DNA from: Ascidiella aspersa
Taxonomy: Eukaryota
Assembly (NCBI GenBank): GCA_963924565.1
Contig: OZ004610.1
Coordinates: forward strand, 19,654,001-19,718,000
Length of the DNA: 64,000 nucleotides
Direction of reading: 5' to 3'
This document shows positions 1 through 64,000 of the stretch, piece after piece (the stretch's first letter is position 1; the number at the start of each line of letters is the position of its first letter). A program made the position numbers and the translations under genes. The notes under the pieces are model-generated. The model had not been told where the DNA came from. It saw only the letters and a list, made by a program, of their open reading frames with translations, and did not search any database.

Positions 1-1
1 A

Positions 2-1795
2 CTCTCAAAGTTTATTCCGCGATTGTCGCAGGTAACGAAACCACTTAGAGACCTGTTAACAAAGGATCAGAAGTGGAGATGGGAGAAAATACATGAAGAT
101 GCCTTCATCGAGATCAAGAATATGCTTACTACCACACCGACATTAGTGCATTATAATCCAAGTTTAAAAATTGTTGTATCTGCAGATGCTTCATCTTACG
201 GCCTGGGTGCAGTACTTCGACAAGAAGTTGATGGCGACTTGAAGCCTGTAGCATATGCCTCGCGATCACTAAATCCAACTGAGCAACGGTATGCTCAGAT
301 AGAAAAAGAAGCTTTGGCGGTAACGTGGGCATGTGAAAAGTTTAGAGATTTCCTAATAGGCTTACGATTCTGCATTGAAACCGACCATAAACCTCTAATC
401 AGTTTATTTATGAAGAAAAATCTTGACGAATTGTCTCCGAGAATTCAGCGTTTTCGAATGAGATTGGCGTGGTATGATTTTACCATTACTTTTGTCGCAG
501 GTAAAAATCTATTAACTCCGGATACGTTGTCCCGATCACCTGTTTCTTGCCAGAATGAAGACGAGTTGCAGTTTATGAATTTGGTGGAAGCTCAAGTCGA
601 TGCTGTTATAAAGTTTTTGCCAGCCACTGACAAGAGACTCGAGGAAATTCGTAGAGCCATTCAAACCGATTCAACATGCCTGAAAATTATCGAGTACTGT
701 CAAAGTAAGTGGTCAGATATAGTTATTAATGACCTTGTTCCTTATAAAAGGGTTTCTTCCGACCTTGCCTACCACAGAGGACTCTTGATGAAGGGAGATC
801 GGTTGGTGGTACCGGAGGATCTACGAGGTAGTGTACTTTCCAGCATTCACGAGGGTCACCAGGGGATTACAAAATGTCGTAATCGTGCCAAATCAGCCGT
901 TTGGTGGCCGGGGTTAAACTCCGATGTGGAATCTTTCGTGAGTAGGTGTCATATATGTACTCAGTTACGCAGCCGCAGTCCGGAAATGATGATACCAACG
1001 AAACTCCCAGATTATCCATGGCAGAAAGTGGGCTGTGACTTATTTTACTTTAACAATAAACATTACTTGGTTGTCGTAGATTACTTTTCCCGTTTTATTG
1101 AAATAGGTTTACTAAACAAAGACATCGGGTCGGACAACCTTATTATTCATTTAAAGTCCATTTTCGCAAGACATGGGAATCCAGAAGAGGTTATGTCCGA
1201 CAACGGCCCTCAGTTTTCATCGATGACATTCGCAAAGTTTGCGGACAGTTTTGGATTTCGCCATGTGACGAGTAGTCCACATTTTCCGCAGAGCAACGGA
1301 GAGGCGGAGAGAGCAGTTCAAACGGTGAAAAACTTGTTACATAAATCGGGCGACCCTTATATAGCGTTGCTGGCATACCGGGCAACACCGTTGCAATGTG
1401 GTTGGTCACCAGCGGAGCTGTCGATGGGGAGAAGAGTGAGATCAACGGTGCCAGGACTCCCACAACATCTGGTGCCACAATGGCCTTATCTAGACTCGTT
1501 TCGCAGCGCGGACGAGCAAGTAAAACGTCGTCAAAAGCGAGACTTCGATAAACGTCATCGCAGTCGAGATTTGCCGTCTCTATCTCCAGGCACTTATGCT
1601 TGGATAAATCACGATAACGCATGTAAAGAGTGTACTGTTGCCTCACAATGTGATAATGTACCACGTTCGTATGTTGTTGATGATGGTGCTAGAATGCTAC
1701 GCAGAAATAGACGCGATGTAATTCCTATCCCTGTTGAACCTGTATATACTCGTTCTGGTCGTTTGGTAAAGCCTCCCGAGCGGCTTAACTTATAA
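2..1795 (+). CDS. pol: Gypsy Pol polyprotein, partial (RT C-terminus, RNase H, integrase)
   Basis: RNase H motifs DASSYGLGAVL, YAQIEKEALAV and TDHKPL. Integrase Zn finger HEGHQG...CHIC and DDE residues (GCDLF, SDNGPQF, NGEAER). The frame is open from the window edge to TAA at 1793-1795. Confidence 0.95.
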   Translation, partial: LSKFIPRLSQVTKPLRDLLTKDQKWRWEKIHEDAFIEIKNMLTTTPTLVHYNPSLKIVVSADASSYGLGAVLRQEVDGDLKPVAYASRSLNPTEQRYAQIEKEALAVTWACEKFRDFLIGLRFCIETDHKPLISLFMKKNLDELSPRIQRFRMRLAWYDFTITFVAGKNLLTPDTLSRSPVSCQNEDELQFMNLVEAQVDAVIKFLPATDKRLEEIRRAIQTDSTCLKIIEYCQSKWSDIVINDLVPYKRVSSDLAYHRGLLMKGDRLVVPEDLRGSVLSSIHEGHQGITKCRNRAKSAVWWPGLNSDVESFVSRCHICTQLRSRSPEMMIPTKLPDYPWQKVGCDLFYFNNKHYLVVVDYFSRFIEIGLLNKDIGSDNLIIHLKSIFARHGNPEEVMSDNGPQFSSMTFAKFADSFGFRHVTSSPHFPQSNGEAERAVQTVKNLLHKSGDPYIALLAYRATPLQCGWSPAELSMGRRVRSTVPGLPQHLVPQWPYLDSFRSADEQVKRRQKRDFDKRHRSRDLPSLSPGTYAWINHDNACKECTVASQCDNVPRSYVVDDGARMLRRNRRDVIPIPVEPVYTRSGRLVKPPERLNL

Positions 1796-1825
1796 GTTTA
1801 ACGTTCAACATTCTAGAAAGGGAGA

Positions 1826-1991
1826 TGTAGAGTTGTTGTATAATACTGTGTTGTATAGGATTGTTGAGTGCGACCTTTATGACGTATTGCTGTGCCTGTA
1901 TATAAGCGCCACTCTTGCAGTACTTCTGTTATTCATTACTTGTATTCTAATACGTCGCTGTGTGTCACGTACCCTGCCAGTAAATACTACA
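1826..1991 (+). repeat. 3' LTR (166 bp)
   Basis: Starts TGTAG directly after the PPT and ends CTACA (5-bp inverted termini). TATATAA at ~1898; AGTAAA polyA-like signal at ~1979. Confidence 0.85.
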
Positions 1992-2316
1992 AAATCTAAG
2001 TAATCTGTGATACTCAAATCAGCAACAACAATTATATTGTTAGTTTAATATCAAACTAGTTACATACAAAAAAGAAACTTGCACTGTTATTCATCAATAT
2101 TATTATTTGTCATAAATTCATGCATTGTTGATATTCTGATATTTATTTAAAAATAACTATACTCATCCAGTTGAAGTGGAATTACTTGCAGGCTTTACTT
2201 TGATAGTTTTGTTGTAAATGGTTTAGTGATGAATTCCAGTTCAAAGATTCTAGGTGTGTTCCTGCAATCAAAATTATTTGACTAAACCTATTAACAGTCA
2301 CAGTGCGGACTAAACC

Positions 2317-2490
2317 GGTGCTGGTCTAGAATCCTTCCACAACGAAACATTATTTGGGTTAGGGTTGGTCAAGTATTCTTATTAAATAAAGAATATAATA
2401 ATACTTGACCCACCCACACCCAAACTCGCACCCTAACTCAAATTTTGTGTGTTGATTTTATAACTGTAGTAGGATTCTAGACCAGCGCCC
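2317..2490. mobile_element. Palindromic MITE with GGGTTAGGG-like core (copy 1)
   Basis: TIRs GGTGCTGGTCTAGAATCCT / AGGATTCTAGACCAGCGCC(C), flanked by TAAACC on both sides. Homologous to 4638-4843. Confidence 0.8.
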
Positions 2491-2638
2491 TAAACCGGAT
2501 TTGGCTTTGTCTTTCATCAGTAATAAACTAAACCATAAAAAGCCACCAAAATCAGCAGCCAGACACCTCCCAAAAAGAAAAAATGACAAAAAAGGGCCAA
2601 TTCATAGTCACCTTGCACCGCAACTCCTGTTTAAATAA

Positions 2639-2767
2639 ACTTGTGGTCCTACATTTTGCCATTTGAACACCAGTTAGTGTTGGATTGGGCATCTGGTGGC
2701 CATTGTTTGTTAGTGGATGACAAAGACAAACACCATATAAAACACAGCAACTAATTCAGGACATCCA
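2639..2767 (-). ncRNA. Candidate H/ACA box snoRNA
   Basis: On -: hairpin closed by TGGATG/CATCCA, an ANANNA box (AAACAA), a second hairpin (TGCC/GGCA, AACAC/GTGTT), then ACA 3 nt from the end. ~130 nt, just upstream of an AG acceptor (2627-2628). No target identified. Confidence 0.3.
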
Positions 2768-4472
2768 TGAGATATTAAACGTGTTTATCAACACTTAAAC
2801 ACCCAAATTAATTAATTGCCATAAGCCAAATCTTAGAGTTCATTAAGTTATCTTACGAATTTTTAAATAGGGCTTTAGATTACGCGTTTCAGCTTTCGTT
2901 TGCCAAATATGTTCTTCAGTTACAAAATAACATATTTGATGATGTAAAATTTTCCGTATTGTTGTGTGTAAAATTCCTAAGTTTTTCTGCTTTGGTTCGC
3001 CTCGTTTCAAACTTGACATGTAACCTTTAATCTCGTAATCTATAACAGTCAGTCTTGTGGGCGATGTTCTCACGTTCTGCACAACAAGCCACTTGTTTTG
3101 CTGGCCTCTTACTCCCGCTGCAATTTGGCCTTAGAATGGCCGCTGTAATGCCTAGCCATGTTTTCAGAGTGCCGGCCAGTCTTATTGGCCAAATATGACG
3201 TAACTTTCGTGTTCTTTTTCTTCCTACGTATTGGCTATATACATGTCGTTTCTTAGCGGCTTTGGGCTGTTCTCTAGAGAAGTTTTTGCGAAGTCTTGGC
3301 CGACAGTCGCTGCAATAGGCGGTGGCTGTCTGTCTCACATTAACTTGAAAATAACGTTCACTAATGCTATTTGATAACGTTTTAATTCGTTGTAACAATA
3401 TACTTTTGATTGGAATTTTAGTTGTGGTTATGACAGGTAGCATATCTGACCAGAAACCTTTGCAAACAACAAGAACTCACGCGGTTGCGACCCGCCGGGC
3501 AACTGTATGGGGTCAGGGGCCAGGCCCCAGTGCACAGGTCGCGGCGGGAGCGCAACAGACATCCATGAGATATTAAAAGCAATTAAATAAAATACCTGAT
3601 TCTACTTATGCATATAGCTTCAATTAAACCTTACTACTATCTGCTGCTGTTAATGCTAAGAAATGTTGTTGTCAGAACAGCGTTACCAACCAGCATGGTT
3701 AAATCAAGGCTTATATGTATATGTATTGGTTAAATGTACATAATAAATACATTAACTAGACTGATCAAAAAGGCCATTCCAAAGATTTGTATATCATGTA
3801 AGTTGATTTTACCTAACTTGACGCTGCCTTGTTGCAATAAAAAAATATTTTTCGATGCCAGTAAAAACGAAGTATATTTCTATGAGCAGGAGCTAAAATT
3901 AAGTTATTCTGCTTTATTAGTATTGTGTATAGTACCTAGTATACCAATACATCACTAATCCCTTAAAATTCGGTAAAATAATCACCAAATATTGGCATAA
4001 AGACAATTTTAAGATACCTCTCCCATAAGCCGTAATGCAAAATTTACGCACTTTTGGAACCTTTCAAGATGGCGTAGAAACCTTCGAATTGGCTTCAATT
4101 TTCAACCACTAGTTGCGCTATCCAGGTTTCATAGAGATCAGTGGTGACAGGTGTTATCGATTTAGTGACACTGACAGGGTGTCAAGAAACATTAAAAACT
4201 CAACTCCTCTGTAAGAAACTTTACAGCGTCTTCCCAATCTACAGCTCATAATCGCTTAATTATGTATGTTTTAATCTCATGACGCAGACGAATAAATATA
4301 ATATTACTTAGCCCACCCTAACCATATAAATAGCTGCAGTAAGCATTACGTCCTACCTTATCCTGCCTAACATTTAGTCAAAGTATTTTCCGGTAGACAA
4401 ATTCGCCCGTATAGCCTATATGCAAAATCGCTAGCAACCCCACTCCAACCCTCTGATGTTGTTATCAGCATC

Positions 4473-7400
4473 ATGTCAAGCCTGAAAGTTGTACCTGGAA
4501 GTTTTGGATATCCGATCATTGGAGAAAAAGCTTTGGAGTTTTACAGGTGCATATTTACTGGTTTGATCACTCATGTCAACCATGTTTGACTATTTCATAA
4601 CTAAATGCTTAGGGATTTGCATCTGCATCACCAGTCTGTGCGCTGGCCTAGAATCTTACCACAACTCACATTGTTTGGGTTAGGGTGCGGGGTTAGCATT
4701 TTATGTTAGTGTGGGTGAAGTATTATTATTAAAAAATGAATATAATAATACTTGACCTATCCACAACCAAACGCTAACTCGCACCCTAATCCAAATATTG
4801 TGTGTTGATTTAATAATTGTGGTAGGATTCTAAACCAGCACCCCAGTTTGCATTACATGCATTTTTGTGACAAATTTTAAGGTTTGCAGACGGTGTTCTG
4901 CGACATATTTTAAGGTTTACAGATGACCAATCACGTTTTTTGCACACATGAAGTTCAAGATCTTACCGCAACTCAATCTTTCTTATAAAGTTTAGGTGTG
5001 CCATTGTGTTATTCAGGCGTGCATAAAAATGTAAAAATATCTGGTTTGCACTTGCCAAAGAATGCAGACTGGCTGTTGCAGGTGTGCAATCAAGGTGTTT
5101 AACAACAAGATCTTAACCTTTTTAGGTTTGTTTCTAAGCGAAAACTTAGACTCGCCAGGTGAGCAAGCGGGAAGCAGCTATTAATTAGCACTTGCCCAGA
5201 CAAAATAGCACTCACCAAATTTGTTGGCACGCCATCTGCAAAATTCTGTCCTAGCGCGGTTATTTCTTGGGTTATTGTTAAGCTGTCTTATAGTTTCTAT
5301 AGGTAAACATTAATTTTTATAAAAGTCTGGTAATTTAATTACATGCATGAATGAACAAATTAAAGACCCATAAAGCAGTTTACGCTTAAAACAATGTTTT
5401 TTAGACGAAATATTTTTTTTAGTGAAAAAAATAATACTGACAATTTAGTAGCCAGGGCCTGCCTGTTTTATATTATTTTCACCGCAGGTTGCTTCCTGCC
5501 ACAAACAAAACCATTTCGCTTAACACTTCGCTTAATACATTTCGCTTAACACTATAGTTCATGCCCAGGGTGGTCCAAACCCAGGCCCGCATTGTTAGTG
5601 GCCCGCGAAGTACTGTTGAATTATTGTAATGCGTGCAGTTGAGGGTTTAATCAAAGAAACAAGAATGACTAACGATCAGCAAGCATACTGCAATTGTTTG
5701 CTTATGATCACATTTTTCCGGTTACACCAATAAATAAACCAGTTTACTATTGCTCATCAAATTGGTGTCCAGGGGGTGGCAAGAACATCTAATTTTTGTG
5801 TTAGACCAGTTTGAAAGTTGCAGTACGTCCTATATGCAACTTTCTAAAATGGCTGTTTTGCAAACCTTAATAATTAAACATTTGCGATTTTTTAGTTATA
5901 TTTGCGCTTTGTTTAACGTCTTTTCAAGATAAACATAACATAAAAAGCCCCAGATAAATTACTATTTTGGCCACTTTAAAGTAAATAAACAATAAAATAT
6001 ATCGCGTTTCTGAAAATTATTGTTTTCACTATGACTAAAGGCTAACGCCCTGACCGTTTCATGATGTCATTTCAGCCAAATTGATCTATTTAAAAACATT
6101 CTACGCTTATAACCTATATTAAAAGTTTTGTCAAATATGAATTTTTTTTTTCTGCTTCGCGTGCACCATTTTGCCAGTCTCATAATAATTATTATTCATA
6201 ATATTTTGTTTAAATGGTGCTTATCACAAGTTGTTCTGCACTAACTAATCAATTTTTCTTTCCACTAGCCATTTTAAAGGAAATAACTACTTGCCTGTAT
6301 TGCTCAGTTTCACATGCATCCATAAATTATTGTACATTGATCTTGGTTCAAGAGGTACTATTCAATTTAATTGCAATAAAGTTAAGCAAATTAAGTCTAA
6401 ATTTAAAGCTGAAAATAAAGTCAACAACATGCCCGTTTGGTCATTTTTCAATCAATAGTAGTTTTCCTGTTCCTCTAAAATATTTTCTCTTGTGCAATGT
6501 ATGCAATTTCTCTTCATAGGTTTGTTTGCCCCGAGGGGGAGGGGCTGGGAGGGCACGCCGCTCGACACCACAGGCTTAAAACTGTGGAGTATATGCCTTC
6601 ACAACACGTGTGTCAAAATCAGCTAGATAAAAATCAATGTAGCACAAGCAGTGTGCCAATTCAAAAAAGTCTCCTAAATTACAGTTTAGCCAAATCAACC
6701 AAATAAAACTCAATTGTTTTCGCGCTTCGCGTGACCAACAATACAATTCACTGTTTTTATGGTGTCTCAGTGCATTGATTTGAAAAATGCCGAACTGGTT
6801 TTCGTAGGGGGGAGCGCGAGGCATAGGAAAATTACCAAAGGGGGATGCAACTGAAAAAAGTTTAAAAACCACTGGTTTAAATTATCTGCTTGTGCAAGTT
6901 CTTTGTCTAGACCGTTCCATTCAAAAATGACTCTTTGTGTTAGGCAGAATTTTGTACAATTAGATTTTACTAAAGGCTTTAAGATTTTAAAATAATGACT
7001 CATGTTTTGTTGCTTCTAAGTATAAAAAACTCTTCTTTATTTAAACCTTCTTTTCCATGCATAATTTTACAAACTTCTATAAGGTCTGCCCGTAATTTTC
7101 TCATTTGCAAGCTTAACAGTGGGGTTTCCTGCAATCTAGTGATGTAAGGTTTTTTTTATTTCCTTATCATGCTCTTCGTTGGACTTTTTCTATTGCAATA
7201 ATTTCATATTGTTGGTACAGTCTCCAATCTCCATGCTTAAGTAGCATATTCAAGTATTGGCCTGACTAAGATCTTGTATGGCAGAATATTAGATTTAGTT
7301 TGTTTTCAAATGTTCTTCTAATTCAACCTAACAACTTATTAGCTTTTCCAACGGTTTTCGTAAAGTGTGCTAAAGATTTAGTCATGAGAGATATCAACAC

Positions 7401-10400
7401 CAAGATCCCTCTCAGATGTAACTGTTTCCAGTTGTATACTATTTGTGTAATATGGTAAGACAAAGGGTTTATTGATAAATATATCACCTTGCATTTATTT
7501 TCAACTTCATTTTCCATTTGGTAGCCCATTCAAAGAGTATGTTGAAATTTGAAATCTCAGTAAACAATTATCACAAAACTAAAACTGTGATTCCTGCAAT
7601 GTGACATTGCAAACATTGCACCTGGCGTTGAAAACACGTCGGTGCTTATCGCCGCCAACGCCTAATCAACGCTTGTTATCGTTGTTTCATTTAGCATTTC
7701 GTCTGTCTACAACTCAAGTACTGTAGTCTTAATCAAGCTTAATAACGGAAATATATTTTATTGTTGGGACAAACATTTTCAACAACGTAGAAAACAAGCT
7801 TGTAAGGTACAGCAAACGTCTTCACCGCAGGTCGCTCTATTGAATGTTTTTTATTAGCCTCAATCTCGAAAAAGAGCGCTTGGCCGTCGCATTTTGAAAC
7901 ATAAATTAAAACGTCAGCGAACTATAGCTTTCCGCTAAACTGATAATAAATGGCCGTTTTACCGTAACTTCAGTAATAAGCCATGTGTTTGTGTTTTTTT
8001 TGCTCAGTTTCAGCTGAGTAATTTACTAATTATACAGGGTTCTAAAAGGGCGATTTTGAAGCCACGCTTCATAATATTGGCGAAATTAAACTACAAATAT
8101 CACTAAACTTGTTTAATAAACATCGTTAAGTTTGCTGACAACGAAGTGCAACAGTTTGTGATTGTTACGTCACACAGGCTGTTCTGACACCGCAAATCCA
8201 TATCGTTTCACGCACAATTGAAATCACTTGACAATCGGACGTAAATAAGACAACGAGGTGTTGCAATTTTTCTAACGTCAAACAGACGACTTTAAACAGC
8301 CGTAAGCTCCTAACAATCGCCGTTTTAAGCGTCTAGAATACACGAAACGTAAAATTTTTCGGGCTTCGCCCGTACTTGCTGGAGTTTGTTTACACTATAC
8401 CCCAGGCCCCCTAGTTGGTTTGGGTTACTGATCATGTGACACAGTGGCGTATCCAGGGGGCTGGGGTTTAAGAAAAACTATTGTAACCAAAATCTAACGC
8501 AAAACTCCGTTTTTGTCTTTTTTGGTCGACCGTAAACGCAATATATAATTTATCTCTTTCGATAATTGTTGAGGTTGGCTGATTAATTATCAAGTGTGAA
8601 TTCGACAATTAACAGTTCACTAAGTCAAACCCTCTTTCTTTTCTTACGCTAAAAAGTCGAAGTTAGGCGCAGCTAATGCTCCTTGCTGTTCGCTGTCTGC
8701 TCTAATATTAGATATTGGTTAACAACGGATTAATTTGAACTGAATCAGATTCTCAAAAGGTGGTATAATGATGATTATCATGCGCGTTTTAAAGTCGCCA
8801 TTTTTATGTAATGATAGTTAACGCAAAATTGTTCTCTATAAGCGTATTCTAAGACCATGTGTTTAGTGTGCAGTGGACACAACATATTTTCCTTCAACCG
8901 CAACTTGTATTTTAGCTCACTTGGCACACAGCTAGCACAGATGTTGCGCTAATCGTCGCATAATAACACCAGGAAAAAACGATTTTCGTTTAGTATTGGC
9001 AAAAAGCAGGTGGCCAAAAGCGTGCCGGTAATTTAGCGCTAGTCACGTACATGGAACTTAAGAATCTGCGCTGCTTAACGTAAAAAATTCGACTATCACA
9101 CGTATTTTACGGTCTTGGTTTAGTTTTTCGCCTGGCAGGAGTGTGGACGACGCACGTGTTATTTTGCTGGACGTTAGTTGTTTCTGATTAGAATGCTTTA
9201 TGACGTCATTACGAAAACCTGTGACATATATATTGATCTAAAATTACTAACAAACGTAAAGTCGAAGCAGCAATTGTTCAAATTTCGTGAAATTCAAGCA
9301 AATACATAATTCCGGTACGTATTTGCTGTTTGCTGCATTAAACGCGATATTTTGCAAACTCATTCCAACTGTTGCATAGTTTATACTCTGTTAGGGTTGC
9401 TGAACGTTGTTTGTGTAAGTGTCTTAATGCCTCATGAAAACATGTTTGGGAAATTACTGCAATAATTGCACTATTTTGCGAACTTTGGCTATCTTTTTTG
9501 TGGTTAAACAAACTGCAAAAAGCTATTCAACATAAAAGTATAAACTTTTGCCGAAGCTTAATTTGGTGTTACATTTATATATTATGAAATATATTTCTCT
9601 TTTATAAACTAGATCCTATAGTGACTGATTTTGAATGAGACAAGAAAGTCTATACTGTTTTAGGCAAAGGTTATCAACAAGTATTAGGTTGCTCAAAAAA
9701 CACTATCGCTGCATTGCATGGCTACATTTATTTCAACTGCATGTAAAATTAAGCGTAACCTTAGGTGAAAAAAATTAGAAATTGTATTGCATCCAATAAC
9801 CTGTTATATACTGAAAAACTAAACAAATATGCCTGGACTTAAATCCTAAATCTTATATTCTACTTTGAACATCCCTAGCAAATATGCAGCTCAAAACCAG
9901 TTAAATTGTAGAAAGTACTAAAAAATAGCATTTATGTGGGTAAATTGGCAAAAAATTCATTTATGAAAAAAAACCTGACATGTTTGTTTTTTAAATGTCT
10001 TTAAGGAGAAGGGAAATTACTTGGTGCCCCATGGGTCCGGTGTCAATGTCTTATTTGTTTTTTTCTATTTATCTAAAATTGCAACTATGGCCCATAGGAA
10101 TAACTGAAGTTCTTCGGGTCATATAGTCCAATTCTGCCATTTTCCCTTTTACATCTTGATTTTTTGACAGGGATCCAGTGAACTTTATAGTAAATAAAAA
10201 CCAGCAGTATGGATGTAAATTTTTTGTGGTTAGATTTTTGAACAATCCTACAGTTTTTGTTTCGGATCCTCACTGCATCAAAGAACTTCTTGCTTCAGGT
10301 ATAAAATATGTGCAAAACATTGACAATGTATATATATGAGTTATAATTTTGTTTATCCAGAAAAATCATTGAAATTTGCTTTTGGATATAAAGCGTTTCT

Positions 10401-13400
10401 TCAACGAATATTTGGCAATAATATCCTGTTTGAATCTGATGCACATGCATTGTACCTGCGCAAATGCCTCAAACCATTTTTTTCATCCGAAAATGTATAT
10501 AAGGACACCATAAATAGGTAATTTTTTGTGATGTATACTTAATATTTAAACTTCTTTATTCAAATTTTGCATTTAATGGACTTAAATAAATTGCAGTTTA
10601 GTATTAAATTGCTATGAAAATCTTAGTTTATTTTATATTTAAGGATTCTTGATCCATTTATTCAATCTCTCAACGCTAGGTGAGTTGTTGTTTTACTGCC
10701 TTTTAGGTGTAATTTTGGGTAAAATTTTAATGCCACATTTTTGGTAAGAATTATATGCTGAGGATATTTTGTTTTTCATAGTATTCAATACTGTTTTACA
10801 TATCACCCTAACCAGTAGTCTTTATTTTAAAAGCAATCTCATTTGCACTACCAAGTGTTTCATTACCTATGGATGACAAAACAAAATTCGATGGCATTTT
10901 AATTTGTTTGGGTTGCCGACTCCGGTGGTTTACTTCTCTAAATTTTGAACTTACTAATGCTGTTTTCGTATCTGTGTTTTGTTCACTGTAAGTTTAGTAA
11001 AAATTGTTGGGTAGCTAATAGGGATGTTTAAAGTAGAATATTGAATCCTTGTATTCGAATCCAAATGGGATTTGCATCCATTTCTACCGTTTATTTTGGG
11101 TAGTTGGAACCGATATAATTTTTTGTTTTACTGCCAATGTTTTCTGCTAATTGAACATGTTATGCTACTCACGATTTGATAAACCGATAACCTTCGCCTA
11201 ATAAATAGGTGTCCATCAAGTGTTATGGGGCGAGCGACTAACAGGTAATGCCAGGTGCGGAGTTCCGCAATTTCCTTAACTGCAAAAACTAGCAGAAGTA
11301 AAAATCCATGGTAAAGCATGTTGGCCGGCAAAAAAGGGCTACAACCTGGGCATGTATTACAGTTTACACAACTGCTTCAAATAACAGTTGTTAAATAGGT
11401 TAAATATTTGTTGAATTATTATTTGGTATTACAATATTGTTTTGCGATTTATTACTGTGACTGGGGGCCCTTTAAGGTAGTCTACATTAAAATTAATATC
11501 TTCACAAACAAAATCGAGGTTAAATAATTTAATAAAAACATATCAGGATTCAATATTCTGGATTTGTTATTCTAGAATTGAAACCTAAAGTTCTAGAATC
11601 CCCTGGGATTCTACTTTAAACATCCATAGTAGCAAAAGCGTTGCTGTATTAGTCTTAATATTTGGGTATCTGAGAAAATAAAGCTCTATTGTTTTTAACT
11701 GTGCTATTTTTTACATGATTTTGACATTACTTGATTTTGTAGAACTGATGCAGTGCCTGTCTATGAAGAGACTAAACACATGATGACTAGACTTAGTATT
11801 GAGGTATTCCTTGGATTAGATGCCACTACATCTGATGACATTTTTCAGACAATTAGTGAATTGGCTACAACCCATTGGCATGGTAATAAACAATTATTTT
11901 TGTGAGGTAATTTTTTATTTTTTCTATTCCAGTTCGTATAAACCAGGCCTGTACAATATATGCCAGCAGGTAACCTTTTAATACGGCCTGCAAGCATTCC
12001 ACAATGTAATAACATTTTTTGGTGTATAATTTGTAATTGAATAAGTGTGGACTTAGTTTTGTGTTGATCACACATAATTACTATAGTGAATAGTTTAGTC
12101 ATGCATTCATTTGTTAAATTGACCAGGATATGATAGTATAGTGAGATTATTTCATAGGTAGGCAAACTTTTAGCTTGTAAGTCTCATTTCCAAATTCAGT
12201 AGATTTTAGCGTTTTTACCATGCCGTAGTACATGGAATATTCTACTGTGGGGTCACATTAATTTTTTTTTTTTTAAAGATCCATTTCGTACATGGAATAT
12301 TCTATTGTGGGGTCACATTAATTATTTCTTTTTGAATTTTTTTTTTTGAATTTTTTTTAAAGATCCATTTCACAAAAAAGCTCCTGGTTGTTTGTTTTCA
12401 CACATAAACAGATAGGTAGGAACATTCTGGACTACAATTGGCAGGAATTCTGAAAGTTAATTTTAAAACATAGTCAACTTTGATCATAGAGTTGTTGTGT
12501 GTTTGCAGTTCACATTGAATGGTCTTCAGTACTCCTATATTGACTTCAAAAAGCAATTTTCGGTAGTCACAAGTCCAGTAAAATAGACAAAAGATAAGTA
12601 TGACATTGGCATTGGCAGGGACATATTAAGGGGTTACCAGGCCATATTCCTTTCCCTAAATTATATTTTTGTCTGTTTTAACTATGTTCATGCTAAAAAA
12701 TTTTGTGCTTATTTCAACTTTAAACCAGTTACACTATGTTAGTGTTTCTGTGTTTAGCAAATCTATTCAGTCCAAATATGCATACTATGGCATGCTACGC
12801 TGTGTGCCTATGACCTCGGCAAACAATTTCCATTATATTAGACTACAAATGTTGTTATTTTGAACAATATGTCAACCTCTTTTATGTACCAGTACCTAAT
12901 GCATTACGTTTGCTTTTAAATTAAAACTAATTTTCGCTTTGCACAATTAAACTGGTTTTCAGCTGCATGTTTGCACATGAGTTTGCTCAAACACATCTAA
13001 ACTATGGAACAGTGTCGAGTAAGAAAATCAGCCTTGTGCACCCGCAGGTTGTACTTTCGCATCCCCCTTATATTTGTTAATATCACAAAAGTTCGGTGCA
13101 ACTCTGAGATCCCATTAAGTGCCTTTTTTATCAAAAAATATTGTAGAAATCAATATACCTATTATTGTAGAATATCTTAGGATTCTATTTAAACATCCCT
13201 ACACACAAGTTGTTTTTAAATCATTAAAAAACATTAGTGAAAATTGAAAAAGGTTTGTGTGTTGCCTTGCTCTTACTGTATTGGCCAAAAATTCTTTTTT
13301 TAATAAAGTTAGTTGTTTTTGGGTTTAAGTACCCCTAATCACAGCCCTAATAATATATTACCACATTTTTACTGATGTACTTACATAACTAAAGTCACAA

Positions 13401-16400
13401 ACCAATGTACCCTCTAATTTTTTATCAATTGCGCAAAAGTCAAATTAGAGTGCAAGTGCCAAAAAGTGACCAAATAGGATATGCGCAAAACCTTAACTTG
13501 CAAATCCTATAACGTTGTTCCCACACGCAAACAAATAATAATTATTTAGAACTTGTTTTTTATTAACTCTTAAATATAAACTAATTATTTTTGGCTTGCT
13601 TTGTCCATCGAATGGATGTTTTCATTGTAAGGGAGAGAACAAGCAATATGTGCGGGAGGGCACAAAAAGTGTCGCAATAATCTTATTTAATTTCTCCTAG
13701 ACATAAAAATGAATCTCTTTGTAGAATTGTGCTCGCTTAAAATGCACTTATTTGGTAGTTGGTGTGGCAGCCTTACTTAAGTGGCGCGCAGTGTAACTGC
13801 CCAATGGCCAATCAATTATCGCTTGTAGTAAAGCGCTTTTAGCAAGTAAGCAATTTAAACTTTTAAACGGTTTACGGATTTTTCTTATTGCATTGTATAC
13901 TGTTTTACCAAAACAATGAGTCTAAAAATTTAATTTTTAGAAAGTTTCAACTTTTTAAGCATTAAAAAACAGCATAAAAGGGTATTTTTTCAAAGAAATG
14001 CTTATCGCAGATAATTCCAATAATTTTGTTTAAAAAAGTTTGAAGCTATTATGACGCAAAGTTTTTTTATATAAAGCAAGTACTTTTCTTTAACAAAAAT
14101 CATACAAAGCTAAACACAGAGACTTTGGGCTAAAATATATCTCCAAATTAGGACAAAAAAAAAACGTGTAGCACAAAAAATTCCAGTTACTGAGAACCAT
14201 GGCCAGGTGCTGTGGCGTATCCAGGGGGGGGGGGGGAGTTTGGGGGTTCGGACCCCCCCCCCTCCCCCTCTCCTTTCGTAAGTGACATTATTGTTTTTTG
14301 TTCGTTTTTGTCAGGGTTTAACTCACCGTCCGAAGCTGCATGTTTTTAAATGTAATAGGGTCACGCGCCTTAAGCTAATACGAAACCAAAATCAAACGCA
14401 AAACGCCGTTTTTCGTCTTTTGTTTGGTGGCCGTAAACGCTAGATAGTTTTCTCTTCTTTCGTTATTCGTTCGGGTTGGCTGATCAGCAAGTGTGTGTTC
14501 GACAATTAATAATAATAAATCAAGCAGTTTCCGCTTTTTCTCTCTGAAAACGTCAAGTTAGACTGATGTTTCTCGCTGTTTGTTGTCCGCGTTAATATTA
14601 GATGTTGGTGTAAGACTGGGGTCGGCAACCTACGGGCTGAGGGCCGATGTAATTCATAGGGCCCGTCGCCTCTTTGACAAACTATACACGAGTCTAATTC
14701 AAATACTTTTTGACTATTTTAACCACGTAAATGCGAAAAATTACCAAGTGTGTCGCGAACAAACGGAAAACGTATTAAAAATATTGGATATATATTTTTT
14801 AACATTTTTTATTTTCGGCAATCTAATAAAGACTTGCAAAAAATTTAAAAGAAATGTCGGTATACCAAAAAAAAACGCGCTAGATTCGCTAGCCAGGTGT
14901 GCCCTCACTTAAAAAGGTTATGAAACACTGAACTAGATTAACTAACTATTAAATTTATCGCGTTTCTTTGAAGTAGTTTTATATGCCGCGCTAATCGAAA
15001 AACACCCGGGAAAACGATCTTCGTTTAGTATTGCAGGTGGCGAGAGACGTGCTTGTAATTTAGCGTAGTCCCGTACATGGATCTACCAAAATCAATCACA
15101 TTTATTTCACGGTCTTGTTTTCATTTTTCTTCTAAAGTTAACGATTGCACGCTAAGCAGTTTCACAGCTGGCGCCTGGCAAGTGTCGATAATGCACTTGT
15201 TCGCTTAGCGTCGTCTCATTTGCTGGACGTTAATTTGCTGTTTCTGATTATTTTTTCTTATTTATGACGTCATTACCATCTTTATTTTTATGACGTCATA
15301 TCCGTCACTATTTTATGACGTCATTAACGTCAGCCGAAAAAAACGGGGAATTCCCTTAGGTGAAAATTTGGGACCCCCCCCTTTTTGAATTTCTGGATAC
15401 GCCCCTGGCCTGGTGTCTAACCTCTATCAACAAATTAGATCCCCGTCAACTGTTCCACCTTGTTCCGACAAACTAAGCCCAAGTCAGCCGTAAAAGATGC
15501 AAATAGGAGTTAAATGAGCAGATAGACACCGTAAACTATTCAAAATTATTAGCTAAAAAACTGGCTAATCACAAAATCACAAACCAAATTTCGCAGTTAC
15601 TAAACAACACAATATGTAATTTCAATGTATAGCATAAGACACCGAATATAGGCAGAAATCACACCAAGCGTAACAGTAACCATAAAAATTACAGCACAAA
15701 ATATAAAATATTGTAACAGTACTTGCTATGCCCTATGAATTGACAGGCGCTTTATTTAGGGTAAGCACCTCCCCCGGTTAAGAATCACTGTTATAAGGTA
15801 TTACTTATATTATCTGCGGCAAACAACATAGGGACGACCAGAAAAAAAAAATTTATATATATATATTATAAATGTTCATAAAAAATAAACACATACACGA
15901 AAAGAACACGGCTTGTGTAACACATATTGCTCAAAGAAAACTAATTAGGGCACTTTTTTGGTCATAGATAGATAGATAGATTTTATTTTTTTGCAACCGA
16001 AACAACTAGAACGCAATACAAATTTACCAAAAAAAAATTACAGTTGTTTGTTCCAGGATGCAGCGAAAGACTGTAAGGTACATCGAGTCAACTGCACCCT
16101 GTTTGTACAAAAGGTTCATTCGAAAAAACAAAAAACATTTACCCAACACACAAGTTAGTGATACATTGGAAACACAAGAAATATAAGATAACAACGAAAA
16201 GTCATTAACGACAACGCAAGTTTACTGCCTGAAATGACGTTAACACAGTGATATATTTACAGCTTAAATAAAAAATACTACAAATACTGAGATTGACGCA
16301 AAAATCATTTAGAATAACAGCAAACACGGCGTTTTTTTCCTAGAAACACAAATAAGGGAAACACAGAGATATATGGGCATTTAAACATAAGATTTATATT

Positions 16401-19400
16401 CTTACACATAACAAAAGAGAATGAAAGAAAAACATCAACAATAACAACAACAAAACGACGAAAACGCAGTAAAACACAAAAATACAATTACTCATACCAC
16501 AAATTCAAGGAGATTAAGGCAAAAACTCATTCACAATAGCAGCCAAAAACTCAATTTTATAGCGGAAACACAAATGACGGAAAAAACACGGAGATATACG
16601 AATGTTTAACAGAAGAATAATATTCTTACACATAAGAAAAGCTCGAAGAGATTGACAGGAAACACTTTGACAATAACTGAAAAAAAGCGACGAAACGCAG
16701 TGCAAAACAATAATAACATTACTCAAGAAAAAATTCAAGAAAATTGACGCAAAATCTTTCACAATAACAACCAAATGGCATTTTTAATACAATGACGAAA
16801 ATGCAGAGATATATGAACACTTAAACATAAGAATAATATTCTTACATATCAAATAAATATTCCTTACACTACAAAAAGCTTGACGATATTAAATGGGGAA
16901 GCCTCACCAATAACATCAATTTTTTTGTCACCGCAGACAACGGAAACACAGTGAAAAAAAACAAAAAAAACAGACAACAACAATGCATTCACCCATACCA
17001 AAGTTTAAAAATATTTAACGTAAAAAAGCATCACAAAAATAATATAACTAGCCAAAGTATATTCTATAAATAAATGAAGCAAGACAAAATATTTACTACA
17101 CTGTATAAATATATGAAACAAGACGAATTAGAATGAGTCGAAAAACTATATAACTTCTTAGCACATAGTAGTATTAAACACCTCACATGGTTTTAAATTT
17201 ATGTATATTCCGACTCTCGTTTAAAATTTAGTAATTGTTTCCATTTGTTTAACCAACCGTGACCTTTTTTTCTCACTGTACAGCTGATTTGCTCAGGGTT
17301 TGTTTTGATTCCGTTTGTTTACAATTATAATTTAACCCACATGGTATGTTAGAAAACATATTTCTTTGACCTTTTTCACAAACAACTTAAATGGTAGTTT
17401 TTTTGTTTCTAATTTGAGATCTTCCCAGTATTTTGATCCCAAATACGCTAAGGTTTTTTGTCCAGAATTTGTATGAGCGCAAAATCTGTAAAAATTTTGA
17501 TTTTCTTTTAAGCCCCGTTTACACTACAGCTGCACTGAGCGGAGCTGAGCTGCACTGGGCGTGGAATTGTTTTCACTACAGCTGCAGTGAGCTGCGCTGG
17601 GCGTAAAAATCGCGACAAAACGTAATGTTTTTCTATAGCTGCACTGGGCTTGAGTTTAGCAAAGCGTGGAAATCACTCCAAAGCGTATTTTTTTCCAGCT
17701 GCACGGGGCTTGAGTTTAGCAAAGCGTGAAACGCTCGCCACAATAGAATTTAAATGCAAATTACGCCCAGCGCAGCTCAGTGCAGCTGTAGTGTAAACGG
17801 GCCTTTAGTCTTGTTTCATATAAATGGATATTTTCTAGTGGAGCCATATAGTTTTCAAATATTTCAGGTAATTTGTTATTTTTAAACCTATGTACTGTTT
17901 TTAAAATCTCTAGTTTGTAAATATCTTTGAGTTTTAGAATTGTATGGTGTTCATAAAGGGGTAGTAACCTTGTTTTAAAAGGGGAGTTACTGATTATCTT
18001 TATTGCCCTATTTTGAAGCACTTCTAAGTGTCTAAGTGCTGATGGGTATGCCCTACCCCAGCTTAAAATACAGTATTGTAAATGTGTGTTAACAAGGCTA
18101 TAATAAAGTAGATGCAATGCATGTTTGTCTAGGTAATATTTCATTTTCGATATTAAACCAATTGCTTTTGAAACTTTTTGTTCAATCATTTTAATATGAG
18201 GTAGCCATGTTAAATTTTCATCAAAATAAAGACCTAAATATTTAGTTTTACCTACTTGTTTAAGGTGGTTTTGTTGTATCATTAGGCTTACCTTATATTC
18301 TGGGAAACGTTTAGCCTTAATTATCATAAAATTCGTTTTGGCATAATTTATGGATAACTTATTTGCTCTAAACCATTCATCTATATGTTCTAGGTTAGCT
18401 TGGATTATATCTTGTAAGGTACCTATATTACTATGTGAGGCATAAAGTACGGTGTCATCTGCATATAGTCTACAATTCACATCAATATTGGACGGAAGGT
18501 CGTTTATATAAATTTGAAAGAGAAGTGGCGCTAGTAAACATCCCTGTGGGATACCACATACAGGCATCGCTGGGCCAGAGATTGTGTTTCCAATTTTGTG
18601 AAATGATTTCTACCTACTAGAAATGTTTCTATAAGTTTTAAAGGAGGGCCTCTGACACCATAATGATATAGTTTTTGTAAGAGAATGGAAGTGTCTATGG
18701 TGTCAAAGGCCTTAGCCAGGTCCAGGAAAACAATACAGCTGTGTTTGTGTCTATCCTTACTCTGTAGTAAATCTGTAGTAAATCTTCATATAATCCTGCC
18801 GTTGCCAGTGAAGTTGAATGGCCCTTCCTAAATCCATGTTGATAATTAGTTATAGTTTTATGTTTTTTAAAGAATTTTTGTAATTGATAGTTTATAATTT
18901 TTTCAAAGATTTTTCCAAAAATTGATGTTACTGATATGGGTCTATAATCATAAACTGTTACTGGACAATTAATTTTGGGTATAGGTGTAATATGTGAATT
19001 CTTCAGGCAATCTGGAAACTTAGAGTTTAGTATACAACTATTGTATAGATTTGTAAGTATTGGCTCTAATAAAACATACGTAGTATACGTAGCTCTAATA
19101 AAACTAATTTGGGCACTTTTTTTCCGCATGTAGCTCAAATAAAACTAATTTAGCCACTTTTTGTTCTGTACGTAGCTCGAATAAAACTAATTTGGGCACT
19201 TGTTTGGTCCTATTTAGCTCAAATAAAACTAATTCGTTACTTTTTTGGTTGTACATACGTAGCTCATATAAAACTCATTTGGCCACTTTTTTATCCGTAC
19301 GTAGCTTGAATAAAACTAACTTGGGCAGTTTAATGTCCGTACGTAGCTCAAATAAAACTAATTTGGCCACTTTTTTGTCAATACGTAGCTCTAATAAAAC

Positions 19401-22400
19401 TAATTTAGGCAGTTTTTTGGTCCTAAATAGTTCGGATAAAAAAAATAAAAGAACACTGGTCACAACTAAATTTGGACCTAGTAAGTAAAAAAAAGTATAT
19501 TTTACCAATAACAGTATATGAATAAAACAGTTCAAATTTGGGCATAAATAGGAAGAATAAAAACTTATAAGATAATGGTGTATGTGTAGTCCCTCAAACA
19601 CCTAAAATAATAACAACTATTTGATCACAGGTATAATATCAGTACCATTAAGCTTTAATATTCCAATGGCCCGACAATCTTCCTTCAGCCAAGCAATTGA
19701 TGCAAAAGAAAGGTTGCTGCAGGTTATAAGAGAAGCGCTTTCCAAATCAAAAAGTGAAGAAACTCAAAAAGGTCAACATTTTTTTTCTATATTTCATATA
19801 ATTTTTTTAAACAATATAATCTAGATACCAATATGGTATTATTTCAAATAATACTTGACTTTGTTCTCTAATTTTTACCATATGCCTAAAATTTTGCACA
19901 TGGGCATCAGGTGCAAAGTGCACAATTTATCAAATGTAATAGTGCCAAAATGGGCTCATCGGCGACCTTTTTCGTTTCACTTTCTTTTGTTCTGCTAACC
20001 TTTATTTTCAGTCTGCTAAAGCGCAGCGGCAGACCACAGCTTTTAGGCCATCTATTTTCATAACAATTTAGACATAACATATTTTTATTTATTTGGCGAC
20101 TGAGGATTAGGAAAATGCAATTAGTGTGCAATTTTCACTTTGAAAAACTGTAATAAAGATATGCCATGCCAGTTGCACAATGTGCTGAACTCGCAAAATA
20201 CGGCCTGCCAATGTAAAACATACAGCCTGCAACCTTTTTACAACTGGCAAGAAGGCCATTTCGCCACAAGGCATTCGTCATATATTTTTTCTGTATTTAA
20301 CCAACTTCGAATATTTTAATGAATTTAACAGCTTGGTCTTATTTTAATTTAATTTATTTTCAATTGTAAACTAAAAATTGTCAGTTAAAATTTAATACGG
20401 GGCCCACCGAGACATTTTAGGTTTCGAATTGACATGCATCTGCAAAAAGGTTGCCGAACTCTGATGTGGGTCATGCTTATAGGCTGATAAGAATTCTGCC
20501 AGAGTGAAACTTCTTCTTCTGGTAAGATCTGCATCAACCTATTAACTGAGCGTGAAATAGACAGAACTGCAGACCTGTTTTTTCCTACTTTGATATGCCA
20601 TTTTACACACTGCTTCGTATGACATAATAATTCCCAAATCTATAAACATGCTGTGATGCTCTGCCAAGTAATCGATTTTGAGAGACAAAATACATTGATT
20701 CAAAGATAAAACACAGTAGCTAAAACTTGGTTTCCCGAGTACTGTTATGTTTCTTTTGTGATTACTACCAAGTAAGCATTTTGTACTGATTTCGAAAAAA
20801 CGCCCTGCAAAATTTCAAAAAAACACCCTGGAAATTCATGTTGGGCAGTTTTCTTAGGCGCCTAAATGAAAAGCCTGATATATATTTTGATCGGAAGCTT
20901 TACCCGATGTAGTATCAGCATTCCTCTGATCCAGAGTAGTATTGGCGCCAGTCTGATACCAACTGACTTGGTATTTCTAACCATGGTTAGCGTTAAAATG
21001 CAGTAATTTTAGCCTTTAAAGGATATTAGGTAAAACTCGCTTTGCCATGGACAAGTAAACAATAAACTTGTCTGATTAGCAAGTGTGTATTCAACAATTG
21101 ACAACACTAAGTCAAGCCTACTTCCTTTTTTTCTTGCTAAATTCGTGGAGTTAGGCGCAGCTGAGATTTCTTGCTGTTCGCTGTCTTTGCTAGTATCTGA
21201 TGTTGGTGTAACAATGGAATTTAACTGAAACAGATGCTCTTCAAAGGTGATCTAACTGTGACTTCATGCAGGTGGCAAAAGACTAGCTTGTAGTTTCGCG
21301 TAGTCCTGTACATGGAGCTTAACTGATAGTTGAATTATGATGCTACCAAAATGAATCCCACATATTTCACGGTCTTGTTTTGTTGGCCTGAAGTTTCAGA
21401 TCGTACAATAAGCGGTTTCAAAACTTGCACCTGGTAGGAGTGTTAACGTTGCGCGGGTTAGTTTTGCGTCTAAAGGTTTGCTTTTGCTGAAGGTTAATGG
21501 GCATTTTCTGATTTTTTTTGTATTTATGACATCTTTAGACGGAAAATAGGGGAATTGCCGTGGAAAAGTGGAAGATTGGGTAGGACCCTCCCCTATTTTA
21601 GATTCCTGATTACATATTCAATTTAAACCTCTTCAACTGTATTATTAACCCTAATACTGGACACAGCCAGACTCTGTGACACTTTAAACCAGACTTAAGT
21701 TGATCAGCAGAGGTCTGATCATTTTTTTATTAAATAATTGTAGGCAATTAAAGGTAAAATGCAATACAAGAAGCACAACATTTTTGCGTGTCAAGCAATC
21801 CTAGTCTTGAAATGAATGGAAGTACTGACAAAAGCAGAGTGTTACAATCTCCAGCAGTGTTTTCACATCACTCGCAATATATTCACATCACTCGCAATAT
21901 AATTTGGTTGAATGTCAGTTGCAATCACCTAATTTATGATTAGGAAGTTTGCAAAATATGGCATTTATTGCAGGGGTTTGGCAATTTGCATTTTAAAACA
22001 CGATAGGATTTTTCTCATGTTGTATGCAATTTGTCCTGGGATTATGTGTGTACTTGAATATCACACAATTTTCATAAAAACTACCACACAGGTTGTATCA
22101 TAAACATACTTTGATTAAACAACAGAAAACTTTTTTTAACATCATAGGTCACAGGTCGTATTTCTTATTATGGGGGAGCATGTAGTTACCCATCCAGACA
22201 CAATGAGCAGCCAAACAGACTAGGTAGGCTAGATGTTTTCCGATCACAAAAACTCATCACATGACCTGTATTTTGAAGACCTACGTGTACCACAGGTTAG
22301 GATACCTCGTCCGAAAGCCTTATCGGATTTCAAATTACTACTGCGCATGCACAAGTTGAACTCGGACTTTGGTAGCTTTACATGGTCTTACTAGAGTCAT

Positions 22401-25400
22401 GAGTCTGACTACAGCAATGAAAACGATTCCGTTTAGATTCGACTGTCACTCTGCAGCCCTGGTTGCTAATATTACCCATTATAAATGGCAAAATTGGATT
22501 CAAATCTAATCTAAGGATCTGATATTCTTCTTTGAACTTCTATAATTAAGATTTAAACTATATTTCCAAATTTTTTATCAAATTGCATTTATTTGCTGAA
22601 TAAGCATTTTGCTTAGTTTTATAAACCTGTTTGCTCGTGAACGCATCGTCCTTAAAAGCAAAAAAATTATTCAACCACTTTGCAAATTTTAGTATTACCA
22701 AATAAGGTTTGCATGCCAAGGATGATCTGTAAAAACAATATGCAGTCATGCAATGGAGCATACTTATCACAGTTTCTCATTTAAAATCATGCATTTTTTC
22801 ATTACCAGGATATTTTTTTAATATTGAGAAAACAAGTTGCTTTAAAATATAAATTTATGGCATTTTATTTTCTATTATGACTGTAGTGTTCTAATTATTT
22901 TTGATTATGTGTGGTTAATGTTTTGATCAGGGCAGGAAAGTCTACTCCAAGAAATGATAAAAGTCCAATTTCCAGATGATAAAGACCTAGAACAGCATAT
23001 ATTACTGTTTCTTTCGGCACTGATTCCCAAGGCATTTGCATCTATTGTCACATCTTTTCTACTTGCAATGTCAGGTGATGAAAAGGTATATCATTGAAAG
23101 AATAGTTGTATGTACTGTAATATATAAATAGGGGTATGTACTGTTTTTGTGTATGTGAATTAATCAAGAAAACCTTGTTTGCACATAAATATGTTTTTTA
23201 TCCAATAAAACCCCTTCTTTCTATGCTATAAGGCAGGGTGTGCATCGCGCGGATCTTTTTTTGAAACTATACCAACTATAGGAAACTAACCCTAAAAATA
23301 TTCCCCTTGACAATATATATATATATACCTCACGCAACTCTGTCTAGTTTTGTTTGTTATCGTCTTTTCATAAAACCATTGATGTCATTTGAACCATTGA
23401 TGTCATTTGACCTATGCAACCACTCAAGTTTTTGGAATAAAATAACTGCGAAAACATCCGCTTGTGGCCAGTTATGTTTCAGTTTGGCTCTTGAAAAAAG
23501 CAACTTTTTCTTTGTGTTTTTGAATTTAAAAAAATGTTTAACAACCCTATCGTCACATTCCAAGAAAGAAGTAAAGCGGGATTTTTAATTTCAAACATGT
23601 TATTGAGCAATTCAAACATGTTGAATACAACAGATTGGACCATTATATACGGATCTGTTCATTAGTTTAATGATGAAAATAACGGCCCAAATAGACGTTA
23701 AAAGCGACATGCTTTATTTTCAAACGTTTTGGCAATTTCTAATGCCATCATCAGTGATATGAAGGCCACATCGGTTGCACCCGTTTATACACACTTTGGT
23801 CGCACCAGGAAATGATAAGAATGATAAAAAGTGCGAAACAAGCGTCGCAAAAAGATAGATAAAAAGGTGCGCAGCAAAAACGAGGAGCGAGGTGTAAAGC
23901 CACCTGCCACCGATGTGGCCTTCATATCACTGATAATGGCATTAGAAATTGCCGAAACGTTTGAAAATAAAGCATGTCGCTTTTAACGTCTATTTGGGCC
24001 GTTATTTTCATCATACAACAAACGTTTTTTAGACATTTAGATACAGTTAACTACTGAAGATAAGTGTTTTAATTTAAAAAATAGATCTTAATCTCACAAA
24101 TATAGACCATTTTGCTTTTGGTATTTCATTAATACTTGTAGCTTTTGGTATTTCATTAATAGTTTTTTTTTTTAGAAGGAAATGAGAGAACGAGCGAGGA
24201 TGAATGATTCATTTCTTGATAATGTTCTGCTGGAGGTACAGAGGTTATGGCCTCCCTTATTTGGTGGACGCCGGATCGCAAAAACAGACTGTTCTCTTGC
24301 ACAGTTCAAGATACCAAAAGTAATTTTATCCTAAAAAATGAATAACAGTCTTTAAGTTTTTTAGACTCAATTCAAGTTAAATATTTGCACATAAGTACGC
24401 CGAACACAGCAGGTTTCTTTAGTCTACTTGGATTATGACGTCATCTCTAAAAACGCATATTAACGCAAACCAAAAAAACTAGGGGTAATTTTCCTATTTT
24501 ATTGCATTAGGGCAGGGATGACAAACCTTTTAGCATAAAACTTAAAAAAAAATTGAGTTTACGTGCCGTATCATGCCATGGTACGATACCTTTGGGCTGA
24601 CATTTCCTTAAAACCACAATAAGAAAAACACATCTTGCTTAACAATGATGGTTGCACAAGTGTTCGATGTGCGACATTAGACTCGATAATAGTCTCACAA
24701 AAAATATGAGATGAGGCCTACATCTAATACTGCGCGTTCTACACGTTTTGATGATATTCTTCAGGGCAAATTAACTTGTAACCTTGCAGAAAGGTATACA
24801 GTGAAGAAAAACGACGAAAAACCAAGGTGGCAAAACAAGGCTGGAATAACGTGAGAACGCGATAACCGGCTCCAGCCTTCTAATGGCTACTGCACAAAAA
24901 TTGATAAGAAGGTGCAAGAAATGTGTCTTGCTTAACGTTCATGGTGCTTTCATGATTGTATGTATCGCCCAGGATTCTAGGAAGACACGGCGGTGGTAAT
25001 CTCCTTCTGGAGTTACAATAGAAGCACATTCAAAGTCGATGTCATGACGTTGCTTTGTCGCGTGACTGGCCAAAGCAGATTTCGACGTTTCAAGCATTCA
25101 ACTTTTTTTTTTATTATTATTAATAAAATAAATAACGAAAAAACGAGCAAGAAAAACAAATCAAAATAGTGAAGCTCTCAAGCAGCTAACGACCATTTAC
25201 TTTTGTGTTTTGTCATACTTCCTCTTTTTAAAGTCGAATATCGCTCGGAAGTTCGCACAGAAGATAACATCATAAGAAAGCGTAACATAGTCGGGACAGC
25301 TTCGGCATATTTACATTGATAAATAACATATAGCGCGCATAAAAGGACACAATTCACAAATGTTTTGCACGGTTCATTTTTGTGCACTCCAAAGAGTAAT

Positions 25401-28400
25401 TGTTCGCTGGAAAAAACACACGATATTCGTAGTTTGGTACTTAACCACGCACTCACCTTTTCCCAGTATAGACACTTAATAGGACACAAATAAAACAAGT
25501 GGTACAGGGTTTCCGTTGCCTTTTTGCGAAAAGTACATTGGTTAGATTCCGTTTTACCAAACGAATAAAGGGAGTCATTTGTAACAATTGCACCCAGATT
25601 AAACTTTATCTGAAAGCTTCTTAGTTTGTTTTCGATTGTTGAATTGTAGAGGTTGGGTAATTTTTTTCCCTTGGCAGACGTACACTCCCACAACTTAAGG
25701 TCCGGTGCCATTCTAATTCAGCTTTTGGAGGAAAGAGGATTGTTGTTTGTATTTTTTCGTAAACCGATTTGGTGGAGTTATACTGCTGGATAAATACTTT
25801 TAATGTTTGGGTTCTATACGACCGGGACGTTTTTGCGCTACCCGAATCCCAGTCTTCTGGGAGACTCGATATTAATTATATGAATTTTATGAATTGGACA
25901 AAATATGTGTTGTTAGGAGTAAAGTTAAATTTATTTACCAATGCGTCATATTGTAGGTATTTGGCCGTTAAAAATTATATTGGAATCTATAAGTGATGGC
26001 ATGAAAAAAACATTTGAGTGGTACTTTACTTTTTTGTTTAGCCAAAGCGGACGGCTGTTTGACTTTGTATCTATGATTTCCAGGAGTTGTTTGCACGCCG
26101 TTATTGCGCAACGTAATGTTCGCATGGGGAGCATACGCCTTGTAATTGCATTGTTTGTACCTATGTTCCCATTAAGAAGCGCTTCCAATCTGTTACCTTG
26201 GATAAAGGGGCCTTCGATTTGTTTCCAATCCGCTTCCGCGTTTTCGTCGAGTAGTGTATAGATCCATTTTGTATGTAAGGCTAACAAGTAATTATCTATA
26301 TTGATCATGCCTGTCCCCCCATTTGCAATACTCGCACTCAAAGTCTCTCTTTTCACCCTCTCCCATTTGGACCCCCATAAAAAAGTAAAGAGGATTCGTT
26401 TAACTTTGGAGATGGTACACTAACCGGGACAACACTGATTTTAAAGGTTAAAATTGGGATCATGAGGCTCTTAATAACTGTTGTTTTTCCGAGGAGCGAG
26501 AGGCTTCAACTAAACTAATCTCGTGCCCCACAAATGCTTCTTCCCGCAACTACAGTTAACTATCTTATACTTGCAATGGGTATTACTGCACGCTTTACAC
26601 ATCGTTACCTTAGGTAGCGGGTTAACAGTAAAACAATTACAGACAACAGAGTACCTCTGGCATTGTATGCACTCAAGCATATCTTCCTTTGTCTTGTATT
26701 CTGGCTGGAGCTCCTCGCAGCACGGCATCCGTCTCAATATCCCTTCGCATGAAGGACATTGACATGTTTCTTTACCCTCTTCTACCAGAAATAACTCGTC
26801 CGTGCAGCACTTCATTGCTACGGAATACTTGTTGGAACAACTCTAGCAAACGAAAGTTTTCCATTGAGCCGAAACCAAAGCTTCGGCTTGGCAGCCAGGG
26901 CATATCAGCGAGATTCTGGTCGCACATAGGCTTATAGATTTGCTGTTAGCTCGTCCGGGCTTCGTTGCAGCCTTTTCCTTGACCAGTTGTTGATAAGCTT
27001 CGGTGTGCTTGACTTGATGTTGGATTCAGAGTTGAAGTCCGGCGAGTTTTTATCAGCATCGTTTCGAATGCTGCTTACGGCTGTTGTGGAGTGTGGATCG
27101 TTATCAGCGTTGTTAGCGCCAGCGCAAGATTGGGGTGCAACTGCCTTATCGTTTGTCTGTCCGTGTACTTTGTCTTGCTTGGGCGCTTATTGTCTTTTCA
27201 CTAGCCGAGGAAAATCGTTTTGACGTTTGGGACAGTTTGCTTGTTTGTGACCTTTCTCGCCACAATACTTGCAAGTAAACACCTGCCCATGATATGTCAC
27301 GTAAAATTCACAGTCCGCCATCCTAATATAACTTGATAAAGGGTTTTCTTCGACGTCCGTTGAATTCTTTGTCAAGATTCTCATTCCGGTTAGCAACCCA
27401 ACCTTGTCCTTCCTGTGTGTCACCTTTTCAACTTTTCCATATTTTGCCGATATTTTCTCTGCTATAAGTTCACTGGGGAAAGTAATTGGTACCCAGCCAA
27501 CTGCAATGTTAATCTTGTCATTTTCGTATAGTTTAACAAATTTCACTGATTCTGCTGTGCAGAGCTTCATGTACAGTTCCAAGACATTTTGTCTATTGGT
27601 GCAAGTTATGTCGACGTTTTGGCCACGCATTTCTGCAATCCCAACCAATTTCTTCAGCGGATAATCCATGCTTTTTATAAGATTCAGAATTTCGTCTCTT
27701 TTCAAATGATTAACTGTCCTCATACTAAGGCAATTCGGCCTCTTAAAGCTGGCCGCATTTTTATTGACTGCCTGAGCGTAACTTGTTCTGCTTGCCATTT
27801 TTCGCTCCGCACTCCACGAGCGCCAGACTGGGAATGATCAAGCATCCAACTTGGGGTACCCATTACGGCGTAAAGCTGCGCGCACATGCGATAATTCGTG
27901 GGCAAGGTCCGTCGGATCGCTTGTGAGGCGTCTGGCTCGATTCATCAAGGTATGACGACCGCGCGTTTGTGACTAAGTTGGTGATGCGATGTAAAGTGCA
28001 AGACCCTGCCCGTGTTCGTCGGTTTACGGTACACCTGTGTTTTCACCCGCCCTTTTGCCAAACGCCTCACCAATACGTCGAGGAACGGTATGCAACCGTC
28101 CTTTTCGGGTTCCATGGTGATCTTGATGGACTCGTGCGTGGCGTCAAGTGCTCTAGGAAGGGTAGTACTTGCTTATTGAGCATGCCGACACATGTATCGT
28201 CCACATACCATTTCCAAAAGCTCGGAGGATGAGCAAAGGTGGAAAGCGCCTGCTGTTCGATAATCTCCATAAGTAGGTTGGCGACCACGACCGACTTCGG
28301 TGAACCCATTGCTGTACCGGACACCTGTTGGTAATAATCACCTCGGAAGGTGAGGTGTGTCGCTTCCAGACACAGCTTTAATCCTGTCATAAGGTCCTGG

Positions 28401-31400
28401 TGCAACCACTGCGATTTATCTTTAAGACTGTGGTCATTTTTTCAGCCTAGTGGATGCCACCTCCATTGCCAAATTAATGGGGACGTTGGTAAATAATGAC
28501 ACCACATTGAATGACACCAGTCTGTCATCGGACGACATTGAAACGTTGGTGATAGCTTCTACAAACTCGGTGGAGTTCCGGACGGTTCTGTCCGTGTTGC
28601 CGACCAGTGGTGAAATAATCCTAGCCAAGTATTTGGCAAGATGGCAGTTGGGCTGCCAAAAAATGACACAATGGGTCGTAGTGGTATACCATCCTTGTGT
28701 ATTTTCGGTAACCCGTAGATACGAGGTCCAGTGCCGTCCGTGCTGTGCAATAAATGGAAATGTGCATCGGATACGCATCGTCTCGTCTTATGCAGAATAT
28801 GTACAAATTTGTTGAGCGACCGTTCAAGTTGCTAAGCTGCTAAGGATAGGAATGACTTTCTCGAGCAAGACGTTTTTTAAACAGAACGATAATCAGTATA
28901 CGGCAAATAACCATGCACACCAAGTGCTCGCATAAGGCTACAGTTTGTCTCTAACCAACGAGATTGCAAACTGTGCTCAAAATGCGTCCGATTCTCTCGG
29001 TATCCACCCGACGAATAATCAAAACGGCACCACGCAATAGCAAACGAAATCGACACCAAGATATCACGCAGCGCTGAGAAAAGGGAGGCTACGAAACTCA
29101 CACAAAGTTCCATCCCAGAGGGGAAACCGTGGCGGCGGGTAGCCGACCCGAACGGCAGTTCCTGCGGCCTAACACATTAGTTATGCTTTAAAGCAAGGGT
29201 CTCAAACTCAAATTGCGCTGAGGGCCAAATGAGGACGTGTAAAATGCCCAAGGGCCGCAATTCACAATAAATAAGAACACAATATAATATAAACACATGC
29301 AGGCTGATTTTAGGCTACAGTTATTTGTTCTGGCTACTTTACTGGCAGCGTTTTTCAAGGACAAGGATCTCGATATTGGGCTTCAAATTGTCAGCAGAAA
29401 CAAATCTTAGAGTTGCTTGCAGATGTGGACTGCCTAATATTGGCAAAGAAACTTTTTTTGCAAAATGCTGGTTTAACTTTTTATTTTTTTACTTTGCCCT
29501 GGTAAGCATATTATTTATCGCGGTTCATTGTTTCGAAGTGCAAACCCTTGTTATACTTCTTCATAACAGCAATCTTCTGCCGGCAAATAAGGCAATAAAT
29601 AGTACCTCTGACCGCGGTGACAAAATATAACTCCTCCCCCTTATCTTGAAAAACTTTTCTTTCGTCTGTGATTTTTCTCATTTTTAAAGCAAAAGACAAG
29701 TGTAATTTAGCTTTTTAAGCTATAGAAATTTATTTCAATACTAGGCTAGAACAATCAAAGCCTACAACTCGACAATCAATTTATACATTATGAGATGACC
29801 AATTACACTAACACCTGACTGACGCACTTTCCAGCGTTATTGTGACAACTGTACAGAGTTGAATAGGCAATGTGACGTAATAGTAGATCTTTTACCGCAT
29901 AAATGACAGCGTTTGAAAGTGATATGACAGTGAAGTTTGGTGAGTATAGTTTCAGTTTTTTGAAGCAATTTTAGAGTGAATTTTAACTTTCAAATCTGAC
30001 TAAAAAAGATATGTGGCTCTTAAATATGGTTAAATACTTGGAAATCCAAAATTTCTACACGGGCCGCACAAAATGTTCTCGGGCCGCGTGTTTGAGACCC
30101 TTGCTTTAAAGCGTTACAATAATTAAATTTGTGACATTTACCCCCTCTTAAAGACAATCCTTGCGAATTTAACAAAACACAAATTTAAAGCGAAGTCAAA
30201 ACAAATTACAAGCCACACTTTACCCCAAGTTAACTTTGCGATGGCACACAATAAATTTACAACACAAATTTGAGATCACGAAATGAAAATCAACACACGA
30301 GAAACATCGCGTGCACGTGTACGGTCGTTTTAACTTTAAACAACTCTGGTCATCGCCATGACCCATTCAAACGCGCGCCGCTCAATTTTGTCTCTATCCG
30401 GTGAGGGCCGCACATATTGCGCAACCGGTGACATGTCAAACATCCTGTTGAGGTTGTTCGACGTAATGACCTTGCTGTCAACTTGAACCACCTTCGAAAG
30501 CGCCCGTAGACCATCCGCAATGCACAAGCCCTCCAGCTCACGTCATCCTCAGAGTAAGAGGTGCAAAGCGTGACCCCGATTTCTGCCTTTCGACCATCAT
30601 CTGCTTCCACGTACTCCAATACCTTCGAATTGTCGACCGCTTCCAATGATTCGAAGCCCAACTGGACGTCTTCAACCCACCGTTCGTTTTCCGCTTCCAA
30701 AGCCTCGCTGTACAACTGGGCGTCATCACAACGCCTTTCGCTTTCCGCTTCCGAAGACTTGCCATACAACCGAGCGTCTTCAGAGCACTTTTCGTTTGAC
30801 GATTCCAAAGCCTCACTGCACAACTGACCTTCCTCAGTTGAACTCTTCTCGGCCACTTTCTCGTCAACCAAGCTTCCCGAACTATCACATCTTTCGCGAC
30901 AAGCGACGGATGCAAAGCGCCTGTGTTTTTTCTTTGTGACACATATCCCTGTGGTAGGCACCTCTTTAAACGCTTCTGCTTGCTTTTCCACTTTGACTTG
31001 TCGATCTCCCCATTTTATAGTGAGCAATTGCTTCTCGCAGTTCTCTTTTAATCGTTTCGTACATACATTCGTGAGACAAAGCTACCGACCCCCTAACCAA
31101 TTGCCATATCTCTTCTGCTCTTGACGTACATTCTTTTATTCGCTGGTGGGATTGCGTAATGCGCAGCGAACTGAAGGCAAATCCGCATTTCCGTATGATC
31201 TGTCTGCCTGCACGAGACCATCAACCATGGAACCCTAAAAGGACGGTTGCATACCGTTCCTAGACATATTGGTGGGGTGTTTGGCAAATGGGCAGGTAAA
31301 AACGCAGGTGTACCGTAAACCGACGAACACGGACAGGGTCTTGCACTTTACATCGCATCACCCACTTAGTCACAAACGCGCGGTCGTGCATACCTTGATG

Positions 31401-34400
31401 AATCGAGCCAGACGCCTCACAAGCGATCCGACGGACCTTTTCCACGAATTATCGAACGTGCGCGCAGCTCTAAGCCGTAATGGGTACCCCAAGTGGATGC
31501 TTAAAGAACCTCGTCGTCAACCAGAGACTCGACGCCAAACGGATGGATTGGTTGTGATACCGTACATTCCAAATCTAACAAAAGTCGTCCAGCGCATGTT
31601 ACTCGACTTTGGCTTGTTGCGGTAACACCATATCCGACCCAAAGACCCCGTGGATATATTTGACACACAGGGTGTGGTTTATTGTATTCCCTGTGCAGAA
31701 TGTTTTGCAGTGTACACTGGGAAGACGGGACGAGCATTCAATACGAGAAGGAAACAAACATTAACGAGATGTGTGGTAACATGATGCGTCGAAATCTGCT
31801 TTGACCAGTCACGCGAGAAAGCAACGTCATGACATGGACTTTGAATGTGCTTCTATTGTAACTCGAGAAGGAGATTATTACCACCGCCGTGTCTTCCTAG
31901 AATCCTGGGTGATACACAATCATGAAAACACCAACGTTAAGCTAGACGCATTTCTTGCACCTTATCAATTTTTGTGCAGTAGCGGCCATTAGAAGGCTGC
32001 AGCCGGTTATCGCATTCTCACGTTGTTCGCGCCTTGTTACCCATGTCGTTTTGCCACCTTGGTTTTTCGTCGTTTTTCTTCACTGTATATATATACCTTT
32101 CTGCAAGGTTGCAAGTTAATTTGCCCAGAAGAAGATTGCCTGAATAGGTAATCGAAACGTCGTCACAGAATACATTTTTTTCAGAAGAACTCTCTTTGAA
32201 ATTGATATAATGCCTGGCAGCAACAGTATATTCAACTAATTTTTAATAAATAACTTACAATCGGTTTATAGAAACACGTATCAAAATTAATAAAACGCAT
32301 ACATATTCAATCATAACCAATGGGCAAAGTTATTTTATTTTTAAAATAACTTAATAAATATAAAACAAATACTGTAAATCATGTTATGGGAGATCAAGCT
32401 TAGATATGAACAATCGAGCTTCAATAAAGCATTAAAATTATTACTTCACTTGAAACTAATCCCTAAAATCCTAAATTATCGCATTTTTTAACAATCTTTT
32501 CAGTATTTAAAATATTACGTGGCTCAGTCTTCACCCGCACAAAAAATACTTGAATGTCAGAAGGAAGGTACTTGAATGTCATGTCGAGTTCCGTTTACCA
32601 AAGCTAAATTTTTGTGCACAACGTTTCTACGACCACGAGTGTAACTTTGAGAGCGCACAACTCACAATTTCCACAACTCACACGAAGATATCATTTATTG
32701 TATGGTCGAACAGGTTATAGCTTTTATTTGTTTTAACCAAAACTAAAACAGCCCAGCCCGCCAAAGAATTCACTGGCTTACTTGGTGAGATGTGCTGTTT
32801 TACTACATACAGCGCTAGCTTGTTGATATATTTGTTTGACTGAAAAGATTCCCTTGAATTGGCTAAAACATAGGGAACACACAATAAGACCTAAAAAGCA
32901 ACAAGGTATGGAACGATTGGGGGCCATCGGCCTGGCATCGGCCGTTTTAGTGTCGACGTTTAGTTAGAGCGCCGCTGTTTTGGCACCGGATTGTTGTTCC
33001 TGTTTTTGGTTATTGGTTGGTAATGGGTTAGGGTTGAAATTATTAAGTGAGTTAGTGTTGTACTTATCGTTGGGTTTGGGGTTAGGTAAATTGTTGTTTA
33101 GGCTTGATTATCACCATTTAGGTCATATTCCGATGATTTTCGGACTTATTCCGATTTAGACGGTCACACGACTATTAGGTATTAGTCCTATTTTGGTCTT
33201 ATTCCGAACTGTGTTTTATTCCGACGTTGATGTTGTTCTTGTCTCGGTCTTTTGGCTGGAATCCAAAACATAGTATAAAATCGACAACACTCGCGCGAAT
33301 TGCGAATTGCAGTTAGGTTAGAAGTAGGCTGAAAATATAGTTTTGGCACATGCCTCATACCATAAATCAAATTCATAAATATCCTTTTTTACTTTTATAT
33401 TAAACTAAGCATTTATTGTTCCAGCTTTTAGATTTGTATAGGAACTACACCAACCCTTTTCAAAAGGCTAATAAAACTTAGCTTTTTGTTTGAACCCAAT
33501 TTAAACTGCTGTCGTTGTCAATTTCCGCATGGAGTCGTAAGAGATATCAAAATACTCTTATTGTTTAAACGAAGAATTTTGTCTTACAACTAAATGAAAT
33601 ACCCGGCGTTGCCAAGGTTAAATACAGTATTTACCGGTTTAATTCTACTTGGTAAAAGTATAATTACACCTAAATAAACACGATATTCTAAGTCTACCTA
33701 AATTTTGTCTGGTTAAACAAATATTGCACATTACGTTGTAAGATGTTAAACTGCCAACCTCCTGTTATAGCCCATGATTATGAAAGATAAATGTGGTAAT
33801 CATCATATACCCAAAAAGTAATGTTACGGATGGCGTGAGATCTTCGTAAGAGGCATACATAATGCCAACATATGTTTTTAAATGGCATAACGTTTTACTT
33901 TAGCCTAAACGTTTACACAACGTGTCACTTAATCAAATCATGTGATGTGTTTTTATGCATCGTGTGTTTGAAGTCGGTTAACCCAATGCTTCCCCACAAT
34001 CACAGTAACACCTTACACTGCTTACAGCCTTAGTGAAAGCGGCATTAACGAAAATGGCGTGTTTAATTATGTGACTTATCTGCGTGGCTCTAAATTCGTG
34101 GTCTCCATAATATAATAGAATGATTTAAAAAAAATATTGGAGTATTTAACACCAAATTGAAACGTTGTGTGTTTTTATCTAAACGTCTCGCATATTTTCC
34201 GTAACAAAAAACTGTGACATATATATCAATAGAAAATTATTGCAAACGTGAAATACGTAATCCCGGTAGGTACCATACTGGCACTGCGCCCAACGAAACA
34301 AAAATCCCGTTTAAAAAGTATATTGCTTAGTGTTCAAACCGCTGTAATAAACGCGATGGCTATTAAACTTAAGTCTAAACTTTGCCACATTTAATTTTTA

Positions 34401-37383
34401 GTTTCACCAAGGCATGTACTTGACTTGATTTTTACCGTCACGCAGGTTATTGCCCTATAAATGTTTGGAAACGTTTTGCCCTTTTAAACGTTAAGAGGTT
34501 TTGCGAGAAGTCGCACGCGCGCCCTTTGGATTTAACATGCAACCAAAGTGCAATGTTGTGTGATGTTTTTTAAATGGTAATACTAAATAATCGACTATAG
34601 CACACAACCCAAGCATGTCATACATATTTCAAGTAACAAAACTGGTGACATTTGTCAATTTGTAATAACTCTCGCGCGCAAAGCTTTAGTTTATAGCAGC
34701 AATTGTTTGAACTTTCTTAATAGCGTGAAACTTAAGCAAATCCGTAATCCCGGTGCTAAACTGCAAGGGTGAAAAAAAACCCTCAGTGAAAATAAAAATT
34801 TCTTACTGTTAAACTGCTGCAATAAACGCAATATTTTGCGAACTCAGCTTAAATGTTGCGTAGTTAAACGAAGCACAATCACATCAATTTTTTTGTGAAG
34901 GTTTGTTTTACGACATCCGTGTAGGTTTTGGTGTTTAATCAAATTATGTTTTAGTATACATCCCATGTGGTAGACGTATTTGTTCGACTTGTGTGATATT
35001 TAAGCAAACTCGTAATCCCGGTACCAAATGGCGTACAACGAACAAAAATCCGTATCGTGTTTAATAGTGAAAATTGCTAAACCTCTGCACTAAACGGCAT
35101 ATTAAGCTGCGTCCAACGCCAGACAAACCCATAACCTGTTTGAAATATTGCTTACTATTCAAACTGCGTCAACAAACGCGATATTTTGCGAACTCTTTCT
35201 AAATTTGGCGTGGTTAAACATACCGCTATACTTCGAACGCTGCACACGTTCGGTAACAATAAATTTAAAACATGTGATGTGCTTTTTGTTGTGAAACCGA
35301 AGGCGCTGTTCCCTTGTCTGTTTGCCGCTGGTTGTGTCTGAAACGGGTTAATTTAATTCTTTACCTTTACCACAATAAGACTATATCAGCTTATAAGGAT
35401 AAGGTCTGTGTGGAAGCTATACATTGAATTGATTAGCGTAGTATAACTTATTATCGCTTTAATCTGCGTGACTGTAAAGTCAAATTCAATGTATCTAAAC
35501 AAAAAGCAATGTCGTGTGCTACCATTACCAAACTGCATCCAACGTAAAAATAATCGGCAATTCACGTGTAACCATTTTATGTGTGTTTTTTTATTTCGCT
35601 GTAATCGAATAACATGTAATCTATATTGTAAAACAGAAAAGGCGATGATTGTCCCTAGACATTTGACCGCTAATTGTGTCTGAAAGGGTGTAATTAAATT
35701 CTTTCTCAACTGGCGTGATATAAAAGTTTGCTGAAACCGCATGTTACAGCCGATGGTTTAAAAAATATTGTGACGCAGCCTTGTGTGATTTTTCCGTAAT
35801 GGTACGACAAAATACTCAAAAAACCCTTTGAAAATATAAATTGCTTACCCATGGCCGGTTTGCTAAAGCGCTCGCTTGAGATGCGCGACTTTCTTTCATA
35901 GAAAGACCCTTTTTTGTCTGGGAGCACATGACTTTCTTTCTATTTTCCCTGTCACTCGGTTTCTCGCTTGACAGGAGGCAGTGTGAGCGACGTTGCTCTG
36001 TTTGTGTCTTTGAGATCGCATGTCAGCGACCGAGCGGCGAACATGTGAGGTCGAACGGCGGACAAACTTTCTAATATATTATAAGATATTTCTTTATTAT
36101 GTCACCGGCCTTTACGAATTTGTTAAATTTTGTTTACGAAGTAAAATCAGAAAAAAAATAACTTGCCGGCTTGTTAACCTTTGTATTATTAACAAGATTG
36201 ATTTATTTAGTTGAGATAGCTTTGCCTAACGTACGTGATTTTGGAATGTGTAGGTTTGCATTTTTGTTTGTTTATTATTTTTTTTAAACGGCCTACTAAA
36301 TTTCCACTAAAGATTTAATAACTTTTATATAGGATTATGCTGTGGTATACGTTTCTCAAGTTGCTCAGCGAGACGAATCTGTGTTTCCCCAAGCAAGCAC
36401 TTTTCTTCCAGACCGTTGGAGCACCTGGTAAGATTACTATTGGGTCAATCACCAATGTATCAAAGAAAAAAATACATGAAATGGAAGTATAAATTACAGT
36501 TTTGCGAATATGAGCATGTTATTTCGACCTACCAGGATATATGTTATGTTTTATTTCAGTAAAACTTATATGCGTGATGCAGCGTTTTATTCTGTTTGAG
36601 GGAACAGTAGTAATGACGTCAACTGATATCGGTATGGCAGTACTTTTAGCCCAATATATCGGGTAACAGTATCGAAAGTTTATACGAAGTATCAGACATC
36701 TCTAATTACAGCGATGTGTTTCCGTTCATTGTCACACGGTGTAGAAATTATTAAACCCACACTTGACATTTGTAAGTTGGCTAAAACATGTTAACAATCG
36801 GCATAACTAGATTATTTGCAATAATGCCAATTTAAACCATTTAAAGCATATTTGAGTTGGGGGTGAAATTCGCGTGTGTATGCTTATTGTAGCAAGATAT
36901 AAGCAGAACCTACTTTTTTTTGTTTTCATTAAAATGCCATTCAACTAGTTGATTATAATTACTAATAATTTAGTACTAATATAAAAGCTTGAACTTTTAA
37001 AGAGGTTATACTCTCTTTTATATTGAGGTATATTTTTAGAGAGATTTAGTTTGAATATCGTTTGAAGGGGTTCACGGAATGAAAAAGGTTGAAATACACT
37101 GGCCTACATACATGTTTTCCATTGAATGCTGACACACAACCTATAATCTATATTTCGAAGGAATGAAAACGACAAGGATCTTATCTTCTGCTTCGGGGCA
37201 GGTTCAAGATGCTGTATCGGACGCAAAGTTATTAATGACATACTCCATGACGTCACCAAACGACTTCTTTCTGCTTTTAATTGGCACATTTTTCCCGACA
37301 ACCAGGATCTCTCTTACAAGTACCTACCAGTGGCGAGACCGGTCAAGCCAGCCCTTATAAAATTTACAAAACCGCCGCGATGA
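4473..37383 (+). CDS. Cytochrome P450, ~430 aa, CYP26/CYP120-like; join(4473-4546,10171-10298,10361-10517,10644-10679,11743-11882,19631-19771,22931-23085,24176-24319,36333-36427,37161-37383)
   Basis: All introns are GT-AG with consistent phases; total 1293 nt. Motifs: Pro-rich PGSFGYPIIGE, K-helix EVQR (ExxR), meander PDRW (PERF-like), heme ligand FGAGSRCCIG (FxxGxRxCxG). Stop TGA at 37381-37383. The exon 6 donor (GTCAAC) is weak. Confidence 0.93.
4638..4843. mobile_element. Palindromic MITE with GGGTTAGGG-like core (copy 2), P450 intron 1
   Basis: TIRs GCGCTGGCCTAGAATC / GATTCTAAACCAGCACCC; flanks CAGTCT / CAGTTT. Homologous to 2317-2490. Confidence 0.78.
8442..9210. mobile_element. Truncated copy of the hAT-type MITE family seen at 14210-15407
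   Basis: Begins CAGTGGCGTATCCAGGGG and shares internal blocks with 14210-15407 (AACCAAAATC.AACGCAAAAC, CGTTTAGTATTG, GTACATGGA, TTGCTGGACGTTA). A Helitron-derived patch follows at ~9210-9400. Confidence 0.65.
12227..12371. repeat. Local tandem duplication (2 x ~60-85 bp)
   Basis: GTACATGGAATATTCTA(C/T)TGTGGGGTCACATTAATT...AAAGATCCATTTC occurs twice in tandem. Confidence 0.8.
14210..15407. mobile_element. Non-autonomous hAT-type DNA transposon, with a nested MITE remnant at ~14616-14930
   Basis: TIRs CTGTGGCGTATCCAG / CTGGATACGCCCCTG; 8-bp TSD GCCAGGTG / GCCTGGTG. Related copies at 8442-9210 and ~21040-21610. Confidence 0.85.
15965..19080 (-). mobile_element. 5'-truncated, degenerate L2/CR1-group LINE, antisense in P450 intron 5
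   Basis: RT motifs YRPISV, QHGFRKGHST, GIPQG..LAPLLF.IYINDL, YADD and KYLG, broken by frameshifts. Long 3'UTR with a terminal stem-loop (16056-16099) and a (TCTA)n tail at 15965-15981. Confidence 0.9.
17511..17804. mobile_element. PIF/Harbinger-type MITE inserted in the LINE ORF2
   Basis: TIRs AGCCCCGTTTACACTACAGCTGCACTGAGC / GCTCAGTGCAGCTGTAGTGTAAACGGGCCT; TTA TSD. Removing it restores the LINE frame ...HLYETRLKENQNFYRF... Confidence 0.9.
19085..19440. repeat. ~42-bp minisatellite, 8 copies plus a partial
   Basis: Unit ~CGTACGTAGCTCAAATAAAACTAATTTGGCCACTTTTTTGTC. One more unit sits at 15929-15965, on the far side of the LINE. Confidence 0.9.
23670..24014. mobile_element. 110-bp inverted repeat pair, each arm carrying a minimal hammerhead-ribozyme motif (Penelope-like pseudo-LTR derivative)
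   Basis: Arms 23670-23779 and 23905-24014 are near-perfect reverse complements. + arm: CTGATAA-TGGCA-ttagaaat-TGCC-GAAACGTT. - arm: CTGATGA-TGGCA-ttagaaat-TGCC-AAAACGTT. Confidence 0.75.
25103..27837 (-). mobile_element. L1/Tx1-like LINE with intact ends but endonuclease and RT core deleted
   Basis: 5' end TCATTCCCAGTC and 39-nt 5'UTR. ORF1 with CCHC knuckle. ORF2 C-terminal remnants (LSLLGKTTVIKSL, FLWGSKWERVKR, ETLYHLFYLC). Poly(A) tail at 25103-25112. 13-bp TSD TCAAGCAT(T/C)CAAC at 25090-25102 and 27838-27850. Confidence 0.88.
26510..27798 (-). pseudogene. LINE ORF1 (gag-like, CCHC knuckle) with disrupted Cys-rich C-terminal extension
   Basis: 27187-27798 encodes CKYCGEKGHKQANC. Reading through one stop, one frameshift and one further stop continues via a low-complexity linker into ICPGC...VC*SC...KCC...CQCPSC...PCC...CIQC...CNC...CKAC...CSC. 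Confidence 0.7.
28835..31200 (-). mobile_element. Fragment of an LTR retroelement (3' ORF, PPT, partial LTR), LTR split by a hAT MITE
   Basis: On -: PPT AAGAGGGGGTAAA (30137-30149) followed by TGTCAC at 30136. A 225-aa ORF (30350-31027) lies upstream of the PPT. No clean CA LTR end found. Confidence 0.55.
29194..30103. mobile_element. hAT (Charlie/SPIN-like) internally deleted transposon
   Basis: TIRs CAAGGGTCTCAAAC / GTTTGAGACCCTTG; perfect 8-bp TSD CTTTAAAG. Transposase N-terminal remnant on - at 29511-29699 (RKITDERKVFQDKGEELYF...YCLIC...AVMKKYN..LHFET). Confidence 0.9.
31210..32175 (+). mobile_element. Penelope-like retroelement 3' fragment (RT thumb, GIY-YIG endonuclease remnant, pLTR with hammerhead motif)
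   Basis: PFLDILV...VYRKPTNTDRVLHFTSHHP; GVVYCIPCAEC..VYTGKTGR; SAL..H...H..DF; FLESW. Hammerhead-like C(A)GAAGA-AGATTGCCT-gaat-AGGTAATC-GAAACGTC at ~32127-32161. Confidence 0.88.
33590..36086 (-). mobile_element. Non-autonomous Helitron (2.5 kb), antisense in P450 intron 8
   Basis: On -: A|TCTTATAATATATTAG 5' end; 3' hairpin CCTTGGCAACGCCGGGT then TTAG|T (CTAG variant); inserted between A and T with no TSD. Internal degenerate repeats (GTAATCCCGGT at ~34257, 34744, 35012). The second copy ends in canonical CTAG|T. Confidence 0.82.
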
Positions 37384-39581
37384 CTAAAGTATGACGATAC
37401 CGGTAAAGTTGTATTCGATGTGTAATCAAGCTTTATATGTGTTAAGCGTATTTTCTCTTAAAATTTGTCGCCACTCATAGTAGGTTATTTTTAAAATAGA
37501 AACCGGTAATCTTAAGGCACCGAAGTGCAAATGACTGATTTTTTTCTAAATAAATCGACAGATTTGGTTTGAAACGTCATCACCTGGTCACTATATTTAA
37601 AATTCGGCCAACGTACGAGTTTTGCAGCGATTTCGGATTTCTCAAGTTGTTGCTTACATTATGGCGAATAAAATATTGGCTGGCGAGACTTTTGTCCATT
37701 ACCTTTGGCGGCACTTGGCGATCTCGCTGCCATAAAAGTTGAGTCAACTTTCAAACGAAGAGCACCAAGTTAAACGCTCTAGGCCATTGTTTGCGTCGCA
37801 CAGGCACATGTTTGCGGCTACATTGTTTGTGGTGTGATCCTTTGTCCCATGCACCGATGTGTAACTAAACATTTTTGAGAGCGGTGAGAAAAGGCTTACC
37901 AATGTTGTTATACAGTTCGATATTAAGCCAAGTTTATAACGCTGACCCTGTGACCCTTTAATCGCGGAAAGTACCTTCGATTCGATTTGCGGTTTTCAAA
38001 TTTGCAGGTATACTAATCAAATTAAAAGTTGGCTTTACAGTGATAAGCGCCCTCCCATCCAACTTCCCTTGGTATCACATCTGCGGTGCCTTTGTTCTCT
38101 CTGTTATTGCTAAATGCGAATGTCACCAGCAGCTATTTCACGCATTTACTGTGACGAGGAGCGCTCGTAGTTCCTTTAATCGTCTTGACACTGTTGGCTG
38201 TGTTTTGTTGCTAAATTAATTTTTACTGCTTTAGTTTGTGTTTCGCCTATTTTTAGCTAGATATAAGTACCTCGTAAGTTTAAAGCGAATACGCCTTTTT
38301 GGCTTGTAGCGTGTAACCCCCGACGTTGAAAAAGCTAACCGATATGCATATATTTTGCACTTAACCCTTTTTGCACACAATAAATATGCTGCTATTAAGA
38401 CAGTGTTTGTGATACAGAAAGTTACCAACTTGTGTCAAGATATAACGTAAATGGTTATTGAGAACACACAATTTGCGTATGTAGGCTACGACTGATCATG
38501 GTCACAAAATTAGTTTTGTTTAATGAACAATTTTATTGCCATCTGAGCCGTTATTTTTCGCTTTGTTAAGCCCGATAGAGCATTTTTTTGCTTTGCACAA
38601 ATATCCCGAACAGAAAACAAAACCTTTCATAATGCTACAAAAGCGAGGAGGTATAACAATCGTTTTAGAGAAAGGTTTGTTTGGAGAAAATCATTGTTCG
38701 GCGAAAACAGATGGTAACCTAAAGTGGAAATTGCTTCGTGAGCTAAAAACATTTTCTGTCAATCATGCTTGTATAAGAGGGTACTGGATGAATGTGCAAT
38801 ATTCTTGGTTAGTTTGTTCATATGCCTAAAACGATTAAAAGTTGTAAATAAAATAGCACATGTGTGTAAAAAGTATATACCGTAAATTTGTACAAAAATG
38901 GGCCTTGTGGTTTCGAGAAAACAGCTAGCTGCTGGACTTTACCACTTGTTCGTAGAACTGTTGTCGTCCACTAAAATGGCGGTTTATGGTGACCATAACA
39001 TATGCGTATCTCCAAGATATTTTTTGTCCAGTGAAGGGTTTCATTGAACAACGATTTATATATTCATCAGTAGTACAATTATTTTATTTATTGGCCTAAG
39101 AATTGAAAAATTTTAATCTAAAACTGTTTTTTGTTGTTGACATCTTAAGAATACGTTGTTTTAAACAACTTCTTATTGTTGTATATGGAGGACTGTGTTA
39201 CTGTCTACTCTACACTGTCTAGGTGAAATCAGTCTCTGTTGTTGTGAGCATTTTTGGCGTTATGCTAACGACCGATGAAACGCAAATCACTTGGTCTTAT
39301 AAACTTTCTTAAGTGTAAATCTGGGTTTTGTCGTTCTTTAAAATGACAAACAGCTTGAAAATATTTTTTAGAAAAAACAAAGAAGCAGGCTATCCTAGAA
39401 AACTAAGATAAATAAACGGTTTATTTGAATACCGAAGAAAATGACAAAACAATATCGCAGATCTAGCACCTATTTAAATAGAAAATGGCTAGGGCTAATT
39501 TCAAATCACCAACGAAACAATACACGGTAAATGTAGCAATAAGCTATTTTGTCAAAAATAAAAATACATGATTATCTAAAG

Positions 39582-40170
39582 CAGTGGTCGGCAACCGCCG
39601 GTCCGCGAGGAGTTCGTTACCGGTCCGTAGCAGGGTTGCCAGATTAAAATTTTGATTGAAACCCAAACCGTACGTAAAAGCCGGGAAAAAGCTAGAAAAA
39701 AAGTCAAAAACGATTGAAGTATTTTTTTATCCAAATCACATTAACTTTCGTTTAAATATACTCCATGGTTGATTGGTATATAAAAAATCACAATTAGTTT
39801 CAAGCACTCGTGAGGTGCAAAACAAACCAGTGTCCCGTGGCCATATAGAGCACTTTCACACCATCCTAAAATGCGTTTTTTGATTGCAAAATCTAACTCC
39901 TCGTATGTACAATATATCGAAAAAAGGGCCAAAATATCATGTTTTTTTTATCCCTAGCCGTCAAATTATGCAAACAACGTCCCACAATACAATTATTATT
40001 TTATGTTTAGGCAGGAAAGTTTTTAAACACAACGTAAGCATTTTAATTAGTTCATTGAAAAAATTGTAATAAATTTCGTTTACTGAGCATTTGTTGTTTT
40101 TTAAGGCCGGTCCGCGACAAAATTTCAGTTTTAAACCGGTCCGCAGTGTAAAAAAGGTTGCCGACCCCTG
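39582..40170. mobile_element. hAT (Charlie-type) MITE
   Basis: TIRs CAGTGGTCGGCAACC / GGTTGCCGACCCCTG; perfect 8-bp TSD ATCTAAAG. Confidence 0.9.
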
Positions 40171-43100
40171 ATCTAAAGCTACAACGAAACACGAACTGAA
40201 CCTAACGCGATAAACTATAAACTTGAACACCACTAAAGTTCTGTTTAAAATCGTATTTGATTTTGATATAACGTATGAATTTGACTTTTTTGTCATGTAT
40301 TAATCATCTTATTTCCCACTGTAAAATAACACAGTGTGATTAAAGCATGGCTTACTAGCTTATCAGGAAAAGGCAAACCAAAAAATCCCGTTTTTGTTTA
40401 CAACAAACATGTTTATATATTTGTAAAAGCTTAATTTACCACACTTTAGACCAGTTATATTCAACCTTTTTCGCGGTTTTCTCATTATACGTCTTCGCAT
40501 ATAATAAATAATATGTGTTAAGGTATACCCCGGTAGTTTAAACGAAAAAATATAGAATAGTAGCCCCGATATATAGGCTATATCTTTTTTGAAATCAATC
40601 TGTCGCGTAGCCATTTTTCTTTGCCATTTTCAAGCTTCCAAACGTTCCTATGTGTTGAAACTATCTACCTGGCGTTTTATTGACCCTTCAACAACAACAA
40701 AAAATAAAAAATAGTTGGCATGCTTATAAAATTATAAAAAATGGCCACCCACGAAAAGCAATGAACTTTTGTGGACACCTTTCTTGGGACATACAACGGA
40801 AGTTCTATGAATTTGATAAACATTTCGTGAGTCGAGCAGGTCAAGGAGATGCGAACCGCAATCGCCAGATTAGCGTAAGTGCCGATGATATAAGACTCTT
40901 ATCTTTGCTTTCAGTCTCGCGTCGTCACACATGACTTGATTAAAAGAATCCGTTTAAGGCGACTTTAATGAAATAATTTAATTATAGCTAATAAAATATT
41001 GCTGAAGTCCAGTAAGGATAACCTGTATTTATCTGACGCCTAACTTGTTGTGAATTAATTATAGCAAGTAGTGTATATAGTATTTATAGTGTATATAATA
41101 TTTATTTTTGTTGCTTATATTTGTACCACGTAAACAGCATTTCCAAATGGCCAGGAAGGTTATTTCGCAATGCGGAAGTAGGTTGCGACAATTACCAAAA
41201 ATTTTGTTAGTACAGTTGTTTATGTTAAATCACCCAAAAACAACAAGTTTATTTGCGTCAGAGTTCCAACTAGAATAACATTTGGTCTACTTGACTCCAA
41301 AAATCAGACTGTTATCACACAAAAGTCAAACGAACAAAACGTCCAATGGTTCCGGTTTGCCTACAAACTTCGTAATCTTCCAAGTGTTTAAGTGACACAC
41401 CTCTTCCGTGAAATTGAGCAATATTTGATTATTGCTATCAACGGTCTTTAGATTTCGATCTAAAGACGCAAAGGGGACAGTCTGCCGAAAATAAAAACAA
41501 ACACATCGGTGATTAAATTACGCATAACCCAACTGTGAGCTCTTTGTAGACTTCAGATCGTTTCGTGTAACATTTGTTGCAAAACAGCGTTACGTCATTT
41601 CTGAAGTAGATTAGGCGTCATTGAGACAGCAGTGTAAGGTTTGATTTCGAATTAGCCCTTAAGGGTGGGATTTTTCAGAATTTGGAATCTGTGTAAGAAA
41701 TCGATTTTTTTTACTGTTCAGGTCTTTAACGCCATCGAGCAAAAATTATGACTGAAGTGTACAAGTTCATTATAATTGCGTCATAATACGGTATGAGTAC
41801 TCGCTGTTATTTACTGTACTTAGCAGCATGTATTGTTTTCATTAAAACGTAATTTAAGTTGTTTATTGTACTAATAATTTACTACTAATAATATAGCGGC
41901 TTAATAGTTCGACTTTTCAAGAAGTCATACTGTCTTCTGTACTGACTAATTATTTATAGGTATATTTACAAATGTTTTTGTCACTTCGTTGGGATTGAGT
42001 TTAAATAGGGGTAAAGGGGTCCATGAGAGTAAAAAGGTTGAGATTTCTAGGTATTTCTAAATTTCTCAAGTTTCGAACATTAAAAATAAAAAAAAAAGTT
42101 TAAAAAATTATCAAAGATGTAAAATTTTTGAAACTGTCATTAAGTTTAAAATTGTATCAAAATTTAGTTTTAAATTATATTCAACAACGTTTTAACTGTA
42201 TTATACCTTCATTAGAGCTATACGCCCTATACGGTTTTGGCGGGCCGGTAGAGTTTACCACACAGGCCTGCTGGTTTATCGCATTAGGTTCAGCTCGAAC
42301 GTTTTTTGCTTCAGATAGTTGTGTTTCTCTGATTTGGACAAATATAATAGTACGGTATTTGCTGTGTTTTTGTTTCAGTGGTGATTTGCAATTAACTTGT
42401 TTCTTATTTTAATAATGCTAGGTCTTTGCTAAATTTTTGCAAATATTTTAACTAAATAATTACTTTAACTAAATAATTTCTTTAACTATTCTCTAATACT
42501 AAAAGTCTAAAACATCGCTAATGTTGTTTGTCGTTTTAAAATGCCAAAATAACAACTATAAGCACTTTCAAGAGTTTTGCATAAACCCGAAAAAATACCT
42601 GATTTGTTTTTAACCGGTCTTCAAAACAACCAAAAAGAGTGACTGACGACGGCCAAGACACTTACGCAGTACTTTATACAAGTATGCGTTAAAAATATAT
42701 ATTTATTTCAAAAATAATCGCCCTAACTGTAACTATCAATAAGGGATTTTTATGCAATTGAAAAAAATATAATTATCTTTAGGAAAAACACGGCGAAGCG
42801 CAAAAAAGCGGCATTTACTTGACAAAACTTTATTAAGATGCGCGCATTACCTATCAAAGCGATTTTGACGAATCAAAATCGTGGACACCAAGCCATGCCT
42901 CCATCCAAACTGTATTTTTGCCTATTTAAATTCCGTAACGCTGTAAAAAAAAACAATAGTGTTTTTATAATTTCCTAAATAATTTAAAAAAAATCGTTTT
43001 GGATCGAAGGTGCATTGTGTTTAAGTAATCTCACCCTCGAAAATGAAAGTTTGGACATATTAAACGAAAAAAAAGCAGGTAAACGATGGTATGACAAGAG

Positions 43101-46100
43101 GCTAGAGCCACCCTTTTCTTTGATTTTGTCGTGCATTGCATTGAACGATAGTTTTAATTTACCCTAAAAAAGCGACTTGCAAAAGTAACCAAAACGTTTG
43201 GAAAAGTATAAATTCTAGAGAAGGCTATAGCTATTTTTGTTTTACACCGAAGTTGTCAAACTGGCGGCCCGCATGTCGCAAACGATTATCAAGACCATTA
43301 AGTGTGGACCCGCGAGACCTTTTTAAAACAAAAATTTGGAGGAGCAAGTGCTCATTTTGTTTTGCATGTTCTGTTCAAATGAAACTGTCGCATTTTTATA
43401 TAAGTACACCGAAAATCCGAAAAATATCAACACATCAAAAATCGAATTTGAATTTTTTTAAGATAATACTATAAACTGCCAACAGTGTCAACTAATGAAA
43501 CCTAAATCTTTGGTATAAACTTTGCCGATTTAAAATTGAGAATATCGGTCCAAATCAGGTACCGGTATGTCAAATTTGTGGCCTCCGGGCTGCGTCGCTC
43601 TTTACAGACTCTTTGTAGTATTTCCAATGCCTTGCGCCTGCTGCACATATTACATACACTGTGTTAAATGGGTGTATGGATATGCTGCCTTTTAAACAGA
43701 AAAATTTCTTGTTTAAAAATCAAAATATATCCAAAAATTAAAAGTTGTTACATTCTAAACGTTTTCCTGAATTGTTGCATTTTCTGCGGTTAAAAGTTAG
43801 CACCTATGTCATTCTATACCATTTGTATTGATAAATGCTTCTAAAACGTTTGTATGCACCTCTATACGAAATATGTTTGTTAATCTAGCCAAAATATATG
43901 GGTCATTGTTTTTTTTTTGCTGGTGGTCTTGTAGGTCAGTGGCCCAACCTTTTTCCACGGCAACCTTAACTTCAAGAAAATGTCAAACTGGGTAAATCTC
44001 GCGACCCAAGCCTCTTCTGGTGAGGAGCGGATGCAGGGTTTTTTGTTAAAGTTAAAAAAAAAAGAGATAACTTCAAACATTTACGTCATAAAACAAGTAA
44101 CCGTAAGAAATTTTGTTTACTGTCGAACTCGTGTGCAAATGTGCAAAAAAATATACATTCAAGAAGGCAGGGCGTTCGAACCATTTACTCTTACAGCTGC
44201 ACGGCTTTGCAAAATGAACATCGTACAAATTTGCGACAAGGGCAAAAATTATATGATGCGTTAATCTTGTTAAAAGTTAAAGAGTTTTTAATTAGAAAGT
44301 GGTAGAGCACACCTATTCACGCCGCCTTTGAACTAAAAATTTCTCCTGAATTGGGTAATAATCCAAATAGCAAAAAAAGATTCACGTGAAGCCCGAACAT
44401 TTGTTTGCTTCTACTCAGTTAAAACAGGCAAAATACAGACCCCCTGCACTCGCCTCTGCTTTTGGTATGATTTAAAGACGAATCAAAATTATAGACCAAC
44501 TAAAAAACGCAGAACAATAACATAAAAACATTACTAAAATAATACTGCGCACGAAACCTATCCACGCAATTGTAGCGTTGGTACAAAAATTACGGTTTAC
44601 CCAGTATTTACGGCACTGTTAGTTATAGTTTAGCGTAGGATTTACGAAAAGCAAAAGCACGCATGGGAGGCAAAAAGCGACTTAAGTTGGATGTAAAATA
44701 TGCCTATGTTATAGATTGACATACAGTGTGGAACGCAATCAAGCCACCTTCAGTTCGTGTAACTCAATTTCAACTTTGTCTGTATTTTTATTGCCTCTTT
44801 TATATCTGACAAGCGACCAAAGGAATTGTTAGGCGACCTAACTTTGGGTCGCGACATTTGCCGAACCCTGGAATAAACAGAAGCGACGCAATATTGGCTT
44901 CATAAAATAGAGAGACAGCACGAAATGCATTTACGGAGGTTGCAAATAAATTTTATCAGATGTTCGGTTTTTGAAAAAAAAGGATTGCAAACCATTCGTT
45001 ATAAATTAAAGTTCACCAATTAAAATAAATTGACAGATTGGCCTTATTTTACCTAAGCAAATACACTTGTTATAGTACTACCGGTGGACCTAATGGCAAT
45101 TTAAAAAAGTTTTGCTAAAGGCAAACATGTTAAGGCTTCTACGCGTTTATAGCGCTTTCCGAGTTTTGACGTCGGCTATTTATTATCGCGTTCTTTATTT
45201 TTTTCGCTTCAATGACTTTTTGTTTATGTTTGAAATTGTTAACGCACTGATATGCTAAGTTCTTCAATACAACCTGTCTTTCAAAAATACCCTAATTGAT
45301 ATTTTTTATGGATGGTGCAGTAAATATTTATTTGACTCGGAAACAAATGTTTGCTACAACAACAACAACAACAACATCAACAACGAAGATATGAAGTATT
45401 GAAACATGGTAAGATGCAAAACAAGCACAACAGTGCGAAACATCGTCAGACGCAAGAAGTAATTTTTAAGCATATGGCAAAAATTTAAATAAATAATTAC
45501 TAGGCCTATATATAAATAAGTAAAATAAATACAAAAAACATTCATGGTAAAATAAAAATTTGCAATAAAAGCATTTAAGGCGTCGACTAAAGCAAAAAAT
45601 ATTTTTCTATTTCGTTTACTCAGATCTTGGGTATTGGTTGCTTCGAAAATCACTTGTGTTTTGTAAAATTGTTGGAAGGGTCGCGCTGTTCGGGTTGTGG
45701 CTACTGAAGTCGTTTAAGTATTCCGCGTAAGTTTCCACTACGCCATCTTTCTCCTTAAGTGTCAAAGCGTTATTGCATCTCTCCCGCCTAGTGACGTACT
45801 ACAACAGAGGTAGCCGAAACTTGCAATGAGAAAACGGAGCTTGAAGAAATCGCTGGCCCAAGATCGACGGTTTACTTCAAGCAAAGAATTGCCGATGTTA
45901 TGAGTGATAGTCGGAAAACAAAAAGGTTGGTTACGGCCACATCGTTATTTTGAAGACGCCATAAAGCACACCGAAAAATGACAACAGAACACAAGCAGAA
46001 GAAGCGAGGGTAATTTAATAATGTCCTCGTTGAAGTAATTAATTATTTTTAACTCAAAATATTTTATATTGTGCGTTACTTGTTTTAAGATAAGCATAGA

Positions 46101-46367
46101 CATTATAAACGATATAAAATGTAGGTCCACACAGTAATACCCAAAACTAAAACAGAAGCAGCATAAAACTAGATATATTATTATCAGCACCCCATAGAGC
46201 GTAGCAAGAAATAGTTTCACTCAATGAAAGTGCAGAGAAAAAGAATATGTGTTGCAATATTTTACAGTGAATGGTGAGATCACCTCACAACGCTAAAGCT
46301 TTGAAGCCCTGGTAACACTCGTCCAAATAACGATGTACCACACGACCCGCTCTGGCGCTCAAGTACG

Positions 46368-49098
46368 CTATTTCTTTCCACAATTATTTGTTTCTGGAGC
46401 TTTCGTTTGTACGTCTTGCTCAATAGAATCGAGGTCACATCTTTTACAAGATTCTTCATTATTTTGGAAAAAACCGCGTCTAAAAATTCATAGAAAAACA
46501 TAATTGGATTTTTTTGGAATTGTTTGTTTATAACGCAACTGTACTTGCAGGGTTCAAGCCGGTCTTTGCATTGCACAGCGACAATGTTGAGTTTAATTTA
46601 TTGTTTCATCGGAATAAGTACATTGTGAAATAAGTAGATTAAGCGTTGTTAGTAGAGTAATGTTGTGGGGATTGTATAGTGCACGACTGTTTTTATACAC
46701 AGATTGTTTAAAGTTAGTATCTTGTCGCTTTGTTTATTTTTTTTTGTTTCTTACTAACCTTAATACACAAAACCCGATTTGTAGAAGAATCACAAGACCA
46801 AGTAGTCCAGTCGAAAAGTGGAATGCTAGTTTGAAGTTAAAAGATTCCATGGTAGGGAAATGTGTAACTGGCAGCTCACTCGACTAAATGGCATAGGAGG
46901 GCGTTTAGGTATTAATCTTCGTTGGGTACTCATGCTAACTTGCAATTAATTGCGTATTGTGATTAATGGGCTAAGCTACCACAAGCTCGTTAGTTCAAAT
47001 TCGGTTCCGGTCCTTTGACGTACATGGAATCATTGATTCATGGTTAAGTCGAATGGATATAAATTACCATTTAATGCCATGTGGCAAACCAAAGAATCCA
47101 AAGTATAACTACGATGTTGAAATTTGTTGTAACTTTGGCTAGCATGGTAAGTTTAGCGCATGCAATGAAACGTTATGATATGTCATATGATCCTTTGATT
47201 GAACACGCACTATGGCAAAAATTCCACAGCAGCTACTTACGGCACACAAAATATTCCCAAAATAAAAAAAAATGAAACTGTTTCTACATTCTAGCTAATT
47301 CAAGCAATACAGTTGAGCCTTTTAGTTGACGAAGGTCAGAACGGTTTAAATTTATATATTGGAAACCTGTATGCTAAATTGTGCCATGCAATGCAAAGTT
47401 GACCATTTACCGTTTATTGCCGAAGGGGCACATTTCTATTATTACTAACATTACACAAGCTGCTGCAAGTATAAAGTTTGTTAAGCAATTAAAGGCATGC
47501 AATTAAGACAAATGTGTTAAATGATTTTCTCGATCATTACTTTCGTGTAATATGCTGCATTACAAGCTATAAGCAAACTCTTAAAAGCAAAGTCATAAAC
47601 TAAATTGTAAAATTTAAGTCAAATAAACTAAGTACTGTTTTAATAAAATAGAAGAAATATTTTTTAAACAAAAAACCTAAGATCTTACCAGTCTAATTTG
47701 ACATCGGCTTCCGGTAAATCCTTTGTAACACCTACGAAAGATTAAAAGAATATAAGTAAAAAAGTGAGTGGGTTAGGTTTATTGCTGCATTCGCAATAAA
47801 TAACCAACTCACATGCAATATGGTTGAGCATTCTCGACTGTTCGGTCTATCTTGCATCGTCCATGTTTTTCACAGAAACTACTTTCGTTTGATCGACACC
47901 TTTCACCGCTTTCTTTTATCTCTGTATACGGTTTTCATTATAAAGATGGAAACAACGCGCCGCATAAAGCACTTATGTCAAGAAATAAAATGTGCAGAGA
48001 ATAGGTAGCACATTACAAAAAACACTTTTAGTTAGTCGTACAAAATTATTTCCGTCTTATGGGATTGACATAAAAACAAATTTTGCACCGATGCCCTGTA
48101 AGAAGACAAATTTAGATACATGCGTGACAACTCAAAGAAATCTAATAACCTTTTGTCAACAAACGTGTCAAATTTCATGATACGCCGAGGATCAACTGGG
48201 ACACACATTCTCACTATTTAAAGGCATGCGATATTGTGTATCGCGCATGTATGTCGCAGCTACATAAACTGATAACATTAAACGCTTACTTTTAGTAATT
48301 ACTTTTCCTATAAAACATACTTTCGCAGATGCCTTTGCAGGTACCGCTACATACTCTCTTAATTGGTTTTTGCATGCTGCATTCATCTCGCTGAAGACAC
48401 TCTTCATTGTAATATGTTCTGTAAAAGACAATTGTAAAGAGTTACCTGTGTTGTATTTGTAGCATAGATGTTGTAAAAACTTTGATGAAGCATTTCTAAG
48501 CAGACTTTTAGCAAATTGGAACTTGTTCCTAAAGCATGCCACTCTGTGTTTCTTTCTACAAACGCGCTAGCGTTACATGTCAGATTTAATTAATCGTCAC
48601 TGATGTAGTAAAGTTTTGTCTATGCCTGCTCTCTTGGTAATGAAAACGTTTGAGGCAACCTAGTGTTGTGCGATTCGAGCCTTCTATTGTAAACAAAAGA
48701 TTTTTATTGTAAACAAAATAGAAAGACAAGAATAAATACGAGGTTTAAAACCAAACTTACATGTCATTTCCGCCGCAAATTGGTTCATATTTTGCCTCTG
48801 TGTAACAAGACGACGAGGGACATTGGCAAACATATTTTCCCTCCGAAATGTCGTTGATAGAGATTTGCGATACAGATCTTAAAGGAACACACTGGCTTCC
48901 GAAACGGCAACTGTCTGATTGGTTCGGGTCACAAAATACTGCCTCAGAATTTGGAATCCAAGTTGACAAAAGCAAAACGGTAATCATCAAACACACTGCA
49001 GTCGAATGATAATAGTTACAGACTGATGCTGCATCGCGAAAAAAGTACTTGCTTTTCACTGAACGTCGATAATATGGACATAATTTTGTTGCAAACAT
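46368..49098 (-). CDS. Tomoregulin/TMEFF-like type I membrane protein (signal, follistatin-Kazal, EGF, TM), ~274 aa; complement(join(46368-46479,46759-46883,47689-47731,47813-47921,48321-48418,48761-49098))
   Basis: GT-AG introns in phase. Hydrophobic signal CLMITVLLLSTW; FOLN/Kazal CRFGSQC...CQCPSSSC...EPICGGNDITYYNEECLQRDEC...GTC; EGF CRSNESSFCEKHGRC...YCMCYKGFTGSRC; TM LAFHFSTGLLGLVILLQIGFCVL. The last exon is uncertain. Confidence 0.85.
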
Positions 49099-52000
49099 GT
49101 TATGTTATTTTAATGTAACTCTGTTCTAAACTTTAATAAAACAGCTACAAAAATAAAATGAAACTACAATAGACTGTTCGGGCATATATGTTAACGACAG
49201 AATTTTTCTCTTATGCCACAATTAAAATATGAATCTAGAAAAACAGTAATCAATCTCTGTACACATTTATCGAACAAAATTCATATTAATTTACTATGTT
49301 GTTCAATTGTTACATCCTAACAATTTCTGGTTTTTTTGGCAATATTATTTGGACCTGTACTGAGTCGGCATGAAAGAAACGTTTAGTAGCTTCGGGCGTC
49401 TTTGAGAAGCCATCTACAATTTTCTGGTCGGTTGTCCGCAATTACAAAGGCCGTCATCTAACTACCAGGGAGTGAAGGGTGTACCTACCGGACGAGGTGA
49501 CCTATTGTTGCTCTTGGAAGGGACGTCGACTCGATTGGGCCGACTTGAATTGAAACTTGACAATATATAAGTTACCGCCCACATGCTTGCGACTGGTTTC
49601 GCAGGAAATAATTGCGCCATTGATAAATCGTTCGGATAATGTCTACATACCTGCAGGGAATAAGTTCTAACGCGACCTGCAGAACATCAATAAACACGCT
49701 TGTGCGTTTCGCAGCACATGCACAATCAGATTAAACAGTCGACACATCATCCGAGTACTCATAGATCAAACTTTCCCTTTATGACCTATAACGAAGATTA
49801 TTTATTACCAAGCACACCAACACATATCGTGTTGTCATCAAATGCTAAGCCTACTGCAAATTCATTAAGATTCAAAATTTCTTTTGACTTATACCTAATG
49901 AACTATACAGGTTAAAATCGCATTTCCTGTTACCACTTTTTCACTTCAAGGTGTGTGGTGACTTCACAACTAATATCGCCCTTTTATAGCTTACTTGAAG
50001 TATTGTTGCCTTTTTTGTTTTAGCGTAACCGGCGATAAAAGGAAAAAAAATGCTCGAATAAAACAGAATTTGTGGTTTTGTTTTCCTCTTGCTCGTATTT
50101 GTCTGCTTAAATATCATGGTATCGCAAAAATGAATATTGACAATTTGCGGTCCAAACCAGTTTCGAGGCAGCAAATATCGGCCTACTTGCGTCGTATATT
50201 TAGAAACGTAACTGTTACGAAAATAGCTCGGGTCAGTTGAGGTTTATATGTTGGGAACGCTGCCTACCTTTTTAATAATAGATGTCATTCCATGTTGATT
50301 TATGTACGAGTATATGTTTCGAGTTGCAGAAAAGAATATACCGAATAAACCAATTCAAAGAAATCGTTTGAAATAAGTGGTTAAAGTTTTATGATCATTT
50401 ACATTTTTAAAGCAGGATCACGAATCACGACTTGACGAACCTCTTACAGTTACATTGATACATTGTTCAGGAGTAGTCCTGCACAACAAGCGGTCCACGT
50501 TACCTTTAAAAGCCACACACGATGTAATAACATATTTTGGTATAATACCTTAATGTTAAATAAAAATTGTTAAGTATTGTTGGCTTAATTATTATAAATA
50601 GCAGTTGGGGGGAAACTTTTTTCGTCGCTGCCCAAAGAACTCTTTTCGGAGCTATTGAAAGCCCACTACATAAAACCACTGCGAAAACAGTGGCAGGGAC
50701 AGGTATATGTTTTAAATTAGAGGCATTAGACTGACATCACAAAGTTACAAACATCTGTTTTTGTCGAACGAACTCGCGCGCAAATATGAAGCGAAAATCC
50801 AGTTTAACTAAGCGGATAAAAAAAGTAATAAAAAATGGATGGATCAGTTTTAAATTGTGACGCATATGGCAGATAAAAGGATACGAATAATGCTCGAAAT
50901 ACCGGAATCTATATATAATTTAAAAGAAATTGGACTGTACAGAGAAATTGAACTGCAAGTTATGAGTCACACGACGCAAGAATTAAGTTATAGAATATCG
51001 TTTTTGGGATGAATAGATTTCAAAGTAATTTAAGAAACGTGGTGTTCTCGAACCGACCGGTGTGGTATTATGAAACTAACAAAATGGTTTTAGTTGACGA
51101 ATCGCTTACTACTTACTAGACGTGTACTTTTCATGCACGAAAGATTAACACTATGTCATTTCCAAAGCTGAATGCCAAGAAATCCATTACGTTAATCTTG
51201 TTTAAAACTTATAATTGTCACTCATGATACGGCAGCAATATTGCAATGTTGATTAGAAAATTATATTTATCTAGATATATTCTGGTAGAAATTGCATTTT
51301 GCAGGGAGTCTAAGTTCACACAGCGTTAGTCTGTTTACACCAAGAAAACGTGAAATGTTAAACGGCGCCTTGATGCCGAAAACACTGTCATACCATAATG
51401 TAAAACATACTATAAAACAAAGCATATACGCGAAAAAAATTTGTGTTTACATATAGTTAAAGTTCGCCTAAATATAGTTTGACAGACACCCTCAGGGCCA
51501 CATTTGGCAAGCGGGTCTGAACCCGCTGAGACAATATAAAACACACCAACTTTTATAATACAGTGCAATGAATTTACGGCTATCACGCGGCCCACAACTA
51601 CATAATAACACTAAACTATTGAAAAGTAACTCGCGGCCCACTAAAAATGGCTCTGCAGCCCACATTTGGGCCGCGGCTCACAGTTTGCAACCCACTGATG
51701 TATAGTAAAGAAATATGTCACACCTCGCAAGTAGTTCATGTATACTTGCGGAAATTATTAATAGCCTTGGAAAAGCTTATTACCTTAAATAATAAGAAAA
51801 GTCGTGTAACAGCCCGATAAAAGTTTTCGGTAATATGGCAACAATTTACCGGACTAATTAATTGATGTATTTGAGTAAACGAGCAGTTTAGTCCAACGAA
51901 TACATTTATGTAATCGTAGAATGTCCTTATCTGTGCCCTATTATGGTGTAACCGGCTGAAGAGGTTTACCTTATCCAATACTTTTTCTACCTTGGAAACT

Positions 52001-52703
52001 ATTTGTAAAAAAATATGTTTGACCAATATAGAGGCGAAATATACCACCAGTTGGAGTAAGTAGCAAACAGAAAACAAACCTAAAACAAACTGGTTTTACG
52101 ATACAGCAAATTGGAAAACCACAAGTCTTGAAACTTAAAGTAAACTGAGATGAAAAATAAAGAATGCGCCTACCTAGCGCAGGGCTTAGCAAACCGGTAT
52201 AGGCTACCGCAAGACCATAGGTATTCGGCGATGATTTTGGAGTTTTTTGGTTGAACTTTCGAAACATATAGTTGAGTTGTCAATATTCGGTGTAACTAAC
52301 AATATATTCATCAACAAAAAAGGAATTTTAACCAATAACAATCAAGGTGAAACATTATGACTGAGCTAACTCATTTTTACATTTGACAAAAGCCGTAACT
52401 TAAAAAAAATGTAAAACAAACACAACTTCCAAACGTTTAGCGCGTAAAATTTAAATACTTATATTTTTCAATCTTAAAACCAAAACAAAACAACATAAAC
52501 ACCATATCCATATGCTCATGCTCGGTGCAAGGCAGTGACATTGTGAGAGTGTATGAATTCTACTCGTTTTATTACCGCCAAAATTTTCAAAGATATCAAC
52601 GTATTTTAGTTCAAAACTACTGTAAAACTGCAAATCCGAAGGATAGGAGTTTTAATTTATTAAAGTTACGGGAACTGTCGTTGGGTAACAATACACTATA
52701 TAC

Positions 52704-52968
52704 CAGTGATTCTCAACCGGGGTGCCGCTGCACCCTGGGGTGCCATTTCTAGCCCAATGGTGCCAATCGAGGGATATTTGACAATAATCTAATTTTGCCC
52801 TCTTACAACTTTGTGTGTAATATTAGAGTGGAGTAAATCTTATTAAAACTTCCTACGTTGTGCAGAGTTGATGTGTGCTGTTCCAGTTCCGTTTATTGTG
52901 ACATTCTAATTTACCTACGGAAAAATCTTTTAGGGGTGCCGTAAGCCATAAAAGGCTAAGAACCACTG
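52704..52968. mobile_element. hAT-type MITE
   Basis: TIRs CAGTGATTCTCAACC / GGCTAAGAACCACTG; degenerate CACTAT-containing flanks. Confidence 0.7.
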
Positions 52969-53509
52969 CACTATCCAAAGCAGATGCAGAAAATTCGCGG
53001 ATCATTAACTTTTTAGGCCGCGCCCCTCATTACAATTTATCGAAACTCGCGCCCTTCTTTGAATATTATGTTTCGTGGCCCATGTGTTTCACTTCTACTT
53101 TTAACGTATTAGTAAAATGATGTGCAATAAACAGGCGCTGTATACACAGGCGGTGCTTTAAACATAGGCGTACCCAAGGGAGGGGGGGTTGTCATGCACT
53201 GTTACGTCACAAATTATGTAGTTAATATTACTTTTGCTATACATTAATGTAGTTTTACTACTTTCAGTCAGTTTTTTGCTCTTTGAATGTTTTTTTTTGA
53301 TATTGCGTTAACACTCAATCAGTTGCTGCTCAAAACGGTTTGCCTGCATTGTTATTTGTGTTCGTTACGGCAGTTAGTACGATGGTAAAAGCTAAACAAA
53401 AAAGCTCAAACTTTTTGCACCCCCTAAAAAAAATTTAGGCCGACTACGCAACTGGTTATAATTTTAATATAAACCTCGCTTGGTGAAAAGAGGCGCGTAA
53501 AATGTTAAA

Positions 53510-53887
53510 TGAAAGACACACACAAACATATGTGTTTAATAACATCTGTGATCTAGCCCCTCGGAAGTTGCTTTATGACCAACGATTACGGCTTCCGTAT
53601 CAATATTAAACACATATGTTTGTGTGTGTCTTTCATTGATTGATACGGACTGATGATCCCCCAGTGTGAAGTTGCTTGTACTAACAAAATGTGCAAGTAT
53701 TGGCGCATGGTTGTTTCTCGACTCGCTCCTCTCTGAGCCTGCATAGCTCAGTTGGTAGAGCGACGGTCCCGGCTTGACCGGAGGTCGTGAGTTCGAACCT
53801 CACTGCAGGCCAGTTGTTTTTCTGGCTTGCTCTGCTTGCATCATAGATCGACAGATTCGGCGAGTCTGCGATGGCTTTTCGGTGTAC
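53510..53887 (+). mobile_element. TSD-flanked tRNA-derived retroposon (SINE-like or PLE-associated) with 5' inversion
   Basis: 12-bp direct repeat TAAAATGTTAAA at 53498-53509 and 53888-53899. Internal 34-bp inverted repeat, CTGATGA motif and tRNA-like cloverleaf. Confidence 0.7.
53737..53811 (+). ncRNA. tRNA-like sequence with non-canonical anticodon arm (probably not a decoding tRNA)
   Basis: Acceptor stem GCCTGCA/TGCAGGC; D arm GCTC-AGTTGGTA-GAGC (A box); T arm GTGAG-TTCGAAC-CTCAC (B box); T5 at 53817-53821. The anticodon arm is 2 nt too long, and loop CCGGCTT lacks U33 and purine 37. Confidence 0.7.
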
Positions 53888-53991
53888 TAAAATGTTAAAC
53901 TGTGGATTTATGCAAAATTTGTTTGATATCTGTGATCTTATTTAGCCAAACGTTAGCTTAACAATGCAATTATGTAAATCAGCATCTATAG

Positions 53992-54338
53992 CAAGGATTC
54001 TTAAACTTTTTTTACCGCGGACCTCTAAAATTTTTTTGGTTCGCGTGGATCACGGTAGGCAAAAAAAAAATCAAAAATGGCGTCATAAATTTACGTCGCA
54101 ATAGACATAGACTGTATAAATCTGCTGATTTCGGTCCAAAAAATTGAAAGTAAAGTGAAATGGAGTCTTAATACATTCAGTGCAAAAACGTTTTATTAAT
54201 TTAACTGTTTTCTTTGATAAATTGATTACTTCTTAAATATATACTAATATTTAATATTTCAATTAGGCGTTCATGGACCCCCTAAAATTAGTTTAGGGAC
54301 CCCCAAGGAGTCCATGGACCCCAGTTTAAGAACCCCTG
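53992..54338. mobile_element. hAT-type MITE
   Basis: TIRs CAAGGATTCTTAAAC / GTTTAAGAACCCCTG; TSD ATCTATAG / ATCTATAT. Confidence 0.85.
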
Positions 54339-57329
54339 ATCTATATCATAGGCGTCAAACATTTTTTTAAAGTGTCAATTTAAGTATCACAAATGTTCGC
54401 AAGCCTTAATTTAGTAATTTGGCGATATTATTCTTTTACAAAATTTGTTATCAGTTTTTAATTCATACATCAATGCGAAACTGGATTACAAAGTCTTGAG
54501 GTATTTGACAGAACATCGTAAAACTGTCTATGACGTAGTCGTAGCCTTTAAATCAGATGAAACTAAATTGCACGCAAATGACGCTTCGTTTGTTGTTCAG
54601 CCTAAAAAGTTTTATCAAAATTATCAATCACTGTTTTTTGGGGTGACTTTTAAGGGGACCATGAGAGCTATTTATTTAGGATTATTACACGCACAAAATA
54701 TATAACTATGAAGTGTATTTGTTGCTTTTATCAAAGGTTACTAATTAAAATATTAAATGTTCAGCTTTTGATTCATGACTCTTATTAATGCCAATTCCAT
54801 ACGTACAATGCATTGTTTAAAACAAAATATTTTTTTTTTTTCATACTTCATCGCCATACCAAAGTAGCTTGAGGCTTTTCGCGATTAATGCTGTCAAAAT
54901 ATAGCCTAACTAATATAGGAAAACTTAGTAAAAATATGTTGTCAAACCAAGCCCCTTTTTTAAGGTTGCATTTTTCCTTTTCTTACGCATAGGCCTGTAT
55001 GCACGAATTATTTCCTATAACGTAATTATAACTGTGGAACTGATTTGTTGCTCATAAATTGACTATAGATCGATTCAGTGGTGGTAAATTATAAATAAAA
55101 GCAAAATATCGTATTGACTTGGATAAAAAGTTCTTAAATTATAGCCTTTAATCGTCATATTGTAACAGCGGCACATAATATATTGTTTAACAGCCCGCAC
55201 CGTACGATTACATGAGAATAACAAGCAGTTTAATATCGTCTATAAATCCACTGTTGTACCACTGTTTAATAAGGCAATAGTCATACAAATACATAGCAAC
55301 ATAAAAATTTACTACTGTCAACTGGCGTTTATTGGGTACAAATGTAACAAGTTTAGCGGCGCGCTTTTAAGTCTTTGGGGAGGCCGCGGGACGCAGGTTG
55401 GACGACCCTGATCTATAGGACATTAAAGCTGTTTGTCATGTCAAAACCATAAAGTGTCATAAGATGAGTTACGGACGAATAGGTATGCAAGATCAAATCA
55501 AAGGTTTAGGTGAAAAACATTTTAGGTCTAATATATGGCGTTGGCCTCCACTAATAATTTTAATTTCGCAACATAGTACCACAAATAAATAACTGCCATT
55601 TTTTTTATATTTTCTATTTTCTAGAACGTTTCGGCTACCTATACATTATACAGGGTGTCTCATCATGGAATGCAACATTCCACCACGTTAAAAAACACCA
55701 CGCAAAGTTAAACGACAAAAATGGGGGATAAAAATGCGATAACCAACAAAATAAATTAAAAGCATAATGGCGATGACGCTTAATTCAGTTCATATTCTTT
55801 ATTAACACCTGTATGAAGCTGGACATATGAAATATTTTCTAGTATAAATATTATCAAAAGTTATAAGCGGATTTAATAATATGTTAAAACTATAAACAAC
55901 TATAGGCCTCAACAAATACGAATTTTAAGTAAACACTTTTTTAATATTTGACTTCCTTTCCGCTAAATTTAAGTTGGGGAATTGATTCAACTTTTGGCAA
56001 ACATGTTCTGTTTCTTATGTAAAAATACTTGAATTATTTATTCTTAGCAATAATTGATGTATGAACCTTTTCATGTTTATTTAATCTTTCCTACATAAAT
56101 GAACGCCCATTGAAATTTAAGTTTTGCTACTTTTAAATACACTTGGCTTTACTTTATTGACATGTTTCTCTTGGTCGACTCCATGCGGTATTATTCTAAA
56201 CCAGGGCTTCATAAACTGTTTAGTCTGAGACCGCTCTAAATTAATTTCAACTTTCCGCGACCTTCACCTTGACCCTTCACGTTTAAAAGTGACAAACAGA
56301 ACCCCATCTACCACTCAGTTAGCGATTTTGCTCTGCTTTAATTTGACACGACATGTGGAAAGATAAAGTACAGTTAAATATCGCTTTGTGTGAAATTTAT
56401 ATGGCCCAACTCTTGATCCTAAAATGTGTTGCCGAACGAACTGCAGGGTCGTGAGCCAATTTAAAGCCCTGTTAAGCAAATATCTTTAATAAAATAAAAG
56501 CTCAGCCTCGATAACGAGGGGCAACTAATTGTGCAGAGCCAAACTTGTTTTATATAAACTGTTGCTACCAGGCATAGTAATATAAATCAAAAAACAGGTT
56601 TCTATTTGAGGGATATGAAAAATGTCCACATATGGCGTCACAAGTGATGTCATAATTTCAGTAAACTTAGGAAGCGTGCTGTTCTCGAACGAACTGTTGT
56701 GAAACTATGAAACCTAGAATATAAGTTAAATGCGCAAAGCGAGAAATAAATGCATTTATTGCTTTTAGTTGGCAAACTTTTACCTTAGAAATAAACATGA
56801 CACAATGGCACATAAAAATATTAGAACTATTTATCTGAACAGATCGATCTGCATCAATGTGTTGCATCACAATGTTACGTCACACTAGTCACACTCCACA
56901 CTCAATGCGATTTACAAGATGTTGTTACAAAATGTTACAATGTGATTTGTCTCTTACCAAGATTGTGTTGAAGCACGTATCCCAGGCCCCAGCGTTAGTT
57001 AATTTAGTATAGGTATATTTAAAAGTTTTTGTGTTAGGCAAAGTTTAAGTAAAAGATAGTCCAAGTTTAACGTATCCGTCCAAAACTTTTTTACAAGCGC
57101 AATTACCTGTCGGGAAATAAAAAAAATAAAAGTAAGTATATTTCCTTAGTAAAAAAGTAAAATTTTAATGTTTCCAACTAAGACTATTATGTTTAGGAAC
57201 TTATTGATGCCTGTTACCGCGTAAAGTTTAGGTAGGGTTCGCAAATTTACGAAGAATTGAATTTTTATTTTAAAGCCGTTTGTTAGCGATAGTGATTGAG
57301 GCCAAAGCCTAATGACTTCTTACAATGTG

Positions 57330-58029
57330 TTTACCCACTCAATACTTAGCAGAGTTTGCGAAAAAAGCTTTATTGCAGCAGTTAACAGTAAGCATTTGTT
57401 TTTTCAATGAGGATTTTTCTCACGTTTGACGCAGTTTAGCACCGGGATTACGTGTTTGCTTAAACATGACGCTATCAAGCAAGTCTAAGCAATTGCTGCT
57501 GCAACCTAAAGTTTTACGTTTGGGAGTTATTCTCAATTGACAAACGTCACGGGTTTTACAGTTACTTATAAGATGTATTGCATGCTTAGCCAAGTGTTGT
57601 GCGCTATAGTTAACCGACTTCGCATCACATGATTTGAAATTTCAATGTAGTGACACTCAGTTCAAACGTTTAGGCATAAGCAAATTTGTTATGACACTTA
57701 AAAAAATATGTTTGCATTATTTATGTCATTTACGAAGATCTTACGAATAACCGGTAAATATTCTTTTGGGTACCGGTAGCACTAATTTACGGAATGATGA
57801 ATGGTCGGAATGGTCGGAACGCTCACTTATTTAAGTGTTACTCCGTTAAAACAATTATTAAACCAACGCACAATATTTGGGTTAGGGTGGGTGTTAGCGT
57901 TTGGGTGAAGGTTGGTCAAGTGTTATTATCTTTAATAATATTACTGTGAGCGTTCCGACCATTCATCATTCCGTAAATTAGTGTTACCCTATTCTTTGTA
58001 ACCTGGGCAACGCCGGGTATTTCGTCTAG
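57330..58029 (+). mobile_element. Helitron 3' fragment, same family as 33590-36086
   Basis: Ends ACCTGGGCAACGCCGGGTATTTCGTCTAG|T. Internal blocks are reverse complements of sequence in ~33600-34860. Confidence 0.8.
57775..57989. mobile_element. Palindromic MITE with GGGTTAGGG-like core, inserted in the Helitron
   Basis: ~45-bp TIRs GGTAGCACTAATTTACGGAATGATGAATGGTCGGAA... / ...TTCCGACCATTCATCATTCCGTAAATTAGTGTTACC. TATTCTTT is repeated on both sides (57759-57766, 57990-57997). Confidence 0.8.
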
Positions 58030-58508
58030 TTTTAAATATTAGGCTAAGTTTGTTAAATTTTCGTTGAAGAGAGTGCCACTGAGCAGAAGACGCTTTTTGT
58101 CTGTGAAGTTGCCAAAAAATCGCTTGGAACATACGAGCAACACAGAAGAGATTCGCGCGAATCGCGAAAAGAATTTCCGTTTTAGCATTTAGAACAGGCT
58201 AAAAATCGAATTTGACGGGGTCTTGACAAGATCTGTCAAACTTGCCCTGGCTTTCGCTTAGCCTATGTATTTTATTAAAAATTAGCCGCGGGCACTGCTT
58301 GGCGGGCCGGATCCGGCCCGCGGGCCGTATGTTGCCCAGGTCTGAGTTAGAATGATAAAATGATATAAATACTACACACAGTAAACATGATAGTACATTA
58401 ATTAGTTATTATACATTCAGTTAATGTAATCGTTGAGCCTGTTTTCTCTCTACCAACGTCTAAATTGCTGGTTTAATGGTGGAAAGAGCCAGCAGCATAT
58501 GTCGTATT

Positions 58509-61500
58509 CTTCTTCTTCTTTTGTGTTGGTTAGATATCTGGGAAGTGGATTGTGAGCCACTGCGTGGTAGAGGATTTCACGGCCAATATTGCTGCCCAAC
58601 CACCGGGGCAGTAAAACTTCGGACATTCTTCCACGATGTGGTATGCCGTTTGTGTGGCTCCGCACTCACATAGTGGGGAAGAGACAAGGCCCCATTGAAA
58701 CATAGAGGAGGCAAAACGGCCGACTCCTGTTAATAAGCGGTTGCGTCTCACATTCTTTGTTCTCGGCAGCTCTGGGGCGTGGTAGCGAGCCGCAGAGATG
58801 GATGCATGTAACTTTGTCTTGTTTGTTGACCATTCTTCTTCCCAGGTTTCCTCCTTCCATTATGAGGCAGTTTTGCCATCAAGGATTGCTTTCTTGAATG
58901 ACTGTGCTGCTGTTACAAAGGAGTGTCGTGACTTCAGTCGCGTTGCCTGCGCACAGCCTGAAATTTTTCTGTGCAGTAGATGGTCAGGGCACAAGAGTGC
59001 CTTGCGCGATTGAGCAAAGGTTGCTCCCTCTCGCCTTATGTTAGTTGGCTCTATCCCTGCTAGCACTGGGAGGTTGTTTACTTGGGTCGCTGTTGGACAG
59101 CCAGTGATGGTCCGTAAGCAGTTATTTATTGGCACATCCAGTAGTTTGGTGTGTGTACTCCTGAGCCATGCGGCCGCACAGTATTGCCGTAGATCGCAAA
59201 ACTTTAGTGTTGGAACCCCACGTTGTGCCAGCGAGTCTCCTAATTAGAGCAGCTCGGGATGAGACCTTGTTCCTCAAACCCTCAAGGTGTTTTTGAAACG
59301 TGAGGGAACGGTTCAGTGTTACTCCAAGGTAGGTGGGGCACGGGTCAAAGGGAAGGTTGGAACCGTTACATCTGATGCGTATCTCCCTGGAGACTTCCCT
59401 GTTGTTTAAGTGGAAGGCGGAGGCGACAGATTTTGTTTCGCTCAGCACCAGTCTCCATTTTTCAAGGTATGTTGAGAGTGTACCGACATCCTTGTTGAGA
59501 GTACTTTCGACAGTTTCCCAACTCCGGCTTGACGTAAGTATTGCGATGTCATCTGCGTATTAGTATTTGCGGGCAGTGATTTGGGGAAGGTCATACATGT
59601 ATATGTTGAAGAGCATCGGTGCAAGCACAGAACTCTGTGGGACCCCATTTCTTAACCGCCTCAATCGACTTTGTTGGCCGTCGCTGGTACGGAGAGTGAA
59701 ACTCCTGTTAGATACCAGTTCCATGATAAACTGTACCATGCGTTTGTCAGGGACGGTTTTCAGGAGCTTGTAGGTTAGGCCCTGGTGCCATATGGTGTCA
59801 TAGGCAGCTGTCAGGTCTAAGAATACAGCGCCTGTTTTGGTGTTGGCTTGGTAACCATCTTCAATATCTTGCGTCAGGAGGATGACTTGGTCTGATGTGC
59901 ACCTACCACGCCTGAAGCCTGCTTGCTCTGGTGGTAATTGGGGATCAACAACAGGTTCTAATCGTGAGTGTATGATTCGCTCAAGGATCTTGAAAGAGAT
60001 CGCATCGTCGAGTGGCTTGTTTGGCTTGGGTATGGCTATCACTAGGGCTCTTCTCCAAATCCTTGGAATTTTTAGCCGGTTCATGCACGACGAGAGAAAC
60101 TTTGCAAGCCAATGGATTGCACAGTCCCCCATGTGTATGAGGAATTCTGGATGGAGGCGATCGGGGCCTGGTACTTTACCGGACTTTAGCTTATGAAGGG
60201 AGTTGCGGACTTCTTCGGGTGTGAACTCGCTAGAGAGGTTTGCATCTGCAGTCGGTGACTTCCAAACTCTGATAGTTTCTTTACCAGACTTGTCTTGGAT
60301 TGCCGATGGATTTTGGCATTGCGACCATTTTTAACCAGACGCGAAGCTATAGCGTTTGCTGTGACAGGACACTTGCCCGGAGAAGATTTGCCACGACCCG
60401 TGAGTCGATTAATGGTGAGCCACGCCTTTCTGCTAGAGTGCGTGGAGTCGATGGACTCTACTGTCGCAATTCAGCGAGCTTGGCGCTTTCGGTCGAGGTG
60501 GTTTACCAGTTCATCGGCTGCTAATTTGGTTTCTTCCATATTGCTGGAGCGTTTAAACTTTCTATACAGGTCCTGGCAGTCCTGGTCCCAGCACGGGACG
60601 TAGTTATTGCGGAATCCCCGCGGGATTGCCTGTTTTGCCGCGCGTGTCAGCATTCCTGCGAAAGCGTGATAGGCCTTATTTTGGTCTTGCGAATCTGGGC
60701 TTGGCAAAGTTTGTGCCATGTGGTGAGTTGCTTTGTTGTACAGCAGCCAACGTGCCTTTCGGAAATTCCACCGTCTCACAGGTTTGCTTGGGTGGGTTTT
60801 AAAGGACCGGCCATTGATATTATTGAAACTCTGTGCTGTGACCGAGGGAACTGACTGATGACGTGTCGTTCAGGATGGGTTTGTCCAGAAGGCACTCTAG
60901 AAAAAGCAAGGTCTGGATTGCTTCCAGTGCTCCAGCGTCCCGAAGTAAAACTATCGGGGTCTTTTGGGTCATACAAGAGCGACAGGTTGTTAGTTGATGC
61001 CCAGTTGAAAAGGGTTTCTCCATCGCGATTGCTGGTCTGGTACCCCCAGTCCGTGTGGTAACAATTAAAGTCACCTACATACAGGCAAGGGGCGGGGAGT
61101 ATGGGCAGCGAAATTATCTCGAGTGCTACAGGTGGCGGCTTGTAGACGTTAACGTAAGTGGTTCCTTGTATTTCAACAGCATGCCATTCAATGTCGCCTT
61201 CTTTAGGGCATCTTGCTTTGATGTTGTAGTTAAAGCAATTTTTAACGAATGTGGCAATTCCATGTTTCCGGCTAGTGGTATGAGCCGCGAGGCGATATTG
61301 GTGGATCTTTAGCCTAGCGTCTGTGTCGCAGTGGGTTTCTTGGAGTAGAATCAAGGCTGCGTCATGTTCTTCGGCCAGTTTTGCGATTACTTCCACCTTA
61401 GCGTTGGTGAGGCCCTCTACATTCAACTGAAGAACCGACATCCTCTCATCTTTGACAATTGTCCGCCCTGAAAAGGGCGCAATGTGGGATTCGTGGATGT

Positions 61501-61586
61501 GGTTCGACGTTGAAGCACTTGACGTTTTTAGATCTTCGCATAAGTAGGAAGTTTCGTTTCTCAGGACTGTATCTCAGATTAAGATT
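58509..61586 (-). mobile_element. Vingi/Ingi-like LINE, near full length, single disrupted APE-RT ORF
   Basis: APE: QLNVEGL, LLQETH, VGDFN, NPDL, SQHR. RT: EQAGFRRGR, FLDLTAAYD, GVPQ.SVLAP.LFNIY, YADD. C-terminal CECGATQTAYHIVEEC. (AAG)n tail. 12-bp TSD ATATGTCGTATT at 58497-58508 and 61587-61598. Several stops and frameshifts. Confidence 0.88.
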
Positions 61587-61651
61587 ATATGTCGTATTGA
61601 ATATCCTAGACACTGCGCTGCTTTGTCTTCAAAAGTAACATTGTTGAAAAC

Positions 61652-62164
61652 CAGCGGTGGTATTTAAATTTTTTGTCAGCCGATTCTATCACAAAAGTAA
61701 CTTTTTTCAGCCGGTTCTGTGACAAAAAGTCATATTTTCCGGGAAATAATTAAAGTACTTGCAAGAACAGGATGCAACCCCAGGTTCCAGCGAATGTTGC
61801 GAACTGCGAACCGGCTGAATCCCATTACTACCAACAGCCACACTAAAAAGCAGCAGTCGTCTTCTCATGACTAGTTGCACTTATGGCACAACAATTCAAT
61901 TTTCATAAAAAATTCACAAAAATAAAATTACTATACAATTATTAAAACCATCACAATGGATGACTGTTACGTGAGAACTTGTCAGTTGCACATAATGAAG
62001 AAAAAACACGTAAGCAGTGAGCTACTTGGATCTCAAAAAAATCAGAAGAGATGCAAAAATCCATTGACAGTAACTAGTAATGCTGCTAACCGGTTCGCTG
62101 ATCTCATAAAATTTTGTGGGACGGTTCTATAGAACCGGTGCGAACCGGCTGAATCCCACCACTG
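61652..62164. mobile_element. hAT-type MITE
   Basis: TIRs CAGCGGTGGTATT / AATCCCACCACTG; perfect 8-bp TSD TTGAAAAC. Confidence 0.88.
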
Positions 62165-62471
62165 TTGAAAACCCACATCCACAACGATATACTGATGGCA
62201 AAGGCAACAGCAATGGCATGACAATTTCATTAAACTTAGGGTACAAATTGTTTAGTTTTGCAAAAAATGTGGTCAAACCATCTTTCTCAAAGCGAACTGG
62301 GTTGCCGCCGTTTCTTGCGGCTTTAAGAGTTCATTAAATTTTATTTTTTTTTTGTTATTGTGGAGTGGACTTAGAGATAATAAACTAAAAAAACTATTAT
62401 TTTTCAAATTTTTCCATGGCCCCCTTGAAAAAGGCTCTAGGGGGCCATGGCCCACAGGTTGGGAACCACTG

Positions 62472-64000
62472 TCTTAAAGGGACGGAGTTTTACTCTCGTC
62501 ACCGATCAAAAATCTGTGTCATATATGTTCGACCGCATCAATCGATTAAAAACGCCAAGATCACTTCACGGAGACTCGAATTGGGTGAATATTTTTACGA
62601 TATTCGTTATCGCCCCGGTGTCCAACTCGTGTTTCCCGACGCTTTATTACGGGTAGTTTTTCCTTGCGAAAACATGTCGTCCCGCTCCGTCCTCTTCTTA
62701 TTTATTCGGTTAGTTTATTCAGTTATTTTGAATATATTAACAGCGATTGTGGAACTGTCACGCCAAAATTGGTCCGGCCAAAATCGATCCGGCCGGATCG
62801 ATTTTGATCGTAATCAAGCGCCAAAACTGGTCCGGTCGGATCGATTTTGCCGTTGGAACAGCCGCTAAAACAGGTCTGGCTAGGGTTAGGGTTAGCGTTA
62901 GGGTTAGGGTTAGGGTTAGGGTTAGGGTTAGGCCGGACCAGTTTTGGCCTAGCCGGACCTGTTTTAGCGGCTGTTCCAACGCCAAAATTGATCCGACCGG
63001 ATCAGTTTTGGCCCCGGACCAAATTTCGCGTTACACCACCTCCTTTCTCAGCAAGGACACTTGGAAGTTTTGGGGCATTGCGACCAGGAAATCGACGATA
63101 ATAGTCATTGTAAAAATACAAACCAAACGGTTCGGAGAACTGTTAAACTCATCCTCCACAGTCGCGGTCTGTTCGAAAACCGCTGGTCGGAAGTGTTACC
63201 AAAGGCTCTTTCACGCTATTCGTTCACTTCTCTGCACGGTGACAAACGAAACACCCATGAAAGATTCCTCCGCTTCCTGCGACAAGCTTTAACCGGAACT
63301 GCTATGATTTCGTGGCTACTTAATCTTGGAGTGTTTCTTTTACGCAGGTTTGTTCGAACCAAAATAGAGCCCCCCTGTGTGACCCTCTCACACTGCTCGA
63401 TGCGAATCCATCATACGTCCATGTTTGGTTTTTGATAGGCGCGAAAGTACCGTTTCTTCTTCCGACCTCGCTCTGTGTCCTGATTCTCCTGAGTCGATTC
63501 ATGATGCTTTTCCACCTTCCGATGCAGAACCAACTTGGATCCCGCTTTCTCTTGCAGGACTAAACCTTACTTTGTTAACATCAAAGCGGCAATCAATTGA
63601 CAGGAATAGCTTAAGCTCCATGGTACAATAATAACAGTCCAGCATAACAACTTCTGTCCATTACATAATTTTAGTTGGATGGGTTCTCCAGTTCAGTTCC
63701 AGTTTCTATTAAATTATGTTCGTTCCTTTAGCTTATCGCCAATTCTTTTGTACACATCGCCTGGCCATAGCATCATTTAGCAGAGGCGTGTTGACGGGTA
63801 ATAACACGTGTCACTTGTTTTATAGACACAGTCAAATGTATTATGGTTACATCATATATTTTGGTTTTAAAACCTAATTGTAATAATAGCAACAAATAAT
63901 AAAATATCCACACACTCTCTTCCTGAACCAGGAGTTCCTCTCTCCGACATCCGACGATCTGGTCGTGAACGTCGGTCCCCTGCGCGCTACGGAGACTGGA
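62472..64000 (+). pseudogene. Decayed Gypsy pol remnant (RNase H and integrase fragments)
   Basis: LKGRSFTLVTDQKSVSYMFD; RLELGEYFYDIRYRPG..PDAL; AIRSLLCTVTNETP; RRSGRERRSPARYGDW at the window end. Many frameshifts. Confidence 0.8.
62756..63035. mobile_element. TGT...ACA palindromic element with central telomeric (TTAGGG)n array
   Basis: Arms 62756-~62885 and ~62947-63035 are inverted (TGTCACGCCAAAATTGGTCCGG / CCGGACCAAATTTCGCGTTACA). About 8.5 TTAGGG units at 62881-62932. Confidence 0.8.

What the first reader, a model, noticed from the sequence alone, without database searches (positions are those of the whole stretch)
4473..37383. Anchor-less animal P450 whose I-helix has lost the oxygen-activating acid-alcohol pair
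Seen: the protein starts MSSLKVVPGSFGYPIIGE, so the Pro-rich hinge sits at residue 8 with no hydrophobic anchor or mitochondrial presequence. There is an in-frame TAA at 4368-4370 and no in-frame ATG between it and 4473. ExxR, PDRW and the heme Cys motif are intact and all ten exons are in phase, so the gene looks functional. The I-helix reads LLFLSALIPKAFAS instead of (A/G)Gx(E/D)T(T/S). Established: animal P450s are almost all membrane-bound, and P450s without the acid-Thr pair (CYP152 peroxygenases with Arg-Pro, CYP74, CYP5A/CYP8A isomerases) use peroxides rather than O2 plus reductase. Inference: this may be a soluble, reductase-independent peroxygenase or hydroperoxide isomerase, with the Pro-Lys pair binding a carboxylate substrate (retinoid, fatty acid or oxylipin). 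I recall similar invertebrate proteins annotated only as CYP120/CYP26-like, but cannot check that here.
Basis: partly seen in the sequence, partly recalled or inferred. Interest (0 to 1): 0.8.

Follow-up and report, generated by a model that had tools for sequence, protein, structure and literature searches.

The report
Anchor-less P450 with lysine I-helix
This is an intact, expressed gene for a small cytochrome P450 that has no membrane anchor and carries a lysine where such enzymes normally have their oxygen-activating acid; it belongs to an old, widespread but unstudied animal family rather than being a one-off.

Summary
Ten GT..AG exons (4473-37383, + strand; 1293 nt, 430 codons) encode a P450 with EVQR, PDRW and FGAGSRCCIG intact, starting seven residues before the Pro-Gly hinge. 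RNA reads join exon 1 to exon 2 (6 reads) and run unspliced through the suspected acceptor at 4467-4468 (7 of 7). So no anchor exon is spliced in there.

The gene is single-copy and closest to ascidian proteins (56% to Phallusia). It is not unique. At least 73 database clusters, from choanoflagellates to sharks and some teleosts, form one sharply bounded family. Of 64 aligned members, 50 have 8 or fewer residues before the hinge, and none has a hydrophobic anchor. All share the I-helix SAL(I/V)PKA. The Lys is invariant (64 of 64). It aligns with the acid of CYP120A1, the nearest solved structure (Z 42), and the following Ala aligns with the Thr.

Public names are automatic ("P450 120"). The distribution fits the orphan CYP16 family, but I could not confirm that with a named sequence. 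No prokaryotic relative carrying the family motifs was found.

The peroxygenase/isomerase reading is plausible but untested. Verdict: a new member of a known, uncharacterised family. The family-wide features are the interesting part. The scan's notes hold no earlier finding of it.

The parts
4325..4333 (+). TATA-like element (TATAAATAG), about 140 nt upstream of the ATG. Possible core promoter.
   Evidence: Read by eye. Function is inferred. It is consistent with RNA depth of 4.1 in bin 4300-4499.
4368..4370 (+). In-frame TAA upstream of the start codon. It closes the reading frame.
   Evidence: There is no Met in the 34 codons between it and 4473.
4473..4546 (+). Exon 1: start codon, seven residues, then the Pro-Gly hinge. 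Ends in phase 2.
   Evidence: Junction 4546>10171 is seen in 6 RNA reads. 7 of 7 reads run straight through 4467. Aligns to residues 1-24 of P0060.
10171..10298 (+). Exon 2 (A helix and beta-1 strands; holds the invariant Arg).
   Evidence: The acceptor is confirmed by RNA.
10361..10517 (+). Exon 3 (B-C region, C helix).
10644..10679 (+). Exon 4: 36-nt mini-exon (D-helix region), phase 2 to phase 2.
   Evidence: the only one of 15 AG..GT candidates in the intron that resembles the family. Its donor is GTGAGT. It aligns to the expected place in P0060, P0058 and P0007. No RNA was laid on it.
11743..11882 (+). Exon 5 (E and F helices; invariant Tyr, Lys and Phe, and the HWH of the HWHG motif).
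19631..19771 (+). Exon 6 (F-G loop and G helix). Its first two bases complete the invariant Gly codon.
22931..23085 (+). Exon 7: I-helix with SALIPKA in place of (A/G)Gx(D/E)T(T/S).
   Evidence: Single copy in the genome.
24176..24319 (+). Exon 8: K helix EVQR and the beta-1 strands.
   Evidence: Pfam PF00067, E 0.0013, profile positions 315-359.
36333..36427 (+). Exon 9: meander with PDRW.
   Evidence: Pfam PF00067, E 0.0094, profile positions 362-389.
37161..37383 (+). Exon 10: heme loop FGAGSRCCIG, L helix, C-terminal hairpin with the invariant Lys and Pro, and the TGA stop.
   Evidence: Pfam PF00067, E 0.00018, profile positions 402-462..

Best explanation
Shown:
- This is an intact, transcribed, single-copy ten-exon gene, probably in an ascidian genome.
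- It encodes a 430-residue cytochrome P450 of a sharply bounded family found in animals and choanoflagellates.
- Every member begins directly at the globular domain, without a membrane anchor.
- Every member carries SAL(I/V)PKA in the I-helix. An invariant Lys aligns with the conserved acid, and an Ala aligns with the conserved Thr.

Inferred from distribution: this is the family that P450 nomenclature calls CYP16 (clan 16). It is an orphan, lost in tetrapods.

Inferred mechanism:
- The protein is a soluble cytosolic heme-thiolate enzyme.
- It cannot run the usual acid-alcohol proton relay for O2 activation.
- Its distal side carries family-specific basic residues. These are the I-helix Lys and His, two His in HWHG at the end of the F helix, and a Lys in the C-terminal hairpin.
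- I think it most likely holds an anionic lipid (fatty acid, oxylipin or retinoid) or its hydroperoxide over the heme.
- It would then work by peroxide-type O-O chemistry (peroxygenase or hydroperoxide isomerase), without a reductase.

The descriptive part I hold at about 0.95 and the CYP16 name at about 0.8. The confidence given below is for the mechanism.
For: Gene model: GT..AG at all nine introns, frame closed, 1293 nt.

Transcription and start:
- Junction 4546>10171 is seen in 6 reads, all in one orientation.
- 7 of 7 reads are unspliced through 4467.
- Depth is 4.1 in bin 4300-4499.
- An in-frame stop lies at 4368.

Single copy.

Family:
- The heme exon found 56 relatives, including 415-431-aa full-length proteins.
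- 85 proteins match P0007.
- In the profile search, 73 of 105 hits score 246 bits or more and the rest 127 or less.

No anchor:
- 50 of 64 have 8 or fewer residues before the hinge Pro. 0 of 64 reach Kyte-Doolittle 1.6 in the first 60 residues.
- Model residues 1-3 align to residue 10 of CYP120A1, 37 of CYP90B1, 29 of CYP21A2 and 58 of human CYP51.
- The F-G loop is short, without F'/G' helices.

I-helix:
- Lys 64/64, Pro 63/64, Ala 61/64.
- HMMER aligns P-K-A to H-E-T of CYP120A1.
- The model breaks the helix at residues 244-246.
- 0 of 125 motif-bearing proteins have the canonical motif.
- No acidic residue reaches 85% conservation in the F or G helices, so no partner for the Lys was seen there.

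Window copy: it keeps 20 of 21 invariant columns plus the split Gly codon.
Against: - There are no biochemical data for any member (searches found none).
- The heme loop is fully canonical (Phe, Gly, Arg, Cys, Gly). This is usual for partner-driven P450s.
- The nearest solved relative, CYP120A1, has a normal acid-Thr pair.
- Monooxygenases lacking the pair exist: the CYP7 clan and EryF-type enzymes (my own knowledge).
- The reductase faces the cytosol, so a soluble P450 could still be reduced.
- I could not obtain model coordinates, so the position of the Lys side chain relative to the iron was not measured.
- The I-helix register rests on one sequence alignment plus the predicted helix limits.
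Confidence: 0.45

Rival explanations
1. It is an ordinary O2- and reductase-dependent monooxygenase that delivers protons by another route. That route could be the Lys or His residues, ordered water, or the substrate's own carboxylate or hydroxyl. The lack of an anchor would only mean that it meets the ER-bound reductase from the cytosol or binds the membrane peripherally.
For: - The heme loop is canonical, and ExxR and the meander are intact.
- The closest structures are all monooxygenases: CYP120A1 Z 42.0, CYP90B1 Z 40.1, CYP21A2 Z 39.1.
- Precedents without the pair are known (CYP7 clan, EryF; recalled).
Against: - Both members of the pair are replaced, and the acid position holds the opposite charge in 64 of 64 sequences.
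- No anchor is present in any of the 64 aligned sequences, so there is no tether holding the enzyme next to the ER-bound reductase.
- The F-G loop is short and shows no membrane-insertion helices.
Confidence: 0.35
2. It is a heme-thiolate protein whose invariant Lys ligates or caps the iron. It would then work as a ligand-gated sensor or binding protein rather than a turnover enzyme.
For: - The invariant Lys sits at the I-helix break over the heme.
- An engineered Lys one turn earlier in P450 BM3 ligates the iron. This is recalled; a BM3 A264H entry is among the fold matches.
Against: - Residues of the catalytic scaffold are kept with enzyme-like strictness.
- No natural Cys-Lys P450 is known to me.
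- The geometry was not measured.
Confidence: 0.1
3. A membrane-anchor exon lies upstream and was missed, so the protein is an ordinary microsomal P450.
For: - Only 173 nt upstream of the ATG were laid with reads.
- The transcription start site was not mapped.
- 26 loose ends were not shown.
Against: - 7 of 7 reads cross 4467 unspliced. In that RNA sample the A of the AG reads G.
- An in-frame stop lies at 4368-4370.
- Upstream DNA holds a retrotransposon pol ORF and no P450-like piece.
- 62 of 64 relatives have 25 or fewer residues before the hinge, and none has a hydrophobic one.
Confidence: 0.03
4. The locus is a decaying pseudogene or a non-functional copy.
For: - Introns are long and full of repeats.
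- Read depth is low.
Against: - The frame is open over ten exons with all splice sites intact.
- All family-invariant residues are kept.
- The transcript is spliced.
- It is the only copy in the genome.
Confidence: 0.02

Closest known systems
CYP16 family / clan 16 (orphan animal P450 family, function unknown)
   Same: The taxon pattern reported for CYP16 matches this family's hits.
- Reported: one gene in Nematostella, clustering with clan 26 (PMC8110760, passages).
- Reported: lost in mammals, absent in zebrafish, present in Fugu (PMC5751882, passage).
- Reported: present in Oryzias (PMC11184212, passages).
- Reported: present in a few basal insects (PMC11855896, passage).
- Seen here: Oryzias, sticklebacks, wrasses, sharks, tunicates, echinoderms, molluscs, an ostracod and a hydrozoan, with no tetrapod and no zebrafish among 85 and 105 listed proteins.
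   Different: No sequence in any tool output carries the name CYP16, so the identification is by distribution and my recollection only. None of the passages I read mentions the missing anchor or the Lys I-helix. The key reviews (Nelson 2011 and 2013, Dermauw 2020) were not held and supplements were closed.
CYP120A1 of Synechocystis (PDB 2VE3/2VE4, retinoic-acid-bound soluble P450)
   Same: - It is the best solved relative by sequence profile (E 4.5e-47 over the full length).
- It is also the best by fold (Foldseek TM 0.85; Z 42.0, rmsd 2.4 over 398 residues).
- It is also anchor-less and of similar length.
- It is the source of the automatic name 'putative cytochrome P450 120'.
   Different: - Only 21-22% identity.
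- CYP120A1 has the canonical A-G-H-E-T, where this family has A-L-I-P-K-A with one extra residue.
- None of the 29 pattern matches in one genome per 185,579 prokaryotic species was a relative of the family.
CYP26 retinoic acid hydroxylases (animal clan 26)
   Same: Some members are auto-named CYP26A1 or CYP26B1-like. CYP16 is reported to cluster with clan 26.
   Different: CYP26 enzymes are membrane-anchored and have the canonical I-helix (my own knowledge). No CYP26 sequence was available to me for a direct comparison or a tree.
CYP152 fatty-acid peroxygenases (P450 BSbeta, SPalpha, OleT)
   Same: They are soluble and partner-free. The acid-alcohol pair is replaced by a basic residue next to a Pro, and that basic residue holds the substrate carboxylate over the heme (my own knowledge). 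This is the closest functional analogy to Pro-Lys-Ala.
   Different: - The order is Arg-Pro there and Pro-Lys here.
- Sequence kinship is only generic. 6fyj (E 2.9e-25) and 7wyg (E 4.8e-23) match the C-terminal third.
- They are bacterial.
CYP74 clan, CYP8A1 and CYP5A1 hydroperoxide/endoperoxide isomerases
   Same: These are P450s that lack the acid-Thr pair and need neither O2 nor a reductase (my own knowledge). Animal CYP74-clan enzymes exist (abstract of PMC8124189, listing).
   Different: None appears among the 60 best solved chains for the family profile or the 50 best by Z. The heme loop here is canonical, without the changes typical of CYP74 (recalled).

Membership tests
Cytochrome P450 superfamily (Pfam PF00067) | Heme-thiolate loop F-x-x-G-x-R-x-C-x-G | tested here: met
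   FGAGSRCCIG lies in exon 10. The exon matches PF00067 positions 402-462, E 0.00018.
Cytochrome P450 superfamily (Pfam PF00067) | K-helix E-x-x-R and meander P-x-R-(F/W) | tested here: met
   EVQR and PDRW are present. Exons 8 and 9 match PF00067 positions 315-359 and 362-389.
Cytochrome P450 superfamily (Pfam PF00067) | Whole-protein score above Pfam's gathering cut-off (22.8 bits) | tested here: inconclusive
   The exon pieces score 18.1, 15.2 and 20.9 bits singly, and 6 of 9 pieces gave no P450 hit. The joined protein was not scored, by rule. The closest relative tested, P0007, scores 95.5 bits.
Cytochrome P450 superfamily (Pfam PF00067) | I-helix (A/G)G-x-(D/E)-T-(T/S). This is usual but not obligatory. 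| tested here: not met
   SALIPKA stands in its place.
CYP16 family (clan 16) | At least 40% identity to a named CYP16 member (nomenclature rule, recalled) | not testable with these tools
   No protein returned or 53 carries that name. Supplements and the nomenclature lists were not available.
CYP16 family (clan 16) | Reported taxon distribution: cnidarian, some teleosts including Oryzias and Fugu, some arthropods; absent in mammals and zebrafish | tested here: met
   Compared with passages read. Fugu and Nematostella themselves were not seen in the listed rows.
CYP120 family (cyanobacterial) | At least 40% identity to CYP120A1 and the canonical A-G-H-E-T I-helix | tested here: not met
   21-22% identity. 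The I-helix differs. None of the 29 prokaryotic pattern matches was a relative.
CYP152 peroxygenases | Arg-Pro in the I-helix (recalled) and close sequence kinship | tested here: not met
   Pro-Lys-Ala is found instead. Only the C-terminal third matches, E about 1e-25 to 1e-23, no better than many other P450s.
CYP74 clan / CYP8A / CYP5A isomerases | Close kinship, and the modified heme loop of CYP74 (recalled) | tested here: not met
   Absent from the best 60 and the best 50 solved chains. The heme loop is canonical.
Microsomal (class II) animal P450 | N-terminal transmembrane anchor before the Pro-rich hinge | tested here: not met
   Seven residues precede the hinge Pro. No splice into 4469 in RNA. 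0 of 64 relatives have a hydrophobic N-terminus. The model starts where the anchor-truncated crystal constructs start.

The most novel reading that the evidence does not exclude
The whole family, dating from before the origin of animals and lost in tetrapods, is a new mechanistic class of P450. It would be soluble and independent of any redox partner. Its distal side would carry an invariant Lys flanked by conserved His residues. That set would play the 'pull' role of a peroxidase and make the reactive iron-oxo species from H2O2 or lipid hydroperoxides. This would be the first animal-wide P450 peroxygenase or isomerase outside the CYP74, CYP8A and CYP5A lines, acting on a marine lipid mediator that has not yet been identified.
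Probability: 0.3. Interest if true: 0.8.

Novelty: new member of a known kind. Interest (0 to 1): 0.5.

Why it matters
Animal P450s are taught as membrane enzymes fed by a reductase. Here a conserved family contradicts both expectations at the sequence level. It is single-copy in this genome and is kept from choanoflagellates to sharks and some teleosts. No function is on record for it.

The invariant Lys at the acid position gives a concrete, cheap test. The protein should express in soluble form without truncation. It can then be assayed with peroxides against NADPH/reductase. If the peroxide reading holds, three things follow:
- It names a function for an orphan clan.
- It points to a lipid-mediator pathway that tetrapods lost.
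- It offers partner-free biocatalysts.

If the reading fails, the family still shows a new way of delivering protons in a P450. For this window alone, the result is a sound gene model with a 36-nt mini-exon, the kind of short exon that is easy to overlook.

Tried and rejected
Exon-by-exon family scans were weak. In Pfam, 3 of 9 pieces hit P450 below the cut-off, and one piece gave a chance hit to PF21991 at E 0.17. The heme exon against solved structures gave only 3 hits at E 0.0023-0.33. The family came into view only through the one large search with the heme exon.

Five of the 56 hits are not relatives. P0001, P0008, P0017 and P0039 are repeat proteins with summed scores. P0002 is a tandem repeat of a heme-loop piece. 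I dropped all five.

A nine-exon model without the mini-exon was rejected, because relatives carry about 12-15 more residues at that place.

I considered a CYP7-like or CYP51-like identity from the look of the I-helix and N-terminus. I rejected it because CYP120A1 and plant CYP85-clan enzymes score higher.

A bacterial origin was tested with the search for related loci on prokaryotic genomes. 29 pattern matches were found and 0 were relatives.

I read the GC-rich block in intron 8 by eye as a Penelope-like element. Pfam did not support this: 4 of 5 ORFs gave no hit, and one gave a weak zinc knuckle.

Literature searches found no functional work and no mention of the anchor or the Lys:
- for CYP16;
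- for animal 'P450 120';
- for soluble metazoan P450s;
- for tunicate CYPomes.

These searches cover only the held open-access library. Supplements were closed and may hold CYP16 sequences or motif tables.

No tree against clans 26, 16, 74 and CYP120 was built, because no named reference sequences were available and the window's joined protein could not be used.
Full report
**What is there.** On the + strand an ATG at 4473 opens MSSLKVVPGSFGYPIIGE. An in-frame TAA lies at 4368-4370, and the 34 codons between hold no Met.

Reading the stop-free segments and their borders, I first found nine exons. Comparison with relatives showed about a dozen residues missing after exon 3. A scan of that intron for AG..GT pieces in the right phase gave 15 candidates. 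One of them, 10644-10679, has a GTGAGT donor and resembles the family at that place.

- 4473-4546
- 10171-10298
- 10361-10517
- 10644-10679
- 11743-11882
- 19631-19771
- 22931-23085
- 24176-24319
- 36333-36427
- 37161-37383

All nine introns are GT..AG. The sum is 1293 nt, which is 430 codons plus TGA.

Pfam recognises the last three exons singly as P450 (E 0.0013, 0.0094, 0.00018). Each is below the 22.8-bit cut-off. The six other pieces gave no P450 hit.

Relatives returned by the tools served as proxies.

**Is the start real?** One RNA-seq run of the same species label (X4) was laid on 4300-10299. About 6 in 100 of the run was read. 241 reads were laid, and 218 of them only partly, mostly on intron repeats.
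- Six reads from six start places join 4546 to 10171 across a GT..AG intron. All six share one mate orientation.
- Seven of seven reads covering 4467 run straight through it. They read G where the assembly has A, so in that animal the suspected acceptor is not even an AG.
- Depth is 4.1 in bin 4300-4499, in the same orientation.
- No joint into 4469 was listed. 26 weaker loose ends were not shown, and the transcript start was not mapped.

A TATA-like TATAAATAG sits at 4325-4333 (by eye). Upstream, 23-1795 is a retrotransposon pol ORF with RNase H and integrase domains. No P450-like piece lies before 4473.

**It is a family, not a one-off.** The gene is single-copy in its 308.6-Mb genome. Five of them are repeat artefacts. 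Among the rest are full-length proteins of 415-431 residues that all start at the hinge and all carry the same I-helix.

Searching with the closest hit, P0007, gave 85 proteins. A profile of 64 members gave 105 proteins among 8000 scored candidates. Of those 105, 73 score 246 bits or more and the other 32 score 127 or less. That is a sharp border. The first proteins below the border have canonical AGxET helices.

Named members come from:
- Ciona, Clavelina and Phallusia;
- a nemertean;
- starfish and sea urchins;
- bivalves, gastropods and a chiton;
- an ostracod;
- the hydrozoan Clytia;
- many sharks and rays;
- some teleosts (Oryzias, sticklebacks, wrasses, groupers);
- the choanoflagellate Savillea.

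No tetrapod and no zebrafish appears in those lists. The two family motifs found no relative in one genome of each of 185,579 prokaryotic species: 29 pattern matches, 0 confirmed. The window's exon pieces are closest to Phallusia (222 of 394 aligned residues, 56%), then Clavelina, P0057, Ciona and P0007 (50-52%). The genome is therefore probably an ascidian's.

**The two features are family-wide.** For alignment A1 I chose 64 full-length or nearly full-length proteins by hand from the 138 then held. I left out further isoforms, fragments and the repeat artefacts.

N-terminus:
- 50 of 64 have 8 or fewer residues before the hinge Pro, and 62 of 64 have 25 or fewer.
- The two long extensions (57 and 59 residues) are not hydrophobic.
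- 0 of 64 reach a Kyte-Doolittle mean of 1.6 over 19 residues in the first 60. The highest value, 1.46 in P0007, lies by my reading in the beta-1 region.

I-helix:
- Lys 64 of 64.
- Pro 63, the preceding Ala 63 and Leu 60, the following Ala 61, and Ser 63.

Of 191 proteins held at that point, 125 carry the family pattern, and none of those 125 has (A/G)Gx(D/E)T(T/S). A further 21 have only the canonical motif, all from the low-scoring block. The remaining 45 have neither: 29 fragments of 62-355 residues, 5 repeat artefacts and 11 outgroup P450s.

Other family-specific invariants:
- HWHG at the end of the F helix (His 63, Trp 64, His 62, Gly 64);
- a His at the start of the I-helix (59);
- a Lys and a Pro in the C-terminal hairpin (64 each).

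By their place in the fold these are substrate-recognition sites 2, 4 and 6. That is an inference from the standard P450 map.

The window copy keeps 20 of 21 invariant columns in its exon pieces. The 21st is the Gly codon split between exons 5 and 6.

**Structure.** AlphaFold2 on P0007 with A1 gave mean pLDDT 92.3 and pTM 0.91.
- The I-helix is predicted in two parts, 235-243 and 247-262, with a break at 244-246 just before L-I-P-K-A.
- The F helix ends at 178 and the G helix starts at 193. The loop between is short and of low confidence, and there are no F'/G' helices.

The nearest solved structure is the soluble cyanobacterial CYP120A1. This holds by profile (E 4.5e-47 over the full length), by Foldseek (TM 0.85, 21% identity) and by VIA-align (Z 42.0, rmsd 2.4, 398 residues). 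It is followed by CYP90B1, CYP21A2, CYP725A4 and CYP51.

The model's residues 1-3 align with residue 10 of CYP120A1, 36-37 of CYP90B1, 29 of CYP21A2 and 58 of human CYP51. The protein thus begins where the globular domain begins.

HMMER aligns A-L-I-P-K-A with A-G-(gap)-H-E-T of CYP120A1. That puts Lys on the acid and Ala on the Thr, with one extra residue. The register downstream of the Lys is supported by matching Ser, Leu, Ser and Phe, and by the unbroken predicted helix. Upstream it is uncertain. I had no coordinates, so where the Lys side chain points was not measured.

**Name and literature.** Public names are automatic and inconsistent: 'putative cytochrome P450 120', 'beta-amyrin 11-oxidase-like', 'P450 716B1-like', 'P450 26A1 isoform X2'.

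From passages found with paper reading, CYP16 is described as follows:
- one gene in Nematostella that clusters with clan 26 and now has its own clan (PMC8110760);
- lost in mammals, absent in zebrafish, reported in Fugu (PMC5751882);
- present in Oryzias, with unknown function (PMC11184212);
- restricted to a few basal insects (PMC11855896);
- of uncertain function (PMC11546871).

That pattern fits this family, but no returned sequence bears the name. The reviews that might describe it were not held. None of the searches found functional work or any mention of the missing anchor or the Lys. This holds for the open-access library searched, not for print as a whole. Supplements were closed.

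**How it most likely works.**

Shown:
- an expressed, conserved P450 fold with an intact thiolate loop;
- no anchor;
- Lys-Ala in place of the acid-alcohol pair.

Inferred:
- It is cytosolic and soluble.
- The usual proton relay for splitting iron-bound O2 is absent.
- No acid reaching 85% conservation lies in the F or G helices that could pair with the Lys.
- The conserved family-specific residues around the pocket are basic (Lys, His). This suits an anionic lipid or a peroxide.

By analogy with CYP152 peroxygenases and the CYP74/CYP8A/CYP5A isomerases (my own knowledge), I put peroxide-type, reductase-free chemistry first, at about 0.45. Against it stand the canonical heme loop, monooxygenase relatives, known monooxygenases without the pair, and the absence of any assay. 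A reductase-dependent monooxygenase with another proton route is therefore a close second at 0.35. A Lys-capped sensor (0.1), a missed anchor exon (0.03) and a pseudogene (0.02) follow.

**Verdict.** The locus itself is an ordinary orthologue of a known but uncharacterised family. The family-wide absence of an anchor and the invariant Lys are a well-founded, testable lead.

Noticed in passing
window 23-1795 (+): A 590-aa open frame with RNase H-like and integrase domains (Pfam E 2e-32 to 2.7e-13). It is the 3' part of an LTR-retrotransposon pol gene running in from the window's left edge, about 2.7 kb upstream of the P450 start.
   Followed up: partly
window about 26000-32000 (intron 8 of the P450 gene): A GC-rich block (0.44-0.47 against about 0.35 around it) with open frames on both strands that look by eye like decayed retroelement pieces. 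Pfam gave only a weak zinc knuckle for 27187-27798 (-) and nothing for four other ORFs, so my first guess of a Penelope-like element is unsupported.
   Followed up: partly
window 4467: All 7 RNA reads covering this base read G where the assembly has A, six bases before the start codon. Many other single-base differences occur in the intron reads, so a strain difference is likelier than editing. No DNA run of the same animal was laid.
   Followed up: no
I did not examine it.
   Followed up: no
proteins P0124, P0126, P0128, P0129: A subgroup of family members from unnamed sources has a 13-21-residue N-terminal extension rich in Cys and Lys. This could be a lipidation or metal site, and so another way to reach a membrane.
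   Followed up: no
proteins P0025 and P0159: P0025, from the choanoflagellate Savillea, keeps the HWHG and I-helix Lys motifs. It also carries a long acidic/Pro-rich insertion between the meander and the heme loop. P0159 comes from an unidentified EukProt transcript. It resembles P0025, keeps both motifs and runs out of the P450 frame in its C-terminal part.
   Followed up: no
proteins P0001, P0002, P0008, P0017, P0039: The top-ranked hits of the exhaustive search are long repeat proteins whose many weak stretches add up, plus one tandem repeat of a heme-loop piece. This is a reminder that multi-stretch scores with short queries mislead.
   Followed up: yes
shark and ray entries: Cartilaginous fishes list many isoforms of this gene (up to X11 in Scyliorhinus, X2-X8 in Mustelus), with lengths from 322 to 480 residues. 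This suggests heavy alternative splicing or uncertain models.
   Followed up: no
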